In this document: one piece after another, positions 1 to 64,000 of the stretch
How the letters are laid out: every line of letters starts with the position of its first letter
Position numbering within the stretch: the stretch's first letter is position 1
DNA from: Myxococcales bacterium
Lineage (GTDB): Bacteria; Myxococcota_A; Polyangia; Nannocystales; Nannocystaceae
Length of the DNA stretch: 64,000 nucleotides
Direction: 5' to 3'
NCBI GenBank assembly: GCA_020633335.1
Contig: JACKDU010000002.1
Coordinates: 122,730 to 186,729 of the forward strand
The notes under the pieces: generated by a model
What the model saw: the letters and a program-made list of their open reading frames with translations, nothing else
Databases searched by the model: none
Told to the model about the DNA's origin: nothing
Position numbers and translations under genes: made by a program

Positions 1-2112
1 GTCGCCCTTGAGGGTCGCCGTCGGCTTGAGGTCGCCGGGGGTGACGACGAAGGGCGCGGAGCTCAGCTCGTACTCGCTGGTCGCCGCGCCGTCGAAGGCC
101 CGCCCGCGGGCGACCAGGCGGTAGGTGCCGGCCGGGAAGTCGACCGGGATCTCCCAGGCGACCTCCCAGTGGTGCTTGCGGCTCGCCGCGATCTCCCCCT
201 TCGGCGTCGGGTCGCCGGTGTACCAGGTGATCATCGCGTCGCGGCGGTTGTCGAGGACCGCCGCCGGCCAGCCGCCCGGCGAGGGCGCGGGGACGAAGGC
301 GCCGCCCTCCTCGCGGAGCACCGTCACGTGCGGGGCGTCGACGCTCGGGTCGCCGCCGCCCCAGGCGAAGCGCGCCGAGTCCATCCGGCTGACCTCGGGG
401 ACAGGTTCCTTGAGGATCACGCCGGCGTCCTCGCTCGCCTCGAGCGCCCGCGCGTCGAAGGGCTCGCCGGTCGAGAGGTTGGGGCTCTCCTCGGAGAAGT
501 CAGGCCCCGGCACGCCGGCGACGAGGTCGTCGATCAGCTCGGCCTGGAGCTCGACGAAGGTGCGGGCGGCGAAGGGCCCCCACAGGCTCATCTCGGTCTC
601 GTAGCCCCCCTGGAACCAGTCGTCGGGGTGGGTGAGGTAGAGGAGGTGATCCTGGGAGTAGCCGAAGACGATCGGATCGAGCGCCCGATCGGCGATGAGC
701 TCGCGCGCGTACTTGACGACCGAGTGGGTCGGCTCGCCGGGCATCGTCACCAGCGCGAGCTCGTCGAGGAGGGCGGCGCTCATGTAGACCTGGTGGACCT
801 CGCCGTGGGGGATCGGCGCCCCGAGCGACTCGAGGAGCGCGCCGACCGACATGCACTCCTTGGGCTTGCCCTCGAGGCTGGTCGCCGGGTTGTTGTCGTC
901 GACCCCGTCGCCGGTGCACTGCCAGCCCCCCCAGGTGTAGGGGGTGCCGCCCTTGGAGACGAACTCGGGGATCTTGTCGTAGCCGAAGGTCTCGTAGCGG
1001 AGGTCGTGGCGGCGCGAGCGGACGCTGAGCGCGAGCTCGGGGCGCCACTCGATCGAGTTGTAGAGATCGATGATCTTCGGCGCCGCCGCCCCGCCGAGGA
1101 TCGCCGCCTTCTGCTCGGTGCGGTGGCCGAGGAAGCCGCCGGCCGGCGACGCGTCGCCGCCCCCCGACTGGATGAACATCCCGAGGATCGGCTGGCCGGT
1201 CGCCGCGTAGAAGGCCTCCTCGAAGCGGAGCTCGAGGCCCCCGGCCGCGTCCTCGGTGATGATCTCGTTGTCCGAGTCGAAGAGGGTGCCGTGCATCCCG
1301 AAGTTGATGATCGTCGCCATCGCCTCGCCGCCGGGGCGCCGGACCGCGACCAGGGTGAGGCGGGGATCCTTGCCGTAGGTCGGGTCGTTCTCGCCGCGGC
1401 GGTCGCGGTAGATCCGATCGTCGTCGTCCCAGCCATCGGCCCAGGCGTAGCCCCACTCGGCCGGCCCGAGGTCGTCGATCGCCGCCTTGATCGTGTCGGC
1501 GAAGGCGACGCTCATCCGCTCGATCACCTCCTCGTCCGGCGAGTCGGCGCCGATCAGCCCGAGCGCCGACGGCAGGCGCCAGTAGCGGGCCTGCGTGTGG
1601 TGGGAGTGGGTCGCGCCGGTGATGATCCGGCCGCGGAGATCGATCCCGTGGCGCTCGAGGAGCTTGGCGGCGGTCCCCTCGGTCAGCGACGCCTCCGAGC
1701 TCATCGTCGGGACCTTGAGGAGGACCAGGCGCTCGCCCTCGACCTCGAGGACCATCGCCTTGATCGACGGCGACTCCCGGAAGCCGCGCGAGCCGTTGAG
1801 CTGGTCGTTCCACGGGGTCCGGTTGACGACCGTGCGGCCGCCGTAGCCGGCCATCGACACCCCGACGGGGCCGTCGAGGAAGCCGAGGGCGACCCCGGCC
1901 CGCAGCGGCCCCGCCGTCGGCGGGACGTTGTCCTCGCCGGTCGTCGAGCCCTCGGTCTCCGCCCCTGACGTGGTGGTCACGGCCGTCGTCCCCGAGCTCG
2001 TCCCCTCGGTCGCCGACCCGCTCACCTCCCCCGGCGGCCCGCCGCAGGCGAGGCCGAGCGCGGCCCAGAGTGGCGTGGCGACGAGCGGGGGCGGGACGCG
2101 GAGTCGGAGCAT
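1..2112 (-). CDS. neutral/alkaline ceramidase-family lipoprotein; C-terminus runs off the window start
   Basis: Minus-strand codon periodicity (G/C at + triplet position 1) from ATG at 2112 to the window edge. N-terminal lipobox LGLAC plus a Ser/Thr/Gly linker. Segments GVSMAGYGGR and VVKYARELIADRALDPIVFGYSQDHLLYLTHPDDWFQGGYE resemble neutral ceramidase. Track ORFs 169..1968(+) and 500..1813(-) are wrong-frame. Confidence 0.6.
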   Translation of the reverse strand, partial: MLRLRVPPPLVATPLWAALGLACGGPPGEVSGSATEGTSSGTTAVTTTSGAETEGSTTGEDNVPPTAGPLRAGVALGFLDGPVGVSMAGYGGRTVVNRTPWNDQLNGSRGFRESPSIKAMVLEVEGERLVLLKVPTMSSEASLTEGTAAKLLERHGIDLRGRIITGATHSHHTQARYWRLPSALGLIGADSPDEEVIERMSVAFADTIKAAIDDLGPAEWGYAWADGWDDDDRIYRDRRGENDPTYGKDPRLTLVAVRRPGGEAMATIINFGMHGTLFDSDNEIITEDAAGGLELRFEEAFYAATGQPILGMFIQSGGGDASPAGGFLGHRTEQKAAILGGAAAPKIIDLYNSIEWRPELALSVRSRRHDLRYETFGYDKIPEFVSKGGTPYTWGGWQCTGDGVDDNNPATSLEGKPKECMSVGALLESLGAPIPHGEVHQVYMSAALLDELALVTMPGEPTHSVVKYARELIADRALDPIVFGYSQDHLLYLTHPDDWFQGGYETEMSLWGPFAARTFVELQAELIDDLVAGVPGPDFSEESPNLSTGEPFDARALEASEDAGVILKEPVPEVSRMDSARFAWGGGDPSVDAPHVTVLREEGGAFVPAPSPGGWPAAVLDNRRDAMITWYTGDPTPKGEIAASRKHHWEVAWEIPVDFPAGTYRLVARGRAFDGAATSEYELSSAPFVVTPGDLKPTATLKGD

Positions 2113-2246
2113 CGTCGCCAGGCTAGCAGCCCACGGGCGCCATCGCGCGAGGTCTCGAAGAGCCGAGGAATGGGGTCAAACACCCCCATATAGCGCGACG
2201 CTCGAATTCGGCAGTATGGTCGACGGGGCCAGGAGGCCCCCACACG

Positions 2247-4148
2247 ATGCCACGGATCTCGACGACAACCGCGACCCTCCTCTCCTCGCTCCTCACCGCC
2301 GCCTGCGCGGGCTCCGGCAGCGAGACCCAGACGACCCAGGGATCGAGCGACTCGGCGAGCGAGACCGGGACGAGCACCTCGGCCTCGACCTCGTCGTCGA
2401 CGACGTCGGTCTCCACGGTGACCAGCGCGAGCGCGGGGAGCAGCGGCGACTCGGACACCGAGGGCAGCACCGGCGGCCCCGACGAGCCGATCGTCCCCGG
2501 CCTCTCGTGCCCCGGCGATCCCAGGGGCGCCTGCGACGACTCCCCGGGCGCGCCCCTCGAGGCCGGCGCGGCGGTCGTGTCGATCCTCCCCCATTGCTGG
2601 GAGAGCTGGATCGACCAGAACGAGAACTCGGTCTTCGAGTCGACCAAGGACGTGCTCCTCGACTGCGGCTGCGACCGCCTCTGCCCCGGCGATCCCGGCT
2701 ACGTCGCCCCCGACGAGGGCGAGGGCGACGGCGAGCTCCAGCCGATCTGGCTCGCCGGCTTCGGCAACGGCCGCCCGGCCGCCGGGATCCGCGACGCCAA
2801 GACCGGCCTGGTCGGCGACGGCGACGGCTGGTGGGCGCGGGCGCTGGTCCTCCGCCAGGGGAACACGACGGCGGCGATCGTCAGCATCGACACGATCGGC
2901 CTCTTCAACGACGACGTCGTCCTGGTCCGCGAGGAGCTCGAGAAGCGCGGGGTCGAGATCGACCACCTGATCGTCCAGGCGATCCACAACCACGAGGGGC
3001 CCGACACGATGGGCCTCTGGGGCGCGCAGTTCCTCAAGGGCACCGGCTACATCGAGGCCTACGGCGAGCAGGTCCGGATGGCGATGGCCGACGCGATCGA
3101 GGGGGCGATGCTCAAGGACCTCCGGCCGGTCGCCCACATCACGGTCGGCGAGGTCGACATCTCGACCTACCACGAGAACGGCGTCGCCAACGTGATCAGC
3201 GATCACCGCGACCCCTGGGTGGTCGACGAGTTCCTCTCGGCGGCCCGCCTGGTCGACGGCGAGGGCGGGACGATCGCCAGCCTGATCTCCTACGGCTGCC
3301 ACCCCGAGACCCTGGCCGACGACAACCTCCTGATCACCGCCGACTTCGTCCACGCGCTCCGGCGGACGGTCGAGGAGGGCTCGATCTGGAACTCCGCGCC
3401 GACCAAGGAGGGCTTCGGCGGCCCGGCGATCTACCTCAACGCCGCGGTCGGCGGGATGATGACGACCCTCGGCGTCGAGGTCCACAACCCCGACGGCGAC
3501 TCCTACAAGAGCGCGACCTTCGAGAAGGCCGACTCGATCGGCCAGCTCCTCGGCGAGATGGCGATCGACGCGATCGAGAACGGCGAGGTGATCGACGACG
3601 CGCGCCTCTCCTTCGCCAACGTCGAGTTCTACCCCGAGGTCCTCAACACGACCTTCCAGCTCCTCTTCGACACCGGGGTGCTCAAGCGCACCACCTACCC
3701 GCCGAACGAGGGGAGCACGAAGATGCGGATCAAGACCGAGATGTCGGTGCTCAACCTCGGGCCGATCCAGATGCTGACGGTCCCCGGCGAGCTCCTCCCC
3801 GAGCTCGCGGTCGGCGGCTACGACGGCTCGCGGATCAACGCCCCCGGGGTCCCGCTCATCGACCCCAACAACACCAACCCGCCGAAGGTCGACCAGGCGC
3901 CGGCCGGCCCCTACATCAAGGACCGGATGGGCGGCACCTACCGCTGGATCATCGGCCTCGGCAACGACGAGCTCGGCTACATCATCCCCGACTACGACTA
4001 CGTCCTCGCCGACTCGATGCCCTACGTGAACGAGGCCGAGGGCGACCACTACGAGGAGACCAACTCGCTCGGGCCCCACATCGCCGGCCTCGTCGACGCC
4101 CACGCGGCCGCCCTCGCGGCCTGGTCGAAGGAGCACCTCGAGCGCTAG
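2247..4148 (+). CDS. neutral/alkaline ceramidase-family lipoprotein (paralog, divergent to previous gene)
   Basis: 633-aa ORF. Lipobox LLTAAC plus a Ser/Thr-rich linker. Motifs WARALVL, HNHEGPDTMG, SYGCHPETL and LGNDELGYIIPDYDY are consistent with the neutral ceramidase fold. Confidence 0.55.
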   Translation: MPRISTTTATLLSSLLTAACAGSGSETQTTQGSSDSASETGTSTSASTSSSTTSVSTVTSASAGSSGDSDTEGSTGGPDEPIVPGLSCPGDPRGACDDSPGAPLEAGAAVVSILPHCWESWIDQNENSVFESTKDVLLDCGCDRLCPGDPGYVAPDEGEGDGELQPIWLAGFGNGRPAAGIRDAKTGLVGDGDGWWARALVLRQGNTTAAIVSIDTIGLFNDDVVLVREELEKRGVEIDHLIVQAIHNHEGPDTMGLWGAQFLKGTGYIEAYGEQVRMAMADAIEGAMLKDLRPVAHITVGEVDISTYHENGVANVISDHRDPWVVDEFLSAARLVDGEGGTIASLISYGCHPETLADDNLLITADFVHALRRTVEEGSIWNSAPTKEGFGGPAIYLNAAVGGMMTTLGVEVHNPDGDSYKSATFEKADSIGQLLGEMAIDAIENGEVIDDARLSFANVEFYPEVLNTTFQLLFDTGVLKRTTYPPNEGSTKMRIKTEMSVLNLGPIQMLTVPGELLPELAVGGYDGSRINAPGVPLIDPNNTNPPKVDQAPAGPYIKDRMGGTYRWIIGLGNDELGYIIPDYDYVLADSMPYVNEAEGDHYEETNSLGPHIAGLVDAHAAALAAWSKEHLER

Positions 4149-4157
4149 CCCGAAGAG

Positions 4158-4173
4158 ATGTCCATATGGACAT
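4158..4173. repeat. perfect 16-bp palindrome ATGTCCATATGGACAT (member of the TGTCC..GGACA family), 18 bp upstream of the HupE-like gene start
   Basis: Read directly. The sequence equals its own reverse complement. GACATGTC and GTCGAC palindromes overlap and follow it. Confidence 0.8.
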
Positions 4174-4190
4174 GTCGACGAGGACATAGG

Positions 4191-5445
4191 GTGCGGGCGC
4201 CGGGATCGAGGCGGGCGCGCGGGCGGCGCAAGCGGCGCGGGCGCGCGAGGCGGGGCCTGGCCCTCGCCCTCGTCGGCGCGGCCCTCGGCCTCGCGCCCTC
4301 GGCCGCCGCCGCCCACAGCGTCGGCCTCTCGCAGGGGAGCTACCGGGTCCGCGGCGCCGAGGTCCAGGTCACCCTGACCTTCGCCCGCGGCGAGCTCCGC
4401 CGCCTGGTCCCCGGCAGCGACCGCGACCGAGATGGCGAGCTCTCCGAGGGCGAGGTGCTCGCCGGCGTCGCCGACCTCGAGGCGCGGGCGCTCGCCGGCG
4501 TAGAGCTCGCCCTCGACGGCCGCCCCTGCGTCGGCGCGCTCGAGCGGGCCGCCCTCACCGAGGAGGACGGCCTCGAGGTGACGATGACCTTCGCCTGCCC
4601 GGCGGCCGGCGAGGCGCTGACGATCACCCTGCCCCTCCTCGGCGAGCTCGGCCCCGGCCACCGCCACGTCGCTCGGGTGATCCCGCCGGGGAGCGACGAC
4701 GCCCGGATCGAGCGGGTGCTCGGGCGGATGCGGCCGCGGGTCGAGGTCGGGCTGGCGCCGCGACCCGCCCGCCCCGGGCCGCGGAGCCGCGCCCACCCGC
4801 GGCGGTCGCCGAGCCCGAGCCCGCGCCGACGCGCCCCGCCGAGGCGCCCGCCCCGCGTCCGAGCGCGGGCCCGAGCGCGAGCGCTGGCCCTACTTCGCCC
4901 TCGGCGTCGAGCACATCCTGATCGGCGCCGATCACCTGGTCTTCCTCCTCGGCCTGGTCCTGGTCCGCGACCGCCTCCGCGGGCGGATCGCCGTGATCAC
5001 GGCCTTCACCGCCGGCCACTCCCTGAGCCTCGCGCTCGCGGCCCTCGGCGCGCTCCTCCTCTCGCCGGCGATCGTCGAGCCGGCGATCGCCGCGTCGATC
5101 ATCTACGTCGGCGTTGAGAACGTGGTCCTTGGGACAGATCGCGAGCAGGGCCGCTGGCGCCTCACCCTCCCCTTCGGCTTCATCCACGGCCTCGGCTTCG
5201 CCGGCGCCCTCGCCGAGGTCGGCCTGCCGCCGGGCGAGGAGGCGCCCGCCCTCGCCCTCTTCAACCTCGGGGTCGAGGCCGGGCAGCTCCTCGCCCTCGC
5301 CCTCCTCCTGCCGCTCCTCGCCGCCCTGGACGCGCTCCCGGGGCTCCGGGCGCGCCCCTGGCGGCGCTGGCTGAGCCTGGCGATCGCCCTCGCCGGCGCG
5401 CTCTGGCTGGTCGAGCGGGTCGCCGGATCGGCGTCCGCCGCCTAG
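4191..5445 (+). CDS. HupE/UreJ-family metal (Ni/Co) transporter with an N-terminal periplasmic extension; reading frame broken twice (about 4760-4860)
   Basis: GTG start with an Arg-rich n-region and signal peptide, then AAAAHS. DRDRDGELSEGE is an EF-hand/dockerin-like acidic loop. The C-terminal part has HupE/UreJ signatures WPYFALGVEHILIGADHLVFLLGL and FNLGVEAGQ. Three frames must be joined to connect these parts (ORFs 4158..5117 and 4993..5445 plus a third frame). Confidence 0.55.
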
Positions 5446-5584
5446 TGCCGCGACCGCGACGTATCGACCCACCTCGCGTGGTCTCGCCGCCGCTGGCGTT
5501 GTTGCTCGTCGGTTGCAGAGGCCCGATCTGCGCCCTCCCGATCCCGGCGCGAGCTGGATCGATACGTCGCGGTCGGGGCACTAG
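5442..5584. repeat. 143-bp element bounded by 26-bp terminal inverted repeats (CTAGTGCCGCGACCGCGACGTATCGA / TCGATACGTCGCGGTCGGGGCACTAG, 25/26 match); MITE-like or long bidirectional terminator hairpin
   Basis: Inverted repeats read directly. The terminal CTAG of each arm contains the stop codon of HupE (5443-5445) and of the M24 peptidase (complement 5581-5583). Because of the mirror symmetry, both flanking ORF-track ORFs begin MPRPRRIDP. Confidence 0.6.
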
Positions 5585-6885
5585 CCGACGCCGAAGGGAT
5601 CCTCGATCGAGCGCGAGAGCGGCCCGAAGACCTCGACGCCCGATGGCGTGATCGCGACGATGTCCTCGATCCGGATCCCGAACTCGCCGGGGACGTAGAT
5701 CCCGGGCTCGTTCGACATCACCATCCCGGGCGCGAGGACGACCTCGGCGCCGCCGACGAGGTAGGGGTCCTCGTGGACCTGGAGGCCGATCCCGTGGCCG
5801 AGGCGGTGGGTGAAGCGGCGGTAGCCGGGGCCGTGGCCGGCGGCGTCGATCACCTGGCGGGCGATCTCGTCGATCGATCCGCCGCTCACCCCGGGGCGCA
5901 TCGCCGCCAGCGCGGCCGCCTGGGCGGCGTGGACGACCTCCCAGGCCGCCCGCAGCTCGGCCGAGGGCTTTCCCGTGAACCAGGTCCGGGTGACGTCGGA
6001 GCGGTAGCCGTGGAGCGAGCCGCCGGTGTCCACCAGGATCGCGTCGCCGGGGCTGAGCACCCGCTCGATGTTGGTCCCGTGGGGGAAGGCCGCGTTCGAG
6101 CCGACCAGGACCAGGGTCCAGACGTCGGTGAGGCCGGCGGCCTCCTGCGCCTCGCGGACCAGCTCGGCGATCGTCGCCTCGCTCATCCCCACCCGGATCT
6201 CGGCGGCCGCCCGCCGCAGCGCCTCCTTGGTCGCCTCCGAGGCCCGCCGCAGGAGCGCGAGCTCGGCCGGGCTCTTGATCATCCGGCAGCCGCTGAGGAT
6301 CCCGGCGTCGATCTCGAAGTGGGTCTGGCGGGCCGCCTGCCGGAGGGCGTCGACGACGAAGAGGCGCATCGCCGGATCGACCGCGACCCGGCCGAGGGCG
6401 GCGAGGCGCGCGGTGATCTGGGTGTAGGGCCCCTCGTGCTCCTCCCAGAGGTGGATCTCCCCCTCGTCGCCGACCCGCTCGCCGAGGGTCCCCGACTCGA
6501 AGGCGGGGCCGAGCCAGAGCGGCGCGCCCTCCACCGGCAGGACGTAGAGGAGCGGGCGCTCGCTCTGCCCCCAGCGGACGCCCGTGAGGTAGTAGAGGCT
6601 GACCCCGGCCTCGAGGACGATCGCGTCGACGCCGATCGCCCGCGCCAGCTCACGGGCGCGCTCACGGCGGGCCGCGTACTCGCTGGCCTGGATCGGCTCG
6701 GCGTCGACGCAGAAGGCGGCGAGGCCGGCGAAGGGGCCCCCACGCGGCGGCGTCTCCCGCGAGAGCTCCTCGTCGGCGGCGCTCCACGCTTGCCGACGGC
6801 CCGCGCAGCTCAGAGCGCCGAACCCGAGCCCGAGGCCGGCGGCGAAGCGGCGACGTGACCAGGGAGGCGCGATAGGATTCTCCAT
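5581..6885 (-). CDS. M24B Xaa-Pro aminopeptidase/creatinase-family peptidase with Tat signal
   Basis: Start MENPIAPPWSRRRFAAGLGLG carries a twin-arginine motif. HRLGHGIGLQVHEDP and SNEPGIY are metal-binding motifs of the M24 family. It is the real C-terminal part of the long track ORF 5581..8337. Confidence 0.8.
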   Translation of the reverse strand: MENPIAPPWSRRRFAAGLGLGFGALSCAGRRQAWSAADEELSRETPPRGGPFAGLAAFCVDAEPIQASEYAARRERARELARAIGVDAIVLEAGVSLYYLTGVRWGQSERPLLYVLPVEGAPLWLGPAFESGTLGERVGDEGEIHLWEEHEGPYTQITARLAALGRVAVDPAMRLFVVDALRQAARQTHFEIDAGILSGCRMIKSPAELALLRRASEATKEALRRAAAEIRVGMSEATIAELVREAQEAAGLTDVWTLVLVGSNAAFPHGTNIERVLSPGDAILVDTGGSLHGYRSDVTRTWFTGKPSAELRAAWEVVHAAQAAALAAMRPGVSGGSIDEIARQVIDAAGHGPGYRRFTHRLGHGIGLQVHEDPYLVGGAEVVLAPGMVMSNEPGIYVPGEFGIRIEDIVAITPSGVEVFGPLSRSIEDPFGVG

Positions 6886-6921
6886 ACCACACGCCGTCGA
6901 CCGGCGGCGCCGAACGAGCCG

Positions 6922-8391
6922 ATGAACGACCGATCCCCCGCCCCGCTCGAGGGCACGCCGCGCGAGCGCGAGGCCTGGCTCGCCGCCGCCGCGGCCTTCG
7001 TCCGCGAGCAGCTCGACAGCCTCGAGGACGCGCCCGCGCAGGGCCTCGTCGGCGCCGAGGCCAACCGCCGCGCCCGCGAGCTGAGCCCGCCGATCGCCGA
7101 GGCGCCGCTCGAGGGCGGGCTCGAGGGCGCGCTGGCGATCCTCCGCCAGGCGATCCCGCTCTCGCTCAACGCCGCCGGCCCCGGCTACCTCGCCTACATC
7201 CCCGGCGGCGGCCTCCCCCTCGCGGCGATCGCCGAGCTGATCGCCGGCGCGACCAACCGCTACACCGGCACCGCCGCGCCCGCGCCCGCGCTCTGCCGCC
7301 TCGAGGCCGACGTCCTCGCCTGGCTCGCCCGCGAGTTCGGCTACGGCCCCGACGCCCGCGGCCTCCTGACCTCGGGGGGCTCGATCGCCAACCTCACCGC
7401 GATCGTCACGGCCCGGGTCCACGCCTTCGGCGACGACGGCGACTACCGCCGGGCGATCGCCTACACCTCGAGCCAGGCCCACCACAGCGTCGCCAAGGCG
7501 CTCCGCCTCGCCGGGATCCCGGCGGCCAACCTCCGCCTGGTCGAGGTCGACGAGGCGCTCGAGCTCCGGCCCGCGGCCCTGCGGGCGGCGATCGCCGCCG
7601 ATCGTCAGGCCGGCGCGCGCCCCTTCCTGGTGATCGCGGCCGCCGGCACCACCAACACCGGCGCCGTCGATCCGCTGCCGGAGCTCGCCGCGATCTGCCG
7701 CGCCGAGGGCCTCTGGCTCCACGTCGACGGGGCCTACGGCGGCGCCTTCGCCCTCAGCCCCCGCGCCCGCGCCCGCCTCGCCGGGATCGACCGCGCCGAC
7801 TCGATCACCTTCGACCCCCACAAGGGGATGTTCCTGCCCTATGGGACAGGTTGTCTCCTGGTCGCCGACGGCCAGCGCCTCGCCCGGGCCCACGCCGGCG
7901 GCGGCGACTACCTCCAGGACCTCGCGTCGCTCGAGGACGAGGGCGAGGCGCCGAGCCCCAGCGCCTACGGCCCCGAGCTCAGCCGCTCCTTCCGCGGCCT
8001 CCGCCTCTGGCTGCCGCTCATCGTCCACGGCGCGGCCGCCTTCCGCGACGCCCTCGACGAGAAGATCGAGCTCGCGGCCGCGATCGAGGCCGGCCTGCGG
8101 GCGCGGATCGCCGCCGGCGCGCCCCTCGAGATCCCGACCCCGACCCGCCTCAGCGTCGTCGCCTTCCGCCTCCGGCGGCGCCCTGGCGAGGCCGCCGACG
8201 CCTGGGATCGCCGCAACCTCGCGCTCCTCGCCGGGATCAACCGCCGCCAGAGCGTGCACCTCTCGAGCACCCGCCTGCCGATCCCCGGGGGCTCGATCAC
8301 CACCCTCCGGGCCTGCGTCCTCTCCTTCCGGACCCACCGCCCGCGGATCGATCGCCTCCTCGCCGACCTCGACGCCGCCCTCGCCGACTAG
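6922..8391 (+). CDS. PLP-dependent group II decarboxylase (aromatic-L-amino-acid/glutamate decarboxylase family)
   Basis: SGGSIANLTAI, and DPHKGMFLPYGTGCLLV with the PLP-lysine in the D-x-HK context. Length is 489 aa. Confidence 0.75.
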   Translation: MNDRSPAPLEGTPREREAWLAAAAAFVREQLDSLEDAPAQGLVGAEANRRARELSPPIAEAPLEGGLEGALAILRQAIPLSLNAAGPGYLAYIPGGGLPLAAIAELIAGATNRYTGTAAPAPALCRLEADVLAWLAREFGYGPDARGLLTSGGSIANLTAIVTARVHAFGDDGDYRRAIAYTSSQAHHSVAKALRLAGIPAANLRLVEVDEALELRPAALRAAIAADRQAGARPFLVIAAAGTTNTGAVDPLPELAAICRAEGLWLHVDGAYGGAFALSPRARARLAGIDRADSITFDPHKGMFLPYGTGCLLVADGQRLARAHAGGGDYLQDLASLEDEGEAPSPSAYGPELSRSFRGLRLWLPLIVHGAAAFRDALDEKIELAAAIEAGLRARIAAGAPLEIPTPTRLSVVAFRLRRRPGEAADAWDRRNLALLAGINRRQSVHLSSTRLPIPGGSITTLRACVLSFRTHRPRIDRLLADLDAALAD

Positions 8392-8403
8392 CGCGCCGGA
8401 GCC

Positions 8404-10695
8404 TCATCCGGGCGGCGGTCGATCGAGCGCGCGCCGGACCGCGCTGGCGAGCGCGTCGAAGGTGAAGGGCTTGTCGAGGACCTCGTCGCCCGGGCCCTCC
8501 AGGTCGACCCCGTCGACGTCGCCGCTGATCAGGAGCACGCGGAGCTCCGGCAAGCGCTCGCGGATCGCCGCCGCCAGGGCCGGCCCCCGGAGCTCCGGCA
8601 TGATCACGTCCGAGACCAGGAGGGCGATCGACGGCCCGATCTCGTCGACGATCTCGAGCGCCTCGGCGGCCCCGCGGGCGGCGACGACCTCGTAGCCGAG
8701 CTTGAGGAGGGCGTCGCGCTCGCTCGCCAGGACCTCGGGATCGTCCTCGACGACGAGCACGCGCTCGCCCGCGCGGGCCCGGGGCGGCGCGGCGACGACC
8801 TCCTCGCCCGCGCCCGCGCCCGCGCCGCGCTCCTCGCCGACGTGGCGCGGGAGGTCGACCCGGAAGGTCGTGCCCGACCCGAGCGAGCTCTCGACCGTGA
8901 TCACCCCGCGGCACTGCTGGACGATCCCGTAGACCGTGGCGAGGCCGAGCCCGACCCCCTTCTTCGCCGACTTGGTCGTGAAGAAGGGCTCGAAGATCCG
9001 CCGGAGGTCGGCCGGCGCGATCCCGGGCCCGTCGTCGTGGACGCTGAGCCGGACGTAGTCCGCGAGCGCGCCGGAGGCCCGCGGATCCGGTCGCCGCACG
9101 CTCTCGACCCGCACGTCGATCCGCCCGCGGCCGGCCATCGCGTCGCGGGCGTTGACGCAGAGGTTCACCAGGATCTGGTCGAGCTGGCCTGGATCGGCGA
9201 GGACCCGCCAAGGCTCCCCCCGACGGGCGAAGCTCAGCCCGATCTCCTCGCCGAGGAGCTGGCGGAGCATCTCGAGCATCCCCTCGACCGCGCCGCCGAG
9301 CTCGATGATCTTGGGGGTCACCTCCTCGCGGCGGGCGAAGCTGAGGAGGCGCCGGACGAGGTCGCTCGAGTGGCGGGCGCGCTCGATGATCCCGCGGACA
9401 TGACGGCTCGCGGGATCGTTCGGCCGCAGCGCGTCGAGCGCGAGCTCCGCCCGCATCGAGATCACCGCGAGGATGTTGTTGAAGTCGTGGACCACCCCGC
9501 CCGCGAGGCGGCCGATCGCCTCCATCTTGTGGCTCTGATCGAGCTCGGCCTGGAGGCGGGCGGCCGCGCGCTCGGCCTCCCGCTGATCGGTGACGTCGAG
9601 CTTCTGGACCAGGATGTCGCCGCCCACGAGCGGCGTGATCACGAGGACGACGTCGGCCTTGCCCCGCCGAGTCGACGCGATGCCGCCGGCCCGTAGCTCG
9701 TCGAAGTCGATCGTCGACTCGAGATAGACCCCCTCACCCGCGGCGATCCGGGCGCGCTGCTCCGCCCGGAGGGCCACCCGTTCGAAGAGGTTGATCCCCC
9801 GCAGCCCGTCGATCCCGTCGACCCCGAAGAGCTTGAGCGCCGCCGGATTCGCCTGGAGCACCCGCCCCTCGCTCGAATAGAGGGTGATCGAGATCGGCGA
9901 CGCTTCGAAGATCTGGCGGAGCGCCTCCTCGCTCCGACGCAGCCGCTCCTCGGCGGCCTTGCGATCGCTGATGTCCTGGACCGCGGCGATCCGGTGGAGG
10001 ACCACCCCGCTCGCGTCCTTGAGCGTGGTGACGTCGACGATCACCGGGAAGCGCGTGCCGTCCTTGCGGACGTGGACCGACTCGAAGGAGTAGTGCCCGC
10101 GGCGGTGGGCCTCGGTGATCTCCGCCGGCAGCGCGGCCCGGACCTCGGGGGCGAAGAGCTCGCGCGGCGGCAGGGCGAGGAGCTCGTCGATCGTGTAGCC
10201 GTGGCTCTCGGCGAAGGCGCCGTTGACCATCTCGACCCGCTGGAAGTCGGCGTTGCCGACGATCAGGGGGAGGCGCGCGCAGAAGAAGGCGTGATCCCAG
10301 GGCCTGGGCGCCGCCTCCTGGTCGCCGATGATCTCGATCGTCCCGCGCACGTCGAGGAGCTCGCCGTCGCCGCTCCAGCGACCGCGCCCGCGGATCCGGA
10401 GGACGCGGCGCCGCCCGCCGATCAGCGCGCCCACCTCGCTCGAGAAGGTGGCGCGATCGCGCTCAAGGCCGACCATCCGGAGGCGATGGGCGAGGCGCTC
10501 GTCGTCGCCCAGGAGCGCCTCGAAGGGAAGATCACCCGGCTGGCCGAAGGCCTGCCCGCGCGCGAGGATCGGAGCGAGGTCTGAGAGCCCCGTCGTCCTC
10601 CCGCTCTGTCGATCCCAGGACCAGGCGCCGACGTCTCCTCCCCCGAGCGCGAGGAGGAGGGCCTCGACGTCACTATCGTCGCCGCTCGCGTGCAT
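8404..10695 (-). CDS. hybrid sensor histidine kinase with PAS domains and C-terminal receiver
   Basis: H-box AGGVVHDFNNIL. The HATPase region carries DDGPGI, GVGLGLATVYGIV and FEPFFTTK. The receiver is VLVVEDDPEV...VSDVIMPEL. Confidence 0.85.
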   Translation of the reverse strand: MHASGDDSDVEALLLALGGGDVGAWSWDRQSGRTTGLSDLAPILARGQAFGQPGDLPFEALLGDDERLAHRLRMVGLERDRATFSSEVGALIGGRRRVLRIRGRGRWSGDGELLDVRGTIEIIGDQEAAPRPWDHAFFCARLPLIVGNADFQRVEMVNGAFAESHGYTIDELLALPPRELFAPEVRAALPAEITEAHRRGHYSFESVHVRKDGTRFPVIVDVTTLKDASGVVLHRIAAVQDISDRKAAEERLRRSEEALRQIFEASPISITLYSSEGRVLQANPAALKLFGVDGIDGLRGINLFERVALRAEQRARIAAGEGVYLESTIDFDELRAGGIASTRRGKADVVLVITPLVGGDILVQKLDVTDQREAERAAARLQAELDQSHKMEAIGRLAGGVVHDFNNILAVISMRAELALDALRPNDPASRHVRGIIERARHSSDLVRRLLSFARREEVTPKIIELGGAVEGMLEMLRQLLGEEIGLSFARRGEPWRVLADPGQLDQILVNLCVNARDAMAGRGRIDVRVESVRRPDPRASGALADYVRLSVHDDGPGIAPADLRRIFEPFFTTKSAKKGVGLGLATVYGIVQQCRGVITVESSLGSGTTFRVDLPRHVGEERGAGAGAGEEVVAAPPRARAGERVLVVEDDPEVLASERDALLKLGYEVVAARGAAEALEIVDEIGPSIALLVSDVIMPELRGPALAAAIRERLPELRVLLISGDVDGVDLEGPGDEVLDKPFTFDALASAVRRALDRPPPG

Positions 10696-10887
10696 CAGCG
10701 CCGCCGCCCTCGAAGCTACCCCGGGCCGCGGCGGGGCTCAACCTCGGACATCCACGCGTTTCTGTGGGCCGACGACCCCGATCGCCCCCGCGCCTCCGCG
10801 CGGCCCTGGGCGGTGACGCCTGTCGGACGCCGCCGACCACGCGATACCCTGCCGCGACTCGAGGCGACCCTCGAAGGAGCGACGACG

Positions 10888-11793
10888 ATGAGCAATGGCA
10901 AGGTAGTTCTGATCACTGGCGCCGGCACCGGCTTCGGCCGCCTCAGCGCCGAGACCCTGGCGAACCACGGCTACACGGTCTTCGCCGGGATCCGCGAGGT
11001 CGACGGCCGCAACGCGGCGACCGCCGCCGAGCTCAAGGCGCACGCGAGCGGCCGGATCCACCCGGTCGAGTTCGACGTCACCAGCGACGCGTCGGTCTCG
11101 GCCGCGATCGCGGAGATCCTCAGCGAGGGCGGCGGCCGCCTCGACGTCGTCGTCAACAACGCGGGCGTCGCCACCTTCGGCCTCGCCGAGGCCTTCACGC
11201 CGGCGCAGCTCCAGGCCCTCTTCGAGGTCAACGTGATCGGCCCGCAGCGGGTGAACCGGGCGGCCCTGCCGACGATGCGCGCCCAGGGCTCGGGCCTCCT
11301 GATCCAGATCACCAGCGGCCTCGGTCGGATCATCTTCCCGGTGATGGGGATCTACTCGGCGAGCAAGTTCGCGGTCGAGGCGCTCGCCGAGGCCTACCGC
11401 TACGAGCTCGCGCCGATCGGCGTCGACTCGGTGATCATCCAGCCGGGCGCCTTCCCGACCGGGATCCTCACGCGGACGATGTACGGGGTCGAGGGCGAGC
11501 GCGCCCAGGGCTACGGCGACAACGCCGCGCTCCCCGAGATCATCGGCCAAGCGATGGGCGGGATGCTCAACGGCCCCAACCCACCGGACCCCCAGGACGT
11601 CGCCGACGCGGTCCTGCGGCTCTGCGAGACCCCGACCGGCGAGCGGCCGCTGCGGACCGTCGTCGACAACCTCTCGGGCGACGGCCCGCGGGCGATCAAC
11701 AACCTCACCGATCAGATCCAGGCCGGGATGTTCACCGGCATGGGGATGGGCGGCCTCCTCCAGCCCCGCGGCGGCGACAAGCCGGCGAGCTGA
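10888..11793 (+). CDS. short-chain dehydrogenase/reductase (SDR)
   Basis: AAGGAG RBS 7 nt upstream of ATG. KVVLITGAGTGFG Rossmann motif, NNAG, and the YSASK catalytic motif. Confidence 0.85.
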   Translation: MSNGKVVLITGAGTGFGRLSAETLANHGYTVFAGIREVDGRNAATAAELKAHASGRIHPVEFDVTSDASVSAAIAEILSEGGGRLDVVVNNAGVATFGLAEAFTPAQLQALFEVNVIGPQRVNRAALPTMRAQGSGLLIQITSGLGRIIFPVMGIYSASKFAVEALAEAYRYELAPIGVDSVIIQPGAFPTGILTRTMYGVEGERAQGYGDNAALPEIIGQAMGGMLNGPNPPDPQDVADAVLRLCETPTGERPLRTVVDNLSGDGPRAINNLTDQIQAGMFTGMGMGGLLQPRGGDKPAS

Positions 11794-11816
11794 GGCCGGC
11801 CTCCGCCGCCGGACAG

Positions 11817-11836
11817 ACCTGTCTCTTTCGACAGGT
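11817..11836. repeat. palindrome ACCTGTC-TCTTTC-GACAGGT (same arms as the copy at 59504)
   Basis: Read directly; perfect 7-bp arms. Confidence 0.7.
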
Positions 11837-11841
11837 TCAAG

Positions 11842-11885
11842 GAGACCCCGCCGGGCGCCCGACCGACGCGCCCCGGCGGGGTCTC
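11842..11885. terminator. GC-rich hairpin (14-bp stem GAGACCCCGCCGGG / CCCGGCGGGGTCTC, 16-nt loop) between convergent genes
   Basis: Perfect inverted repeat between the SDR stop (11793) and the pectin-acetylesterase gene end (11891). No U-tract, as is common in high-GC genomes. Confidence 0.55.
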
Positions 11886-11890
11886 ACACC

Positions 11891-12952
11891 TCAGGGGCAG
11901 TTGACGTCCGGCACCTCGACCGCGTGCGTGGTCCCGGAGCCGCTCAGCCAGCTCGAGAGGAGCGTCCGCTGCGAGTGCTCATCGACCTTGACGCTGTTGA
12001 AGAACGCCAGCGTGAGGAGCCCGTGGAGCCAGGTCACCGGGCTGAAGGTCGCGTCGAGATCGGCGATCGAGTCGCGGACCGCCGGGCCGAAGGTGCAATT
12101 GACGTATTGCGCGCGGTCGCCGAGGTAGGGGTAGTCGACCCCGAGGTAGCCGAGGAGGACGATGTCCTGCTGGGCGACGTGGATGAAGATCGGCGCGCTC
12201 AGGGCCGCCACCGCGATCTCGCCGAGGTAGCAGAGGCCGAGGTCGCCCGGGTGCTCGCTGGCGCAGGACTCGTCGACCCGCGCCCCCCAGAAGGCGACCC
12301 CGGCGGTCGCCCGCTCGTAGTAGGAGCCGAGCGCCGGATCAAAGGGCGGGATGTCGACCAGCCAGCCCGCGTCGTCGAGGCCGCGGACCTTGGCGGGAGA
12401 GAGGCGCGCCTTCACCCGGTCGAGGTTGATCAGGACCCCGACGCCGCCGGCGGAGGTCCCCGCGAAGAGGACGTCGAGCCCCGCGGAGGGCTCGAGGTAG
12501 CCCTGGTCGATCAGATCGTCGAGCGCCGCCTCGAGGATCCGCGAGCCCCGGAAGTGACGATCGCCGGTCTCCGGCGCCGCCGCCCGATCCCCCGACCAGA
12601 GGTCCGACGAGCAGTACTTGAGGAAGACGTGGTGGGCGTCGTGGAAGTCGGGGTTGGTGCCCTCGTCGGTCGCGAAGATCCCGCCGGGGTTGAGCTCCTC
12701 CGGCCAGCCCGACGACGACTGGAGGTCCATCGTCCGCGCGTCGCACTCCTCGACGCTGTCGCAGAAGCCGCCGCCCTCGAGGTAGATCAGCCAGCGCGAC
12801 GACTTCCCGGGGCGGTAGTAGTAGCCCGCCGGGGTCCCGTCGTTGCAGATCGCCTGCGGGTCGTCGAGCTCGTGGAGCTCGAGGTGACGCTGGCAGCCCC
12901 CGAGGAGACCGGTGCTGAGGGTGAGCCCGAGGGCGAGGCGGCGCGCATCCAT
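11891..12952 (-). CDS. pectin acetylesterase / Notum-like family lipoprotein
   Basis: Lipobox LLGGC. WLIYLEGGGFCDSVEEC and LFAGTSAGGVG match PAE-family (PF03283-like) motifs. Confidence 0.65.
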   Translation of the reverse strand: MDARRLALGLTLSTGLLGGCQRHLELHELDDPQAICNDGTPAGYYYRPGKSSRWLIYLEGGGFCDSVEECDARTMDLQSSSGWPEELNPGGIFATDEGTNPDFHDAHHVFLKYCSSDLWSGDRAAAPETGDRHFRGSRILEAALDDLIDQGYLEPSAGLDVLFAGTSAGGVGVLINLDRVKARLSPAKVRGLDDAGWLVDIPPFDPALGSYYERATAGVAFWGARVDESCASEHPGDLGLCYLGEIAVAALSAPIFIHVAQQDIVLLGYLGVDYPYLGDRAQYVNCTFGPAVRDSIADLDATFSPVTWLHGLLTLAFFNSVKVDEHSQRTLLSSWLSGSGTTHAVEVPDVNCP

Positions 12953-13046
12953 TCACGCCTTGATGCCCCCGGGGCGCGGGGACGACCAGCGCAAGGAGGG
13001 CGAGCGGCGGGGCGCGGAGGCGCGAACTTTACGGGCCCTCACCCCG

Positions 13047-14114
13047 CTAGAAGTGATAGCTGAGCTGGTACTCGACGCACTCGAGCGCGTTCTGGTTCTC
13101 GACCTTGATCCAGATCGTCGCGCTGTCGTCGAGGCCGTCGCAGTTGATCGTCGGCGTCACCGTCCCGAAGGAGCAGCACCCCTTCTGCCCCTGGGGCGCG
13201 GTGTCGGGGGTCTCGCCGGCGCAGAGCACCGAGGTCCCGCTCGACGCGCAGCGGGCGTAGACGCAGAGGCGCGCCTGGGCGTTGGCGGAGAGCTGGCGGG
13301 TCGGGTTGACGACGTTGAAGGGCTTGTCCTCGCCGTTGTAGACGAACCAGTCGACGTCGTCCGGGCCGTCGAGGGTCGCGCAGACGTAGCTCCCGTCGGC
13401 GTCGTCGTCGGAGATCGTCCCCAGCGAGTAGGCCGAGGCCTGGCTGTCGTTGGGCTCGCCCGGCTCGTTGGTGCACTCGGCGAAGGTCGGACAGGGGCGA
13501 CAGACGCCGTCGGGGTGGCAGTAGCCGCCAGCGCAGGGGGTGTTGACCGCGACCGGCGTCGCCACCGGGGTCATCCCGTCGCAGGAGTCGACCGTGCACT
13601 CGTTGCCGTCGTTGGGGGTGTCGGACTCGTCGACCTCGAAGATCGCCTCGCCGTCGGGGCCGCAGCTCGCGGTCTGACAGTCGCCGTGGATCGGCAGCGG
13701 CGGGTCGGTCTGATCGAGCACCAGGATGATCCCGCCGGACTCGTCGCAGACCGGCAAGTGACAGTCGCCGCGATCGTCGAAGGGCGGATCGTTGGTGATC
13801 ACCGTCTGCCACGAGCCCATGCCGTCGCAGATCAGCCCCCGGCAGTCGCCGTGGATGTCGTCGTCCATCGCCCCCGCCGGCAGGTACTCGGCCTTGCACA
13901 CGTTGTCCTCGTCGCAGGTCAGATCCTCGCAGACGCCGGCCTCGCACTCGGTCGTGCACTCCGGGGTGGTGGTCGCCGTCGCGGTCCCGTGATCGTCGTC
14001 GTCGTCGATGAACCAGCAGCCGGCGGCGACGAGCAAGAGGGGCGCCAGCGCCAAGCCACGCCCGATCCTCAGGAGCACACCGCGACCACCACGTACCCAA
14101 GCCATGGCCCTCAT
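13047..14114 (-). CDS. Cys-rich secreted lipoprotein (myxobacterial)
   Basis: Lipobox LLVAAGC, an Asp-rich linker, and many CxxC / C-x-D-G motifs. Confidence 0.6.
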   Translation of the reverse strand: MRAMAWVRGGRGVLLRIGRGLALAPLLLVAAGCWFIDDDDDHGTATATTTPECTTECEAGVCEDLTCDEDNVCKAEYLPAGAMDDDIHGDCRGLICDGMGSWQTVITNDPPFDDRGDCHLPVCDESGGIILVLDQTDPPLPIHGDCQTASCGPDGEAIFEVDESDTPNDGNECTVDSCDGMTPVATPVAVNTPCAGGYCHPDGVCRPCPTFAECTNEPGEPNDSQASAYSLGTISDDDADGSYVCATLDGPDDVDWFVYNGEDKPFNVVNPTRQLSANAQARLCVYARCASSGTSVLCAGETPDTAPQGQKGCCSFGTVTPTINCDGLDDSATIWIKVENQNALECVEYQLSYHF

Positions 14115-14166
14115 TGTTGCACTCCGCCGCGGCGGGCGCTCGCCCTCCCGCGAGAACGCCGCTCAT

Positions 14167-14196
14167 CCCGAGGGGCGCGCCGCCCGAGGGGCGCGC
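14167..14196. repeat. tandem direct repeat CCCGAGGGGCGCGC x2 (2-bp gap) upstream of the Cys-rich lipoprotein gene
   Basis: Read directly; possible regulator site. Confidence 0.5.
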
Positions 14197-14241
14197 TCGC
14201 GCCGAAGACGTCCGCGACGCGGGCTCGCGCCCGCCCCCGCC

Positions 14242-14787
14242 CTACCAGGTGATGCCGGCGCCGATCGCCGCGCCGTAGGAGGCGGCGAAGAAGCCGTACC
14301 AGCGCATGTCGATGTTCACCGGCCGCGCCCAGAAGCACCAGAAGTCGTTGACGATGAGCTTCACGGTCGGCCCCGCCATCGCGAAGAACGAGTGGTAGGG
14401 CGTCTTGTTCCACTTGTAGAAGCCGTAGCCCGCGGCGACGTGGGGCCCCAGGTAGAGGCCGAGCGGCTTCGACGGGATCAGCTTGAAGTCCCACTCGAAC
14501 ATCGGCCCGACGGCGAAGCCGAAGTAGCGGGCCCAGCCGCCGACGTGGGTCACGACGCCGAGCGCCGGCCCCTCGGCGTTGCCCTTGAAGTGGTAGAGGT
14601 AGTCGAGCCAGGCCGCGCCCGCCGGGCCCGGACCCCGGCCGAAGCCGTAGCCGACGTGCGGTCCGAACTCAAAGCGGTTGGCCTTGGTCCCGTCGCGGAG
14701 CGAGCTCGGGACCGCCTGGGCCTCCGGCGCGGCCAGGGCGAGGGACGCGAAGGTGGTGACGCTGAGCGCGAGGTGGGCGAGGCGCAT
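14242..14787 (-). CDS. small outer-membrane beta-barrel-like protein
   Basis: Signal peptide MRLAHLALSVTTFASLALAAPEAQA. Gly/aromatic-rich alternating pattern with a C-terminal ...GAGITW aromatic terminus. Confidence 0.5.
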   Translation of the reverse strand: MRLAHLALSVTTFASLALAAPEAQAVPSSLRDGTKANRFEFGPHVGYGFGRGPGPAGAAWLDYLYHFKGNAEGPALGVVTHVGGWARYFGFAVGPMFEWDFKLIPSKPLGLYLGPHVAAGYGFYKWNKTPYHSFFAMAGPTVKLIVNDFWCFWARPVNIDMRWYGFFAASYGAAIGAGITW

Positions 14788-14990
14788 GAGGACATGATGC
14801 CCGGAGGAGCAGGCCCTGACTATGGTCCGGCGCACGACGCGCGCCGACGCGCCAGGCGCCCTCTCCAGGCCCGCCGACCGGCCTCTGGCCCCTCGAGCCC
14901 GGGCAGCGCGGAGCCCCGAAGACTACGCCAGCGATCGACGAGCGCGACGCACGAGCGACGACGCAGACCTTTCGGTGTCGCCCGCCGAGA

Positions 14991-15815
14991 TCAGCCGCGG
15001 GCCTCGTCCTCGTCGGGGAGGACGAAGCCGTAGAAGCCCGCGAGGAGGTTGGCGCGGTGCTCCTCGCAGCAGCGGACCGATCGGGTCTCGAGGTTGCGGC
15101 CGTCGGCGACCGGCGGATCGCGCTTGGCCACCAGGAGGTAGGTGCGGACGCCCTTGATCACGTGGCGACCGACCTCGCAGTAGTCGGGGCGCGCGGAGAT
15201 CCGCTGGCGCTCGGCCTCGGTGCCGACCCGCACCCAGGCGACCTCTCCGCAGGCCCCACAGGGCGCGCCCCCTCGCGTCCGCGGGACCTCGACGACATGT
15301 CCGTAGGGCAAGCTCTCGACGTTCGCGCAGCGCATGCAGCGGTACTCGCTGCGGGCGCCCTCGGTGTCCGGGAGCGGCACGCCCCCGAGCGCGTGGGGGT
15401 ACGAGACGTGGACCGAGCCGCGCCCCGCATGCACCCAGCCCCAGGGGAAGGCGTAGAGGACACCGCCGCGGTTGCCGTAGCTCGGCGCGCCCAGGCCGTT
15501 GGCCAGCCAGGTCCAGTGGCGGAGGTCGCGGATCATCACCCGCTCCGCCTCCGGCGGCCGGCCGTCGCCGCAGAGGAGGCGGATCCGGAGCTCCTGGAGG
15601 TGGCCGCGGAAGCAGAGCCAGAGCTCAGCGGCGCGGCCGTCGAGGAGCTGCGGACGCGGCCGAAACCAGTCGGCCTGGCGGGTCGCCCCGGCGGCCAGGC
15701 GGGAGCGGGCGAAGCGGCCGTGGTCCCACGAGGGATCGAGGGTGAGGCCCGCCTCGAGGTTGACCCCGCCGCTCCCCGGATCGATCCACCGCCCCACGCT
15801 CACCCGCCTCGACAA
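14991..15815 (-). CDS. hypothetical protein with two CxxC pairs (Zn-ribbon-like)
   Basis: Strong minus-strand codon bias; CMRCANV and CGACGEV motifs; no recognisable family. Confidence 0.45.
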   Translation of the reverse strand: MSRRVSVGRWIDPGSGGVNLEAGLTLDPSWDHGRFARSRLAAGATRQADWFRPRPQLLDGRAAELWLCFRGHLQELRIRLLCGDGRPPEAERVMIRDLRHWTWLANGLGAPSYGNRGGVLYAFPWGWVHAGRGSVHVSYPHALGGVPLPDTEGARSEYRCMRCANVESLPYGHVVEVPRTRGGAPCGACGEVAWVRVGTEAERQRISARPDYCEVGRHVIKGVRTYLLVAKRDPPVADGRNLETRSVRCCEEHRANLLAGFYGFVLPDEDEARG

Positions 15816-16081
15816 CCCATCGTAGCCCGGCGATCGGCGGTCGGCGAGGACTCTTGTCGCGCCCGAGGATCCGCGGCCGCGCCCGCGAGCGCCGCCGCGA
15901 ACGCGCCGCGCCGCCGCGATGCGCGGAGATCGACCTTGACAGGGTCATCCCCGTCGACGGTTCCAGATGTCTCCTCGGACATGTTCAATCTCAGCGCGCA
16001 GCAGCGCAGCGCACCGACACCGACCCACCTCCACGCCCCCGCGATCTGGCGGCGCGTCCACCCGCGGGCTATCGTCCCCCG

Positions 16082-16423
16082 GTGGATCGACAAGGCCTCG
16101 CCCGCGCCCTCGCGGCCCTCGTCCGCCGCCTCCACCCGACCCCGGCGGCGATCGACGAGGCGGCGATCGACGCGGCGATCGCCGAGGCTATCCCCCGCCT
16201 CCTCGAGGGCGATCCGGTCGACGAGGAGGGCTCGCTGAGCCGCGCCGACCTCTACCGGATCCGCGCGGCCAAGCTGATCGCCCGCCTCCTCCCGGTCGGC
16301 GCCCTGGCGGAGCCCGAGCGCCGCCGCCGGCTCCAGGCCGAGCTCCGTCGCGAGATCGGCGCCCTCCTCGGCGGGCCGCTCCCGCCGAGCCTCTACCTCG
16401 ACCGCCGCCGCCCGCCCGAGTGA
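16082..16423 (+). CDS. small hypothetical protein
   Basis: GTG start in frame with the tail of ORF 15854..16423. Only the last ~113 aa look protein-like. Confidence 0.25.
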   Translation: MDRQGLARALAALVRRLHPTPAAIDEAAIDAAIAEAIPRLLEGDPVDEEGSLSRADLYRIRAAKLIARLLPVGALAEPERRRRLQAELRREIGALLGGPLPPSLYLDRRRPPE

Positions 16424-16427
16424 GCCG

Positions 16428-19400
16428 CTAGCGGGCGCCGCGGGCCCGCCAGAGGAGCGTGAAGAGGCTCGAGGTGACGTAGAGCGTGAGCACGGTCGAG
16501 AGCGCGAGGCCGCCGAGGACCACCGCCCCGACCCCGCGGTAGAGCTCGGAGCCCGAGCCCGGGAAGAGCACCAGCGGCAGGAGGCCGGCGAGCGAGGTCA
16601 GCGAGCTCATGAAGATCGGCCGCACGCGGGCGGTGACCGCCCCCGGGACCGCGTCGACCAGGCGCTCGCCGGCGCGGAGGCGGGCGAGCGCCCCATCGAC
16701 CACCAGGATCGCGTTGTTGACCACGACCCCGAGGAGGATCAGGAAGCCCAGCGCGGTCATCATGTCGAGCGGCTGGGGGCCGAGGTAGGCGTCGACCAGG
16801 CGGAGCCCCAAGACCCCGCCGGCGGCCGCCAGCGGCACCGTCACCAGGACCGCGATCGGCGCGACGAAGTCCTCGAAGAGGGCGGCGAGGAGGAGGTAGG
16901 AGATGATGATCGCCAGGATCAGCACCTCGCCGAAGCGCTCCTTCGCCCCCTCGAGCTGACCGGCGGTCCCGCTCAGGACGACGTCGATCCCCTCCGGGAC
17001 CTCGCCGCGCGCCTGCATGCCGCCGACGACCTGGTCGCGGATCCGCTCCATCGCGTCCTCGAGCGCGAGGTCGAGGGGCGGCGCGACCTGGAGCGTGATC
17101 GCCCGCCGCCGCTCGATCCGCTGGATCAGCGAGGGCCCCGGCGCCTCGTCGATCGTCGCCAGGGTCGAGAGCGGGACCACCACCCCCTCCCCCGCCTGAC
17201 CGGGGAGCGCGACGGCCACCGGCGCCGACGCGAGGTCCTCCGGATCGACGACCGCCGCCCCCTCGCCGCCCGGCCGCGCGGCCCGCAGCGCGACGTCGAT
17301 CTTCGCCTCCCCCTCCTCGCCGAACTCGCCGATGATCGCCCCGTCGACCATCGCGTCGACGACGAGGCCGAGCTCGGCCCCGCCGATCCCGAGGGCGGCC
17401 GCGTCGTCGCGCCGCGGGTGCACCCGGATCTCGGGGGCGCCGAGGTCGAGCGAGGGGATCGGCCGGACCTGGGCGCCGGGGATCGCCCCGCGGATCTCGC
17501 CGAGGAGGCGGCCGCCGAAGTCGACGATCACGTCGAGGTCGGCGCCGGCGATCTCGACCTCGACCGCCCGTCCGCCGCCGATGTTGCGGCCGAAGAGCGA
17601 GGCCTGGGTGGCGACCGCGAAGACCCCCGGGACCCCGGCCTCGAGCTCACGGTAGTAGGCGAGGACGCCGCTGATCCCCGCGGGCTCGCGGGCGACCGCG
17701 CCCATGAAGACCTGGCTCGGGTCACCGACGAAGAAGGAGCGCTCGATCGCCGGCACGCCGCCCTCCTCGACGCCGATGTGGGCGGCGACCTGGGTCTGGA
17801 TCGACCGGCCGATCCGCTCGGTCTCGTCGACCGAGTAGCCGGGCGGCGGCACCAGGATCCCGAAGACGAGGTTGCGGTTGCCGGTCGGCAGGTACTCCAT
17901 CGGCGGCAGGAAGGCGATCGCCAGCGCGCTCGTCAGGCCGACGCCGGCGAGCACCACCGCGAGGGCCCGCGGGCCGGTCGCCGAGACAAACGCGACCTGG
18001 CGGCCGATCGCCGCGCGGATCGCCGCCCCGGCCCGCAGCGCCGCCGCCCCACTCCCCGCGCCCGCGCCCGCGCCCGCGCCCCCGCGTCGCTCGCCCGCGG
18101 CCGCAGGAGGCGGGCCGAGAAGCTCGGGATCGCCAGCACCGAGACCAGGAGCGAGAAGCCGACCGCGAGCGAGATCGCCACCGCGACGTCGCGGAGGAGC
18201 TCGCCGACCTCGTCCTGCCAGGCGACGATCGGCACGAAGACGACCGCGGTCGTCAGGGTCGACGCGAGGATCGCCCCGCCGACCTCCTGGACCCCGCGGA
18301 GGGCGGCCTCGGCCGCCGAGCGGACCCGCGTCCGCCAGGTCTCGATGCTCTCGAGGACGACGATCGCGTTGTCGACGACCATGCCGACCGCGAAGGCCAT
18401 GCCGGCGAGCGAGACGACGTTGACCGTCCGCCCGAGGAGCGACATCCCGAGGATCGTCCCGACCACGCAGACCGGGATCGAGATCGCGATCAACATCGAC
18501 GCCGAGACGCTGCGGAGGAAGAGGAGGAGGACGACGATCGCCAGGGCGCCGCCGAGGACCAGGTTCTGGCGGACGAGGCCGAGGGCGGCGTTGATGTAGC
18601 CGGTCTGGTCGGAGATCAGCTTGATCTCGAGCCCCTCGCGGGCGAAGTGGCTCTCCTGGAGGGCCGCGACCTCCTCCTTGATCCGCTCGGTGACCTCGAG
18701 GACGTTGCTCCCGGCCTCGCGCCAGAGGAGGAGGACCATCGACGGCGAGGCGTCGGTCATCGCCATCGCGCTCCGCTTGCGGAGGCCGAGGCGGATCGTC
18801 GCCACGTCGCCGAGGAGGATCGGCGTGCCGTCGGCCGAGGCGCCGAGGACCACCGCGGCGAGGTCCTCGGGGCGTCCGGGGCGACCGGCGTCCGCACCAG
18901 GTAGCGGCGCTTGCCGAGGGTGAGGTCGCCGCCCGAGACGTCACGGAGCTCGCCGCGGATCGCCGCCGCGACCCGCGAGACCGTGAGGCCGCGGGCCGCC
19001 AGGGCGATCGGATCGAAGTCGATGTGGAGCTCGCGCTCGCGGCCGCCGCGGACCATGATCCCGGAGACCCCGCGGATCCGCTCGAGGCGCGGCAGGATCC
19101 GCTTGTCGACCCAGGTCCGGTAGGCGTCGACGTTGCGGCCGTCGATCCCCTTGATCGTGATCACCGCGAGCGGCGGGCCGGCGTTGTTCGAGGTGTTGAT
19201 CGCCGGCTCGCGGGCGGCCTCGGGGTAGCGCGGGACCTGCGAGAGGCGGTTGGAGGCCCGCACCAGCGCCTCCTCGATCGCCGTGCCGACCTCGAACTCG
19301 AGGGTGATCTCACCGCGCTCGGAGCGGGCGGTCGAGGTCATCTTGACCAGCCCGGGGACGCTCTTGAGCGCGTCCTCCTGCTCCTCCAAGATCTCCATCT

Positions 19401-19671
19401 CGACCTCGGCCGGGGCCGCCCCGGGCCACTCGGTGGTCACCGTCAGGGTCGGCACCGCGATGTCCGGGGTGAGCTGGATCGGCAGCGAGAGCACCGAGAG
19501 CGCGCCGAGGAGGAGGAGGAGGAGGACGCTGGCGAGGACCGTCGCCGGCCGCCGGATCACGGTCGCCAGGAGGCCGGGCTCGTCGCCCAGGGGCGCGTCA
19601 AACCCGGGCGCGTCGGGCCCGCTCGCCAGGTCCTCCCCGGACCTCGCGTCCGCGTCCGCGTCCGCGCTCAT
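16428..19671 (-). CDS. RND efflux transporter, HME/CzcA-like, split into three frames by two indels
   Basis: N-terminal part in ORF 18757..19671, middle in 17933..18853, C-terminal half in 16428..18944. RRYLVRTP...EDLAAVVLG matches the CzcA-family motif. One junction maps to a C-run (gccccggacgcccc). Confidence 0.75.
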
Positions 19672-20868
19672 CCGCCCTCCGACGCGGCGCCGCCGGTCGA
19701 TCCGCCGGCCTCCGCCGCGCCCGCCTCCGCCGCGCCGCTCGCCGGCCCGTCGACGACGCCGAGCACCTCGAGCGGCTGCCCCGGGCGGACGCGCTCGTTC
19801 CCGCGCACGATCACCCGATCGCCGGCCTGGAGCCCCTCGCCGCGGACCAGCGCGAGGTCGCCGGCGGTCGCCACGACCTCGACGACCACCGGCGCCGCGA
19901 CCCCGTCCTGGTCGCGGACGACCCGGGTCTCGGTGACCCCGGCGACCAGGGCGTCGCGCGGCACCAGGAGCCCCTCCCCTTCGCGGCGGATCCGAAAGGC
20001 GACGTCGACCGGCGCCCCCGGGAGGAGCCAGGGCGCGCCCTCGCGCGGCTCGAGGCGGACGCGAGCGGTGCGGGTGCGGGGATCGAGCGCCCGGACGACG
20101 CCGACGATCGTCGCCTCGATCGCCGCCCCGCCCGGCCCCTCGATCGTCGCCGCGTCGCCCTCGGCGATGTAGCCGAGGATCGCGGGCGGCACCCCGACCA
20201 GGACCTCCGCGCGATCGGTCGCCACGAGATCGAGGACCCGCTGCCCCGCGCTCACCCAGTCGCCCGGGTCGACGCTGCGGGCGGCGACCACCCCATCAAA
20301 GGGCGCGTCGAGGCGGTGGCGAGCGAGCTCGGCCCGGGCCTGGACGGCCTGGGCGTCGAGCCCCGAGACCTCGGCCCGCAGCGCCTCCTCGGCCGTCCGC
20401 TCGCGCTCGATCTCGGCGGCCGCGACGATCTCGGCGCCGAGGCTCTGGGCCCGCTCGGCGTCCCGTCGGGCCTGCTCGAGCTGGGCGACGCCGCGGCGCT
20501 TCGAGGCCTTGAGGGCCTGGAGGCGGGCGCTCGCCAGCGAGGTGTCGATCACCGCGAGGAGCTCGCCGCGGGCGACCCGATCGCCCTCGCGGACCCGGAC
20601 CTCCTGGATCTCGCCGGCGGCCCCGGCCCCGATCTCCGCCCGCAGGAAGGCCCGGACCTCGCCGAGGAAGGCGCGGCGATCGTCGAGCGCGCCCGCGCGG
20701 ACGGTCGCGACCTCGACCTTCGCGGGCGGCGGCGCCGGGGGCTTCGGCGCCTCGGCGGCCGGCGCGTCGCCGCAGCCGCTGCTGACGCCGGGCGACGAGC
20801 GCGACCAGGGCGACCAGGGCGCGACGGGCGAGCGTCGAGCGGCGCGTGCGAGGGACGACGACGAGCAC
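19668..20868 (-). CDS. RND membrane fusion protein (periplasmic adaptor), frameshifted near the lipobox
   Basis: Overlaps the RND start. N-terminus VALVALVA | GVSSGC reconstructs a lipoprotein signal only if one C is removed from gtcgcccggcgtc. Coiled-coil and beta-barrel HlyD-like body. Confidence 0.65.
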
Positions 20869-20922
20869 TCCGGCGTCAACCTCCTCCACATCGCCGCCGC
20901 GGTCAACCGGCTTGCGCGGCGC

Positions 20923-21621
20923 TCAACTCCGACCGCGGAGGTCCGCTGGTGGAGGCAGGCGCGCCCCCGGCGAGAGCACGCTGGGGTCGTCGCTCAAATA
21001 GACCGCCCCGCTGATGGTCACCTTCGTCCGCCCCCCGGGCTGGCGGTAGCCGCCGTCATGGTGAGCGCCCCCTGCCTCCTCGTCGGCCGAGACGGCGCCG
21101 TAGCCGAGGGCCGCGACCCGCTCGCCCGGCTCCAGCACCCCCTCGCGGTAGCGCAGCGAGCGATTGAAGAGGAGCCCGCGCGCGCTCAGGCCGAGGCGAT
21201 CGAGGAGGGCAAGCTCGCGGGGGCCGGGATCCTGGAACGTGCCGGAGCACGTGTGCACATCGGCGACGATCGAGAGGCTCGCGCTCTCGGGCTTGATGAT
21301 CGCCCGGCCGCTCCCGTCGCGCAGGACGAAGGGCACGACCTTGACGTCGCGCGCGACCTGGCGCCAGTCCTTGTCGGTGGACTCCTCGATGATGATCTCG
21401 TAGGCCGCGCAGCGCCGGCCGGAGAGCGGCGCCTGGAGCTCGCGCTCGAGGATCTCGAGCTCGCCGTCGACGCGCCGGCAGCCGCCGTCGGGGTACTCGC
21501 CGATCGCCACCGGGGCCGCGCCCCGCAGCATCCGCTTGGTCACCTCGCCCTCCGACGTCCACCAGCGATGAGCGGCGTACGCCAGGATGACGACCAGCCC
21601 GAAGAAAATGAGGAGCTGCAC
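20923..21621 (-). CDS. hypothetical membrane-anchored protein
   Basis: GTG start followed by TM helix VQLLIFFGLVVILAYAA. Confidence 0.4.
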   Translation of the reverse strand: MQLLIFFGLVVILAYAAHRWWTSEGEVTKRMLRGAAPVAIGEYPDGGCRRVDGELEILERELQAPLSGRRCAAYEIIIEESTDKDWRQVARDVKVVPFVLRDGSGRAIIKPESASLSIVADVHTCSGTFQDPGPRELALLDRLGLSARGLLFNRSLRYREGVLEPGERVAALGYGAVSADEEAGGAHHDGGYRQPGGRTKVTISGAVYLSDDPSVLSPGARLPPPADLRGRS

Positions 21622-21682
21622 CGAGCGAGCATACCCTCCTCGCGGGCGCTCGTGCCGTGACGCGCCGCGATCTTCGAGCGCC

Positions 21683-22648
21683 CTAGACCGGCGAGAGGAA
21701 GACCAGCATCGCCTCGCGCATGTCCCCGGCCGACTGGAAGCGCTCGTCGGGATCCTTGGCGCAGGCCCGCTCAAAGATCATGTCGACCGCCTGGGCGACC
21801 CGCGACGAGGTGTCGGGCGGGAGGAAGCGGCTCGGCGGCGGCGGGACGTACTTCGCCTGGGCGGAGAGGACGGTCTCGACCGGCGAGCGCCGGAAGTCGT
21901 CGAGCGGGTGGCGGCCGGTGAGCGCCTCGTAGAACGAGAGCCCGGCGGCGTAGACGTCGGCCCGCCCGTCGATCGCCGCGCCGTGGATCGTCTGCTCCGG
22001 CGCCATGTAGAAGGGGTTGCCGCAGAGCACCTCGGTCTTCGCCGGCCCGTCGAGATCGAGGGCGATCCCGAAGTCGAGGAGCTTGGTCGTCAGGAAGCGC
22101 GTGTTGGGGTCGCGGGTGACGTAGATGTTCGCCGGCTTGACGTCGCGGTGGACGACGAAGCACTCGTGCGCGTAGTGGAGCGCCGAGAGGACCTGGCGGA
22201 AGATGTCGACCACCGAGAGGATCGGCAGGAGCGCGCCGTGGGAGCTCGCGCGGCCGAGCACCCGCTCGAGGTCCGAGCCCGGCAGGTACTCCATCGAGAA
22301 CCACTCGACCGGCCGCCCGTCGGCGCCGGCGTGCTCGCCCATGTCGAAGATCCGGACGATGCTCGGGTGGCAGAAGCGGGCGCCGAAGATCGCCTCGCGG
22401 CGGAAGCGGCGGCGCTCGGTGTCGGGGACGTCGGGCCGCATCACCTTGACCGCGACCTCGCGGCGGAGCATCGGGTCGTAGGCGAGGTAGACCCGGCCCA
22501 TCCCGCCCTCGCCGATGCAGCAGCGGACCTCGTAGCGCTTGAAGTGGCCGACCATCCCGCCGATCCCGAGATCGTCGACCGATCGCTGGGAGACGGCCGG
22601 ACCGTCGAATTGGACGACATCGTCGATCGCTGGGGCGAGCTCCTGCAC
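21683..22648 (-). CDS. Ser/Thr protein kinase (short, kinase domain only)
   Basis: GEGGMGRVY, VAVKV, HRDVKPANIYV, DFGIA, APE. Confidence 0.85.
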   Translation of the reverse strand: MQELAPAIDDVVQFDGPAVSQRSVDDLGIGGMVGHFKRYEVRCCIGEGGMGRVYLAYDPMLRREVAVKVMRPDVPDTERRRFRREAIFGARFCHPSIVRIFDMGEHAGADGRPVEWFSMEYLPGSDLERVLGRASSHGALLPILSVVDIFRQVLSALHYAHECFVVHRDVKPANIYVTRDPNTRFLTTKLLDFGIALDLDGPAKTEVLCGNPFYMAPEQTIHGAAIDGRADVYAAGLSFYEALTGRHPLDDFRRSPVETVLSAQAKYVPPPPSRFLPPDTSSRVAQAVDMIFERACAKDPDERFQSAGDMREAMLVFLSPV

Positions 22649-22791
22649 ATGCGAACGCTAGCGACTCCGCCGCTGCACCGCCAAATTTCGGATCATTCGC
22701 CGGCCACCGTCGCCGAGGCGATGTGGCCTACGTACTTTTCACACATATCGGCGCATTGCCGGCGCAGGCCGCCTTTGGTAGCGATCGAGCG

Positions 22792-24459
22792 ATGTCGCGC
22801 TCGCTCTACGCGGTCCTCCTCGCGGCCCTCGCGGGCGCCTGCTACGGCCCCCACAGCGAGAGCACCAGCTCGTCGGGGCCCGGCGGCGACACCAGCGTCG
22901 GCGGCACGTCGTCGACCGGCGAGGGCACGTCCTCGACCGGCGAGGGCGCGTCGTCGACCGGCGAGGACGCGTCGTCGACCGGCGACGACGACCCGAGCGC
23001 GCCGGCCGACGACGACCGCTCGCCGACGCTGATCAGCTTCACGATCGACGGCAGCGAGGCGCCGCCGACGGTCACCCGAGCGACCCTCCTCAACCTCCGG
23101 GTCGACGCGACGGACGACCACGGGATCGCCCAGATCCGCGTGCTCATGGGCGCCGAGGTCGTCGCCGAGCACCTGCCGCCGCCGGCGAGCACCGGCGCGA
23201 CCCTGAGCGAGGCCTGGCTCGCCGCCGACGAGGCGCTCAACGGCGCCCAGACCCTGACCGCCCGGGTCGTCGACAGCCGCGGCCAGGTCGCCTACGCCGA
23301 TCTTCCGATCACCTTCGACCTCCCGCCCGGCGGGTCGCCGCTCTGGTCCTACACCGACACGGACGCCCTCGGCCCCGCCTTCGCCGAGGGCGTCGCGCTC
23401 GCCCCGGGTCGCGCGCTCTACGTCACCGGCCGCCGCTACACCAGCGACTCGCTCGACGGCAACGCCTGGATCACCCTCCACAAGATCGATCCCGAGACCG
23501 GCGAGGGCTACCTGATCGCCAAGGACCCCAAGGTCCCGGCGGGGGCCTGCAGCGGCCGCGCCCTGACGGTCGACAGCGAGGGGCGGCTCATCGTCGTCGG
23601 CGAGCTCCGCGACGAGCTCGGCCACCCGAGCCTCTGGCTCCGCCGCTACTCGACGCTCGACGAGCCCGAGCCCGAGTTCTACAACTTCGGCGTCGACCCG
23701 ATCGACGAGGCCGGCCTCGCCGTCACCACCGATCCCGCGGACGCGATCTACGTCGCCGGCTTCCGCCGCCGCAAGCCCGGCGAGGACGAGGAGGAGAGCG
23801 AAATCGTCCTCCGCAAGTACCACCGCGACGGCTACCTCCTCTGGCGGGTGATCCACGCGAGCCCGGGGAGCGGCCCCAACTTCGGCGCCGCGCTGACCTT
23901 CGTCGACGGCGCGCTCTGGGTCACCGGCGCGGTCGCGGGCGGCAAGGAGGAGCGGCGGATCGCGCTCCTCAAGGTGACGCCGGCCGGCGAGATCGAGTGG
24001 GTCCACGTCACCGCGATCGACGCGATCAAGGAGGACTACGGCCTCGGGATCGCGGTCGCCGGCGACGGCACGCTCCTCGTCACCGGCTCCCACCGCCTCG
24101 AGAACACCGCCAGCCGCTTCCTCCTCGCCCGCCACGAGCCGACGATCGGCTCCCTCCTCGGCCGCCGCAGCCTCGGGATCGGCGCGGGGCCGGAGTCGGG
24201 GCGGGCGCTGGCGATCGATCCCCGCGGCGACGTCGTCGTCGCCGGCGCCGCCGTCTCCTTCGACGACGGCCCGGTCGCCTGGCTGAGCAAGCACCGCACC
24301 GACGGCCAGTGGAGCGATCGCTGGGAGCAGCTCAGCGTCGACGTCGAGGGCGCGGCCTGGAGCGCGATCACCCTCGACGAGGTCGGCCAGATCTACGCCG
24401 CCGGCGTCCGCGTCGACGACGGCGTCGAGCGGGTCTTCGTCCGCAAGCACCACCCCTAG
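22792..24459 (+). CDS. lipoprotein with beta-propeller (SBBP-like) repeats
   Basis: Lipobox LAGAC plus a Ser/Thr/Gly linker. Repeated YVTG / IVVGE / LLVTG strand motifs. Confidence 0.5.
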   Translation: MSRSLYAVLLAALAGACYGPHSESTSSSGPGGDTSVGGTSSTGEGTSSTGEGASSTGEDASSTGDDDPSAPADDDRSPTLISFTIDGSEAPPTVTRATLLNLRVDATDDHGIAQIRVLMGAEVVAEHLPPPASTGATLSEAWLAADEALNGAQTLTARVVDSRGQVAYADLPITFDLPPGGSPLWSYTDTDALGPAFAEGVALAPGRALYVTGRRYTSDSLDGNAWITLHKIDPETGEGYLIAKDPKVPAGACSGRALTVDSEGRLIVVGELRDELGHPSLWLRRYSTLDEPEPEFYNFGVDPIDEAGLAVTTDPADAIYVAGFRRRKPGEDEEESEIVLRKYHRDGYLLWRVIHASPGSGPNFGAALTFVDGALWVTGAVAGGKEERRIALLKVTPAGEIEWVHVTAIDAIKEDYGLGIAVAGDGTLLVTGSHRLENTASRFLLARHEPTIGSLLGRRSLGIGAGPESGRALAIDPRGDVVVAGAAVSFDDGPVAWLSKHRTDGQWSDRWEQLSVDVEGAAWSAITLDEVGQIYAAGVRVDDGVERVFVRKHHP

Positions 24460-24926
24460 GAGCAGTTGTCGCAGCGGCCGCGGACCTGGACCTCGACCGC
24501 CTGGCGGCTCACGCTGCGGGGCACCCGCGAGCCCCGCGGCACCTTGACCTCGAGCTCGGGCATGCACTCGACACCCCCGCACTCGACGCACACGAAGTGC
24601 GGGTGCTCGTGCTGGGCGTCGCCCTCGCGGACCGCCTGGAAGCGCCACACGTGGTCGCCGACGTCGGTGCGCAGGGCGAGGCCGGCGTCGACCAGGGCGA
24701 TCAGGCTGCGGTAGATCGTCGTCGCCTCGAAGCCGTGGCCGCCGAGGAGTCGGACGATCTCCTGGTGGGTCATCGAGTGCTCGGCCGCGCGGAGGAGGCG
24801 GAGCACCTCGACGCGCGTCGGCGTCACCCGCAGGCCGACCGCCTGCAGGTCCTCTCGGCTCGCGTCCTGCACGTCGACCGTCACCTGCGCTTGCGCCAGG
24901 CTAGTCAATCGCCGACCCCGTGGCAA
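24456..24926 (-). CDS. Fur-family metalloregulator
   Basis: HTH region LRVTPTRVEVLRLL and metal site HEHPHFVCVECG...C..C. The true start may be an internal GTG. Confidence 0.75.
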   Translation of the reverse strand: MPRGRRLTSLAQAQVTVDVQDASREDLQAVGLRVTPTRVEVLRLLRAAEHSMTHQEIVRLLGGHGFEATTIYRSLIALVDAGLALRTDVGDHVWRFQAVREGDAQHEHPHFVCVECGGVECMPELEVKVPRGSRVPRSVSRQAVEVQVRGRCDNCS

Positions 24927-25085
24927 TCGCGCGCGCGGGCTCGGCGTGGCGAATACGCCCGTTCGCGGCCGCCGCGCCCCCCCCCGCTTGACGCATGCGG
25001 TGCCGGGCCCGCAGAGTGGATCGGACCCGCAGGGAGCGCGGGCGCGTAGGCGAAGGATCGCCGTCGATACTGAAGGAGTATTCGA

Positions 25086-26027
25086 ATGATCCTGACCCTA
25101 TCCCGCAGCCTCTCCTCGACCCTCATCGCCCTCGGCGCCTGCCTCAGCCTCGTCAGCGGCTGCGCCGGCGACGACGGCAAGGAGAGCTCCTCGGAGAGCG
25201 CGACCACGACGGCGACCTCGACCTCGACCTCGGGCACCACCGCGGACACCGAGACCGGCAGCGGCAGCGGCTCCGGCTCCACCAGCGGCACCGGCTCCAC
25301 CGGCTCCACCGGCTCCACCGGCTCCACCGGCGCCACCGGCGGCGAGACCGACACCAGCGGGATCGTCATGTGCGACCCGGTCCTCCAGGACTGCCCCGAC
25401 GGCGAGAAGTGCTCGGCCTACGAGATCGACCCGGGCGCCTACTGGCAGGAGAACAAGTGCGTCCCGGTGATGGGCGACAAGCAGGTCGGCGAGTCCTGCG
25501 ACGTCCTCACCCCGAACGAGCCGGCCTCCGGGGTCGACGACTGCGCCCCCGGCCTGATCTGCCTCGAGATCAACGACGACGGGACCGACGGCATCTGCTA
25601 CGAGTTCTGCGGCGTCGACGAGACCTGCAAGGTCAACAACGGGGCCTGCATCATCGCCAACGACGGCGCCCTGCCGATCTGCCTGGTCCTCTGCGATCCG
25701 CTGATCCAGGACTGCCCCTCCTCCGACCAGGCCTGCATCGGCTCGGTCGATGAAGCCGCGTTCATCTGCTACAAGTCGGACGTCTCGCCGGAGAACCCGG
25801 GCATGGACAACGACGAGTGCGCCTTCGACAACGCCTGCGTCCCCGGCTTCCAGTGCCTGCCGCCGGACGTCGTCGAGGACTGCGACCCCGGCTTCCAGGG
25901 CTGCTGCAACCCCTTCTGCGCCCTCGACGGCGACATGTCGGAGTGCAGCGCCGGCGAGCTCTGCAGCGCCTTCTTCCCGGAGCCGACGCCGCCCTGGGAG
26001 AACGTCGGGATCTGCACCCTGCCCTGA
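25086..26027 (+). CDS. Cys-rich secreted lipoprotein
   Basis: Lipobox LVSGC, a GS/GT-rich linker, then a dense CxxC / DCP domain. Confidence 0.6.
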   Translation: MILTLSRSLSSTLIALGACLSLVSGCAGDDGKESSSESATTTATSTSTSGTTADTETGSGSGSGSTSGTGSTGSTGSTGSTGATGGETDTSGIVMCDPVLQDCPDGEKCSAYEIDPGAYWQENKCVPVMGDKQVGESCDVLTPNEPASGVDDCAPGLICLEINDDGTDGICYEFCGVDETCKVNNGACIIANDGALPICLVLCDPLIQDCPSSDQACIGSVDEAAFICYKSDVSPENPGMDNDECAFDNACVPGFQCLPPDVVEDCDPGFQGCCNPFCALDGDMSECSAGELCSAFFPEPTPPWENVGICTLP

Positions 26028-26046
26028 TCGGCGGGCTCGATTCGTT

Positions 26047-26086
26047 GACCCGATGACCATGTCCGTGAGGACATGCTCATCGGGTC
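26047..26086. repeat. REP-like palindrome GACCCGATGACCATGTC-CGTGAG-GACATGCTCATCGGGTC (17-bp arms, 1 mismatch)
   Basis: Read directly. Lies between convergent genes. The arm is near-identical to the copy at 45335 (CCGATGGCCATGTC). Confidence 0.75.
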
Positions 26087-26111
26087 ATCCATTTCCGACG
26101 CTCAGAGCAGC

Positions 26112-27506
26112 TCAGGAGAGGAGCTCGACCTCGGCGATCGCCGGCGGCGCGGCCCCGAGGAGCGCCCGCGCGCAGGGCTCGATCACCTCGCGGAGGGTCC
26201 CGCGGATCGCCGCCGCCTCATTCGCCTCGGAGAGCCGCCCGTGGGCCTCCCAGGCCGCGATCTCGACCCCGGGCAGGGCCGCGCGCGCCCGCGGCGGACG
26301 GGCGATCGCGCCCGCCAGGGCCTCGGCGACCGCCCCCCGGACCGTCGCGCCGCCGACCTCGATCGCCCAGCGGACGATCCTCCAGGCGAGCGCGGCGTGC
26401 CGCGACTCGTCGTCGGCGATCGCCGCCAGCACGCCCCTTGCCGCCGGGTCGCCGGCGCCGGCGGCCGCCAGGCGGGCGATCGACGCGGCGATCGTCTCGC
26501 CGACGCAGCCCTCGACGACGGTGTCGACCGCGAGCTCGACGAGGGTCGGCGTCCGCGCGAGCGCGCCGTCGATCGGCAGCGCCCCCGGGCCGCGGGGGTG
26601 ACCGGCGTAGGCGCTGGCGAGGGCGAAGCAGGCGCGCGCGTGGCCGATCTCGTCGGCGAGCGCCGCCTGGGCCGCGCTGACCAGCTCGGCCGGCGCGCCC
26701 AGGGCCATGAGGTGGAGGATGTGGCGGGCGAAGGCCGCGACCGAGGCGTGCTCCATCTGCCCGTCCTCGCCCCAGGCGGCCGCCAGCGCCTCGCGGGTGC
26801 GGCGATCGAGCGCCGCCGACGCGGGCTCGCCGGGCTCGCCGAGCCAGTCGCCGCGGGGCCGCAGGGGCGCGACCCGGGCCTCGCCGGCGACCCGGAGCGG
26901 CCGCCCCTCGCAGACGATCCCGGTGTAGGCGGCGTAGTAGCAGCACTGGCCGGGCCGCGAGTTCGGCTCGGGGCCGCAGAGGAGGATCAGCCCGTCGGCC
27001 GAGCAGAAGAGCGGATCGCCGGTGATCGCCGCGTCGACCAGCGGCAGCGCGCAGGCCTCGTCGCACTCGTCGCAGCTCGCCAGGCCCTCGGGGAGCGGGA
27101 AGCAGGCCTCCTCGGAGGTGTAGGTGGGCGGCGGCACCGGGACCGGATCACACTCGACGCCGGAGCCGGTGGTCCCGTCGCTGGTCGACGAGGTCGTGGC
27201 GACGCCGGTCGTCGCGTCGCTGGTCGAGCCGCCGCTGGTCGAGCCGGTGCCCGCGCTGGTCGTCCCCGCGCTGGTCGAGCCGCCGCTCGCCGAGTCGCTC
27301 GCCGAGCCGCTCGTCGACGCCGCCGAGGTCGAGGACATCGAGCCGCCGCTCGGATCGGTCGACGACGAGCTCGCCTCGCCGCTCGAGCCCTCCGACTCGC
27401 CCGTGTCCGACTTGCCGTCGTCGCCGCCGGCGCAGCCCCCCAGGAGGGCGACGCAGCCGAGCGCCGCCAGGATCTCTCCACGTAGACCAAGGAATGAATC
27501 AAGCAT
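26112..27506 (-). CDS. lipoprotein with C-terminal ferritin-like (di-iron ExxH) domain
   Basis: Lipobox LLGGC and a long Ser/Thr linker. ADEIGHAR and DDESRHA form paired E-x-x-H motifs. Confidence 0.5.
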   Translation of the reverse strand: MLDSFLGLRGEILAALGCVALLGGCAGGDDGKSDTGESEGSSGEASSSSTDPSGGSMSSTSAASTSGSASDSASGGSTSAGTTSAGTGSTSGGSTSDATTGVATTSSTSDGTTGSGVECDPVPVPPPTYTSEEACFPLPEGLASCDECDEACALPLVDAAITGDPLFCSADGLILLCGPEPNSRPGQCCYYAAYTGIVCEGRPLRVAGEARVAPLRPRGDWLGEPGEPASAALDRRTREALAAAWGEDGQMEHASVAAFARHILHLMALGAPAELVSAAQAALADEIGHARACFALASAYAGHPRGPGALPIDGALARTPTLVELAVDTVVEGCVGETIAASIARLAAAGAGDPAARGVLAAIADDESRHAALAWRIVRWAIEVGGATVRGAVAEALAGAIARPPRARAALPGVEIAAWEAHGRLSEANEAAAIRGTLREVIEPCARALLGAAPPAIAEVELLS

Positions 27507-27646
27507 GGCGGCGAGGATAGCGACGCGCCCCGTCGCCGTCCAAGGGCCGCCGCGCCCTCCCCTCCGCGCCGGCGCGCGCCCCGGCGCCGACCCAGCGCGC
27601 GACCGCTTCGGCCGGTCTCCGCGGCCGCAGTGCTATCCTGGGGCCA

Positions 27647-28543
27647 ATGGAAGGGCTCTCGGATCTCCACCGCCACCTCGACGGCTCGCTCCGCCCGGCG
27701 ACCTTCCGGGAGCTCGCCGCCGCGATCGGCCACGACGCGCCGGCCGACCTCCGCTTCCAGACCGGCATGGGCCTCGCCGGCGCCCTCGCCCGCTTCAGCC
27801 ACACGCTCGCGGTCCTCCAGACGCCGGCGGCGGTCGAGCGGGTCGCCGCCGAGATCTGCGAGGACGCGGCCGCCGACGGGGTGACCACCCTCGAGATCCG
27901 CTTCGCGCCGCAGCTCCACCGCGGCGCCCCGCCGGCGGCGATCGTCGACGCCGCCCTCGCGGGCGCGGCCGGCCGCGCGGGCCTGCTCCTCTGCGGGCTC
28001 TACGGCGAGGATCCGGCGATCCTGGCGGGCCACGTCGAGCTCGCCCGCAGCCGCCCCGGGGTCGTCGGGGTCGACATCGCCGGCGGGCCGACGCCGGGCG
28101 ATCGCTGGCGCCTCGCGGACTACGCCGGCCCCTTCCGGCGGGCCGCCGAGCTCGGCCTCGGGGTCACGGTCCACGCCGGCGAGGGCCGCCCGCCCGACGA
28201 GATCCGGACCGCGATCGAGCTCCTCGGCGCCCGCCGGATCGGCCACGGCACCACCCTCCTCGGCGATCCGACGCTGGTCGACCTGATCCGCGCGCGCGCC
28301 GTGACGATCGAGGCCTGCGTGACCTCCAACGTCCAGATCGGCGCGATCGCCCGGGCCACGGATCACCCGCTCGCGCGCTGGCTCGACCTCGGGGTGCGGG
28401 CCTGCATCTGCACCGACAACACCTTCTTCTCCGACGTCACGTCGTCGTCGGAGGTCGCGCTCGCCGGCACCCTCCCGGGGATGACCCCGGAGAAGGTCGC
28501 GCAGGCGATCGCCAACGGCCACGCCGGCGCCTTCCGCCGCTGA
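27647..28543 (+). CDS. adenosine/adenine deaminase-family amidohydrolase
   Basis: SDLHRHLDGS, HAGE, CVTSN, CTDN. Confidence 0.75.
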   Translation: MEGLSDLHRHLDGSLRPATFRELAAAIGHDAPADLRFQTGMGLAGALARFSHTLAVLQTPAAVERVAAEICEDAAADGVTTLEIRFAPQLHRGAPPAAIVDAALAGAAGRAGLLLCGLYGEDPAILAGHVELARSRPGVVGVDIAGGPTPGDRWRLADYAGPFRRAAELGLGVTVHAGEGRPPDEIRTAIELLGARRIGHGTTLLGDPTLVDLIRARAVTIEACVTSNVQIGAIARATDHPLARWLDLGVRACICTDNTFFSDVTSSSEVALAGTLPGMTPEKVAQAIANGHAGAFRR

Positions 28544-28561
28544 TCGGCCCTCGGCGTCCGC

Positions 28562-29464
28562 TCAGCCCCGCCGCTCGATCGCCTCGCGGATCCGGATCAG
28601 CGCCTCGCCGAGGCGCTTGCGGGGGACCGAGACCCGGGTCGGCATGCCGCCGCCGAGCTCCATGAGCGCGACGAAGTCGAGGCCGCTGTCGAAGGGCGCG
28701 GCGATCGACACGCTCGCGTCGTCGGCGACGATCGAGACCAGCGCCAGCTCCTGGCCGAGGAGGAGGAGCTCGGTCTTGTCGTAGGGCGGCGCGCCCCGCT
28801 CGACCTCGATCACCGCGATCCCGCGATCGATCCGGTAGGCGGCCGCGAGCACCCGGGCGTTGTGGGCCATCCGGTCGAAGTCCTCGGCGGCCTCGCGGAT
28901 CGACTCGAGCTCGATCCCCTTGCGGAGCCCGCCGACCAGGTAGTGGACGATCCTGTGCTTGAGGACAGGATCGTTGTAGTGGGCGCGGAGCGCCTTGTCG
29001 ATCAGCGCGGCGACCGGCGAGGGCTCGCCGATCCGGGTGTCGACCGCCCGCGCGTCGTCGTCCGCCCCCGGGTAGGGCTCGCGGCCGCCGAGGATCCACT
29101 TGGCCGCCGCGTAGAGCCCGTCGAGGTCGAAGTGGGCGAGGATCGTGTCGATCGGCCCGGCGTCGGCGACCATCACCTCGTCGATGATCTCCGGGCACGC
29201 GCCGTGCTCGGCCTTGGTGCAGAGGACGAAGCGGGGATCGCCGGCGTAGTCGCGGTGGCGCTCGTGATCGTGGTGATCGACCCAGCGCGCGAGGCGGGGC
29301 CCGAGGTCGCGGATCAGCTTGCCGGTGGTCTTGTCGAAGCCGGGGCCGACCCCCTCGGCCGCGAAGGCGACGTCGAGGACGACCACCCGACCGCGCAGCG
29401 ACGCCGCCCGCGGGAGCTTGCGCGGGCTGGCGAAGACCAGCTCGGGGAGGACCCTGGCGCTCAC
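28562..29464 (-). CDS. hypothetical protein with weak DHH-like motifs
   Basis: VVLDVAF, WVDHHDHE, ELGGGMP. Confidence 0.35.
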   Translation of the reverse strand: MSARVLPELVFASPRKLPRAASLRGRVVVLDVAFAAEGVGPGFDKTTGKLIRDLGPRLARWVDHHDHERHRDYAGDPRFVLCTKAEHGACPEIIDEVMVADAGPIDTILAHFDLDGLYAAAKWILGGREPYPGADDDARAVDTRIGEPSPVAALIDKALRAHYNDPVLKHRIVHYLVGGLRKGIELESIREAAEDFDRMAHNARVLAAAYRIDRGIAVIEVERGAPPYDKTELLLLGQELALVSIVADDASVSIAAPFDSGLDFVALMELGGGMPTRVSVPRKRLGEALIRIREAIERRG

Positions 29465-29769
29465 CGCAGCGCCGCCAGGGCGCCCTCGAGCTCGCCGCGG
29501 GCGTGGTCATCGCCGGCCGCGGTCGCGGCCGCGACCCCGCGCTCAAGGACGGCGATCGCCGCCGCCGCGTCGCCGGCCTCGGCGAGGGCGTTGCCCGCCA
29601 TCAGGTAGGCCGGGATGTAGCCGGGGTGGCGATCGAGGAGCTCGGCGAAGGCCTGGTTGGCCTCGGCCAGGCGACCGAGCTTCTTCAGCTCCATCGCCAG
29701 GCCGTAGCGCGGGAAGGGATCATTCGGCCGCTGGGCGGCGAATTGCGCGAGCATCCCCAGGCGGTCCAC
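29461..29769 (-). CDS. small TPR-repeat protein
   Basis: TPR-like helices (AEANQAFAELL..YIPAYLMAGNALAEAGD); 4-bp overlap with the downstream gene. Confidence 0.5.
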   Translation of the reverse strand: MDRLGMLAQFAAQRPNDPFPRYGLAMELKKLGRLAEANQAFAELLDRHPGYIPAYLMAGNALAEAGDAAAAIAVLERGVAAATAAGDDHARGELEGALAALR

Positions 29770-29788
29770 GATCGCTCCGCCCCCTGGC

Positions 29789-30343
29789 CTAGGACGCCGC
29801 GCGGGCGGCCTTGGCCGCGTCGCGGGCCTCGGTCTGGGCGACGTGCTCCGCGGCCGCGGCGTCGTCCATGCCGATCGCCTTGAGGACCTCGGCGTTGCGA
29901 TCGAAGACCGTGGTGTTCTGGAGGTTGCCGACCAGGAGGAGGTAGGTGGCGACGTGGTGCGCCGGGTACTTGCCGAGGAGCACCGCGATCCCGGCGCGGA
30001 GCTCGTCCTCGCTCTTGGTCTCGCAGAAGTCCTCGTCGGTCTCGCCCTGGGTGTGGCTGACGCCGAGGTGATCGAGGTAGTCGACCAGCATCTCGCGGTG
30101 GTGGCGCATCAGCCACTCGAGGAGGAGCGCGAGGGCGATCTGCTCGTTCTTGCCGGCGACCTCGGCGTCGAAGCGCTTGCGCCACGCCTTGCGGCGGGCG
30201 GCCTGGGTGTAGGCGGTGGCCGGGACGTTGACGCTGGTCCCGCCAGCCTTGAGGACGGCGCGGATCTCCTTGCCAGAGAGCTCGCCGAAGTACGCGTCGA
30301 GGTTCTCGGCCCCGAGGTGGTGACAGATCTGGAGCGGCTTCAC
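29789..30343 (-). CDS. hypothetical protein
   Basis: GTG start; helical, His-rich; no family recognised. Confidence 0.35.
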   Translation of the reverse strand: MKPLQICHHLGAENLDAYFGELSGKEIRAVLKAGGTSVNVPATAYTQAARRKAWRKRFDAEVAGKNEQIALALLLEWLMRHHREMLVDYLDHLGVSHTQGETDEDFCETKSEDELRAGIAVLLGKYPAHHVATYLLLVGNLQNTTVFDRNAEVLKAIGMDDAAAAEHVAQTEARDAAKAARAAS

Positions 30344-30538
30344 GGTCCTTGATTCCCTAAGACGAAGGTCGCGGCACCCTAGCCGCGCGCCCCCGTCCGT
30401 GCAACCGGGAAAGCGCCACCGATGCGCCTTCTGCGCCGCCCCCTCCCGCGGGGAGCCGCACGCCCGGCGCGGCCGCCCAGGCGGTCCCACGCCGACTCGA
30501 GCGGTCGGCCGACGCGGGCCGAAGCCGCGACCCCGGGT

Positions 30539-31198
30539 CTAGCAGGGCATCAGCGGACCCGGCCCCTCGCACATCATCCAGTCCATCGGGATGCAGGTGT
30601 CCGGGAACTGGTAGGGCTCGGGCGGATCGACCTGCGGATCGCAGGCGTTGGTGATCGCGTCGCCGCAGGCCATCGCGTCCATGCAGCCGAGGAACTGGGG
30701 CTTCTGCAGGCACTGCTTCTGGGCGTTGATCTTCGAGCCCGTGATCGCCATGCAGGCGGGCTCCGCCTTGCACTGGTTGGGGCCGAGCATCGCGCAGTCG
30801 ACCCCGCCGGTGGTCCCGCCGGTGGTCCCGGTGTCGGTGGTCCCGGTGCCGGTGGTGCTGGTGTCGGTGGTCCCGGTGCTGGTGCTGGTGTCGGTCGTGC
30901 TGGTGCTGGTGTCGGTCGTGCTCGTCCCCGAGTCGGTCGCGCTCGTCCCCGAGTCGGTCGTGGTCGTCCCCGCCGCGGTCGGATCGCCGGTCGACGAGTC
31001 GCTCGCCGATCCCGACCCGTCGCTCGTCGACGCGGAGCTCGAGGAGGTGGAGGTCGAGCTCGCGCTCGCGCTCGCGCTCTCGCTCTCGCCACTCCCGGTG
31101 CTGCCCGCGGTGCTGCCGTCGTCCCCGCTGCAGGCGAGGAGGAGCGTCGACGCAAAGATGGAGGTGAGGAGGCGGCCCTGTCGTGAGATCAAAGTCAT
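30539..31198 (-). CDS. Cys-rich lipoprotein with long Thr/Ser linker
   Basis: Lipobox LLLACSG, TDTSTSTT repeats, C-terminal Cys-rich domain. Confidence 0.6.
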   Translation of the reverse strand: MTLISRQGRLLTSIFASTLLLACSGDDGSTAGSTGSGESESASASASSTSTSSSSASTSDGSGSASDSSTGDPTAAGTTTTDSGTSATDSGTSTTDTSTSTTDTSTSTGTTDTSTTGTGTTDTGTTGGTTGGVDCAMLGPNQCKAEPACMAITGSKINAQKQCLQKPQFLGCMDAMACGDAITNACDPQVDPPEPYQFPDTCIPMDWMMCEGPGPLMPC

Positions 31199-31310
31199 GC
31201 GTCTTGGAGCCCGCGCCCGCGGCCGATTCCAAGTGCTCTGCGTGGGGTAATTTTCCCCACCGCGCGTCCCCGCCCGCGGCCGCGGCCGGCACGCCGATGC
31301 GGACGCCCGC

Positions 31311-33792
31311 TCAGCCCGGCTGCGGGCACTGGGCGGCGGTGACCTTGCTCGAGTTGTTGTCCTCGTGACACTCGGGGATGTCGCCGTTGCCCTCGCTCGC
31401 CTTGTCGACCTCGACGTAGTAGTCGGTCGGATCGGCGGGCGCCGGGATCACGAGGTTGACCTTGGTCGAGCCGCCGGGGAGGAGCGCCTTCGCGGTCGGG
31501 ATCTTGCCGAGGAGCGTCCCGCTCGCGTCCGGGCCCTCGTAGAACGCGACCTCGACCCCGGCGGGCACGCCCTCCGAGCCCTTGTTCCAGACGGTGGCGA
31601 TCAGCGTCAGCTGGTCGAGGCAGAGGTCGAGGCCGATCGAGAGGTCGACCGTGAGATCGGGGGCGTTGAAGACCCCCTCCCCCTGGACGTTCTGGCGGTA
31701 GTTGTTGAGGCCCGGGACCGTCCAGTTGTCGACCTCGGTGAAGGGGACGTTGCCGTCGGCGCTCACGTTGGTGACGTGGTAGGTGTGCGAGGTCCAGACC
31801 TTGCGGGTCGGCACCCAGCCGTCGCCGGCGTCGCCGTAGACGTAGAGCCCCTTGCGCGGGGTGTAGTTCGGGACGTTGCAGTTGAGGGTGTTGGCGACGA
31901 CGACGATCTCCGAGTTGCCGTCGGCGTCGGCGTCGACCACCAGCGGGTACTCGTGGATCGTCGAGCTCGAGTTCTGGAGCTCGAGCTGGATCGTCCCGTC
32001 CGAGCCCGAGTAGACCCGCATGAAGCACTCGTCGTTGTAGATGACCTCGGCCGCGCCGTCGCCCTGGAAGTCGAAGACCGAGGAGCCGGTGGTGTTCGAC
32101 GAGGCGTCCTGGGTGACCCGCGCCCAGCGGACGAAGATCGCGCCGGCGGCCGGGTTGGGGTCGCCCATCGGCTTGACGATCTCCTCGCCGTCGCGGTTGA
32201 AGTCGTAGACCGCGTAGCGGGTCGCGCCGGCGATCCCGACCTCGGGGCGGCCGTCGCCGTCGAAGTCTGCCACCGTCGGCGGCCCGCCGATCCCGCCGCC
32301 GCGGACCGCGATCGCCTTGGTGCGGGCGGCGTCGTTGTTCTGGCAGGCGACCCCGCTCGGATCGATCCCGCACCAGAGCTTGCCGGTCGCGCCGTCGAGC
32401 ACCCGCAGCGCCGACGAGCCGACCAGGATCACCTCCGGCGTGCCGTTGTCGTCGAGATCGGCGATCGCCGGGTAGCCGTCGCCGCCGTCGTTGTTCTGCC
32501 AGAGCTGGGTCAGGGTGACCTTGGGCGCGTTGTTGACGACCTGCCAGTCGATCTTCCAGGCGTTGCGGCCGGAGACGATCTCCGGGTAGCTGTCGCCGTC
32601 GAGGTCGACGGCCGCCGAGATCCCGCCGGTGTAGCCGCTGTTGGTCCCGTAGGTCCCGCCGTTGCCGCCCTGCGACCAGACCATCAGGCCGTCGTTGTCG
32701 AAGACCGCGGCGCCCGAAGATGATCTCGGCCTCGGGATCGTCGTCGAGGTTGACCAGGGTCGCCGCGCCGTTCTCGATCGTCGTCGTCGCCTGGGTGTTG
32801 TCGGGGTTGTGCGAGGTCCAGAGGAGCGCGCCGGTGTGATCGACCGCGTGCACCGGCGAGCGCCCGCCGACCGTGCGACCGGCGTAGATGATGTCCGGGA
32901 GGCCGTCGCCGTTGACGTCGCCGAGGGCGATCGACGCGCGCCCGTGGGAGCCCCACTTGCCGTTGTTGGGGTCGTGGAGGATCTTCCAGAGGACGTCGCC
33001 GGTCTGGCCGTTGAGCGCGACGATCCCCCCGTTGGGCCAGGATCCGCCCTGCTCCTTGGTGGTGCTGACGACGATCTCGGGGACGTCGTCGCCGTTGATG
33101 TCGGCGACCACCGGGATCGAGATGATCTCGTCGGCGGTGTAGGACCACTCGAGCGCGACGCTCAGCGCGTCGAAGTCGGGGACGATCTCACAGGTGAGCG
33201 GGTCGGGCTGGATCAGGCACTTGCCGAGGACCGGCTCGCAGTACTCGCCCTGCATGCAGTCGTAGGAGTCCTCGCAATCCTTCCCGGGGGTGACGCAGGC
33301 GTCGCCCGAGCAGACGTCCCCCTCGGCGCAGCAGATCTCGAGCTTGGGGCCGCAGCGGACCTCGCTCGCGCACTCCGGGAGGCAGGCGCCCTCGATGCAC
33401 TCGTTGCCCGCCGGGCAGCAGGCCGCCGGCTCGCCGCAGAGGGTGCCGCCGAGGCAGAGGTCGTCACCGCCGGTGCTCGTGTCGGTCCCCGCCGACGTCG
33501 AGCCGCTCGTCGTCGCGCTCGCGCCCATCGTCGTCGCGCCGGTGGTCTCGCTCGCCGAGGTCCCGGTGGTCGCGCTCGCCGATCCCGAGCCGCTGGCCGT
33601 GTCCGTATCCGTCCCGGCGCTCGCGCTGCCGGAGGTCGTCGCGCTCCCCGAGCTCGTCGGCCCCGAGGTCGAGCCGGTCGCCGAGTCGCTGCCGCTCGCC
33701 CCGTCGTCGCCGTTGCACCCGAGGACCAGCGCGAGGGCGGCGAGCCCCCCGACGCGCACCCCACGACCACCCAACCCCTGCATCAAGACCAT
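31311..33792 (-). CDS. FG-GAP/VCBS-repeat beta-propeller lipoprotein with N-terminal Cys-rich module; one frameshift near 32700
   Basis: Lipobox LVLGC. Repeated D-x-[DN]-G-D-G-x-x-[ED] motifs (DVNGDGLPDII, DFDGDGRPEV, DFQGDGAAEVI). Frames of ORFs 31195..34191 and 31311..32684 join at an extra G in ttcgggcgcc. Paralog of 38335..40862. Confidence 0.7.
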
Positions 33793-33891
33793 GGGGCGAT
33801 TGGGCCACAGCCGCCGGGCCCGCGCCACCTCTGCATGCGCCCATCGCGGGCATTTTCGCCGGCCCTGCGACTTTTGATACCTTCGCCGGCG

Positions 33892-34871
33892 ATGGCCGAC
33901 GCCGCGACGATCCTCGCCCGCCTCCGCTCCGACCCCGCCCTCGTCGACGCCGGGGTCGACCTCCTCCTCGATGACGCGCTCGCGCAGCCGCTCGGGGGCG
34001 CGCTCGACCCGGCGACGCTCGCCCCCGGGCTGGCGGCGGCGATCCGCGCGAGCGCCGAGGCCGAGGGCCTGGAGGGCTGGATCAGCGCCGCCCTCGGCGA
34101 CCTCCGCGGCCAGCTCCGCCCGGACCAGCGGCCGCTCCGCGCCCACCTCCCGCCGGCGCTGCCGAAGGCGATCGCCGGCGCGGTCTCCCACCCCTTCACC
34201 CCGGGCGCGAGCTGGTGCGGGCGGCGGTCAACCACGCGGCGATGCGGGCGATGATGCGCACGGTCCTCCAGCGCACCCTCTACGACTTCGGCAAGAAGAT
34301 GTGGTCGACGCTCCCGGACACCTCCAAGATCCCCGGCTCGGGCTTCCGCTCGCGGCTCATGGACATGGCCAAGGGGGTCGCCAGCGTGGTCGGCTCGGAG
34401 GTCGAGCGCCAGCTCGACGATCGCGTGAAGACCTTCGTCGACGGCGCGCTCGCGTCGGCGATCGACATCGTCATCGATCGGATCGCCGATCCCGCGCACG
34501 CCGACGAGATGGCCGCGTGGCGGGCGGACATGGTCCCGGCGATCATCAACCAGCCGCAGGTGCGCTTCGTCGACGAGCTCGACAAGGTGAAGGACGCCGA
34601 CGTCGCCGCCGACGCGGTCACGCTCCTGCGGGCGATCGCCGCCTGGGAGGATCTCGAGGGCGCGCTCAGCCGGGCGCTCGCCGCCCTCCTCGAGGTGATC
34701 GGCCCGCGCTCGCTCGCCGAGGTCGCCGAGGGATCGGGCCTGGTCGAGGCGTGGCGCCCGCTGGTCCGCGATCGCGTGGCCTTCCACGCCCGCCGGGTGA
34801 TCACCAGCGAGGGCTTCGCGGCCTGGATCGCGCGGGTGGTCGACGGCGAGGCGCCAGCGACGAGCGATTGA
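33892..34871 (+). CDS. hypothetical protein, frameshift about 34185 (cccc/ggg run)
   Basis: ATG at 33892 within the tail of ORF 32662..34254, continuing in ORF 34215..34871. Confidence 0.4.
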
Positions 34872-34948
34872 GCGCGCCCGGCCGGCTTGCCCCGGGGGCC
34901 CGGCGCCTGCGACCATCGAGGCGCGGCGCAAGGCGTCGCCGATCGATC

Positions 34949-35497
34949 ATGGCCAATCCCTTCATCGACAGCGCCCGCACCATCCTCGCCGACCTCGAGG
35001 GCGAGCTCGCCGCCCAGCTCGCCGAGTCCGCCCGCCAGACCTCGATCGCCTCCGGCGTCGATCTGACGATCGAGGAGGCCCTCGCCCTCGCCCTCGTCGC
35101 CAAGCACATCGCCTCGACCGACGGCCTCAGCGCCGCCGAGTCCAGCGGGATGACGGCGCTCCTCGACTTCTACGGGGTCCCCGCGGCCGCCCAGGCCGCC
35201 CTCCACCAGGTCGACCTCGCCGGCGCGAACGACGAGCACATCCGCGAGCTGGTGCCGACCGACAGCGCCAAGGCCCGCCACCTGGTCAGCGGCGTCGCCT
35301 ACATCGCCGCCCGCGACGGCCTCTCCGACGACGAGCTCGCGCGGATCGCCGCGATCGGCACCAAGGTCGGCCTCAGCCTGGCGATGATCGACGCCCTCGT
35401 CGCCGAGTCCGAGGCCGCCGTCCTCGCGTCGATCCGCGGCGACCGGGCGCTCCTCGCCAAGCTCGACCGCCTGCGCTCGGCGCTCTTTCGGATCTAG
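34949..35497 (+). CDS. TerB-like (tellurite-resistance/DjlA N-terminal) two-repeat protein
   Basis: Two paired segments ending ...DGLSAAE / DGLSDDELARIA. Confidence 0.4.
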   Translation: MANPFIDSARTILADLEGELAAQLAESARQTSIASGVDLTIEEALALALVAKHIASTDGLSAAESSGMTALLDFYGVPAAAQAALHQVDLAGANDEHIRELVPTDSAKARHLVSGVAYIAARDGLSDDELARIAAIGTKVGLSLAMIDALVAESEAAVLASIRGDRALLAKLDRLRSALFRI

Positions 35498-35519
35498 CCG
35501 TCGCGCCCGAGCGCGCGCC

Positions 35520-37268
35520 TCAGGGGTTGATCTTGCGGAGCCAGAGCGTCGCAAACTGGCCGGCCATGTACTCCTGACCGGCGCCGTAGATGTAGCCGTC
35601 GTCGCCGTTGATCGCGACCGCGCGGGCGATGTCCTGGCCGGCGCCGGGGCCGTCGTAGGTGTGGGTCCAGAGCTCGGCGCCGTCCATGTTGGTCAGCTTG
35701 CGGACCCAGATCCCGGCGAAGTCGTTGGCCGTGTACTCCTGGCCGGCGACGACCACCGTCCCGTCGGGGGCGACCGCGACCCCGCGGCCGATGTCGTTGT
35801 CCGATCCCTTGGAGTCGTAGGTCTGGGTCCAGGCCTCGACGCCGGTGTCCGAGAGCTTGCGGATCCAGATGTTGGCGAGGCCGATCGGCTCGTAGACCTC
35901 GCCGACCGCGAAGATGTGATCCTCGCCGTCGACCGCGACCGCGCGGATGATGTCGTTGCCCGCCTTGTTGTCCCAGCTCTTGGTCCAGAGCTCGGAGCCG
36001 GCGGCGGTGTAGCGGCGGATCCAGAGGTCGGCGAGGCCGATCGGCTCGTAGATCTCGCCGACGACGACCGCGGAGTCGTCGCTGAGGATCGCCACCCCGT
36101 GGGCCCGATCGATCCCCGCCTTGTGATCGTAGACGTCGGAGAAGAGGAGCGTCCCCGCCGGGTCGTACTTGCGGACGACGATGTTGGCGAGGCCGATCAG
36201 CTTGTACTCGTCGCCGACCGCCCAGATGTTGCCGTCGGAGTCGACCGCCACCCCGCGCGCCGAGTCGCCGAGATCGCTCGGGCCGTTGTAGATGTCGCTC
36301 CAGAGCTCGTTGCCGGCGGGGTCGAGCTTGGCGACCCAGAAGTTCGTGTCCTCGCCCTTGACCGCGAGCTGGCCGACGACGACGTAGTCGCCCTGGGGAT
36401 CGACGGCGACCCCGCGGGCGATGTCGCCGAGGGTGCCCTCGCCGATGTAGGTCTTGGTCCAGAGCTGATCGCCCTCGGCCGTGTACTTGGCGATCCAGAT
36501 GTTCGCCCCCTCGCCGACCACGAATTGCTCGCCGACGACGATGACGTTGCCGTCGCCGTCGACCGCGACCCCGTGGGCGATCGCGTCGCCGGCGTCGCGG
36601 CCGTTGTAGTTGACGGTCCAGACCTCGGAGCCCGAGACCAGGCAGTCGATGTTGCAGCCGTCGCCCTGGACCGCGTTGCCGTCGTCACAGGCCTCCGGGC
36701 CGTTGGTCATCGCGTCGCCGCAGAAGGGCCCGCGGGCGGCGCAGCCGCGCTCGCAGCCGTTGTAGCCCCCGTCGTTGGTCCCGTCGTCGCAGGCCTCGAC
36801 CCCCTCGTGGACCAGGCCGTCGCCGCAGATCGCCACCTTGCACTCCGAGGTGCAGCCGGCGTCGTCGGCGTTGGCCGCCCCCTCGTCGCACTCCTCGTCG
36901 CCCTCGACGACCCCGTCGCCGCAGCTCGGGATCCCCGGGCACTCGCAGCCGCCCCACCCCGACCCGTCGCCCTTGCAGACCTGCGTACCCTGACCCTCGG
37001 GACAGGTGCATGACGTCTCCTCGCCCGGGGTGCAGGCGCCGGCGCTGGCCGAGCCGCTGCCGGACTCGCTCTCGCTGGTCCCGCCGGTCGAGCCGCTCGT
37101 GCCGCTCGTCGTCAGCCCGCCGCTGGCGCTCCCGCTCTCGCTCGCGCTCGCGGTCGCCGAGTCGACGATCATGTCGTCGCCGCAGGCGCTGAGGCCGAGG
37201 CCGACGACGAGCGAGGCGATCGCGGAGATCGCCGGACGGTGGAGAGACGAGGGCATGGTCGGGCGCAT
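35520..37268 (-). CDS. lipoprotein with Myxococcus Cys-rich repeats (TIGR02232-like CGDG..E.CDDGN) and SBBP beta-propeller repeats
   Basis: Lipobox LGLSAC. CGDGVVEGDEECDEG, CGDGLVHEGVEACDDGTN, CDDGNAVQGDGC. Repeated G-x-x-V-A-V-D-x-x-G-N-[IV] propeller motifs. Confidence 0.75.
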   Translation of the reverse strand: MRPTMPSSLHRPAISAIASLVVGLGLSACGDDMIVDSATASASESGSASGGLTTSGTSGSTGGTSESESGSGSASAGACTPGEETSCTCPEGQGTQVCKGDGSGWGGCECPGIPSCGDGVVEGDEECDEGAANADDAGCTSECKVAICGDGLVHEGVEACDDGTNDGGYNGCERGCAARGPFCGDAMTNGPEACDDGNAVQGDGCNIDCLVSGSEVWTVNYNGRDAGDAIAHGVAVDGDGNVIVVGEQFVVGEGANIWIAKYTAEGDQLWTKTYIGEGTLGDIARGVAVDPQGDYVVVGQLAVKGEDTNFWVAKLDPAGNELWSDIYNGPSDLGDSARGVAVDSDGNIWAVGDEYKLIGLANIVVRKYDPAGTLLFSDVYDHKAGIDRAHGVAILSDDSAVVVGEIYEPIGLADLWIRRYTAAGSELWTKSWDNKAGNDIIRAVAVDGEDHIFAVGEVYEPIGLANIWIRKLSDTGVEAWTQTYDSKGSDNDIGRGVAVAPDGTVVVAGQEYTANDFAGIWVRKLTNMDGAELWTHTYDGPGAGQDIARAVAINGDDGYIYGAGQEYMAGQFATLWLRKINP

Positions 37269-37439
37269 CGGCCAACGCTACCACGCGCGAAGGTGCCCGA
37301 AGCGGCCGCCGTGGGGCGCCGCCCCCAGGTCACGCGACCAGCCGCCCAGCCGGCCGACGTGAGCGGGCGGCCCCCTGCCCCGCCGGCCCGACGGGGGCCC
37401 CCTACCCAGCCTCCCCCGCCTGCGACTACCGTTCGGCCC

Positions 37440-38159
37440 ATGTCCCAAAAGCGCATCGAGTCCGTCCAGGTCGAGGGCGGATCCTTCGACCTCCACCTCT
37501 GGACCCCGCCCGCCGGCCACGGGCCCGGTCTCCTGCTGATCCAGGAGATCTTCGGCGTCGGCCCCTACATCGAGGCGGTCGCCGAGCGCCTCGCCGCCGC
37601 CGGCTACGTCGTCGCCGCGCCCGACGTCTTCTGGCGCTTCCACCCGCGCTGGGTCGCCGCCCACGACGAGGCCGGGGTCGCCGCGTCGATGGCCCTCGCC
37701 CAGAACCTGAGGCCCGAGCTCGCGGTCGCCGACTGCGTCGCCGCCCTCGGCCACCTCGCCGGCCTCGCCGAGGTCGACGGCGCCCCCGGGGTGATCGGCT
37801 TCTGCCTCGGCGGCTCGCTCGCCTGGGGTGTGGCCGCGGCTTCCCAGCCCGCCTGCTGCGTCTCCTACTACGGCTCCTTCGTCCCGCAGATGCTCGGCCT
37901 CCGCGCGCAGATCAGCTGCCCGGTGCTCCTCCACTTCGGCGGCCAGGACCCCTTCATCCCGCGCGAGCAGGTGAGCGCGGTCGAGGAGGCGCTCGCGGGC
38001 GCGGCCGGCTTCACGGTCAACGTCGAGGCCGCCGGCCACGCCTTCGACAACCACCTCGCGCCGATCTTCCACGACCCCGCGGCCGCCGAGCGCGCCTGGG
38101 CGAAGACCATGGCCTTCCTCGGCGAGCACCTCCCGGTCGGCGGCGGCGCGGCCTCGTAG
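37440..38159 (+). CDS. dienelactone hydrolase-family alpha/beta hydrolase
   Basis: GFCLGG nucleophile elbow; DLHLWTPP..GPGLLLIQEIFG. Confidence 0.75.
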   Translation: MSQKRIESVQVEGGSFDLHLWTPPAGHGPGLLLIQEIFGVGPYIEAVAERLAAAGYVVAAPDVFWRFHPRWVAAHDEAGVAASMALAQNLRPELAVADCVAALGHLAGLAEVDGAPGVIGFCLGGSLAWGVAAASQPACCVSYYGSFVPQMLGLRAQISCPVLLHFGGQDPFIPREQVSAVEEALAGAAGFTVNVEAAGHAFDNHLAPIFHDPAAAERAWAKTMAFLGEHLPVGGGAAS

Positions 38160-38334
38160 GACCGGCCCACGCGGCGGCGACGAGCTCGCAGGCGTCGCCG
38201 TCGCGCGTCGTCGACCAGGCGGCGCCGACGCCTTCAAGCGCTCGAGCGCGCGCCCCGACGCGGCTCGATATCGCCACCGCGACGCAGGATCGCGGGCGAT
38301 GGACGCAGCCGCGTCACCCGGCGATGATGGGCCC

Positions 38335-40862
38335 ATGGATAGTCTCGAACTTCGCAAGGTGTCGTCGGTGGCGGCGCTGGCCCTGGTCCTCGGCGCCGCG
38401 TCCTGCAGCGGCGACTCGGGCCGCGGCGACGGCTCCGAATCGGCGACGACGACCGCGACCACGCAGGGCACCAGCGGCACCACCGGCGACGCGACCGGCA
38501 GCACCAGCGGCGGCGGCAGCGGGAGCACCGGCACCGGCACCACCAGCGGCGGCGGCGAGACGGTCGGCACCACCAGCGGCAGCACCGGGGCGACGACCTC
38601 CGGCGGGGTCGAGTGCACCGACCACCGCCAGTGCGGCGACGGCAAGTGCATCGCCGGATCCTGCTGCGCGATCGAGGACGCGTGCGGCGACGTCGCCTGC
38701 TGCGGCGGCGGCGAGGTCTGTCTCTTCGACCAGTGCGTGGTCCCGGGCGCCCCCTGCAAGAGCGCCAACGACTGCGCCGAGGGCGAGTACTGCGAGCCCG
38801 CGCTCGGCGAGGGCGAGGGCGACACCACCGGCGGTGACACCACCGGCGGCGACATGGCCTGCACCCAGTCGATCCCCGACGCCGGCTACTGCCTCAAGCT
38901 CCCCGAGGTCTGCGGGCCCGGCCAGGATCCGATGAAGGACGGCTGCGTCGCCGCCTGCGAGTACTACCCCGACGCCGGCAAGCTCAACGCGACCCTCAAG
39001 TGGCAGTGGGGCCTCTACGCCGCCGACGAGTTCTCGAAGTTCTCCGACGTCTGGTCGACGCCGACGGTCGGCCGGATCTACGACGCCAACTGCGACGGCA
39101 AGGTCGACGACACCGACCCGCCCAACGTCGTCTTCGTCTCCGGCAACTCGAACCAGACCTGCTGCTCCTGCGGCAACGAGCCGATCTCGACCTGCCGCAC
39201 CGGCATCCTCCGGGTCCTCGACGGCGCCAGCGGCCAGGAGATCTGGTCGCTCGACAAGGCCAAGGCCGGCAACTACGGCTTCGCCGGGGTCTCGGTCGCG
39301 CTCGGCGACATCGACAACGACGGCGACGTCGAGATCATCACCGCGACCGGCGACGGCTTCGTCGCGGCGATCAGCAACGAGGGCGTGGTCGAGGCGATCA
39401 GCGACCTCCAGATCGACGGCCAGAACGCCGGCGCCTTCGGCTGGGGCGGCGGCCTCTCGGTCGCCGACATGGACGGCGACGGCTACCCCGAGATCGCCTT
39501 CGGCCGCACGCTCTTCTCGACCAAGAACGGGATCAAGCGCGAGTGGGTCGGCGCCGGGGGGATCGGCGGCGGCAACACCAGCGCCCTCTCGCACATGGTC
39601 GACCTCGACAACGACGGCAAGCTCGAGCTCCTCGCGGGCAACACCGCCTACAGCGCCGACGGCTCGATCTTCTGGCAAAACGCCGGGCTCCCCGACGGCT
39701 TCACCGCGATCGGCGACTTCGACCTCGACGGCACCCCCGAGGTGGTCCTCGTCGGCAACGGCCAGGTCTGGATCCTCCAGGCCGAGAACGGCGGGATCGA
39801 CCTCGGCCCGGTGGCGATCCCCGGCGGCCTCAACGGCGGCGGCCCGCCGACCGTCGCCGACTTCGACGGCGAGCCCGACAAGCGCCCCGAGATCGGCGTC
39901 GCCGGCGGGGCCTACTACGCGGTCTTCAAGCCCGACTACCAGAACTCGAAGATCAACATCGCCTGGCAGCTGGCGACCAAGGACACCTCGAGCCGGGTCA
40001 CTGGATCGTCGGTCTTCGACTTCGAGGGGGACGGCCGCGCCGAGGTCATCTACTCCGACGAGTGCTTCCTCTGGATCCTCGACGGCGTCGACGGCACCCT
40101 CCGCTTCGCCGAGCCCAACACGACCTTCACCGCGACCGAGGCGATCATCGTCGCCGACGTCGACGGCGACGGCCACGCCGAGGTCGTGCGGGTCTCGAAC
40201 AGCGCCAACTGGCAGTGCAACACCGCCCCGTGGAACCAGCCCGATCCGAAGACCGGGCGCCCGCCTGGAAGCCGCCGCCGAACCAGACCTACTACAAGGG
40301 GATCTCGGTCTTCGGCGACTCCGCGAACTCGTGGGTCGGCACCCGCACCCTCTGGAACCAGCACGCCTACTACGTCACCAACATCTGCGATCCCCGCGAC
40401 TCGGCCTGCGATCCCATGGCGCCCTACGGGTCGATCCCGGCCAAGGAGAAGCAGAACTGGAAGCAGGGCTGGCTCAACAACTTCCGGCAGAACGTCCAGG
40501 ACGGCGGGATCTTCGACGCCCCCGACGCCGCGGTCTCGCTCCAGAGCCTCTGCGGCGAGCCGCCGCTGGTGCTCGAGGTCGGCGTCCGCAACCTCGGCCT
40601 CGTCGGCCTCCCCGCGGGGGTCGAGGCCTCGGTCTTCAAGGTCGAGGGCATGGTCGAGACCCTGGTCGAGACCGTCACCACCACCAAGCCGCTCCTCCCC
40701 GGGCAGACCGAGGTCTTCCAGGTGATCGTCCCGGTCGACGTCGGCATGGCGGGGGACACCTTCATCGCCCGGATCGTCGTCGACCCGAACAACCCGAAGT
40801 TCCACGAGTGCGACGACACCAACAACGCGACCCCGCCGCTCGACACCTTCTGCCCCGGCTGA
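38335..40862 (+). CDS. FG-GAP/VCBS-repeat beta-propeller lipoprotein (paralog of 31311..33792); one frameshift about 40258
   Basis: Lipobox ASCSG. DIDNDGDVEII, DMDGDGYPEIAFG, DFDLDGTPEVV, DFEGDGRAEVI, DVDGDGHAEVV. ORFs 38299..40725 and 39000..40862 join at accgggcgcccgcc. Confidence 0.7.
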
Positions 40863-40893
40863 TCCGCGGCGGACGTCCCGCGCGGACGCGATC

Positions 40894-40919
40894 CAGGGCG
40901 CCTCGCCGGGGGCGCCCTG
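40894..40919. terminator. hairpin CAGGGCGCC-TCGCCGGG-GGCGCCCTG, 32 bp after the FG-GAP gene stop
   Basis: Perfect 9-bp inverted repeat read directly. Confidence 0.5.
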
Positions 40920-40953
40920 GCTCCGTCGATCGCCCGGGGGTACACTGGCGTCG

Positions 40954-41541
40954 ATGAGCGAGAGCGCCCGACGCCGCGCGACCTACGAGGACGTACGCAA
41001 CGCGCCCTCGCACATGGTCGCGGAGATCGTCGACGGCGAGCTCCTCCTCCACCCGCGACCGGCGACGCCGCACGCGATGGCGGCGACGGCGATCGGCGAG
41101 GAGCTCGGGCCCCCCTTCAAGCGCGGCCGCGGCGGCCCCGGCGGGTGGCACATCATCTTTGAGCCCGAGCTCCACCTCGGCGGCGACATCCTCGTCCCCG
41201 ATCTCGCGGGCTGGCGGCGCGAGCGTCTCCCGGAGATCCCCGACGCGCCCTTCCTCGAGCTCGCCCCCGACTGGCTCTGCGAGGTCCTCTCACCGAGCAC
41301 CCGCTGGCTCGACCGCGGCCCCAAGCTGCGGATCTACGGCAGCGCCGGCGTCTCCCACGTCTGGCTGGTCGAGCCCCGCGATCACACCCTCGAGGTGCTC
41401 GATCGGCGAGGCGAGCACTGGACGCTCCTCGACCACTTCCACGGCGACGCGAAGGTCCGCGCCCGCCCCTTTGACGCGATCGAGCTCGAGCTCGCGGCCC
41501 TCTGGGAGGGCGTCGCGCTCCGCCCCGACGGCGAGCGCTGA
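40954..41541 (+). CDS. Uma2-family (DUF820) PD-(D/E)xK putative endonuclease
   Basis: LVPDLAGW and LAPDWLCEVLSPST are characteristic of the Uma2 family. Confidence 0.7.
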   Translation: MSESARRRATYEDVRNAPSHMVAEIVDGELLLHPRPATPHAMAATAIGEELGPPFKRGRGGPGGWHIIFEPELHLGGDILVPDLAGWRRERLPEIPDAPFLELAPDWLCEVLSPSTRWLDRGPKLRIYGSAGVSHVWLVEPRDHTLEVLDRRGEHWTLLDHFHGDAKVRARPFDAIELELAALWEGVALRPDGER

Positions 41542-41571
41542 GCGCTCGCCGTCGCCGGGGTGCCGGGGCGC

Positions 41572-43665
41572 CTACTCCCCGCCGCCGGCCTCGGCCGCGG
41601 GCGCCGGGCTCAGGTTGAGGGGCTTGGCCCGACCGACCGAGGGATCGTCGGCGGCGAGGGCCGCGTAGGCGACCGGGTCGCTGGTCTCGAGCTTGCCCGG
41701 CGCCCCCTCGGCGCCGATCAGCTCGTGGATCCCGCGGCGCGATCCGTAGTAGTTGCCGCGATCGTGGTCCTCGTCGTTGATGCAGCGGCGGACCAGCGAG
41801 CGCGAGATCGGCGGGAGGTTGAGCATCTCGAGGGCCATCCCCCAGAGCGCGTCGATCATGTTCTGATCGGCGGGGAACTCGAGGAGCCCGGCGAGGGTGA
41901 TCAGGAGCCCGCCCCGCCGCCCGACCGGCGTGTCGAGGGGCTCGCGGCCGCCGAGGTAGCCGAGGTCGATCGCCCGCCAGTAGGCGTCGGCGGCCGCCAG
42001 CAGGCGCTTGAGCTCCTGGGCGGCGTGGCTGAGCCAGGCGTGGACCATCACCTCGGCGCCGATCCCCGCGCCGTTCTCCCCCTCGCTCAGGTAGCGGACC
42101 ACCGCCGGCAGGTGGCCGAGGTCGACCGCCGGGCCCTCGCCGATCGGCACGTCCTGGGGCGGCACCGCCTGGCTGAAGAAGCCGCCGGAGCGGAAGGCGT
42201 AGAAGAGCTCGGTCTGCCCCGGCAGCTCGTCCCAGAGCTCGGAGTACTGGGTCACCCGGTTGAGCGAGCCAGCGGCCCAGCCGAGGCCGCGGGCGGCCGC
42301 CCCGGAGATCTGCGAGGCGGCGGCCCCGGGGTCGCGCGGGAGCGCCGAGACCCGGAGGTCCTCGGCGATCTCGACCAGCCGGAGATCGAGGAAGCCGTCG
42401 TAGTAGTCGGCCTTGCCGTCGCGGTTGATGTCCTCGTAGCGGCGGGCGACCAGCGGGTGGCCGGGGCCGATGAACTGGACGAAGTCCTTGTTGCGGCTCT
42501 GCGAGTGGTACCACTGCGCCTTCTTGACCCGGGCGTCGATCGCCCCGAAGTCCTCGCCCTCGCTCATCCCCTTGAGGATCGCCACCAGGCAGTCGAGCCC
42601 CTCCGACGCCGTCAGCTCGCCGTCGCCGCCGGTGCGGAAGTAGGTCGAGTCCCACGACGAGTAGATGTCGGCCTCCGGGAACATCTGCGAGATCGCGAAG
42701 CGCGTGGTCAGGCCGGCGCACTGGGCGTTGAGCATCAGCTTGTAGCCCTTCTGGCGGACGTCGACGCAGGCCGCCTTCATGTCGGCCGAGCCGAGGTTGG
42801 CGTGGCGGTTGATCGCCACGCCGACGAAGAAGTCGTCGCCCATCTCGGCGTTCTCGTGCTGCGGGCTCGAGGGCCGGGCGAAGATCTGGATCACCTGCCC
42901 CTTGGGACCGGTGAAGGGGGCCTCGAGGACGACGTAGCCGGTCGAGAAGACCCCGGGCGGCGTCGGCGTCCCCTCCGGGGCCTCGACCTCGGTGAACTTG
43001 TGGGTCTTCTTGAGGACCTCGAGGCCGCCGCGGTGGAACTCGTAGCCGGAGTTGAGGGCGACCCGCCACGGGCGATCGAGCTCCTCGTAGGGCGGCGAGG
43101 CCCGCCGCAGGCCGCCGAGGAGCGCCTTCACCCGCGCCCGCTCGGCCTCGGTGAGCGCCGGCCCGCGCTGCGAGAGGAGCTGGACCGCGTGCGCCCGGAT
43201 CTCCGGCCGCGCGCCCGCGCCGACCTCGGCGTCGATGAGCGCGAAGATCATCGCCGCCGCCCGATCGGCCGGATCGCGGAAGCCCGGATCCTTGGCCGCG
43301 GTGGCGATCACGTGGGCGAGGACGGTGAGGGTCGCCGAGCGGAGCTGGGCCGCGTCGTCCGCGTCCCCCTCGCCGCCGACCGCGGCCGCCGCGAGGATCG
43401 CCGCGAGCTGATCGAGGAGGCCGCCGGCCTGCTCGGCCGTCAGCCGCTCCTCGCGGAGCGGCGCGTCGGGGTGGAAGGCGGAGGGCGGGAAGAGGCGCTC
43501 GAACGACGAGGTGCGGCGGGCCGAGACCCAGCGGGCCGCGGTCACCATCACCTCGAGTGCGTCCTGGCCCCGCGGGGCCGGGCCCTCCTCGCTCGCCGCC
43601 AGGGTGCCGTCGGCGAGGAGGTAGAGGGGGCGCGCGCCGTAGATCGTCGCCGTCAGGTGGATCAC
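41572..43665 (-). CDS. large conserved hypothetical protein (about 697 aa)
   Basis: It is the real C-terminal 700 aa of track ORF 41572..45345. A GTG start overlaps the upstream stop (GTGA). There is a possible Cys-His-Asp arrangement (NAQCAGLTTRFA ... YHSQSRNKDF), which is highly speculative. Confidence 0.45.
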   Translation of the reverse strand: MIHLTATIYGARPLYLLADGTLAASEEGPAPRGQDALEVMVTAARWVSARRTSSFERLFPPSAFHPDAPLREERLTAEQAGGLLDQLAAILAAAAVGGEGDADDAAQLRSATLTVLAHVIATAAKDPGFRDPADRAAAMIFALIDAEVGAGARPEIRAHAVQLLSQRGPALTEAERARVKALLGGLRRASPPYEELDRPWRVALNSGYEFHRGGLEVLKKTHKFTEVEAPEGTPTPPGVFSTGYVVLEAPFTGPKGQVIQIFARPSSPQHENAEMGDDFFVGVAINRHANLGSADMKAACVDVRQKGYKLMLNAQCAGLTTRFAISQMFPEADIYSSWDSTYFRTGGDGELTASEGLDCLVAILKGMSEGEDFGAIDARVKKAQWYHSQSRNKDFVQFIGPGHPLVARRYEDINRDGKADYYDGFLDLRLVEIAEDLRVSALPRDPGAAASQISGAAARGLGWAAGSLNRVTQYSELWDELPGQTELFYAFRSGGFFSQAVPPQDVPIGEGPAVDLGHLPAVVRYLSEGENGAGIGAEVMVHAWLSHAAQELKRLLAAADAYWRAIDLGYLGGREPLDTPVGRRGGLLITLAGLLEFPADQNMIDALWGMALEMLNLPPISRSLVRRCINDEDHDRGNYYGSRRGIHELIGAEGAPGKLETSDPVAYAALAADDPSVGRAKPLNLSPAPAAEAGGGE

Positions 43666-44042
43666 CCCGCGTGGGTCGGCACCTCGGCGGCCTCGGCCGC
43701 CTCGGCCGCCTCGAAGCTGGTCGGCTCGGGGGCGGCCTCGGGGGCGAAGAAGCGGCCGGCGATCGCCTCGAGCTGGCGGCGGTAGGTGCCGCGGCGGCCG
43801 ATGAAGCGGATCGTCACCCGCTTGCCGACGCGATCGCGGATCACCTCGGCCGCCTCGGCGCTCGGCTCGGGGTCGAGGCGGACGTGGTACTTGCGGTCGC
43901 CCGCGAGGAGGAGGTGGGCGCCCTCGGCCGCGAAGGATCCCCCGAAGCTCGCGCCCGCGTCCTCGCCGCTGGCGACCAGGACGCCCGGGAGGATGTGAGA
44001 ACCGGCGGAATTGCGGACGCGGACGGTGACTTGCATGCTCAT
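43662..44042 (-). CDS. small hypothetical protein, translationally coupled to the downstream large gene
   Basis: MSMQVTVRVRNSAGSHILPGVLVASGED...; stop/start overlap with the next gene. Confidence 0.4.
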   Translation of the reverse strand: MSMQVTVRVRNSAGSHILPGVLVASGEDAGASFGGSFAAEGAHLLLAGDRKYHVRLDPEPSAEAAEVIRDRVGKRVTIRFIGRRGTYRRQLEAIAGRFFAPEAAPEPTSFEAAEAAEAAEVPTHAG

Positions 44043-44247
44043 CGGGACTCTCCTTCGACGCTCGGCGGCCGGGCGCCAGACCCGGGCAAAGCCGCCGCCC
44101 AGGCCCCTCACGCGCCGCCGGGGGCGACGCTACCACAGACGCGGAGGCCGGGCCGCGGCCGCCTCCGCGCTGAGCATGCGCGGCCGCGATCGCCCGCCTC
44201 CGCGCGCGCGCTGATGTACCCTTGGGCGCGACGGAGCGAGGTGAACC

Positions 44248-45303
44248 ATGACGACGATGCGCTACCGGATGCTCGGTGAGAGCGGCCTTAGGATCTCCGA
44301 GCTCTGCCTCGGGACCATGACCTTCGGCGAGACCTGGGGCTTCGGCGCCGACAAGGCCGAGTGCCGGCGGATCTACGACGCCTACCGCGGACGCGGCGGC
44401 AACTTCATCGACACCGCCAACAAGTACACCGAGGGGACCTCCGAGGCCTTCGTCGGCGAATTCATCGCCGGCGAGCGCGGCCGGGTGGTCCTCGCCACCA
44501 AGTACACCCTGGCGACCGCGCAGGGCGATCCCAACGCCTGCGGCAACCACCGCAAGAACATGGTTCAGTCGGTGGAGGCGAGCCTGCGGCGCCTCGGCTG
44601 CGACTACATCGACCTCTACTGGGTGCACGCCTGGGACGGGATCACGCCGCTCGACGAGGTCATGCGCGCGCTCGATGATCTGGTCCGCGCCGGCAAGATC
44701 CTCTACGTCGGGATCTCCGACGCGCCCGCCTGGGTGGTCGCCCGCGCCAACACCCTCGCCGAGCTGCGCGGCTGGTCGCGCTTCGTCGGCCTCCAGATCG
44801 AGTACAGCCTGATCGAGCGGACGGTCGAGCGCGAGCTGGTGCCGATGAGCGAGGCGCTCGGCCTCGGGATCACCGCCTGGGCGCCGCTCGCCGGCGGCGT
44901 CCTCACCGGCAAGTACCACGGCGTCAGCGACCCGAAGAGCGCCGACACGACCCGCGGCGCGAGCAACGATCGCCGCCTCAGCCAGCGGAGCCGGGCGATC
45001 GCCGCCGAGGTCGTGGCGATCGCCGCCGAGCTCGGGGTCGCGCCGGCCTCCGTGGCGATCAACTGGGTCCGCCAGCGCCCCTGCCGGCCGACGCCGATCC
45101 TCGGCGCCCGCACCGAGGCCCAGATCCGCCAGAACCTCGCGGCCCTCGACTTCGCGCTCTGCGAGGAGCACCTCGCCCGCCTCGACGCGGCGTCGGCGAT
45201 CTCGCTCGGCTTCCCCCACGACTTCCTGGGGTCGGAGTGGGTCCGCGCGGTGATCCACGGCGACACCGTCGATCGCCTCGACGCGCCGACGCGGCGGCGC
45301 TGA
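44248..45303 (+). CDS. aldo/keto reductase
   Basis: LGTMTFG, FIDTANKY, YIDLYWVHAWD, ILYVGISDAPAW. Confidence 0.85.
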   Translation: MTTMRYRMLGESGLRISELCLGTMTFGETWGFGADKAECRRIYDAYRGRGGNFIDTANKYTEGTSEAFVGEFIAGERGRVVLATKYTLATAQGDPNACGNHRKNMVQSVEASLRRLGCDYIDLYWVHAWDGITPLDEVMRALDDLVRAGKILYVGISDAPAWVVARANTLAELRGWSRFVGLQIEYSLIERTVERELVPMSEALGLGITAWAPLAGGVLTGKYHGVSDPKSADTTRGASNDRRLSQRSRAIAAEVVAIAAELGVAPASVAINWVRQRPCRPTPILGARTEAQIRQNLAALDFALCEEHLARLDAASAISLGFPHDFLGSEWVRAVIHGDTVDRLDAPTRRR

Positions 45304-45334
45304 CTGGCGTCCGCGGGCCTCGTCCAACAATGCC

Positions 45335-45368
45335 CCGATGGCCATGTCTTCACGGACATGGCCATCGG
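45335..45368. repeat. REP-like palindrome CCGATGGCCATGTC-TTCACG-GACATGGCCATCGG (perfect 14-bp arms)
   Basis: Read directly; between convergent gene ends 45303 and 45377. Confidence 0.8.
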
Positions 45369-45376
45369 TACATCGG

Positions 45377-46186
45377 TCAGGGCGAGCAGCGCGGGATCGC
45401 GTCCGGGTTCTTGAGATCGCAGGCGTCCTCGACGCAGGGGCACTCGCTCCCGCAGAGGCCCCGCTGATCGGCGACGCTGAGCTGGGTGAGGCAGTCGGCG
45501 AAGGTCGGGTTGTTGACGTCCGCGGTCCCGGCGAAGAGCTCGCAGCTCGCCGCCGTCGGATCCTGCGGGGTCGAGACCGAGCTCCCCCAGGTCGTCAGCC
45601 CGGCGAGGATGTCGGCCCCGGTGAACGCCCGCCAGCGGCCGGTGACGGGATCGACGACGCAGTCCTTGGGGCCGAGCGGCCGGGTCTGACAGCAGGTCAT
45701 GCCGCCGCACACCGACGCGATCTCAGAGGGGCTCCAGCGCGGGTTGCAGGGGACCGCGCACTGGTTCAGGAGCGGGTCGGACACCCCCTCGGGATCGACG
45801 CAGACGCCGCTGTAGCTGAGGACGTTGTTGCTCTCCGAGAAGATCGGCACGCCGTGGGTCGCGTCGGTGGGGGCAGCGCGGTAGGCGGGGAGGAGCCCCG
45901 CCTGGGCGGCCGGATCGTCCGAGCAACAGAGGAGCCCGGCGCCGCACTCCGACGCGCCGCCGCCGAGCTCGGCGACCGGGGCGCAGCGCTCACCCGCGCC
46001 GGGCCCCCCGCCGCCGGTCGACGAGGCCGAGTCCGTGGCCGTCGACGCGTCGCTCCCGCTCGCGCCCGTCGTCCCGGTCTCGCTCGCGGTCGCCGACCCG
46101 CCCTTGGGATCGCCGCAGGCGAGCGCGAGCCCCAGCCAGAGCCCGAAGAGAGCGACAATTCCGCGCGTCACGAGAGCCTCCCTCAA
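45377..46186 (-). CDS. Cys-rich lipoprotein
   Basis: Lipobox LALACG, Ser/Thr/Gly linker, numerous paired cysteines. Confidence 0.55.
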   Translation of the reverse strand: MREALVTRGIVALFGLWLGLALACGDPKGGSATASETGTTGASGSDASTATDSASSTGGGGPGAGERCAPVAELGGGASECGAGLLCCSDDPAAQAGLLPAYRAAPTDATHGVPIFSESNNVLSYSGVCVDPEGVSDPLLNQCAVPCNPRWSPSEIASVCGGMTCCQTRPLGPKDCVVDPVTGRWRAFTGADILAGLTTWGSSVSTPQDPTAASCELFAGTADVNNPTFADCLTQLSVADQRGLCGSECPCVEDACDLKNPDAIPRCSP

Positions 46187-46236
46187 AGGGCCACCACGCT
46201 AGCGCGGGCCGTCGACCGGCACCACCGCAAGTTCCG

Positions 46237-47133
46237 TCACTCCGCGCCCGATCGCCCCGCGCCGGCGGCGATCCCCGCGAGGTAGGCGTCGTAGCGCGCG
46301 CTCAGGCGCCGGGTGATCGGCCCGACCCCGCCGTCGCCCACCGGCGCGCCGTCGAGCGTCGTCACCGCGATCGGCCCGCGCACCGACGAGGTCAGGAAGA
46401 CCTCGTCCGCCGCCCGCAGCTCGTCCGGCATGATCGTCGCCTCGGCGCTCGGGATCCCGAGCTCGGCCGCCAGCTCGAGGACGACCGCGCGGGTGATCCC
46501 GGAGAGGAGCCCGGTCTTCAGCGAGGGGGTGAGGAGGCGCCCCTCCTTGACCATGAAGACGTTGGAGGTCGCGCCCTCGGCGACCGCGCCGTCGATGCTC
46601 AGCATGATCGCGTCCTCGGCCGCGCCCTCGGTCGCCTGCCGCAGCGCCTGGATCGAGTTGAGGTAGTTGCCGGTCTTCAGGGTCGGATCGAGCGAGCGCC
46701 GCGAGATCTTGCGGACGTCGACGATCCGGACCGCGAGGCCGCGGGCGTAGACCTCCGGCGGCGGCACGTGGATCTCCTTGGCGATCACCACCAGGAGCGG
46801 CGCGCCGGCGTGCCGCGGATCGAGGACGAGCTCGCCGATCCCGCGGGTGACGACGATCCGGACGTAGGAGTCGGCGTTGCCGGTCGCGTCGCAGGTCGCC
46901 CGGGTCGCCGCCGTGATCTCCGGATCGCTGAAGGGGATCTCGAGGCCGATCCCGTCGGCGCTCCGCCGCAGCCGATCGAGGTGGCGCCCCATCTCGACGA
47001 AGCGCCCGCCGATCGTCCGCAGGGTCTCGTAGACGCTGTCGCCGTAGAGGAACCCGCGGTCGAAGACCGAGATCGTCGCCTCCCCCGGATCGAGGGGTCG
47101 GCCTGCCGTCGACAAATAGACCTTGATCGCCAT
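46237..47133 (-). CDS. class IV PLP aminotransferase (BCAT / D-AAT / ADC-lyase family)
   Basis: VFDRGFLYGDSVYET, TGNYLNS, EVFLTSSVRG. Confidence 0.75.
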   Translation of the reverse strand: MAIKVYLSTAGRPLDPGEATISVFDRGFLYGDSVYETLRTIGGRFVEMGRHLDRLRRSADGIGLEIPFSDPEITAATRATCDATGNADSYVRIVVTRGIGELVLDPRHAGAPLLVVIAKEIHVPPPEVYARGLAVRIVDVRKISRRSLDPTLKTGNYLNSIQALRQATEGAAEDAIMLSIDGAVAEGATSNVFMVKEGRLLTPSLKTGLLSGITRAVVLELAAELGIPSAEATIMPDELRAADEVFLTSSVRGPIAVTTLDGAPVGDGGVGPITRRLSARYDAYLAGIAAGAGRSGAE

Positions 47134-47164
47134 CGCGCCTCCGCTCCGCCGCCGCCGCGGCCTC

Positions 47165-47965
47165 CTACGCCCCCCCCGCCAGGCGATCGCCGCCGAGGCG
47201 GAGGCGCCAGCAGAGCCCGAGGGCCTCGACCATGATCCCGAGGGACATCTTCGACGCGCCGCGCTGACGGTCGGGGAAGGCGATCGGCACCTCGCGGACC
47301 CGAAAGCCCCGCCGCAGGCAGCGGTACTTCATCTCGATCTGGAAGCCGTAGCCGCTCGCCTCGACCCCGCGGAGATCGAGCGCCTCGAGGACGCCGCGGC
47401 GGTAGCAGACGAAGCCGGCCGTGAGGTCGCGGATCGTCACGCCGAGGACCGTCCGCGCGTAGACCCCGCCCGCCCGCGAGAGGAGGCGGCGCCGCAGCGT
47501 CCAGCCCTCGGTCGACCCGCCGGCGACGTAGCGCGAGCCGATCACCACGTCGGCGTCGGCGCTGGCCGCCAGGAGATCGCCGAGGAAGGAGGGATCGTGC
47601 GAGAAGTCGGCGTCCATCTGGATCAGGTGGGTGTAGTCGGCCCCGTCCTCCAGCCCCCAACGAAAGCCGTCGAGGTAGGCCCGGCCGAGCCCCTCCTTGC
47701 CCGCCCGGTGGAGCACCTTGATCCGCGGATCGGCGGCCGCCAGGCGATCCGCGAGCTCTCCGGTGCCGTCCGGGCTCGCGTCGTCGATCACCAGGACGTC
47801 GAGATCGGGCTGGGCCGCGTGGATCGCCCGGGTGATCGCCGCGAGGTTCTCCCGCTCGTTGTAGGTCGGCACCAGGACCAGACCGCGGATCGATTGAGGG
47901 GTGATGGACACAGCCTGTGCCGATCTATGGACCCGCGCGCAGGGAGCACGCAAGGGGGGCCGCAA
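47165..47965 (-). CDS. GT2 glycosyltransferase, polyprenyl-phosphate mannose/glucose synthase-like
   Basis: LVLVPTYNEREN, VLVIDDASPDGT, QMDADFSHDP. The start may be an internal GTG near 47911. Confidence 0.75.
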   Translation of the reverse strand: MRPPLRAPCARVHRSAQAVSITPQSIRGLVLVPTYNERENLAAITRAIHAAQPDLDVLVIDDASPDGTGELADRLAAADPRIKVLHRAGKEGLGRAYLDGFRWGLEDGADYTHLIQMDADFSHDPSFLGDLLAASADADVVIGSRYVAGGSTEGWTLRRRLLSRAGGVYARTVLGVTIRDLTAGFVCYRRGVLEALDLRGVEASGYGFQIEMKYRCLRRGFRVREVPIAFPDRQRGASKMSLGIMVEALGLCWRLRLGGDRLAGGA

Positions 47966-48062
47966 GTGGGGGTCGCTTGCGAGCGCTCGACGGCCCTTGA
48001 TACCATCCCGCGCACCCTCTCGGCGCTCGCTACGACGCGCGAAGGGGCCGCTGGAAGACCCC

Positions 48063-48683
48063 GTGCGACGGATCCGCTGCCACTACGCCTCCGGTGAAGC
48101 CTTCGTCGACGCTCTCCAGAGCCCCGGCGAGGACAACGCGATCCAGGTCTTCACCACCGAGCGCTTCGAGCCCGGCGAGGAGGTCCTGGCCGAGGTCTTC
48201 TTCTCCGGCCTCCCCGGCAAGATGATCGTCCGGGCGATCGGCAAGAAGTGGCAGAACGCCCGCCCCCGCCTCCGCGTCCGCGCCGGCGGCGTCCTCCGCT
48301 GCATCGGCTCGGAGTGGCGCAAGCTCCTCTTCCTCCGCGACGTCGCCCTCGGCTGCACCGAGATGATGCCCCGCCGCCGCCACGTCCGGCAGCCGGTGCT
48401 CGTCGAGATCCGCTGGCGGCGGGCCGGCGATCCCGAGCTCGCGCCGGCGACGATCTCCGAGATCTCTGAGGCCGGCGCGCTCCTCCTGACCCGCGATCCC
48501 CTGGCGCTCGGCGACGAGATCATCATCGAGATCACGCCCCCCGGCAGCGCCCGCCCGCTCGAGCTCCAGGCGGTGATCCGCAACCACGACAACCCCGAGG
48601 GCTGCGGGGTCGAGTTCGTCGCCCGCGACATGGGCGGGGTCCACCGGATCCGCGAGGTGATCCGGCGGATCGTCGACGAGTAG
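48063..48683 (+). CDS. PilZ-domain protein (two PilZ-like halves)
   Basis: RxxxR ... D-x-S-x-x-G-like elements (RRRHVRQPV ... EISEAGALL); GTG start inside track ORF 47901..48683. Confidence 0.45.
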   Translation: MRRIRCHYASGEAFVDALQSPGEDNAIQVFTTERFEPGEEVLAEVFFSGLPGKMIVRAIGKKWQNARPRLRVRAGGVLRCIGSEWRKLLFLRDVALGCTEMMPRRRHVRQPVLVEIRWRRAGDPELAPATISEISEAGALLLTRDPLALGDEIIIEITPPGSARPLELQAVIRNHDNPEGCGVEFVARDMGGVHRIREVIRRIVDE

Positions 48684-48690
48684 GGGCGCG

Positions 48691-50290
48691 GTGCGGGGAG
48701 CGTCGCGCCTCTCGTTCGCGTCCCTCGCGCTCGCCGGCGTCGCTGTCCTCGCCTGCGCGGGGGCCTGCGGCGGCGCCGCGGAGGCGCCCGCCCCTGCCCC
48801 CCCCCCCGGCGACCGCGACCGCGAGCCCGAACGCGGCCGCCGACGCGCCCGCCCGCGAGGCCGGCCCGCGCGGCTGCGAGGCCGCCCCGCCCGCGCTCCG
48901 CCACCTCCTCTGCGGCGAGCGCTCCGGCGACGACGCGCTCGCCCGCCTCCTCGCCGCCGACGCGCCAGCGGCCGCCGCCGCCCTCGCGCCCGAGCTCGCG
49001 GCGGCCCCCGACCTCCAGGGGATCGCCCGCCTGGTGGCCCTCGATCGCGCGGCCCAGACCGCCTCAGAGCCCGCCGATCCGGTCGCCGCCGTGGTCTCGC
49101 CGATCGACGAGGGGGTCCTCGCCCAGGTCGCGCTCGCCCTCGATCGCCGCCACCGCGGCGACGTCCCCTACCCCGATCGAGTCCGGGCCAACGCCCTCCT
49201 CGCCCGGATCCACAACGAGGCGCTCCTCCAGCTCGGGCCCGCCGCCGGCGCCCCGGCGCCGCCGCTGGTCCGGGTCCTCGCCGGCCGCTTCCTCCACTTC
49301 GGCCGCGCCTTCGTCGGCGCCCAGCGGCGCCGCAGCGTCGCCGGCCTCGATCCGCTGGCCGCCGATCTCGAGCGCCGCCTCCTCGCGGTGATGGAGGTGA
49401 TCGAGGCGACCCCCTACGCGGCCGACGACGCGCTCCTCTTCCACGAGCGCGCCCAGGTCCGCCGCCACCTCCTCGGCGCCGGCGCCCGCAAGCGCCTCCG
49501 CGAGGCCGGCGGCCGCGACCCCGCCGAGGTCCTGCCGCCCTGGAGCGACGAGATGGTCCGGCTCATCGACGCCGGCTTCGTCGATCAGGCGATCGACCTC
49601 GGCGCGGGCGGGGTCCGCGAGGCCGGGGTCGCGCCGATCGAGGAGGCGCTCCTCGCCGCCTTCGCCGCGGCCCAGCGCGACGACGGGCGCCGCCGCAGCG
49701 TCGAGCGCATGGGCGCGCTGCGGGAGCAGGAGCCGACGCCGCCGATCGTCGGCGAGTCGCCGGTGCCGACGCCTCGCGGCCGGCCCTGGCCGCCGGCCCC
49801 GACGATCGCCGAGCGCCTCGAGGCCTCGCTCACCGGCGACGGGCCCCGGCCCGCGGCGGTCGCGGCCGCGATCCTCACCCTCCGCGAGCGCCCCGACGCC
49901 GCCCTCGCGCTGATCCGCCGGATCCTCCCCGACGACCCCGCGTCGACCGAGAGCGGGCGCTCGCTGCTGATCCGCGAGCTCCCCTGGCTCCTCGCCGAGG
50001 TCGAGGCCCGCGACCTGGTCACCCGCGCGCGCCTGCGGGCCTCGGTCGCCGCCGCCCGCCTCCGGCCGCCGCAGGAGCCGGCCGCGCGCGAGCGGGCGCT
50101 GCGGCGGCGCTTCGCCCTCGCGGCCGAGGAGGCCCGCGGCCAGAGCGACGCGATCGCCACCGAGCAGCTCCTCGCCAACCGCCCGCGCTCGCTGGCGGCC
50201 GAGCTCGAGGGGCCGATCGCCGCGGACGAGGCCGGCGAGAGCGAGGCCGGCGAGGGTTCGGCGCCGACGGACGAGGGCGCCGAGCCCTGA
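48691..50290 (+). CDS. secreted lipoprotein, hypothetical; frame broken inside an 11-C homopolymer (48797-48807)
   Basis: Signal/lipobox LACAGACGG in ORF 48691. The body sits in the +1 frame (ATATASPNAAADAP... continuing into ORF 49034..50290). Confidence 0.5.
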
Positions 50291-50299
50291 TCTCTGGCT

Positions 50300-50390
50300 A
50301 TCCTTTCGGACATGAGCCATGGAGCATGTCTATAGGGACAGAAAAATCGACCCGCCGCCGGCCTCAAGAACATGTCCAAAGGGACATGAC
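50300..50390. repeat. BIME-like cluster of palindromes (GACATGAGCCATGGAGCATGTC; TGTC-TATAGG-GACA; CATGTCC-AAAG-GGACATG)
   Basis: Read directly between convergent gene ends 50290 and 50412. Shares TTCGGACATGA with the copy at 59540. Confidence 0.7.
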
Positions 50391-50411
50391 ACGGAGATCG
50401 CCGACCCGCCC

Positions 50412-50777
50412 TCACTCGTCGATCGCCGGCGCCTGATCGCAGCGCGTGCGACCGCCGGGTCGGATCCGCACCTCCCCCGCGCGGACCTCCACCCGGGTGA
50501 CCCGCCCCCGCGGCGCCCGGATCCAGCGGGCCGCCTGGGCGCCGCTGCGGCCGTCGGCGACCGCGATCCGGACCTGCCCGCCGCGCGCCCGCGGGGCGTC
50601 GACGCACTCCCCCGGGACCAGCGCCGCGCCGCCGACCGTGAAGCGGAGCGGCCGATCGGGATCGGCGTCGACGCAGACCCGCGGCGGCCCGGCGCTCGCG
50701 CAGGTCCGCAGGCCGGTCCGCTGCCACCCCTGGCTCGGGGCGCAGCCGACGAGCGCGATCACGGCCGCCAGCGCCAC
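50412..50777 (-). CDS. small Cys-containing lipoprotein (start uncertain)
   Basis: The C-terminal half of ORF 50412..51068 is protein-like with lipobox LVGCAP. GTG chosen at 50777. Confidence 0.3.
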   Translation of the reverse strand: MALAAVIALVGCAPSQGWQRTGLRTCASAGPPRVCVDADPDRPLRFTVGGAALVPGECVDAPRARGGQVRIAVADGRSGAQAARWIRAPRGRVTRVEVRAGEVRIRPGGRTRCDQAPAIDE

Positions 50778-50843
50778 ACCGAGGACCCAGGCGGGCCGAC
50801 CGCCTGAGCCCCGCGCGCCCGCGCTCGTCGCCGACGCGGGCCT

Positions 50844-51368
50844 GTGGCATCCTCGCCCGACGTGGTCCGCCGGCGCCGCAAGAACATCGCAGGGAAGCCG
50901 CGCCGGATCGACGACGCGATCTGGGCGCTGGTCCGCTCGCACGTCCCCGGCGACTCGGTCCAGCTCCTCCGCCTCCGCTCCGTCTGGCCGAAGATCGCCG
51001 GGGAGGCGCTGGCCCGCCGCGCCTGGCCGGACGCGGTCTCGGGGGACGAGGCGATCATCGCGGTCCACGACAACCAGTGGCTACACGAGCTGACGTACAT
51101 GCGCCAGGCCCTGCTCCGGCGGATCGTCGACCTCGCGCCGAACGCGGGGATCACCCGGGTCCGCCTCCGCCTCGCCCAGGGCGAGCCGCCGCCCCCTCCG
51201 CCGGTCGATCCGCCGATCCGGATGCCCCCGCGCGCGCCGCCGCTCCCGGTCGAGCCCGATCCGGAGACCGTCGAGGCGATCCACGCGGTCGCCGACGACG
51301 AGCTCCGGGCGGCGATCGCCGCCGCCCGTCAGAGCCTCTCGCTGCCCCCCGCCCGCTACCCGGAGTGA
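50844..51368 (+). CDS. DUF721 (DciA-like) protein
   Basis: GDEAIIAVHDNQWLHELTYMRQALLRRI resembles the DUF721 core; Pro-rich C-terminal tail. Confidence 0.45.
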   Translation: MASSPDVVRRRRKNIAGKPRRIDDAIWALVRSHVPGDSVQLLRLRSVWPKIAGEALARRAWPDAVSGDEAIIAVHDNQWLHELTYMRQALLRRIVDLAPNAGITRVRLRLAQGEPPPPPPVDPPIRMPPRAPPLPVEPDPETVEAIHAVADDELRAAIAAARQSLSLPPARYPE

Positions 51369-51419
51369 GCCGCCGGAGCACTGGCGCGGCCCCGCGCTTT
51401 CGCCTAGGGTATCGCCGCC

Positions 51420-52430
51420 GTGTCGATCCGAGCGCCCTCCACGTCGTTCCCCGCCGCCTTGACGCTCCTCGGGGCGCTCGCCCTCTCGCTCCTCGGCGGC
51501 TCCGCCTGCGGCCGCGCCGACGCGCCCGCCAGCGGCGCCGCGCCGGCCAAGAGCGAGACCGCGGAGACCCCCGCCGCCGACGCGACCGCGGCCAAGGGCA
51601 CGGGCGGCAAGCTCTTCGAGAAGATCGCCGCGCCCCTCGAGTTCCGCGAGGCCGGCGAGGGCCCGCGGGCGCCGACCAGCGACGTCTTCGGCGCCCGGAT
51701 CGGCGCCGCCAAGGTGGCCGACGTCGAGGCCCTGGTGGCCGCCCGCGGCCTCACCTGCAAGGACACCTCGATCCGGGCGATGATGGCCGCGAAGCGCGAG
51801 GCCGAGGCCAAGAAGCGGGCCGAGGGTGGCGAGGACGCGGTCTCGTCCGCCTCGTGGATGAAGAAGAAGAGCAAGCGCGAGGAGAACCCGCAGGTCCGCT
51901 TCGCCTGTCCGACGGTGAAGGCCGAGCAGGTCGGCGATCGCCTGCGGCCGCCCTCGCAGGGGCGCCTCCTCTTCGTCTTTGACAGCGACGAGCACCCCCT
52001 CCGCCACGCCTCCTACCAGCGCTCGCATCGCAGCCACGCGGCCGCGCTCGCCGACTTCGAGGACGCCGTCCAGGCGATGACCGCGATCTTCGGCGAGCCC
52101 AGCGAGCGCCGCGGCGAGCTCCCGGTGGCCGACGCCAAGGGCCAGGTCACCTTCCCGCAGGGCCGCAACCTCGAGGTCCGCTGGACCTTCGCCGACCTCG
52201 TCGTCCGGGTCACGGCGATCCACTTCGGCCAGAAGGTGACGGTCGGCGAGCGGATCGAGGTCCCCCACGGTGTCCGCCCCGACGCCCCGATCCTCGGCAA
52301 GACCGACCTCCCGCCGCCGCCGCCCCCGACCCCGGCCTTCGTCGCGCCGCCGCCCGCCGAGCCCCCGCCGGCGCCGAAGCTGAGCCCCGAGGAGGAGGCC
52401 GCGCTCGCCAAGAAGATGGCCCAGCAGTAG
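51420..52430 (+). CDS. hypothetical lipoprotein
   Basis: Lipobox LLGGSACG; Lys/Glu-rich segment; Pro-rich C-terminus. Confidence 0.5.
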   Translation: MSIRAPSTSFPAALTLLGALALSLLGGSACGRADAPASGAAPAKSETAETPAADATAAKGTGGKLFEKIAAPLEFREAGEGPRAPTSDVFGARIGAAKVADVEALVAARGLTCKDTSIRAMMAAKREAEAKKRAEGGEDAVSSASWMKKKSKREENPQVRFACPTVKAEQVGDRLRPPSQGRLLFVFDSDEHPLRHASYQRSHRSHAAALADFEDAVQAMTAIFGEPSERRGELPVADAKGQVTFPQGRNLEVRWTFADLVVRVTAIHFGQKVTVGERIEVPHGVRPDAPILGKTDLPPPPPPTPAFVAPPPAEPPPAPKLSPEEEAALAKKMAQQ

Positions 52431-52442
52431 AGGTCCGGGCGC

Positions 52443-52461
52443 GCGCGGGTGAATTGCCCGC
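52443..52461. terminator. hairpin CGCGGG-TGAATTG-CCCGCG after the lipoprotein gene
   Basis: Perfect 6-bp inverted repeat 13 bp past the stop. Confidence 0.35.
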
Positions 52462-52561
52462 GAGGTCACCACGACCGCGCGGGACCTCGCTCACGCCGTG
52501 TCCCGTCGGCGATTGCGCCTGGAGCCATCGCCCGCCATGATGCGGCCTCCCCCCGCGGCCC

Positions 52562-54337
52562 ATGGACGACTTCCTCCAGACCTTCAACGACGTCCTGAGC
52601 GCGATCAACGGCGTCATCTTCCACGACGTCGTCCTCTTCACGGTCCTCGGCGTCGGCGTCCTCTTCACGATCTGGAGCGGCTTCTGCCAGTACCACGCGC
52701 TCTCGCACGGGGTCTCGGTGATCCGCGGGCGCTACGACGACAAGGACGACCCGGGGGCGATCAACCACTTCCAGGCGCTCTCGGCCGCCCTCTCGGCGAC
52801 CGTCGGCCTCGGCAACATCGGCGGCGTCGCGGTAGCGATCGCCCTCGGCGGCCCCGGGGCGATCTTCTGGATGTGGGTGGTCGGGATCTTCGGCATGGCC
52901 CTCAAGACCACCGAGGTCACCCAGTCGATGCTCTTCCGGAACACCGACGACGCCGACGAGCCCCACGGCGGGCCGATGTGGGTGGTCGAGGAGGGCCTCG
53001 CCAAGCGGAGCCCGCGGCTGCGGCCGCTCGGGCGGGCGATCGGCGTGCTCTTCTGCATCACCCTGCTGATCGCGACGATCACCGGCGGCAACATGTTCCA
53101 GGCCTGGAACGTCGCGGTCGTCACCGAGGAGGGGCTCGGGATCCCGCAGCCGCTGGTCGGCGCGATCCAGGCGGTCCTGGTCGGCGCGGTGATCCTCGGG
53201 GGGATCAAGCGGATCGGCGCGGTCGCCGGGCGGATCGTCCCCTTCATGTGCCTGGTCTACCTGATCGCGTCGTTCTACGTGCTCGGGGTCCACATCGCCG
53301 AGATCCCCGCGATGCTCCGGCTCATCGTCGTCTCGGGGCTCAACCCGGCCGAGGCCGGCGGCGCCTTCGTCGGCGCCTCCTTCGGCCTCGCCTTCCTCTG
53401 GGGGATGAAGCGCGCGCTCTTCTCGAGCGAGGTCGGCCAGGGCTCGTCGCCGATCGCCCACTCGGCGGCGAAGACCGACGAGCCGGTCCGTGAGGGCGTG
53501 GTCGCCGGCCTCGAGCCCTTCATCGACACGATCGTCGTCGCCACCCTGACCTCGCTGGTGATCATGGCCAGCGGCGCCTGGAACCGCGGCGGCGAGGCCA
53601 CGTTCGCCGAGGCCCCGGCCTTCGTCGCCGCCGAGGAGGCCGCCGACAAGGGCCCGCGCTGGATCCCTGGCGAGGTCGCGCTCCCCCGCAAGAGCGCCGA
53701 GGCGGAGGCGATCAGCGGGGCCTGGAAGGAGGGCGACGGGGTCTTCCTGATCGCCCGCTTCGGCGAGGTCGACGAGGCCACCGGCACCGATCTCCAGCGG
53801 GTCAACGGCACCGTCGTCCGCGACGCGGCCGACCGCGACGCCTGGGCGATCCGCTGGTCGCCGGTCGCCACCGCGGCCGCGCCGGTCGCGGTCGGCCCGG
53901 ACATCTACCGCGACTACGTCGGCGCCGCCCTCACCAGCCACGCCTTCGACCGCGTCACCCCGGGCCTCGGCAAGTGGCTGGTCTTGTTCTCGTCGTGGCT
54001 CTTCGCGGTGTCGACGATGATCTCGTGGTCGTACTACGGCGAGCAGGGCGTCGTGTACATGGGCGGCCAGCGCTGGGTGATCCCCTACAAGATCATCTAC
54101 TGCGCGGCGATCGTCCTGGCGACCGTCGGCCTCGTGACCACCGACGCCGAGCTCGACAACCTCACGACCCTCGGCACCGGCGTGATGCTGGTGGTCAACA
54201 TCCCGATCATGCTCCTCTTCGGCGCGTCGACGATGAAGGCCTACCGGCGCTACTTCGCGCGGCTGCGGGCCGGCGACTTCGAGAAGCACAAGGCGCCGCC
54301 GATCACCGAGGTGATCGAGGGGCACGACCACGAGTAG
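52562..54337 (+). CDS. alanine/glycine:cation symporter (AGCS family)
   Basis: INHFQALSAALSATVGLGNIGGVAVAIALGGPGAIFWMWVVGIFGMALKTTE is the AGCS signature region; multiple TM segments. Confidence 0.85.
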   Translation: MDDFLQTFNDVLSAINGVIFHDVVLFTVLGVGVLFTIWSGFCQYHALSHGVSVIRGRYDDKDDPGAINHFQALSAALSATVGLGNIGGVAVAIALGGPGAIFWMWVVGIFGMALKTTEVTQSMLFRNTDDADEPHGGPMWVVEEGLAKRSPRLRPLGRAIGVLFCITLLIATITGGNMFQAWNVAVVTEEGLGIPQPLVGAIQAVLVGAVILGGIKRIGAVAGRIVPFMCLVYLIASFYVLGVHIAEIPAMLRLIVVSGLNPAEAGGAFVGASFGLAFLWGMKRALFSSEVGQGSSPIAHSAAKTDEPVREGVVAGLEPFIDTIVVATLTSLVIMASGAWNRGGEATFAEAPAFVAAEEAADKGPRWIPGEVALPRKSAEAEAISGAWKEGDGVFLIARFGEVDEATGTDLQRVNGTVVRDAADRDAWAIRWSPVATAAAPVAVGPDIYRDYVGAALTSHAFDRVTPGLGKWLVLFSSWLFAVSTMISWSYYGEQGVVYMGGQRWVIPYKIIYCAAIVLATVGLVTTDAELDNLTTLGTGVMLVVNIPIMLLFGASTMKAYRRYFARLRAGDFEKHKAPPITEVIEGHDHE

Positions 54338-54349
54338 GCGGGGCGACGA

Positions 54350-55587
54350 TGCTCAAGCTCAAGCGCCTCAAGATCCTCCACTACCGGAACGTCAAGCCGG
54401 GCTGCGAGCTGAGCTTCGACGACGGCCTCAACCTGGTGCTGGGCAAGAACGCGTCCGGCAAGACGACCCTCCTGGCCCTGCTCTCGGCGGTCTGTCGGTC
54501 GGTCTTCGAAGGGATCAAGCACGAGGAATTCGAGCTCGAGTACACCCTCTCGAACGACGCATTCTCGGTCGAAGCGAAGGTCTCGCACCGGCAGGTACCG
54601 ACGACGGACGACGAGCAGCAGATCGGCGCAGGGCCGCTCTGGGATGATCACTACGAGACAACCTTCACCGACCTGCTCACAGGAGAGGAGCTGTCGATCG
54701 ACAGCGAGCGGGCGAGTCGACACCGACGTGTCGACCTCATCATGGAGTGGTCCTTCATCGCCGCGCTCCTCTCGAACCGGAAGGAGTCCTGGACAGACCT
54801 GCGGAACGAGCTCTTTCGCAGCTTCGGGTCGGCGTTCCGATTTGATGAGTCGCTCGACTGCTTCGCCTCGATGACCGGTCGTCAGAGCGTCCTGGGTGGA
54901 CCCGAGTCGCCGCCCTTGGCCCGGAAGGGCTACACCTCACGGCGAGGGCTCCACGTCACCGATGGCGAGTTCATTCCTCCATCCCTCTCAAATGCACTGG
55001 GACATGTGTTCCGGCTCGCAGATCCTGACGCGGACCTCTCGGTCGACGACGCAGCCAAGAACTTCACCGACAAGGCCGCGACGCTCATGGATGTTCAGAA
55101 CGTGGTTGTGAAGCCGAGAGTCACCGAGCGTCGGATCACGTCCCACGAACGCTCGATCTCGGCAGAGGGCTTCACGTTCGAGGTCACCCGCCCTGACGGA
55201 ACCACGATCCATCACGACCGCCTGAGCTACGGCCAGAAGCGCCTGCTCTCGTTCCTCTACTACCTCGAATGCAACCCATCCGTCGTGATCGCCGACGAGC
55301 TCGTCAACGGCCTCCACCACCGATGGATCGACGCCTGCATGAAGGAGATCGGCTCGCGGCAGGCGTTCCTCACGAGCCAGAACCCGCTCCTCTTCGACTA
55401 CGCTGACTTCGAGTCCGTGGAGCAGGTCATGCACCGCTTCATCGTCTGCGACCTCGAGATGGTCGATGACCGCGAGATGCTGGTCTGGCGCAACATGAGT
55501 CACGGCGACGCGGAGGTCTTCTTTCGAGCCTATGAGGCCGGGATCGAGCACGTCGGTGACATCCTGATCACCCGGGGCCTCTGGTGA
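54350..55587 (+). CDS. ABC-type (OLD/AAA_21/AAA_15-like) ATPase, candidate defence-system ATPase
   Basis: N-terminus MLKLKRLKILHYRNV...LNLVLGKNASGKTTLL (Walker A). LSYGQKRLLSF is an ABC signature-like motif. VVIADELVNGLHH is Walker B plus an H-loop. GC about 60% versus about 72% in flanks, with AT-ending codons (estimated by eye). Confidence 0.75.
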
Positions 55588-56402
55588 GCGAGCCCCCTTC
55601 AAAGATCTCGCTCCTGCTCCTGACGGAAGACAGCGGCAAGGAGGCGGAGTCTGCGCTCCGCGCCTTTCTCGACCGCCTGCTCCGTCGAGTCGTCGCAGGC
55701 GCCAGCGTCGATGCTGGGAGCTGGGATCCCGCCGAAGGCGATGTCCGCGCCGTTGTGCGTGGCAACGCGTGGAAGAGCCCGGCACGGAGGGAGCTCGTTC
55801 AGCTTCGTCAGTACATCGCGGCCAAGCTCCGTAGCCCCGGCGGCTTCGTCTTCTTCCATTTTGACGGCGACCGACCCTACCGCGACCGTGAAGCCAGCGA
55901 GAACATCAAGAAATTCAACGAGCTGATCCAGAAGCACGTCCGGGACATCCTCGGAGGTCCTCCGCCGATGCGCCGACCTCGGAGACACGCTTCGGCGCCC
56001 CCAGTACCGACGGCTCCCCTCATGGAGAAGCTGATCCCGATCGTCCCCTTCTACAGCGTTGAGGCCTGGTACTTCCAGAACACGGAGCGGGCGCTCGCCC
56101 ACTGCCTGGCCAATCCGAAGTGCCGCGGGGGATGCCAGGCCACGCTCGCTACCTGGACGGCGGACCGAGGTGCGCTCGACGAGCTCATCAAGCCGAAAGA
56201 AGCGCTCTGCTTCCGCGCGGGGCACAACCTCGACCTCGCACGCACCTCCTATCCGCTCGACAGCGTCCTCGCCGCGCGGAAGTCACTCCATGATCTCGTC
56301 GCTCAGCTCTCGGCATGTGCACCGCTGCGCGAGGCGCTCGAAGCCACGCGCCCCCCCTGGTGGCACGAGCCCGAGCCCCCCAGGGGTCAAGCGGACACAT
56401 GA
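55584..56402 (+). CDS. partner protein with TOPRIM-like acidic motifs; candidate nuclease component
   Basis: The GTG start overlaps the ATPase stop by 4 nt (GTGA). LLLLTEDSGKEAE places a Glu after a hydrophobic strand, as in the TOPRIM E. FVFFHFDGDRPY provides the DxD. Lower GC, like its partner. Confidence 0.55.
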   Translation: MSEPPSKISLLLLTEDSGKEAESALRAFLDRLLRRVVAGASVDAGSWDPAEGDVRAVVRGNAWKSPARRELVQLRQYIAAKLRSPGGFVFFHFDGDRPYRDREASENIKKFNELIQKHVRDILGGPPPMRRPRRHASAPPVPTAPLMEKLIPIVPFYSVEAWYFQNTERALAHCLANPKCRGGCQATLATWTADRGALDELIKPKEALCFRAGHNLDLARTSYPLDSVLAARKSLHDLVAQLSACAPLREALEATRPPWWHEPEPPRGQADT

Positions 56403-56509
56403 CGTCGGCGCGCTTCCGCGCGCCGCTTGACCCGCCGCCGCGCGCCGACGCCCCGCCCACGCGTCACCGTTGACCTCGCCCCCGGGCCTCGATACTCGGA
56501 GGTCCGCGC

Positions 56510-59503
56510 GTGGCGTCGACGTTCACAGGCAGCGGCGATCCCGAGGACTCGCTGGCCATCACCCAGGAGGCGTCGCTGCATACGCCGACCTTCGGGGTCG
56601 ACGACACCCTCGCCTCGCCGCGCGAGGTGACCCTCCCCGGCGGCCTCCGTGACGAGCGCGACGACCTCGCGCGGGGCGATCTGATCGGCCGCTACGTGAT
56701 CCTCGATCGCCTCGGCGCCGGCGGCATGGGGGTGGTCTACGCCGCCTTCGATCCCGAGCTCGATCGCAAGGTGGCGATCAAGCTCCTCCACTCGAGCGCC
56801 GCCGCCGAGAGCGAGGGCAGCCGCATGCGCCTCCTCCGCGAGGCCCAGGCGCTCGCCAAGCTCAGCCACCCCAACGTCGTCACGATCCACGACGTCGGCA
56901 CCTTCGGCGATCACGTGTGGCTGGCGATGGAGCACGTCGAGGGCCGCACCCTCGGGGCCTGGCGGCGCGCGCGGGCGCGGCGCTGGCAGGAGATCCTGGC
57001 GGTCGTCCTCGACGCCGGCCGCGGGCTCGCGGCGGCCCACGCCGCCGGCCTGATCCACCGCGACGTCAAGCCGGAGAACATCATGGTCGGCGTCGACGGC
57101 CGGGTGCGGATGATGGACTTCGGCCTCGCCCGGGCGACCGGCGGCGACGACGAGCCCCCAAGGACCCTGCCGGAGCGGGCGCTCGCCACCAGCGGCGACC
57201 TCGCGGTCTTGTCGCTGCGGATCACCCAGGCGGGCTCGATGATGGGGACCCCGGCCTACATGTCCCCGGAGAGCCTGAGCGGGGCCGAGGCCGACGCCCG
57301 CTCCGACCTCTTCGGCTTCTGCGCGACCCTCTGGGAGGCGCTCTACGGCGAGACACCCTTCGCCGGCCGGACCCTCAGCGAGCTCACCACCAACGTCGAG
57401 GGCGGCAAGCTACGGCCGATCCCGCGGGGCTCGACGGTCCCCGGCTGGGTGCGCCGCCTCTGCGAGCGAGGCCTCGCCGCCGACCCCGGGCAGCGGCCAC
57501 CCTCGATCGACGCGCTCCTCGCCGACTTCGCCCGCGGGCAGGGCCGGAGCCGGCGCTGGCGCTGGATCGCCGTCGCCGGCGCGCTGGCGCTGGCGAGCGG
57601 CGCCGGGCTCGGCTGGCGGGCGATCGAGCTCGAGGCCAAGCGCGCCCGCTGCGAGGCCGCCGGCGCGGCGATCGACGAGGCCTGGAACGACGCCGCCCGC
57701 GAGCGCCTCCGCCGCGGGCTCCTCGACTCCGGGGCGCCGATCGCCGAGGACGTCAACCGGCGCATGCACCCCTGGCTCGACGCCTGGACCGCCTCGTGGC
57801 GCGAGACCCGGAGCGTCCTCTGCCGGGCCGCCGAGATCGACGGCGCCTGGTCGCCCGACCTCTACGAGCGCGCCCAGAGCTGCCTCGACGAGCAGCGCGA
57901 CGGCCTCGTCGGCCTCCTCGAGGGGCTCGCCGACGCCCCGCCCGGATCGGTGTGGTACGCGGTGCCGATCGCCGCCGGCCTCCCGCGGGTCGACGCCTGC
58001 ACTGAGCGCGCGCTCCTCGAGCGCCGACCGCCGCCGCCCCCCGAGGCGGTGCGCGATCAGGTCGCCGAGCTCCGACGCAGGCTCATGGTCGTCATCGGCC
58101 TCCACGAGGCCGGCCGCTTCACCGAGGCGATGACCCGGGCCGAGGCGCTCCTCGCCGACGTCCAGGCGCTCGGCGATCCGCCCCTCGAGATCCAGGTGCG
58201 GGTCCAGGTCGGCGGCCTCGCCTCCTCCCTCGGCGACCTCGAGCGGGCCGAGGCGATGCTCACCGACGTCTTCGTCGACGCCGGCGCCCTCGGGATGGAC
58301 GAGGTCGCGGTCGACGCGGCCAACCGCCTGATCTTCACCGTCGGCTACCGGGCCGCCCGCCACCGCGAGGGCCTCCTCTGGAGCCGCGCCGCCGAGATGC
58401 TGATCCGCCGCCTCGGCCAGGCCAAGCGCTCGCGCGGGGCGACGGTCCTCAATTCGGTCGCCAACATCCACTACGCGCTCGGCGACTACGAGGCCTCGCA
58501 GCGCCTCTTCGAGGAGGCGCTGGCGATCAACGAGGCGGAGCTCGGCGAGTCCCACCCGCTCGTCGCCGACAACCTCACCAACCTCGCCGACGTCTTCTAC
58601 GCCCGCGGCGAGCTCGACCGCGCCGAGGCGACCTACGCCCGCAGCCTGGCGATCAGCGCCGAGACCCTCGGCCCCCTCCACCCCAACCGCGGCTACGCGC
58701 TCAACAACCTGGCGACCGTCCACTACAGCCGCGGCGAGCTCGAGGAGGCGCGGCCCCTCCTCGAGCAGGCGCTGACGATCTTCGAGGCGACCTACGGCCC
58801 CGACAACCCCGAGCTCGCCAACACCCTGAACAACCTCGCCAACATCGACCGGGTGAGCGGCGCCCTCGACCGCGCGCGCGCCCGCTACGGCCGCGCGGTC
58901 GCCCTCATCGAGGGGAGCCTCGGCGGCGAGCACCCGGCGCTGGCGACCCCCCTCGACAACCTCGGCACCGTCCACTGGCTGGCCGGCGAGCCCGACGAGG
59001 CGGCGCCCCTCTTCGCGCGGGCGCTGCAGATCCGCGAGGCCGCTCTCGGGCCCGAGCACCCCGAGGTCGCGACCTCGCTCCTCCACCTCGCCGAGGTCCA
59101 GCTCGCCGACGGCGACCTCGCGGCGGCCTCCGCCGGCTTCGCCCGCGCGCGGGCGATCCGCGAGGCCGCCCTCGGGGCCGAGAACGCCGGCGTCGGCGAG
59201 GCGCTCGCCGGCCTCGCCGAGGTCGCGCTCGCCGAGGGCCGGGTCGTCGACGCCCGCGCCGGCCTCGAGGACGCGCTCACCCGCCTGAAGGGCGACGCGC
59301 CGTCGACGATCGCGGCCGCCGCCCGCGCCCGCTTCGCCCTCGCCCGCGCGCTCTCGCGGCCGCCGGCGGCCGATCCGACCCGCGCCCGCGCGCTCGCCGA
59401 GGCCGCCCGCGACGCCCTCCGGGAGAGCCCGAGCGAGCGCCGCGCGCTCCTCGTGATCGAGGCCTGGCTCCGCGACCAGGGCGGGTCCGCGGCCAAGGGC
59501 TAG
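56510..59503 (+). CDS. Ser/Thr protein kinase with C-terminal TPR array
   Basis: GAGGMGVVY, VAIKLL, HRDVKPENIMV, DFGLA, TPAYMSPE, TM segment WIAVAGALALA, then about 10 TPR-like repeats (LNNLA...Y..G). Confidence 0.85.
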   Translation: MASTFTGSGDPEDSLAITQEASLHTPTFGVDDTLASPREVTLPGGLRDERDDLARGDLIGRYVILDRLGAGGMGVVYAAFDPELDRKVAIKLLHSSAAAESEGSRMRLLREAQALAKLSHPNVVTIHDVGTFGDHVWLAMEHVEGRTLGAWRRARARRWQEILAVVLDAGRGLAAAHAAGLIHRDVKPENIMVGVDGRVRMMDFGLARATGGDDEPPRTLPERALATSGDLAVLSLRITQAGSMMGTPAYMSPESLSGAEADARSDLFGFCATLWEALYGETPFAGRTLSELTTNVEGGKLRPIPRGSTVPGWVRRLCERGLAADPGQRPPSIDALLADFARGQGRSRRWRWIAVAGALALASGAGLGWRAIELEAKRARCEAAGAAIDEAWNDAARERLRRGLLDSGAPIAEDVNRRMHPWLDAWTASWRETRSVLCRAAEIDGAWSPDLYERAQSCLDEQRDGLVGLLEGLADAPPGSVWYAVPIAAGLPRVDACTERALLERRPPPPPEAVRDQVAELRRRLMVVIGLHEAGRFTEAMTRAEALLADVQALGDPPLEIQVRVQVGGLASSLGDLERAEAMLTDVFVDAGALGMDEVAVDAANRLIFTVGYRAARHREGLLWSRAAEMLIRRLGQAKRSRGATVLNSVANIHYALGDYEASQRLFEEALAINEAELGESHPLVADNLTNLADVFYARGELDRAEATYARSLAISAETLGPLHPNRGYALNNLATVHYSRGELEEARPLLEQALTIFEATYGPDNPELANTLNNLANIDRVSGALDRARARYGRAVALIEGSLGGEHPALATPLDNLGTVHWLAGEPDEAAPLFARALQIREAALGPEHPEVATSLLHLAEVQLADGDLAAASAGFARARAIREAALGAENAGVGEALAGLAEVALAEGRVVDARAGLEDALTRLKGDAPSTIAAAARARFALARALSRPPAADPTRARALAEAARDALRESPSERRALLVIEAWLRDQGGSAAKG

Positions 59504-59549
59504 ACCTGTCCATCAAGACAGGTATTAAAAACATGTCCCTTCGGACATG
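59504..59549. repeat. two palindromes ACCTGTC-CATCAA-GACAGGT and CATGTCC-CTTC-GGACATG flanking an AT-rich TATTAAAAA; likely bidirectional terminator
   Basis: Read directly in the 55-bp gap between convergent stops 59503 and 59559. On the minus-strand transcript the second hairpin is followed by UUUUUAAU. Confidence 0.65.
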
Positions 59550-59558
59550 ATCGTGTGA

Positions 59559-60347
59559 TCACTCGATCGTCGCCGGCGCGTCGTCGACGGGATCGCCAGG
59601 GAGCCCAGACCAGAGGCGGACCGCCAGCCCGGCCGCCGGCGGCCGCCGGAGCGCGAGGGCGACCGGGTGGGCCTCCCCGAGATCGAAGCGGCGGAAGCTC
59701 CAGCTCGCGGGGTCATCCTCGAGATCGGGCGCGAAGTCGATCCGGATCGCCGCCCCGGGCGCGCCGACCTCGAACCAGAAGCGATCGAGCCCGAGGGAGA
59801 TGCCGATCCCGCGGGCCTTGATGTAGGCCTCCTTGAGCGTCCAGTAGTCGAAGAAGCGGCGGGCGAGCGCCTCCCCCTCCAGCCCCTCGAGGGCCGCGAC
59901 CTCCGGGGCCGCGAAGAAGTGATCGGCGATCCCCCGGAGGTTGCCCCGGCGCCTGCGGGCCTCGACGTCGACGCCGATCTCGCCGCGCGCGAGGGCGAGG
60001 ACCGCCCGCCCGTCGGTGTGCGAGAGGTTGAAGCGGAGCCCCTCGAGGCCGTGGGCGGCCGCCTGCGCCGCCTCGATCTCCGGGCGCCCGTGCGCGCCGA
60101 TCGAGAAGCGCCAGGCCGCCGGCTCGATCACCGGCGCGTAGCGGGTGAGCGTCCCCCGCACCAGCGCCCGGGCGATCAGGAAGGCGTGGCGGTGACGCTC
60201 GAAGATGAAGCGCTGGCGCCGGGCCTCCTCGTCGGGGCTGAGCCAGGCGGCGTAGCGGGCGAGGCGCTCGGCGGCGGTCAGCCCCTCCGGATCGACCTCC
60301 CAGACGTGGATCTCCCCCTCCCCGAGCTCGATCGCCGACTCCTGCAT
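59559..60347 (-). CDS. Sfp-type 4'-phosphopantetheinyl transferase
   Basis: FNLSHT, GVDVE, WTLKEAYIKARG. Confidence 0.8.
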   Translation of the reverse strand: MQESAIELGEGEIHVWEVDPEGLTAAERLARYAAWLSPDEEARRQRFIFERHRHAFLIARALVRGTLTRYAPVIEPAAWRFSIGAHGRPEIEAAQAAAHGLEGLRFNLSHTDGRAVLALARGEIGVDVEARRRRGNLRGIADHFFAAPEVAALEGLEGEALARRFFDYWTLKEAYIKARGIGISLGLDRFWFEVGAPGAAIRIDFAPDLEDDPASWSFRRFDLGEAHPVALALRRPPAAGLAVRLWSGLPGDPVDDAPATIE

Positions 60348-60420
60348 GGCCGCGCCCCGCCCCCCTCCGCGACTTGCGCGGGCCCGCGGGCGCCGACAAG
60401 GTACCATCCAGCGCTCGCCC

Positions 60421-61503
60421 ATGCCCGCCCCAGACAAGCTCGGGATCCTCCTGGTCAACCTCGGCACCCCGGACGCGCCCGAGACCGCCGCCGTCCGCCG
60501 CTACCTCGCCGAGTTCCTGAGCGACCCCCGGGTGATCGACATCCACCCGGTCGCCCGCTGGCTCCTCCTCCACCTGATCATCCTCCGGGTGCGGCCGGCG
60601 AAGTCCGCCCACGCCTACCGGGCGATCTGGGGCCCCGAGGGCTCGCCGCTCCTGGTCCACGGGCGGGCGCTGACGGCCGCCCTCGCGGAGCGCCTGCCCG
60701 CGCACCCGGTCGTCCTGGCGATGCGCTACGGCGCGCCGTCGATCGACGCCGGCCTCCGCGAGCTCGAGGCCGCCGGCTGCGATCGGATCCTCGTCGCCCC
60801 CCTCTTCCCCCACTACGCCTCGTCGTCGACCGGCTCCGCCCTCGAGGCGGTCTACCGAGCGGCGGGCGAGCGCCTCACCACCCCCTTCCTCCACGTCCTG
60901 CCGCCCTTCTACGACCACCCGGCGTTCATCGACGCGCTCGCCCACCAGGGCGCGCCGCTCCTCGCCGAGCTCCAGCCCGACCACGTCGTCTACTCGTTCC
61001 ACGGGCTCCCGGAGCGCCACCTCACCAACGGCGATCCGAGCGGCGCCCACTGCCTGAAGCGCGAGGCCTGCTGCGCGGCGATCACCGCGGTCAACCGGAG
61101 CTGCTACCGCGCCCAGTGCTACGCGACCGCGCGCGAGCTCGACGCCCGCCTCGGCCTCGGCGCCGGGGCGAGCACCGTCTGCTTCCAGTCGCGCCTCGGC
61201 CGGACCCCGTGGATCCGCCCCTACACCGACGACGTCCTCCTCGAGCTCGCGCAGCGCGGGGTCAAGCGCCTCGCGGTCTTCTGCCCGGCCTTCGTCGCCG
61301 ACTGCCTCGAGACCCTCGAGGAGATCGGGATCCGGGCGCGCGAGACCTTCAAGGCCGCCGGCGGCGAGGAGCTCCGCCTGGTCCCCGGGCTCAACGCCGA
61401 GCCGGTCTGGGTCGACGCGCTGGCGACGATCCTCCGCGAGCACCTCGGCGAGGACGCGCCGGCCCGCCACCACCGCAGCCCCTCGCTGGCGATGGCGACC
61501 TGA
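60421..61503 (+). CDS. hemH: ferrochelatase
   Basis: ILLVNLGTPD, LAMRYGAPSI, PLFPHYASSSTGS, HGLPE; standard ferrochelatase motifs. Confidence 0.85.
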   Translation: MPAPDKLGILLVNLGTPDAPETAAVRRYLAEFLSDPRVIDIHPVARWLLLHLIILRVRPAKSAHAYRAIWGPEGSPLLVHGRALTAALAERLPAHPVVLAMRYGAPSIDAGLRELEAAGCDRILVAPLFPHYASSSTGSALEAVYRAAGERLTTPFLHVLPPFYDHPAFIDALAHQGAPLLAELQPDHVVYSFHGLPERHLTNGDPSGAHCLKREACCAAITAVNRSCYRAQCYATARELDARLGLGAGASTVCFQSRLGRTPWIRPYTDDVLLELAQRGVKRLAVFCPAFVADCLETLEEIGIRARETFKAAGGEELRLVPGLNAEPVWVDALATILREHLGEDAPARHHRSPSLAMAT

Positions 61504-61504
61504 G

Positions 61505-61831
61505 ATGGCCGGCGACGACGACGACAACGACGACGACGCGGCGAAGATGCCCGCGCTGCCGGAGGACGCCCGCCCCTACCGCAGGACCGCGACCTTCGAC
61601 GCCGCGACCCTGCCCGCCGGCCTCCGCGGCCGCCACACCACCCGCGAGGGGACCTGGGCGCGGATCGTCGTCCTCGAGGGCGCGGTGACCTACCGGATCC
61701 TCGAACCGACCCCGCGCGACCTCGTCCTCACGCCCGCGCGCGTCGGCGTGGTCGAGCCGGGCGTCGCCCACCAGCTCGTCGGCGACGGGCCCTTCGCGCT
61801 CTTCGTCGAGTTCTGCCGGCGGGGCGACTAG
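61505..61831 (+). CDS. DUF1971-like small cupin-fold protein, coupled to hemH
   Basis: ATG 1 nt after the hemH stop. GTWARIVVLEGAVTY...HQLVGDGPFALFVEF pattern. Confidence 0.4.
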   Translation: MAGDDDDNDDDAAKMPALPEDARPYRRTATFDAATLPAGLRGRHTTREGTWARIVVLEGAVTYRILEPTPRDLVLTPARVGVVEPGVAHQLVGDGPFALFVEFCRRGD

Positions 61832-61838
61832 CGCTCGC

Positions 61839-62792
61839 CTACTTCGCGCAGATCAGCGGCGAACCGTGGACGCAGAGGTGGATCTCGGTGTCGCACTCGA
61901 AGCCGCTCGCGCACTCACCCGTGCAGGTCTGCCCGAGCGTCGGCAACGCCTTGCAGAGGAGATCGTCGGGCTGACAGACGAAGTCCACGGCGCAGGGGTG
62001 GGTGTTGCACTCGTCGCCGTCCTTGCCCGGCAGGACGCAGATCCCACCGTAGGTGTCGCAGACCAGGACGGGGTCGCAGAGGTGCGCGAAGCAGTCCTCG
62101 TCGATCCCCGAGGTCTCCGTGCAGACCCCGCCGAAGCAGCCGTAGGGCTCCTTGCAGGGGACCGTGCCGCAGCTCTGGCCGAGGGTCGGCCGGACCGCGC
62201 AGGTGAGCGTCGCGAGATCGCAGTGGAGCCCGTCGGCGCAGGGCTGGAGCCCGCAGGACTCGCCGACCGCCGCCGGCGCGCAGGGATCGATGCACACCGC
62301 GCTCCCGCTCTTCGGACAGACGAGCCCCTGGGCGCAGTCGCTGACCCGCTCGGAGACGTAGGTGCAGGGCGCCCCGGGGCCGAGCTTGCCGTAGCCGTAC
62401 TGGCAGAGCTCGCAGGCGAGCCCGGCGTCGGCGACCTCCTCCGGGGTGACGCAGCCGAAGGCGGGATAGGGGAGCTGGCTGGCGAAGCAGTCGGCGTCCG
62501 GGGTGAGCCCCGCGGCCTTCACCTGGCTCTCGAAGGTCCCCCAGTCGAAGGCGTAGGCGTCGACGCAGGCCTTCTGGCTGGGGAAGCCGAAGTCCTCGCA
62601 CGCGCAGGAGAAGAGGCCGGCGCAGGCCTGCTCAAAGGAGGCCGGCGTCGCCCCCTCGGTGTCGCCGCCGCCATCGTCACCGCCGCTGCAGCCGCTGACC
62701 AGCGCGAGGCTGAGGGTGAAGGTGAAGGTGAAGGCGAGGGTCCGGAGCGCGCGCCCCCGCGTCGCCAACGTCACGTCACGTCGTTGATCCAC
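61839..62792 (-). CDS. Cys-rich lipoprotein
   Basis: Lipobox LVSGCSG; about 40 cysteines in repeated C-x-x-G-x-x-C modules. Confidence 0.6.
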   Translation of the reverse strand: MDQRRDVTLATRGRALRTLAFTFTFTLSLALVSGCSGGDDGGGDTEGATPASFEQACAGLFSCACEDFGFPSQKACVDAYAFDWGTFESQVKAAGLTPDADCFASQLPYPAFGCVTPEEVADAGLACELCQYGYGKLGPGAPCTYVSERVSDCAQGLVCPKSGSAVCIDPCAPAAVGESCGLQPCADGLHCDLATLTCAVRPTLGQSCGTVPCKEPYGCFGGVCTETSGIDEDCFAHLCDPVLVCDTYGGICVLPGKDGDECNTHPCAVDFVCQPDDLLCKALPTLGQTCTGECASGFECDTEIHLCVHGSPLICAK

Positions 62793-62946
62793 CGGACGAT
62801 CCTACCCGGCCGCCGCCAGCCCGCGCGGGGGCCGACGGCGATCGCAACGGCAACCCCGCGTCGCTTCGCCTGCCCCTGGCGCGCTCGCAGGACTCCCCGG
62901 GGTCGGCTCACAGGCGCGCGAGGGCGCGAGATCCCGCCCCCGCGAG

Positions 62947-62964
62947 TGTCCTGAATAGTGGACA
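62947..62964. repeat. palindrome TGTCC-TGAATAGT-GGACA upstream of the small membrane protein gene
   Basis: Read directly; same half-sites as the family but with an 8-bp spacer. Confidence 0.55.
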
Positions 62965-63003
62965 GATCGCGGCTGCGGCCGGGTTTGGAGCGACCGCCGT
63001 GCT

Positions 63004-63396
63004 ATGGATCCGCGGATGGAGCACCGGATCCGGACCAACCCGATCTTCGCGATCTTCCTGGTGGCCGCGAGCGCCTTCATCCTCGGGGTCTCGGCGCTCA
63101 CCGGGCCCTCGGTCAACACGATCACTGGCGTCGTCCTCCTGGTCCTCGGGATCCTCCAGCTCAGCCGACCGCTCATCGTCGTCACCGAGGGCGAGATCCA
63201 ATTCCGCAACCTCCTCGGGATGACCCTGCGGCGGGTCCCCTACACCCTCGACAACCTCGACGTCAGCGACGAGCTCCCGAAGATCGACGGCCAGCCGGTC
63301 AAGGGCTTCTCGACGTGGGCCCTCGACGGCAAGGCGCTCGCCGGCTTCCGCGAGGAGATCCTCAGCCGCCAGGCGAGCCGCGACCCCCAGCCCTGA
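63004..63396 (+). CDS. small membrane protein (two TM helices; bacterial PH-like)
   Basis: PIFAIFLVAASAFILGV and GVVLLVLGILQL hydrophobic helices. Confidence 0.45.
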   Translation: MDPRMEHRIRTNPIFAIFLVAASAFILGVSALTGPSVNTITGVVLLVLGILQLSRPLIVVTEGEIQFRNLLGMTLRRVPYTLDNLDVSDELPKIDGQPVKGFSTWALDGKALAGFREEILSRQASRDPQP

Positions 63397-63544
63397 GCCG
63401 GCGGCGCGTTCACGGCCCTGCGCCGAGCTTCGGAAATTTCGACGACCTCCGGAACCTCGGCCGCGGGCCGCTGTCTTGGCCGCCAGAGGGGCTGGGGAGG
63501 CGCTCGCGGTGCGCGGGCGACCCGGGGCCCCAGGAGGTCTTGTC

Positions 63545-63934
63545 ATGCGCCGTGCCATCACTGCGGCGCCGTGGGTGCTCTTCGCCTGCGGTGTCCTCGT
63601 CGCTCATTTCGCCCCGTCGCCGGTCGCCGCCGCGCCGTCGTCCGCGGCCGCGCCGGTCGCCGCCTCCGACGCGGAGTGCGTCGACGTCGAGGCCCAGCCC
63701 GGGGGCTCCGGCATGGCCATCCGGATCCACAACGGCTGCACCTACGACGTCCGCTGCGAGGTCTCCTGGAGCGTCCGCTGCGAGGGCGACGACGCGGTCA
63801 AGGCGAGCAAGCGCCACAACTTCGACCTCACCAGCGGCGGCGACCGCCACCTCCTCGCCTCCGGCGAGGCCTGCGGCGACGCGATCTGGGAGATCGGCGA
63901 CGAGGCCTGGGAGTGCGTCCAGCAGCGGCGCTAG
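63545..63934 (+). CDS. small secreted Cys-rich protein
   Basis: Signal peptide MRRAITAAPWVLFACGVLVAHFA; 8 cysteines in the mature part. Confidence 0.45.
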   Translation: MRRAITAAPWVLFACGVLVAHFAPSPVAAAPSSAAAPVAASDAECVDVEAQPGGSGMAIRIHNGCTYDVRCEVSWSVRCEGDDAVKASKRHNFDLTSGGDRHLLASGEACGDAIWEIGDEAWECVQQRR

Positions 63935-63950
63935 CCGGCGCGCGCTGGAT

Positions 63951-63972
63951 ATCCTGTCTATCAGGACAGGAT
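63951..63972. repeat. palindrome ATCCTGTC-TATCAG-GACAGGAT, 17 bp after the stop
   Basis: Read directly; perfect 8-bp arms. Confidence 0.75.
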
Positions 63973-64000
63973 GTCTGATCGGCCAGCCGTGTCGTCACCG

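Follow-up and report, generated by a model that had tools for sequence, protein, structure and literature searches.

What are the short inverted repeats that recur between the genes of a metagenome-assembled genome (MAG) labelled 'Myxococcales bacterium' at NCBI? An earlier note on a 64,000-nt stretch of this genome (the window) had described them as a dispersed, over-represented palindrome family of REP/BIME type. Its over-representation was borne out: TGTC-N(4-10)-GACA occurs 14 times in the window against 2.75 expected, a count reached in 0 of 100 shuffles, and TGTCC-N(4-8)-GGACA five times against 0.13; ATGT-N8-ACAT gives seven matches against 0.1 expected. The spacer, said to vary from 4 to 8 nt, does not; that impression was an artefact of core delimitation. 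Measured from TGTC to GACA, the distance is 6 nt in 11 window copies (4159, 4173, 11820, 15968, 26060, 45345, 50327, 50373, 59507, 59534 and 63955; 0.26 expected), and at all remaining spacings between N0 and N12 there is 0–1 match, the chance level. The palindrome family is real, and its spacing is fixed rather than variable.

Together with a one-mismatch copy at 50299, the 11 exact N6 copies bring the window to 12 (0.17 per kb), all intergenic by our gene calls, as had been claimed (Table 1). Every site listed previously exists. However, the one at 62947 (TGTC-N10-GACA, with an 8-nt gap from TGTCC to GGACA) lies outside the family geometry, its spacing occurring at chance frequency in the window and in Nannocystis loci, and the list had overlooked 15968 and the second copy at 4173. 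Two further matches, 31358 (N5) and 54692 (N4), were rejected as off the family geometry. The arms reported to be shared between copies, ACCTGTC..GACAGGT (11817/59504) and TTCGGACATGA (50305/59540), are both present. Those of 26060 and 45345, described as near-identical, are identical in reversed orientation, placing the two in one subfamily with the loops CGTGAG and TTCACG, respectively. Such long arms are the exception, since most copies have stems of only 5–10 bp. Rfam returned no matches at the gathering score on either strand of the window, and no description of this repeat family was found in the literature searched.

Table 1. Copies of the palindrome family and related hairpins in the window.
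Feature	Positions	Sequence or make-up	Genomic setting	Fold and PWM score
Three-unit array	4154..4191	AGAGATGTCC-atat-GGACATGTCG-acga-GGACATAGGG, 14-bp register	6 nt past stop codon at 4148; directly before next + strand coding signal	RNA fold -16.6 kcal/mol, z -2.6; PWM 29.0 and 18.2 bits
Single hairpin	11817..11836	ACCTGTC-tctttc-GACAGGT	Convergent gap 11794-11890	PWM 20.8 bits
Copy	15965..15984	AGATGTCtcctcgGACATGT	Divergent or 5' region, between - gene 14991-15815 and + ORF 16082-16423; exception to the 3'-end rule	Fold z -0.5; PWM 24.9 bits
Long-stem copy	26046..26087	~18 bp pairing around TGTCC-gtga-GGACA	Convergent gap 26028-26111	Fold -32.7 kcal/mol, z -7.5
Motif-like hairpin, possibly an intragenic family copy with one core mismatch	28946..28975	ACGATCCTGTGcttgagGACAGGATCGT	Within called gene 28562-29464(-)	z -3.2; PWM 13.4 bits
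Long-stem copy	45335..45368	CCGATGGCCATGTC-ttcacg-GACATGGCCATCGG	Convergent gap 45304-45376	Fold -30.5 kcal/mol, z -5.6
Cluster of three copies	50297..50388	50299 (TATC..GACA, one mismatch), 50327, 50373	Convergent gap 50291-50411	
Hairpin	59504..59523	ACCTGTCcatcaaGACAGGT	Starts 1 nt past stop codon of Ser/Thr kinase-TPR gene 56510-59503	PWM 22.7 bits
Hairpin	59532..59549	CATGTCCcttcGGACATG; on - strand, TTTTTAAT comes next	3' of PPTase gene 59559-60467(-)	- strand fold z -4.3; PWM 28.0 bits
Doubtful member	62940..62972	Hairpin with TGTCC/GGACA at tip, 8-nt loop	Divergent gap	z -4.3
Hairpin with adjoining degenerate unit	63951..63985	ATCCTGTCtatcagGACAGGAT and (TGTCtgatcgGCCA)	Starts 17 nt past stop codon at 63934	z -3.0; PWM 18.0 bits

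A collection scan for the core retrieved 120 loci, about 60 of them from ~12 Nannocystis or Nannocystaceae assemblies. The Nannocystis and Nannocystaceae loci carry 0.26–0.39 further copies per kb (six Nannocystis species), versus only three non-seed copies in 424 kb of non-Nannocystis loci, where the matches are single chance hits. Family density is about one copy per 3–6 kb in Nannocystis-type myxobacteria, which extrapolates to thousands of copies per genome. Fixed spacing holds here too, with 198 N6 copies in 464 kb of Nannocystis loci against 0–7 at any other spacing. The window organism is a distant relative, its sampled proteins being only ~40–50% identical to Nannocystaceae-named homologs and its genes only 69–73% identical in nucleotide sequence to the Nannocystis loci; the common core therefore argues for long-term constraint. 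Stem sequence is kept across species instead of drifting by compensatory change. One orthologous pair retains the array just past the stop codon and differs in spacers and unit number. These short palindromes make up a family specific to one lineage, Nannocystis and its relatives within the Nannocystaceae.

Copies concentrate at gene 3' ends, chiefly convergent ones, as had been proposed. Per kb, convergent gaps hold 4.95 copies, tandem gaps 1.4, divergent gaps 0.77 and coding sequence 0.09; 48 of 73 convergent gaps are occupied, compared with 14% of divergent gaps, and in the window one or more copies are present in five of the seven convergent gaps that measure 50 bp or more. Most copies lie within ~40 nt of stop codons, with a median of 20 nt to the nearer one in convergent gaps. 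The half-site CATGTCC follows the same distribution (3.46 per kb intergenic versus 0.24 coding), and 76% of its occurrences have a partner at exactly N4. A DNA uptake sequence was rejected on these figures, coding density being ~50 times below that of convergent gaps and 76% of half-sites being paired.

The family is built from blocks, each a 10-bp near-palindrome, GGRCATGYCC, with 4 nt after it. They stand in strict 14-bp register, mostly as pairs and in arrays of 2–6, with neighbour distances of only 14, 28, 42, 56 and 70; CATG-to-CATG distances peak at these values (187, 96, 62, 27 and 10 pairs, respectively, over a background of ~3). Both inverted doublets and tandem arrays of 14, 42 and 65–73 bp were observed. 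The half-sites are conserved and the central 4 nt are not; at the element centre there is a symmetric YY|RR bias. From copy to copy the loops are for the most part unrelated; CTCACG, CCCGAG and CCTTCG recur in Nannocystis loci. Strict 14-nt phasing, which includes unpaired middle units, is more than a simple hairpin needs and would also fit a cooperative DNA-binding protein.

Neighbouring blocks are each other's reverse complement, which allows a single strand to form a stem of 8–10 bp with a 4-nt loop, a two-unit hairpin of 24 nt. RNA folding predicts hairpin energies between -10 and -33 kcal/mol, and a subset of copies has stems extended to 15–18 bp by unrelated sequence. The earlier note had preferred a hairpin to an operator on the grounds of variable spacing; that argument fails, and the preference itself is supported by covariation. 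Purine/pyrimidine (R/Y) complementarity between adjacent units exceeds expectation (97 vs 78.8, p=0.0015; 116 vs 93.6, p=0.0002) and is depleted within a unit (68 vs 82 expected, 69 vs 86), a combination that favours a hairpin over independent protein half-sites. Changes on both sides occur in 192 cells (vs 156 +/- 12), a count that 0 of 500 shuffles reached. Pairing occurs in 69% of cells in register and falls to 22–47% when the partner is slid, and flanking positions -1, -3, -6 and -8 are complementary above chance. Subfamilies spreading through copying may have inflated the covariation. On the sense strand in tandem gaps, G.U and A.C mismatches are similarly frequent (47 vs 42); with no G.U excess, these counts lend no support to selection at the RNA level, and the element may possibly act as a DNA hairpin or cruciform.

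The suggestion that the repeats serve as terminators runs into the absence of the U-tract that canonical intrinsic terminators require. No U-tract oriented with transcription was detected; downstream T reaches at most 26% and mirrors upstream A, so the flanks are symmetric. In 40 kb of the window (1-20000 and 44001-64000), consensus hairpin-plus-T terminators occur at chance level, leaving the repeat hairpins as the main 3'-end feature there, and of the family copies 59532..59549 alone was flagged as terminator-like. In vitro, mycobacterial RNA polymerase failed to terminate at hairpins without U-tracts (PMC3993855), which makes plain intrinsic termination doubtful here. The canonical type, a GC-rich hairpin followed by a U-tract of 7–9 nt, was accordingly rejected, as its hairpins are present and its U-tract is not.

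On balance, we lean toward stem-loops resembling REP/BIME or TRIT, sited at the 3' ends of transcripts and specific to the Nannocystaceae. As the element is an inverted repeat, transcripts of either strand would carry the same 3' stem-loop. Such a structure might stop or pause RNA polymerase, block 3'-to-5' exonucleases, or both, and mRNA 3' ends would then be defined and stabilized, as by REP/BIME in enterobacteria and as proposed for mycobacterial TRIT. Phased arrays probably arose by local tandem duplication. Several species and a distant relative share the stem sequence itself, beyond its pairing, which makes a sequence-specific protein partner likely; this putative partner may serve in termination or processing, or be the enzyme responsible for spreading the element. 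An extension that we put forward tentatively, as rather improbable, is that the GGRCAUGYCC duplex is the recognition site of a dedicated putative protein conserved in the Nannocystaceae, for which phased arrays would be loading platforms, with factor-dependent, sequence-specific 3'-end formation or control of DNA topology at convergent genes largely replacing U-tract terminators in this lineage.

Protein binding could also be the whole explanation. The repeats would then be double-stranded DNA sites for an abundant dimeric or oligomerizing protein (a nucleoid-associated protein, a gyrase-type topology factor or a roadblock where convergent transcription collides), and the 14-bp arrays cooperative platforms. 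Fixed spacing, conserved half-sites around a variable, symmetric YY|RR centre, a register held even through units lacking a pairing partner, stem conservation free of compensatory drift and the lack of G.U strand asymmetry all speak for this proposal, and E. coli BIMEs bind gyrase and IHF. We nevertheless consider it unlikely, as independent half-sites predict neither covariation between units nor anti-correlation within them, nor do they account for the subset of stems extended by unrelated sequence. An ordinary transcription factor regulon is very improbable and was rejected as an assignment, even though the fixed-spacing dyad of 14–20 bp and the excess of ATGT-N8-ACAT resemble operators. 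The core fits the PadR-type pattern ATGT-N8-ACAT, and ACCTGTC-N6-GACAGGT resembles LuxR-type boxes. Operators should lie at promoters and have independently varying half-sites, whereas convergent gaps hold the repeats at 6 times the density of divergent gaps, which contain promoters, and the arms of the repeats covary; the extrapolated copy number and the functionally unrelated genes adjoining the copies also count against a regulon.

The repeats might instead be a selfish, non-autonomous mobile element of REP/REPIN or MITE type, moved by a RAYT-like or other transposase, with the 3' location reflecting tolerated insertion. High copy number, restriction to a single lineage, subfamilies with common arms and loops (26060/45345 and the recurrent spacers), inverted doublets, tandem arrays and variable unit number at orthologous sites would all be expected of such an element. 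We judge this quite unlikely: loops mostly unrelated between copies do not look like copy-and-paste, the core is the same across the divergence noted above, and the long-arm subfamily pattern had no matches in genome and metagenome collections. No RAYT-like ORF was matched by phmmer among six-frame ORFs of 528 kb (~4% of one genome), a low-power search with an approximate query. GTAG/CTAC (0.7%) and CGTC/GACG (8–9%) in the 16-nt flanks are at or below intergenic background.

The family matters for myxobacteria with genomes of 11–13 Mb and 72% GC, in which recognizable intrinsic terminators are almost absent. One easily recognized motif marks about two-thirds of convergent junctions in Nannocystis blocks chosen for containing a copy, offering annotators a marker of where genes and operons end, and a testable handle on termination or mRNA stabilization in a lineage important for natural products. 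A sequence-specific partner, should it exist, could lead to a new factor for termination or processing. The family further illustrates a REP-like design based on a self-complementary 10-mer, held in strict 14-nt register and lacking the supposedly typical GTAG or CGTC tags; for all its likeness to known bacterial REP and TRIT elements, its construction differs.

Among known systems, canonical intrinsic terminators share a stable stem-loop just 3' of the stop codon, but here a U-tract is lacking except on the - strand of 59532-59549, and the stem keeps a conserved sequence instead of an arbitrary one. DUS/USS inverted pairs form terminators in Neisseria and Haemophilus and likewise consist of a lineage-specific short word that yields 3'-end hairpins as inverted pairs; unlike the present half-sites, they are also abundant as single copies and within genes. 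With REP/BIME of enterobacteria and pseudomonads, the family shares short, high-copy, extragenic palindromes of 20–40 nt, frequent location at gene 3' ends and in convergent gaps, regular arrays, and proposed roles in termination and mRNA stabilization. The BIME trait of clusters with a defined linker length is present, the self-complementarity of the unit hiding any alternating orientation. REP superfamilies carry a GTAG or CGTC tetranucleotide tag at one terminus (PMC3733652); no such tag was found in these flanks, and membership of REP proper is not supported. The repeat unit also differs in being itself a 10-nt near-palindrome, with unconserved loops, a loop and linker both fixed at 4 nt, hence the strict 14-nt period, and a core conserved across genera rather than species-specific.

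TRIT ('Tuberculosis Rho-independent terminator') of Mycobacterium, present in 147 copies per genome at a position around -8, overlapping the stop codon, led its authors to infer an unknown duplex-binding factor (PMC3152330). It too belongs to a high-GC lineage poor in canonical terminators, forms a palindromic and therefore bidirectional hairpin, is conserved in sequence and structure, is tightly linked to gene termini and is confined to one lineage, a likeness in kind drawn by description rather than homology. Compared with TRIT, the Nannocystis-type repeat is ~10–30 times more abundant by extrapolation, lies a median of 20 nt from the nearer stop codon in convergent gaps and forms phased multi-unit arrays.

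The palindrome family proposed in the earlier note is well beyond chance: TGTC-N(4–10)-GACA occurs 14 times in the window versus 2.75 expected, a count that no shuffle equalled, and TGTCC-N(4–8)-GGACA occurs 5 times versus 0.13 expected, at a window GC of 72–77%. In a census of the window that scored each 4-mer W as W-Nk-rc(W) for k = 0–12, TGTC at k = 6 ranked second among the outliers (11 versus 0.26 expected), with 0 or 1 instances at each other spacing. Enrichment at k = 6 alone indicates that the spacing of the motif, TGTC-N6-GACA, is fixed. The variable spacer of 4–8 bp claimed earlier must therefore be abandoned; the apparent variation came from a C/G pair in fifth place that was assigned to the stem in some copies, and from the admission of chance matches at 31358, 54692, and 62947. 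When a position weight matrix built from related genomes was run on the window with a cutoff of 10 bits, it returned 16 matches versus 0.35 expected, comprising the same 12 intergenic sites and four weak intragenic ones. The intragenic matches at 390, 7835, and 36991 follow the pattern CCTG(A/C)CC-N4-GGGACAGG and are weak (10–11 bits; chance expectation at threshold ∼0.35 per window). The motif-like hairpin ACGATCCTGTGcttgagGACAGGATCGT at 28946–28975 falls within the called gene 28562–29464(−), which lacks a Pfam domain; either it is an intragenic copy or the gene call is wrong. A stable hairpin (62940–62972, z −4.3), located in a divergent gap upstream of 63004–63396, displays TGTCC/GGACA at its tip and an 8-nt loop, and misfits the family geometry. 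tRNA and Rfam scans of the window returned zero matches.

Motif copies and other features with their positions (window coordinates unless preceded by a locus handle, which denotes an 8-kb block retrieved by a collection scan for the motif core)
Feature	Position	Remark
True motif copies (start)	4159, 4173, 11820, 15968, 26060, 45345, 50327, 50373, 59507, 59534, 63955	15968, sole window copy in a divergent region; 63955, downstream of a + gene
One-mismatch motif copy	50299	
Degenerate motif neighbor	63972	
Array	4154–4191	between co-directional genes
Convergent gap with motif	11794–11890	
Convergent gap with motif	26028–26111	
Convergent gap with motif	45304–45376	
Convergent gap with motif	50291–50411	three copies
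Convergent gap with motif	59504–59558	two copies
Intergenic tandem repeat, one motif per repeat	L004 981–1290	42 bp, 7 copies
Intergenic tandem repeat, one motif per repeat	L098 3986–4130	66–68 bp
Intergenic tandem repeat, one motif per repeat	L055 567–640	65 bp
Intergenic tandem repeat, one motif per repeat	L079 7710–7800	73 bp
AT-rich patches beside motif	window 59524–59531; L059 ∼7290; L083 ∼262; L081 ∼4080; L068 ∼2390	
AAA_21/AAA_15-type ATPase	54349–55587	in low-GC island 54000–56400
272-aa protein, no Pfam match	55584–56402	adjoins the ATPase

Window genes were called by third-position GC and then by a codon log-likelihood model, ORF lists being useless at such GC. Of seven convergent gaps 50 bp or longer, five carry the motif. 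Genes flanking the window copies share no common function and include those for a Ser/Thr kinase-TPR protein, a phosphopantetheinyl transferase, an aldo/keto reductase, a short-chain dehydrogenase, a pectin acetylesterase, an AcrB-type pump, DciA, and ferrochelatase. The proposed location at gene 3′ ends, above all between convergent genes, was supported in a larger sample of 528 kb, where density falls from 4.95 copies/kb in convergent gaps (48/73 gaps of at least 40 bp occupied) through 1.4 in tandem gaps (42/159) and 0.77 in divergent gaps (12/84) to 0.09 in coding sequence. Within this sample, the nearer stop codon of convergent gaps lies a median of 20 nt from the copy, and 39 of 62 copies in tandem gaps are nearer the upstream stop than the next start. 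The convergent gap 5446–5580, which is without the motif, holds a very long inverted repeat (CGCGACCGCGACGTATCGA / TCGATACGTCGCGGTCG, arms ∼17–20 bp, ∼90 nt apart) with an RNA fold of −83.8 kcal/mol (z −6.2).

Scanning a single genome per species for exact CATGTCC-N4-GGACATG identified at least 120 loci. About 60 of the 120 listed derive from roughly a dozen Nannocystis/Nannocystaceae assemblies, and the rest are single matches from unrelated taxa. Motif-bearing assemblies among the matches listed include N. pusilla, N. exedens, N. punicea, N. bainbridge, N. radixulma, N. sp. RBIL2, and several MAGs. In 60 Nannocystis-type 8-kb blocks (464 kb, 72% GC), TGTC-N6-GACA is found 198 times (64 being the seeds) versus 0–7 for each other spacing, whereas 60 blocks from unrelated taxa contain just 3 non-seed copies. 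Non-seed density is 0.26–0.39/kb in each of six cultured species, which would extrapolate, from blocks picked for containing a copy, to a few thousand copies per 11–13 Mb genome. Homologues of the window protein encoded at 25086–26027, named Nannocystaceae, Nannocystis, or Nannocystales, are ∼40–50% identical, no homologue of any name exceeds 58%, and window genes share 69–73% nucleotide identity with Nannocystis loci; given the identical core, this low identity indicates that the core has been kept across a deep branch. The aldo/keto reductase (44248–45303) has, apart from its 100% self-match, best homologues at ≤68% identity, and exact-protein look-ups for orthologues suited to covariation of the window's own copies gave two short Logan contigs 99.9% identical to the window, or nothing. 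In an orthologous pair of loci from N. sp. RBIL2 (L109) and a Nannocystis MAG (L121), whose genes are 75% identical, an array directly follows the same stop codon in both, with differing spacers and six versus four units. Conservation of unit sequence and array presence while details turn over fits selection on the unit combined with local duplication and decay.

Half-sites conform to the consensus (G)(R)C(A/C)TGTC(C). In intergenic DNA, the half-site CATGTCC is 38 times commoner than permuted 7-mers, and 76% of half-sites have a partner (at least 4/7 matches) at exactly N4, with none at other spacings. Its flank consensus extends it into a 10-bp near-palindrome, GGRCATGYCC, which together with 4 nt constitutes the repeating unit. 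Intergenic CATG-to-CATG distances peak accordingly at 14, 28, 42, 56, and 70 bp (187, 96, 62, 27, and 10 pairs over a background of ∼3), the largest arrays comprising six units; inverted motif doublets also occur. Beyond position −4, flank complementarity is at chance level only, so the typical copy is not a long palindrome, and a long-hairpin REP was rejected as the typical form. Stems of 15–18 bp at 26060 and 45345 are exceptions. The long-arm pattern CCGATGNNCATGTC-N6-GACATGNNCATCGG gave 0 matches in genome contigs and 0 in metagenome contigs, and a dispersed subfamily for these two copies could thus not be demonstrated. Analysis for stable tetraloops revealed no consistent loop, the central 4 nt being heterogeneous with a weak YYRR bias.

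Two neighboring units may pair as a hairpin, or each may be bound as double-stranded DNA by a protein. What plain hairpin function explains least is that whole arrays are strictly phased, and the protein-binding explanation is kept alive on that ground. Covariation is what speaks against it: in adjacent units, the variable R/Y positions (3 and 8) change in concert (complementary in 97 versus 78.8 expected, p = 0.0015; 116 versus 93.6, p = 0.0002), typical pairs being GGACATGCCC with GGGCATGTCC, whereas inside one unit their complementarity falls short of expectation (68 versus 82; 69 versus 86). This pattern is the prediction of inter-unit base pairing and not of independent palindromic dimer sites. 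For 136 two-unit elements in a gap-free alignment, a stem of 14 pairs was evaluated: in register, 69% of cells pair, versus 22–47% with the partner slid, and changes on both sides affect 192 cells versus 156 ± 12 (0/500 shuffles as high). The outermost four pairs do no better than chance, giving a stem of ∼10 bp; flank complementarity is above chance at −1, −3, −6, and −8. For the copies in the window, RNA folding predicts hairpins of −10 to −33 kcal/mol (z −0.5 to −7.5). Our conclusion is that constraint acts on a single-strand hairpin, with covariation statistics that could be inflated by subfamily copying. The hairpin reading put forward earlier was hence essentially right, while the reason given for it, variable spacing, was wrong. 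Readings as a transcription-factor operator or a DNA uptake sequence were rejected on position, pairing, and covariation.

Sense-strand G·U and A·C mismatches in tandem gaps number 47 versus 42, with no strand asymmetry. Flanks are symmetric, and no T-run was found beside the motif in the direction of transcription. In 40 kb of the window (1–20000 and 44001–64000), terminators of the consensus hairpin-plus-T type are no more frequent than chance, and the only convincing one is a motif hairpin, 59549–59532(−), followed by TTTTTAAT. Hairpins without a U-tract afforded no in vitro termination by mycobacterial RNA polymerase (PMC3993855), which renders simple intrinsic termination by the motif uncertain; it is at least as likely that the motif acts as a 3′-exonuclease barrier or as a factor-dependent signal. 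Some copies are directly adjoined, at times between two hairpins, by AT-rich patches (TTTTTAAA, ATTAAAAA) that are striking at 72% GC and could provide one strand with U-tracts.

Two other regions of the window stand out. Across 4158–5445, the third-position-GC coding signal changes frame near 4790–4820, from ORF 4158–5117 to 4843–5445; the latter frame encodes a HupE/UreJ domain, and the ORF list offers no start codon in it before 4993. This switch could reflect a frameshift, a sequencing error, or a pseudogene. The low-GC island (0.64 versus ∼0.73) looks like an acquired two-gene defense-type module.

Literature searches on Nannocystis or myxobacterial palindromes, REP, and RAYT (REP-associated tyrosine transposase) retrieved no description of the element, and a search with GGACATGTCC returned mainly p53 papers, none bacterial. 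The unit GGRCATGYCC fits the vertebrate p53 half-site consensus, RRRCWWGYYY, a resemblance that is presumably coincidence. REPs are extragenic palindromes of 20–40 bp with a GTAG or CGTC tag, the GTAG class being linked to RAYT transposases (PMC3733652). The motif family matches them in size, copy number, location, and clustering but lacks either tag, and the REP/BIME label of the earlier note accordingly holds by analogy and not as membership. A low-power search for RAYT with a probe sequence gave no match in 528 kb. The closest conceptual relative is the mycobacterial TRIT (Tuberculosis Rho-independent terminator) motif, a lineage-restricted, palindromic, bidirectional hairpin of conserved sequence at gene termini, for which an unknown duplex-binding factor was inferred by its authors; its 147 copies overlap the stop codon (PMC3152330). 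The Nannocystaceae element differs in being far more abundant, downstream of the stop, and in phased arrays. It is best described as a Nannocystaceae-specific family of REP/TRIT-like elements absent from the literature searched, with a 14-nt modular layout that is unusual and a function that we infer.

Follow-up and report, generated by a model that had tools for sequence, protein, structure and literature searches.

Introduction

Bacterial MITEs are elements of less than 200 bp with terminal inverted repeats, TA termini and target duplications, and their transcripts form long stem-loops (PMC2229807). The Correia/NEMIS elements are often co-transcribed with their neighbors, yielding long stem-loop transcripts, and Correia RNA is a substrate of RNase III; RUP is thought to have been mobilized by IS630-Spn1 (PMC2229807). 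IS630 itself generates a 2-bp duplication at its target CTAG (PMC2577343, Table 1, citing Tenzen and Ohtsubo, 1991).

Here, we describe an element of this kind in a 64-kb stretch of a contig from an uncultured Myxococcales bacterium (hereafter, the window, i.e., the whole stretch that was analyzed), situated between a HupE/UreJ-like gene and a convergent gene encoding an M24 Xaa-Pro peptidase. Three general traits of bacterial MITEs are seen: the element, at 143 bp, is within the generic size limit of about 300 bp and is non-coding, it has terminal inverted repeats, and related copies occur in unrelated contexts (three elements in three organisms). We consider it likely that this is a MITE, i.e., a non-coding derivative of a cut-and-paste DNA transposon, that landed in the CTAG of two convergent stop codons, and that any effect of its hairpin is incidental. 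The MITE family is probably new and of the IS630/Tc1 type, the link to IS630 being the target motif.

Results

Structure of the element

The features of the element and of the two adjacent genes are listed below; L124 is a metagenome contig that carries a related element.

5442..5584, no strand: whole element bounded by CTAG...CTAG, 143 bp, from the sequence and the family alignment
5445–5581: element, should the TA on either side be a target-site duplication, 137 bp
5442..5467, plus strand: left terminal inverted repeat, with the outer 15 nt CTAGTGCCGCGACCG conserved in the family and weaker repeat similarity up to 5478
5559..5584, minus strand: right terminal inverted repeat, matching the left arm at 25/26 positions, with the mismatch at 5576
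5468..5558, plus strand: non-palindromic oriented core, homologous to the L124 core in the same orientation
5501–5517: best-conserved core block GTTGCTCGTCGGTTGCA, window versus L124
5443..5444, no strand: left TA, candidate 2-bp target-site duplication, which together with G5445 makes up the TAG stop codon of the HupE-like gene
5582..5583, no strand: right TA, candidate target-site duplication, which with C5581 reads CTA, the minus-strand TAG stop of the peptidase gene
5485..5498, plus strand: small internal hairpin with a T-rich run after it (CGCCGCCGCTGGCG TTGTTGCT), from the scan for terminator-like sites
4993..5445, plus strand: 3′ part of the HupE/UreJ-like gene, with the HupE_UreJ_2 domain; the full gene starts near 4191
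5581..6885, minus strand: M24 Xaa-Pro peptidase gene, 434 aa, with the Creatinase_N domain and the C-terminus at the position typical of the family

The 26-nt arm CTAGTGCCGCGACCGCGACGTATCGA is found at 5442–5467 on the plus strand with 0 mismatches and at 5559–5584 on the minus strand with 1 mismatch, and it was matched in 0 of 100 dinucleotide-shuffled versions of the window; the arm match and the shuffles confirm the preliminary description of a 143-bp element with 26-bp terminal inverted repeats agreeing at 25 of 26 positions. When extended, the inverted repeat reaches 43 nt at 88% identity (5436–5478/5548–5590), and it is the best in the 64-kb window, with no other equaling it in both length and match. 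Outside CTAG, the match between the arms drops to 4/6 positions, about the chance level in GC-rich DNA, hence, the repeat boundary is sharp at CTAG. The layout of the element is C-TA-[GTGCC...GGCAC]-TA-G, and its ends, together with the flanking TA, read TA-GTGCCNCGACCG. TA (or CTAG) flanks both ends of all three elements, CTAG being palindromic and part of the search pattern; due to the palindromic nature of CTAG, the flanking TA may belong to the inverted repeat rather than to a duplication.

The GC content of the element is 69.9%, compared with 73.3% in the 64-kb window. The 91-bp core, at about 71%, had been described as lower in GC than the local average, which is true relative to the HupE side (78–84%) and fails relative to the peptidase side (66–69%), the effect being marginal. 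The element is small and non-coding, with a stop codon in three of the six reading frames of its 143 bp, and a protein database search with its concatenated six-frame translation, aimed at spurious ORFs over other copies, gave no match.

RNA folding, suggested earlier as a check, produces a long stable hairpin on both strands: each strand forms one long hairpin, at −104.1 and −108.2 kcal/mol, with stability z-scores of −7.2 and −7.9 for the two strands, and 0 of 200 shuffles fold as well. Very stable folding on both strands and the location of the element exactly between convergent genes would both suit a native, locus-specific bidirectional terminator or 3′-UTR hairpin that arose in place, is kept by selection, is not mobile, and stops convergent transcription of the HupE-like and peptidase genes. 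The internal plus-strand hairpin with a T-rich tail at 5485..5498 is consistent with this too; its stem is 5 bp, and it is the only consensus terminator-like site found in the interval 5000–6000. The main hairpin, however, is followed by no T-run or U-tract on either strand; its stem, at more than 40 bp, is far beyond what termination needs; and the repeat stops sharply at CTAG. As an account of how the element originated, a terminator that evolved at this locus is quite improbable, and the further evidence on it is given below with the other junctions, the relatives, and the same-species contigs.

Other identities of the element were tried and rejected. The integron attC test gave the ends CTAGTGCC/GGCACTAG, which are not RYYYAAC...GTTRRRY, and there is no array or repeated copy in the window. 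Reasoning from the sequence, we dismissed a retron msr/msd (no reverse transcriptase gene and too short a spacer), an invertible segment (the contig ends are not at 5468, where the orientations would diverge), and a sigma-54 promoter in the core (GG–GC spacing of 9, not 12).

Flanking genes and stop codons

The terminal CTAGs do hold both neighboring stop codons, as was noted in the preliminary description: the HupE-like ORF stops with TAG at 5443–5445, and the minus-strand peptidase ORF, 6885..5581, has its TAG at 5581–5583, where the plus strand shows CTA. The C-termini of both the HupE-like protein and the peptidase coincide with the C-terminal positions of their homologues; as the two proteins end where their homologues do, the element neither truncates nor extends either of them. 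Upstream of its stop, the HupE-like gene of the window has an indel frameshift relative to an intact 418-aa version in L123, a short-read contig of the same species.

If the element and one TA are removed in silico, the junction reads ...GCC GCC TAG CCG ACG..., with the HupE and peptidase TAGs overlapping in one CTAG; the predicted empty-site sequence is ...GCCGCCTAGCCGACGCC... Since TAG stops are common in this genome, two of them at one junction are unremarkable by themselves, and an argument from the improbability of such a pair was dropped for this reason.

A palindrome could also have been made in place, by a replication template switch (duplication–inversion) copying the 3′ flank of one gene without any transposase. 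The 25/26 match of the arms, which include the reverse complement of a stop codon, and the single copy in the window agree with such an event. The copy junction, however, would have to fall at precisely the point where the peptidase gene naturally ends, and the same 15-nt ends and homologous core in other organisms would be left unexplained; we find this origin hardly credible and retain insertion of a MITE as the preferred reading.

Other convergent junctions in the window

Convergent junctions (n = 13) were taken from a GC3-based gene sketch of the 64-kb window. The HupE–peptidase spacer, at 135 nt, is the longest of the 13, the others ranging from −4 to 97 nt. An apparent overlap in a single CTAG, with TAG on both strands, is seen at 24456–24459, between the ORFs 22723–24459 (plus) and 24456–24926 (minus); the latter is a Fur-family gene, while support for the former consists of GC3 bias only, with no Pfam match.

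Short hairpins of another type recur in the window. CATGTC-N6-GACATG occurs four times (0.02 expected) and CCTGTC-N6-GACAGG three times (0.08 expected); hairpins of this CATGTC/CCTGTC type are present in several intergenic spacers, some of them convergent, and absent from the HupE–peptidase spacer. This appears to be the ordinary intergenic hairpin of the genome, and the use of a different short hairpin, CATGTC-N6-GACATG, in other convergent spacers is a further argument against the element having arisen as a local terminator.

Related elements in metagenomes

The JGI metagenomes were scanned with the outer 14 nt of both arms only (CTAGTGCCNCGACC...GGTCGNGGCACTAG) at a spacing of 100–130 nt, i.e., with 26 specified bases; the chance expectation of this two-arm scan, allowing for GC bias and pre-existing hairpins, is roughly estimated at 0.01–0.15. 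Two elements were found, at positions 359–514 of L124 (156 bp) and 112–255 of L125 (144 bp), in contigs with GC contents of 66.6 and 57.6%, respectively. The family comprises three known elements, each from a different organism, with sizes of 143–156 bp, terminal inverted repeats of roughly 26 nt, and GC contents of 61–70%.

All six arms of the three elements share CTAGTGCCNCGACCG as their outer 15 nt, and the consensus of the arm profile over the three elements is CTAGTGCCNCGACCGNNNCGTAWTGA. As CTAG was written into the search pattern, finding it in L124 and L125 adds no independent evidence. Features that the pattern did not impose are G at arm position 15, seen in 6/6 arms, and (T/C)GA at arm positions 24–26, seen in 5/6 arms. 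Of the outer 15 nt, only arm position 9 varies in the family (G, C, or T), and the sole SNP by which the element of the window differs from that of L111, a second contig of the species, falls at this position.

The interiors of the window and L124 elements align over about 90 nt with a score of 35, compared with a shuffle mean of 17.1 (z = 6.8, 0/500 shuffles), whereas z is 1.0 in the reverse orientation; GTTGCTCGTCGGTT(G/A)CA is part of the aligned stretch. L125 has only its ends in common with the family, and its interior is unrelated and almost perfectly palindromic. All three elements fold into a long hairpin, and within each of them the arms co-vary, pairing being kept.

L124 has all its genes on the minus strand, the order being transaldolase, SIS-domain protein (stop codon at 579), element, and NAD-dependent epimerase; the element is 64 nt downstream of the SIS-domain gene and 18 nt upstream of the epimerase ATG. 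In L125, the element is between a CAAX-protease-like gene, which has its own terminator hairpin, and the start of a same-strand ORF, which, judged by inspection of the sequence, resembles the N-terminus of a response regulator. Thus, both metagenomic elements are between co-directional genes, neither of them at a convergent junction. The flanks of the three elements have nothing in common beyond CTAG, and the neighboring genes are unrelated. The core is in the same direction as the HupE gene in the window and opposite to all genes in L124.

These contexts bear on each of the origins proposed in the preliminary description. The MITE-like option is favored by the presence of homologous elements with the same termini in two unrelated contigs and by the sharp CTAG/TA boundaries. 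A long shared terminator as the origin is contradicted by the co-directional relatives, one of them 18 nt before a start codon, as well as by the missing U-tract and the different hairpin in other convergent spacers; in particular, the contexts of L124 and L125 largely refute a terminator evolved at the HupE–peptidase locus, although a terminator-like or RNA-barrier effect as a by-product is plausible. As for the structured small RNA, nothing was found in its support, and Rfam shows no match overlapping the window element at E up to 10.

A broader version of the RNA idea is a conserved structured non-coding RNA, or a protein-bound DNA palindrome, in which the oriented core is functional, the conserved ends are the closing stem or a binding site, and spread is by descent or horizontal transfer and not by transposition. 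Conservation of the core between hosts of 73% and 67% GC is indeed limited to one orientation, the arms co-vary with pairing kept within each element, and no genome has so far yielded more than one copy, all of which would suit such a molecule. Covariation of the arms is, however, also expected of ends bound by a transposase; L125 retains the ends with an unrelated interior; the orientation relative to the neighbors differs between the window and L124; the neighboring genes are unrelated; the scan of the window element showed no promoter-like site; and Rfam returns only generic hairpin noise, the matches to L125 being miRNA-precursor hairpins far below the gathering score. We regard this explanation as unlikely; a vertically inherited regulatory RNA is likewise unlikely given the contexts of the relatives.

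It is also conceivable, if improbable, that the family is a horizontally spreading structured module whose oriented core (GTTGCTCGTCGGTTRCA and the flanking blocks) is functional, e.g., as a portable device for RNA stability or termination, or as a small RNA. If so, CTAG-specific insertion would let the module slot between overlapping stop codons, damaging neither gene.

Same-species contigs and assembly breaks

The peptidase is identical in four short contigs, from three Logan assemblies and from NCBI GCA_020431225.1, and about 100% identical in L111, a 143.9-kb contig of the Myxococcales MAG GCA_020633385.1. L111 is 99.26% identical to positions 1–16916 of the window and has an element of the same length, with a single SNP at 5576, the position of the arm mismatch, where the window has G and L111 has A; the L111 allele is also present in the short-read contigs L002 and L004. 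The same length and one-base difference between the window and L111 would be expected of a native terminator as well.

Counting the window and six fetched contigs, the element is present in 7/7 sequences of the species. A single copy and an absence of indel polymorphism had been named in the preliminary description as signs of a non-mobile element, and these are seen in part: there is one copy in the 64-kb window, and the seven sequences show no insertion or deletion polymorphism. Mobility in this particular genome is, therefore, what we infer rather than observe.

Short-read contigs independently confirm the left arm up to 5470 and the right arm with the adjoining core down to 5536–5540; the interval 5471–5535 is given by the window and L111 only, which are identical to each other there. 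The window and L111 are probably long-read assemblies, as there are 21 gap openings in 16.9 kb between them and both are frameshifted in the HupE-like gene, a frameshift missing from the short-read L123.

The window and L111 cross the whole element, whereas all five short-read contigs, from four assemblies of the species, end inside it: L123 at 5470, entering from the left, and, from the right, L002 at 5555, L001 at 5546, L003 at 5540, and L004 at about 5524–5536. Logan contigs are built with k = 31 (PMC12424806). The two arms have no k-mer of 18 nt or longer in common and, therefore, cannot on their own entangle the assembly graph. When a contig runs from unique sequence into a repeat, it should stop 30 nt past the last unique base, and two of the ends, those of L123 and L002, are exactly k − 1 = 30 nt inside the CTAG boundaries. 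The last unique base so implied is 5440 for L123 and 5585 for L002, giving a repeated unit of 5441/5442–5584, i.e., the CTAG-bounded element. The L001 end implies 5576, the SNP position, and a mixture of strains explains it equally well; the L003 and L004 ends do not fit the 30-nt rule. Overall, the pattern is suggestive of the terminal 31-mers occurring elsewhere in those samples with other flanks; alternatively, the breaks could reflect poor short-read coverage over a strong hairpin.

Searches for further copies, empty sites, and a parent IS

The 64-kb window and 4.4 kb of L111 contain no second copy, which would also be expected of a native terminator; diverged copies were not detected in the window and all fetched loci by sensitive blastn and nhmmer with the whole element or by nhmmer with an HMM of the arms. 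In the GTDB genomes, the 17-mer CGACCGCGACGTATCGA gave more than 105 single chance matches across all phyla, and among those listed none extended into the arm or had both arms; the best of the listed matches, in L066, is 23 nt exact and is inside a coding ORF, with no partner arm. The 22-nt arm pattern had 0 matches in the JGI metagenomes, and the source species appears to be absent from this collection of metagenome contigs. Six patterns run against viral contigs yielded chance 17-mer matches or nothing, a plasmid blastn search with all three elements gave nothing meaningful, and the terminal sequence strings had no match in the literature.

A long-range pair of terminal inverted repeats with the element ends was not found in the 64-kb window, and the window, plasmid, and viral-contig searches revealed no autonomous IS with matching ends. 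Empty sites were not seen either, the window and the six species contigs all being filled. The next peptidase homologues are 59–64% identical and retain the divergent decarboxylase–peptidase pair with other genes downstream, hence, there is no orthologous empty site to examine; the HupE homologues are likewise distant.

Discussion

Proposed origin of the element

Assuming the MITE reading, the element would be moved by a transposase supplied in trans. The ancestral HupE-like and peptidase genes would have ended in a single CTAG, their TAGs overlapping by 4 nt, and the element would have inserted at the central TA of this CTAG with duplication of TA. As the first base of the element is G and the last is C, the insertion would have rebuilt CTAG at each end, so that each gene retained a TAG stop and its original C-terminus. 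Targeting of CTAG with duplication of TA is characteristic of IS630/Tc1-mariner transposases, and an IS5/IS427-type transposase with CTAG duplication is equally compatible. IS5/IS427-type elements make a 4-bp CTAG target duplication and would leave the same footprint.

Once in place, the element would be included in the 3′ end of both convergent transcripts, and RNA from either strand could form a hairpin of 50 or more base pairs. Such a hairpin might block read-through and 3′ exonucleases, or RNase III might cut there, cf. the Correia elements of Neisseria; by this analogy, it probably acts, incidentally, as a two-way barrier at the 3′ ends of RNA.

Significance

The element adds a G+C-rich MITE family, from an uncultured Myxococcales bacterium and two other bacteria, to a class whose known members are mostly A+T-rich elements of pathogens. 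It is also a clean illustration of the way in which a CTAG-targeting transposon can slip into a 4-bp convergent stop overlap with both genes left intact, and a caution to annotators that such spacers should not be read as evolved terminators or small-RNA genes. Insertion into overlapping stops is neat and would not surprise a specialist, the element being of a well-known kind with no new mechanism, and the current understanding of transposition and termination is unchanged. A practical consequence concerns assembly: all of the short-read contigs studied at this locus (five contigs, four assemblies) are broken within the 143-bp element, hence, unrecognized MITEs or hairpins of such sort fragment metagenome-assembled genomes.

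Comparison with known systems

Bidirectional intrinsic terminators resemble the element in being located between convergent genes, with a hairpin possible on both transcripts; however, they have short G+C-rich stems with flanking A- and U-tracts and are locus-specific, whereas the element is 143 bp long, without U-tracts, and its relatives are at non-convergent positions. ERIC/IRU of enterobacteria are imperfect palindromes of about 127 bp that are intergenic and transcribed, with a long stem-loop (PMC2229807); in ERIC, however, the contiguous terminal pairing spans only about 7 bp, and its sequence shows no similarity to that of the family described here.

The Correia/NEMIS elements, MITEs of Neisseria, are alike in size (about 105–155 bp), in terminal inverted repeats of about 24–26 nt, in TA termini, and in intergenic location. 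They differ in that no sequence relationship exists, and that Correia elements are A+T-rich, with hundreds of copies per genome, whereas the family here has 61–70% GC; moreover, neither an IHF site nor an outward promoter was identified in the element.

RUP of Streptococcus pneumoniae and other IS630-derived MITEs are likewise small elements with terminal inverted repeats, located at TA, with presumed mobilization in trans by an IS630-family transposase (PMC2229807), and the IS630 preference for CTAG with TA duplication (PMC2577343, Table 1) matches C-TA-[G...C]-TA-G at all three elements. Unlike the present family, whose link to IS630 is the target motif alone, RUP has a known parent IS (IS630-Spn1) and 108 copies. 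IS870, another member of the IS630 family, reportedly creates a TAG stop codon at the element–target junction upon insertion into CTAG; that stop serves the transposase ORF of IS870 itself, whereas here the rebuilt CTAGs serve two host genes.

Reading frame of the HupE/UreJ-like gene and strain variation

The HupE/UreJ-like gene, which converges with the M24 peptidase gene across the 143-bp terminal inverted repeat (TIR) element, is placed in the assemblies as follows.

Window 4158–5445: HupE/UreJ-like gene
L111 (143.9-kb contig of the same species, probably long-read, as is the window) 11441–12697: HupE/UreJ-like gene
L123 (short-read contig of the same species) 154–1410: HupE/UreJ-like gene

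The window copy of the gene is broken across two reading frames. L111 has a 418-aa gene call, yet its middle is out-of-frame junk with two compensating shifts. An intact 418-aa protein, including the HupE motif region (HILIGADHLVFLL), is seen in the short-read contig L123. Between the window and L111, 21 gap openings are found in 16.9 kb. The frame breaks are probably indel errors of the long assemblies, not a true pseudogene.

The short-read contig L004 (GCA_020431225.1, JAGQIR010001363.1) ends inside the element, its last 12–16 nt corresponding to window positions about 5524–5536. It reads GGGAAAACACAAATCA here, as opposed to GGGAGGGCGCAGATCG in the other assemblies, with an A in place of each G. 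The difference seems to be an artefact of sequencing or assembly at the hairpin, not genuine variation. Window position 9000 is where two other short-read contigs, L001 and L002, begin. Adjoining these starts, 17 differences that separate the window from L111 cluster at positions 8501–9000, within a PAS/histidine-kinase gene; this segment is a hotspot of variation among strains, and it breaks short-read contigs as well.

Apparent overlap of stops, and repeats

One CTAG at window positions 24456–24459 is apparently common to two convergent ORFs, a 578-aa ORF (strong GC3 bias, no Pfam match) and a Fur-family regulator, giving their TAG stops a 4-nt overlap. The layout is the same as that inferred for the HupE/UreJ-peptidase junction before the proposed insertion.

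Seven short hairpins in the window have a common stem sequence, in two variants: CATGTC-N6-GACATG (four observed, 0.02 expected) and CCTGTC-N6-GACAGG (three observed, 0.08 expected).

CATGTC-N6-GACATG: window 26058–26075, 45343–45360, 50371–50388, 59532–59549
CCTGTC-N6-GACAGG: window 11818–11835, 59505–59522, 63953–63970

Convergent spacers hold five of the seven, these five being the ones whose surroundings were considered; here, the hairpins are often nested in longer stems, and local GC is lower. They have the look of either the usual terminator of this genome or a small palindromic repeat of REP type.

The window also carries three sets of tandem repeats, apparently within putative coding sequence, none of them related to the 143-bp element.

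Window 35697–36575: six units of about 157 nt each
Window 58480–59235: 126-nt units
Window 39081–40188: short repeats in a row, with a sequence suggestive of Asp-rich motifs of calcium-binding type

In the related 144-bp TIR element of L125, an unrelated metagenome contig, the interior (142–218) is a nearly perfect hairpin with a stem of about 28 bp, formed by CCATGCCCACGCTTGTCGTGGGCATG and its complement. This hairpin might be a small palindromic element in its own right, nested within the TIR element. Its stem motif, CATGCCCACG, loosely resembles the CATGTC hairpins of the window.

Follow-up and report, generated by a model that had tools for sequence, protein, structure and literature searches.

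A candidate split OLD-like ABC ATPase and TOPRIM nuclease module from a gene family almost confined to Myxococcota

Bacteria pair ABC ATPases with TOPRIM proteins in several defence systems, among them PARIS (PMC11464382) and HEC-01/HEC-04 (bioRxiv 10.1101/2024.01.29.577857). DUF4276/Mad4 and RloB are likewise TOPRIM effectors (PMC12065111). In the OLD proteins, the Burkholderia pseudomallei enzyme has the catalytic set E400, D455xD457, T506xE508, and K562 (PMC6755086), and a UvrD-like helicase gene lies downstream of Class 2 OLD (PMC7049728). HEC-01 (Hma-embedded candidate 01, Payne et al.) consists of two genes, one for an ABC ATPase and a following one for a small protein of TOPRIM type whose metal site resembles that of OLD; it gave no protection in E. 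coli (bioRxiv 10.1101/2024.01.29.577857).

Myxobacteria have very large genomes and phages of their own, and their immune repertoire is poorly charted. We describe a two-gene module in a 64-kb window, the whole stretch of DNA analysed here, and the family to which it belongs. This family is sizeable, undescribed, and almost confined to Myxococcota; our literature search found no paper on it in myxobacteria. [quoted passage not shown]

Gene A (54349..55587, plus strand; ATG at 54349, TGA at 55585-55587) encodes an ABC-type ATPase of the AAA_21/AAA_15 class with 412 residues. Gene B (55584..56402, plus strand; GTG start at 55584) encodes 272 residues, predicted to form a divergent TOPRIM-like domain and a C-terminal helical domain. 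The genes share a GTGA start/stop overlap (55584..55587, plus strand), with predicted translational coupling, and 48 other loci have an in-frame GTGA that closes the ATPase ORF. An earlier note on this DNA had reported the two ORFs, their GTGA overlap, and the module end at 56402, all of which we find, with both ORFs on the plus strand; its start at 54350 gives way to the ATG at 54349. M-x-KLKRL is the common start of all gene A homologues in the alignment.

Base composition sets the pair apart from its surroundings. Its GC content is 64.1%, against 74.6% and 75.5% in the 5-kb flanks, and it is the minimum among 2-kb stretches of the window, the rest of which has a mean of 73.6% (sd 2.1) and a minimum of 69.2%. 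GC3 is 0.85 in gene A and 0.79 in gene B; the adjoining genes have 0.99 and 0.98. The earlier note was right about this contrast, and its values (60% versus 72%) lie about 3-4 points too low. The pair is below its flanks in GC at 68 of 68 comparable loci. Because the arrangement and the GC dip both recur at all of these loci elsewhere, they are not the product of chance. A search for promoter and terminator consensus sequences at the pair gave nothing, and a terminator hairpin 3' of gene B (56403-56450) scored no better than shuffled sequence (z = -1.05). A 33-nt inverted repeat around the pair (54316-54348 / 56446-56478, 73% complementary) was judged a chance feature of GC-rich DNA.

The locus is a variable slot in a conserved backbone. 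On one side of the pair lies a gene for a Na:Ala symporter (PF01235, 2.4e-104) and on the other a gene for a TPR-repeat Ser/Thr kinase, that is, the AgcS transporter and the kinase already recognized from the sequence; housekeeping genes, DciA among them, make up the neighbourhood. The segment specific to this window (54338..59558) holds the pair and the kinase. DNA collinearity with three close relatives (L081, L082, and L083) ends at window positions 54283-54333 and restarts at 59617-59770; these relatives have the same backbone and lack the pair, and their slot is empty or occupied by other cargo, in which there were no PADLOC matches. The absence of the pair from these relatives, together with the low GC at 68/68 loci, bears out the horizontal acquisition that had been suggested from composition. 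We found no integrase, transposase, or tRNA at the locus, no RNA genes or tRNA integration site, and the surroundings are not a defence island.

The kinase (56510-59503) raises the question of whether the module has a third part. It lies on the strand of the pair, 107 nt downstream, is likewise missing from the three relatives, and matches PADLOC mad6 (1.9e-61) and PD-T4-6, as would befit a three-gene MADS-like system of Mad3 ATPase, Mad4 DUF4276, and Mad6 kinase. We consider such a system very improbable. The mad6 and PD-T4-6 matches cover the generic kinase domain only, and a kinase stands immediately downstream at no other locus; kinase density is 2.0 per 100 kb within 0-5 kb and 1.9 per 100 kb at 5-10 kb. 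Kinases near other loci occur on varying sides and strands, with identities of just 30-37%, the kinase of the window has a host-like GC3 of 0.98 against 0.79-0.85 in the pair, and no methyltransferase or other MADS gene occurs among the annotated neighbours. Given no association at other loci, we rejected the kinase as a component. Nor did any other third gene recur at pair loci: kinases, sensor kinases, and ABC exporters are seen repeatedly, and their side and strand vary.

A profile search of 1.84 billion proteins defined the partner family, that of gene B, as 673 clusters at 50% identity (the best 150 of the 673 matches are listed). Wherever the sequence extends upstream, which it does at about 78 loci from about 50 contexts, a gene A relative lies directly upstream of the gene B relative; nearly all of these loci are from Myxococcota. 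The two proteins co-vary, their pairwise identities being correlated with r = 0.82, and some genomes have 2 or 3 copies of the pair that are just 31-43% identical. Pair loci are syntenic between species within Sorangium, and also within Nannocystaceae; the synteny across Sorangium species therefore indicates that the module can be stably inherited. No relatives of the pair were found in plasmid, phage, or IMG/VR contigs.

These features invite two readings other than defence. Under the first, the genes would play no part against phages and would form a selfish or addiction module of the toxin-antitoxin kind, where B is a toxic nuclease neutralized by A and loss of the pair is lethal. A tight two-gene operon with translational coupling, the co-variation of A and B, and foreign composition at variable sites all suit this reading, as do the name 'antitoxin' given to PARIS AriA by its PDB depositors and the lack of a defence phenotype in HEC-01. 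It is nevertheless improbable in our judgement: copies are absent from plasmids and phages, where addiction modules thrive, and the known toxin-antitoxin-like pairs of ABC ATPase and TOPRIM protein are also defence systems. Because such pairs also defend, the addiction and defence readings overlap.

Under the second reading, which we hold to be less probable still, the pair would be a Myxococcota-specific housekeeping or accessory system for DNA repair or maintenance, like RecF + RecR or SbcCD. Its chromosomal-only occurrence, its housekeeping neighbours including DciA, and the synteny within Sorangium and within Nannocystaceae point this way, and recF is the best NCBIfam match of gene A (N-terminus only, 1.1e-7). 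That match, to TIGR00611, reaches just 31.4 bits where the cut-off asks for 172. Three close relatives share the backbone and lack the pair, GC is below the flanks at every comparable locus, and the roughly 50 contexts, like the several strongly diverged copies in single genomes, describe a patchy, diversifying family rather than a core gene. In the partner sequence we saw no RecR-type Cys4 zinc-finger motif and obtained no RecR match; no helix-hairpin-helix family recurs, HHH_5 matching 1 of 62 members. Syntenic conservation of a RecF/SbcC-type housekeeping protein had been named in the earlier note as an argument against mobile defence; the three relatives without the pair and the many contexts show a different pattern.

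Returning to the defence reading, we turn to the proteins. Gene A encodes a compact Rad50/SMC/AriA-like ABC ATPase head without coiled coil; in its structure model the inserts are rich in beta structure, and a long helical bundle is absent. The protein passes the gathering thresholds of AAA_21 (6.9e-14) and AAA_15 (1.7e-8) in Pfam, which together with Walker A, the ABC signature, and Walker B places it in the AAA_21/AAA_15 class and agrees with the ABC/OLD-type ATPase that had been proposed; it passes no more specific family model. The motifs quoted at that time (LKRLKILHYRNV, GKNASGKTT, LSYGQKRLLSF, and VVIADELVNGLHH) are all present in the translation. In an alignment of 47 family members, invariant residues fall in Walker A GKNASGKT (54442..54465, residues 32-39; G32, N34, G37, K38, and T39), in the ABC signature LSYGQKR (55222..55242, residues 292-298; L292, S293, G295, K297, and R298), and in the Walker B and D-loop stretch VVIADELVNGLHH (55282..55320, residues 312-324; A315, D316, E317, V319, N320, G321, and H323), all on the plus strand. 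A family-specific motif, RFDESL (54838..54855, plus strand, residues 164-169), has invariant D166, E167, and L169, with R164 and F165 conserved in at least 90% of the 47; most genome members have the form RFDE[SAG]L.

The switch position of ABC ATPases is usually a histidine. FLTSQNP (55366..55386, plus strand, residues 340-346; S343, Q344, N345, and P346 invariant in alignment A3) aligns where the AAA_21 profile ends, which suggests that it is the putative switch, or H-loop, of gene A. The residue at this position is Gln344, and Gln is present in 48 of 49 genome members, the other having His. Because the switch His is replaced by Gln, ATP hydrolysis by gene A may be weak.

Gene B is far more divergent. 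It has no match in Pfam, PADLOC, NCBIfam, or a PDB sequence search, in line with the earlier placement of the partner in no named family, and the partner-family profile retrieved only chance matches to RhoGAP (E 0.56) from PDB sequences. Its structure model is of high confidence (pLDDT 94.2). The C-terminal region of Class 2 OLD, comprising the TOPRIM and helical domains, came first, weakly, in both structure searches with this model (Foldseek: prob 0.69, TM 0.48, target-normalised); taken by itself, this structural support for TOPRIM is below formal significance.

The wider family adds to this picture. In 62 members (alignment A2), DUF4276 is the only Pfam family matched by more than 2 (7/62, best E 0.0021), and HEC-01B the only recurrent PADLOC match (6/62, best 8e-4); with 12-19 bits, all of these matches fall below the cut-off of 30.2, and gene B of the window itself matches neither. 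The DUF4276 alignments are collinear, with protein residues 51-202 on profile positions 21-154, and span the DxD and SxE-W regions of the family. As a negative control, no NCBIfam family was matched by more than 1 of the 62.

Catalytic-type residues are intact and conserved. The quoted motifs LLLL-TEDSGKEAE and FVFFHF-DGD both occur in the translation. A proposed TOPRIM Glu lies in T14-E15-D16 (55623..55631) after strand 1 of the model (residues 9-14), E15 and D16 being present in 62/62. The proposed metal-binding DxD motif, H92-F-D94-G-D96 (55857..55871), follows the strand of residues 87-92, with H92, D94, and D96 in 62/62. The stretch PFYSVEAWYFQN (56046..56081, residues 155-166) follows the strand of residues 150-153; P155, E160, W162, and Q165 are present in 62/62 and S158 in 60/62, and the stretch aligns with DUF4276 profile positions ~90-115. 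K205 of the helical domain (56196..56198) is invariant in alignment A1 and present in 52/62 in A2; these features are all on the plus strand. We propose that S158-x-E160 is the counterpart of OLD T506-x-E508 (metal B) and K205 that of the catalytic lysine K562. By sequence order only, E15/D16, D94/D96, S158-x-E160, and K205 follow the OLD two-metal catalytic order.

Since the partner passes no family model, it could instead have another Rossmann-like three-layer fold, for example that of a MID-like domain binding nucleotides or the ends of nucleic acids, and serve the ATPase as adaptor or sensor. We think this unlikely, about as much so as a role in repair. Structure matches to MID cover ~115 residues, against 166 for OLD including the helical domain, and OLD was independently first in Foldseek; the invariant acidic residues lie exactly after strands 1, 3, and 4, the TOPRIM order; and the DUF4276 and HEC-01B matches are recurrent and collinear, with a clean negative control. 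Judged from sequence and model, gene B most likely encodes a TOPRIM nuclease that has diverged very far, carries a helical domain like that of OLD, and is a distant relative of DUF4276 (Mad4) and HEC-01B. The TOPRIM-like partner of the earlier note is thus supported; the note had named the lack of a TOPRIM or nuclease fold as counting against its proposal, and the partner is, as judged here, probably TOPRIM-like.

If the pair is a defence module, it may work as follows. The translationally coupled genes would yield proteins that form a complex, in which an ATPase oligomer would be sensor and regulator and keep the nuclease inactive. An infection cue or a change of nucleotide state would free or activate the nuclease, which would cut nucleic acid through a two-metal site of E15/D16, D94/D96, S158/E160, and K205. 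Its target could be DNA, as for OLD and Gabija, or tRNA, as for PARIS AriB; cutting would stop phage replication, probably at the cost of the cell. We infer the anti-phage role indirectly, from the homology class of the pair, its foreign composition and variable slot, and a distribution that is patchy, multi-copy, and diversified.

A bolder reading, which we offer only tentatively, makes the pair the founding example of an unrecognized, Myxococcota-restricted class of split OLD-like immunity, with neither protein captured by the detection models now in Pfam, PADLOC, and NCBIfam. Its ATPase, with a Gln switch, would be an ATP-bound latch or sensor and not a motor driven by hydrolysis, its effector a TOPRIM protein with H-x-D-G-D and S-x-E-x-W-x-x-Q motifs, and its GC ~8 points below that of its hosts in every lineage. 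The low GC may come from ongoing exchange among members of the phylum, or from selection that favours codons of poor translation and so keeps a toxic nuclease in check.

Since no model matches its effector, this module would escape standard tools. If functional, it would add a family-level branch of 673 clusters (50% identity) to the ABC ATPase and TOPRIM defence systems, a new effector profile for PADLOC and DefenseFinder, and a natural Gln-switch variant for the study of how ABC ATPases gate nucleases. If its role is not defence, what is left is a large gene family, strictly paired and of odd composition, in need of a function.

How, then, does the pair compare with known systems? Class 2 OLD (Burkholderia pseudomallei, Xanthomonas campestris; 6NK8, 6NJX) is the best structural match of gene B and has the same catalytic-type residue order: E, DxD, [ST]xE, K. 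OLD, however, is one polypeptide with a fused ATPase, whereas the pair is two ORFs separated by a stop codon, and in gene B an additional invariant His precedes DGD and invariant W and Q residues follow SxE. With separate ORFs and no helicase among the annotated neighbours, the pair falls outside OLD Classes 1 and 2, including Gabija GajA. PARIS (AriA + AriB, Class 4 OLD-like) also has ATPase and TOPRIM as split genes and is the likely functional model, with an ATPase that restrains a toxic nuclease. The split-OLD-like part of the earlier proposal survives this comparison and the PARIS part does not. DUF4435 (PF14491) matches neither gene B nor any of the 62 members at E <= 10; PADLOC AriA matches reach the ends of gene A only and are taken to be generic, because the model lengths (304 and 373) are close to those of Pfam AAA_21 (304) and AAA_15 (374); the AriA of the PDB aligns with residues 281-354 only (E 0.006); and the gene A model is without a coiled-coil bundle of the AriA IS1/IS2 type.

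AbiL and RloA-RloB likewise combine an AAA_21 ATPase with a small TOPRIM-superfamily protein, and AbiLi is the third-best PADLOC match of gene A (1.8e-10), but RloB (PF13707) and AbiLii match 0 of 62 partner-family members. For Septu and retron PtuAB, PtuA matches gene A at the Walker A end only, and no HNH family is among the partner matches, PtuB being an HNH nuclease. Mad3 and DUF4276 (PF14103)/Mad4 resemble the pair as an AAA_15/21 ABC ATPase with a TOPRIM-superfamily effector. Partner proteins have ~250-270 residues against a model of 192 positions, though, and the best score is 18.8 bits against a gathering threshold of 30.2 (7/62 at E <= 10), which fits superfamily-level kinship rather than membership. 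The MADS model NF047739 (NCBIfam antiphage_MADS3) requires 420 bits and gives 30.5. HEC-01 shares the layout of two separate genes, with an ABC ATPase upstream of a small TOPRIM-type protein, and the HEC-01A model matches 8 of 47 gene A relatives. It differs in that HEC-01A is not among the gene A matches at E <= 1e-6, and HEC-01B misses gene B. The annotated neighbours include no Hma genes, the family is almost confined to Myxococcota, and the pair falls outside HEC-01. On the best reading, the pair stands outside PARIS and closest to HEC-01 and Mad3/Mad4.

The ABC-type ATPase gene (gene A, 412 aa; plus strand, 54349-55587, start ATG at 54349, stop TGA at 55585-55587) and its partner (gene B, 272 aa; plus strand, 55584-56402, start GTG at 55584) have the tetranucleotide GTGA in common. 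An earlier note, made from the sequence alone, had placed two ORFs with this overlap at 54350-56402; the ORFs, the overlap, and the end of the span hold, and gene A opens one base earlier than claimed. All motifs quoted for the two proteins are present in the translations, and the neighbors are those named: an AgcS-type Na:Ala symporter upstream (PF01235, 2.4e-104) and a 997-aa Ser/Thr kinase with TPR repeats downstream.

The 2 genes belong together. Genomes, MAGs, and metagenomes together supplied about 78 loci; wherever upstream sequence was available, B was directly preceded by a homologue of A, and an in-frame GTGA ends the ATPase ORF at 48 of them. Pairwise identities of the 2 proteins co-vary (r = 0.82, 1,176 pairs), and no third gene recurs beside the pairs. 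The largest departure from this co-variation is found in 3 Nannocystaceae loci (L073:6001-8051, L077:3388-5397, and L078:2179-4188), where the pair sits between Peptidase_S49 and Peptidase_M16 genes; relative to the window, their ATPases are about 55% identical and their partners 30-33%, an imbalance that points to a faster-evolving effector or an exchanged partner. A longer partner homologue of 315 aa occurs in a MAG labelled Gammaproteobacteria (L064:501-1445) with no ATPase match within its 500 nt of upstream sequence, and could be an effector acting alone or with a different partner.

In a survey of 185,579 species, each represented by a single genome, we recovered 68 loci, nearly all in Myxococcota; carriers include Sorangium, Archangium, Corallococcus, Cystobacter, Nannocystis, Polyangium, and Kofleriaceae. 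A few loci (L013, L028, L041, and L069) lie on high-GC contigs of MAGs assigned to Pseudomonadota, Planctomycetota, Enterobacterales, or Alphaproteobacteria; either binning errors involving myxobacterial DNA or genuine transfer beyond the phylum could account for them. Several genomes carry 2 or 3 copies that are 31-43% identical to each other. At 45% partner identity, 49 loci fall into 20 clusters; flanks are common within a genus only, giving about 50 contexts. Searches of 72,556 plasmids, 50,697 phages, and IMG/VR contigs found no relatives.

The base-composition contrast with the neighbors, also claimed earlier, is real. At 64.1% GC, the pair lies below its 5-kb flanks (74.6% and 75.5%) and forms the lowest-GC 2-kb stretch of the window, which elsewhere has a minimum of 69.2% and a mean of 73.6% (sd 2.1); GC3 is 0.85 in A and 0.79 in B versus 0.98-0.99 in neighboring genes. 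Among loci L001-L078, the pair is lower in GC than its flanks at 68/68 comparable loci, by 8 points on average. This dip persists despite the near confinement of the family to high-GC Myxococcota, with no low-GC donor visible; codon-limited expression is one possibility.

Three relatives (L081, L082, and L083), with AgcS 76-80% identical to the window copy, keep the same backbone: Aminotran_4, PilZ, DciA, a 336-aa protein, AgcS, a slot, PPTase, and ferrochelatase. DNA collinearity with the window ends at the AgcS 3' end and restarts inside the PPTase gene. The slot holds the pair and the kinase in the window (54338-59558), is empty in L081 (8771-9110; 340 nt, only 59% GC), and carries a PARG-like gene (PARG_cat_microb fragments) in L082 (8798-9608) and an unrelated 461-aa ORF without Pfam or PADLOC match in L083 (8866-10251). 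Since the relatives keep the backbone with the slot empty or otherwise filled, the pair is an insert in a variable slot; the conserved synteny across related genomes that had been set beforehand as refuting was not seen. The slot is not a recognizable defence island: the neighbors are housekeeping genes, the window locus has no integrase, tRNA, or Rfam match, and the relatives' cargo has no PADLOC match.

The kinase that adjoins the pair (plus strand, 56510-59503) could be thought a third component. It is missing from the 3 relatives, has a host-like GC3 of 0.98, and matches generic kinase models only in PADLOC (PD-T4-6, mad6, and C3a189). Kinase density at 0-5 kb from pairs equals that at 5-10 kb, and the window is the only locus where a kinase directly follows the pair. 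We reject it as part of the module; it was probably acquired or duplicated separately.

Gene A, from a family of more than 800 clusters, scores above Pfam thresholds for AAA_21 (6.9e-14, full length) and AAA_15. Its PADLOC matches (AriA, mad3, AbiLi, PtuA, and GajA) each cover no more than one end of the protein, either that with Walker A or that with the signature and Walker B. The top 2 models have 304 and about 373-374 positions, approximately the lengths of Pfam AAA_21 and AAA_15, so we read these defence-library matches as generic; among 47 relatives, AriA and mad3 match 47/47 and HEC-01A 8/47. The NCBIfam equivalogs recF (31 bits vs 172) and MAD3 (30.5 vs 420) fall far below cut-off for gene A. 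Invariant features are Walker A GxNxxGKT, a family-specific RFDESL, signature LSYGQKR, Walker B IADE with the D-loop, and a switch loop TSQNP (within residues 340-346; plus strand, 55366-55386). Gln occupies the expected ABC switch His position in 48/49 genome copies, the remaining member (ASHDP) having His. Such a Gln switch suggests, speculatively, that gating may depend on nucleotide binding rather than fast hydrolysis.

Searches of Pfam, PADLOC, NCBIfam, and PDB sequences gave no match for gene B with cut-offs as loose as E = 1-10, in line with the earlier note, which could place it in no named family. A word-index search found 27 clusters of relatives and an exhaustive profile search 673 representatives at 50% identity (414 below 1e-30); the best 150 are all full-length, about 250 aa. 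In the AlphaFold model, which has very high confidence (pLDDT 94.2, pTM 0.90), helices separate the strands at residues 9-14, 87-92, and 150-153, and the C-terminal half is helical. The model's top Foldseek match is the Xanthomonas OLD C-terminal region (E 0.22, prob 0.69, TM 0.48 normalised to target). Among 62 genome-derived partner members, DUF4276 is the sole Pfam family matched by more than 2 (7 members, best E 0.0021), in collinear alignments that pair residues 51-202 with positions 21-154 of the 192-position profile; HEC-01B is the sole recurrent PADLOC match (6/62, best 8e-4), and NCBIfam, used as a control, gave singleton noise only. These lines are each weak, none being a significant match by itself, and all concordant; with the residue order described below, they favor the proposed TOPRIM-like layout. 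B is thus probably a highly diverged member of the TOPRIM superfamily that carries an OLD-like helical domain and has DUF4276 and HEC-01B as its nearest relatives; membership in named families, these 2 included, is ruled out by their own thresholds.

E15, D16, H92, D94, D96, P155, E160, W162, and Q165 are present in 62/62 partner members, S158 in 60/62, and K205 in 52/62. The two-metal site of Burkholderia OLD comprises the Toprim Glu E400, D455xD457, T506xE508 at the helical domain start, and K562 (PMC6755086). Mapped by sequence order, B would match this arrangement: E15 follows strand 1, D94xD96 the next main strand, and S158xE160 the final one, while K205 lies in the helical portion. The invariant H92 (55857-55859), directly before DGD, and W162 and Q165 (56067-56080), after SxE, are without counterpart in the published Burkholderia catalytic set and may define substrate or metal chemistry of the family.

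The combination of an ABC ATPase with a TOPRIM protein is well established in defence (PARIS: PMC11464382). PARIS joins the AriA ATPase and the AriB TOPRIM nuclease in one assembly, whose activation results in cleavage of tRNA (PMC11464382 and preprint); for OLD, the proposal is that the ATPase domain governs the nuclease region's access to substrate (PMC6755086); HEC-04 defence needs both ATPase and TOPRIM sites (bioRxiv 10.1101/2024.01.29.577857); and TOPRIM effectors include DUF4276 (Mad4) and RloB (PMC12065111). By analogy with PARIS, OLD, HEC-04, and DUF4276/RloB, A would hold B in check by binding it and, on sensing a cue of infection, license B, which would cut DNA or tRNA via a two-metal site. 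HEC-01, the closest named candidate, had no phenotype in E. coli (bioRxiv 10.1101/2024.01.29.577857). Membership tests failed for PARIS, OLD Class 1 or 2, Gabija, Septu, MADS, HEC-01, DUF4276, and RecFR. The split-OLD-like reading is supported as architecture and PARIS membership is not; the module would work like a split OLD-like system. Current annotation models miss the family, which we would describe as a family-level variant of ABC ATPase plus TOPRIM systems, largely restricted to Myxococcota.
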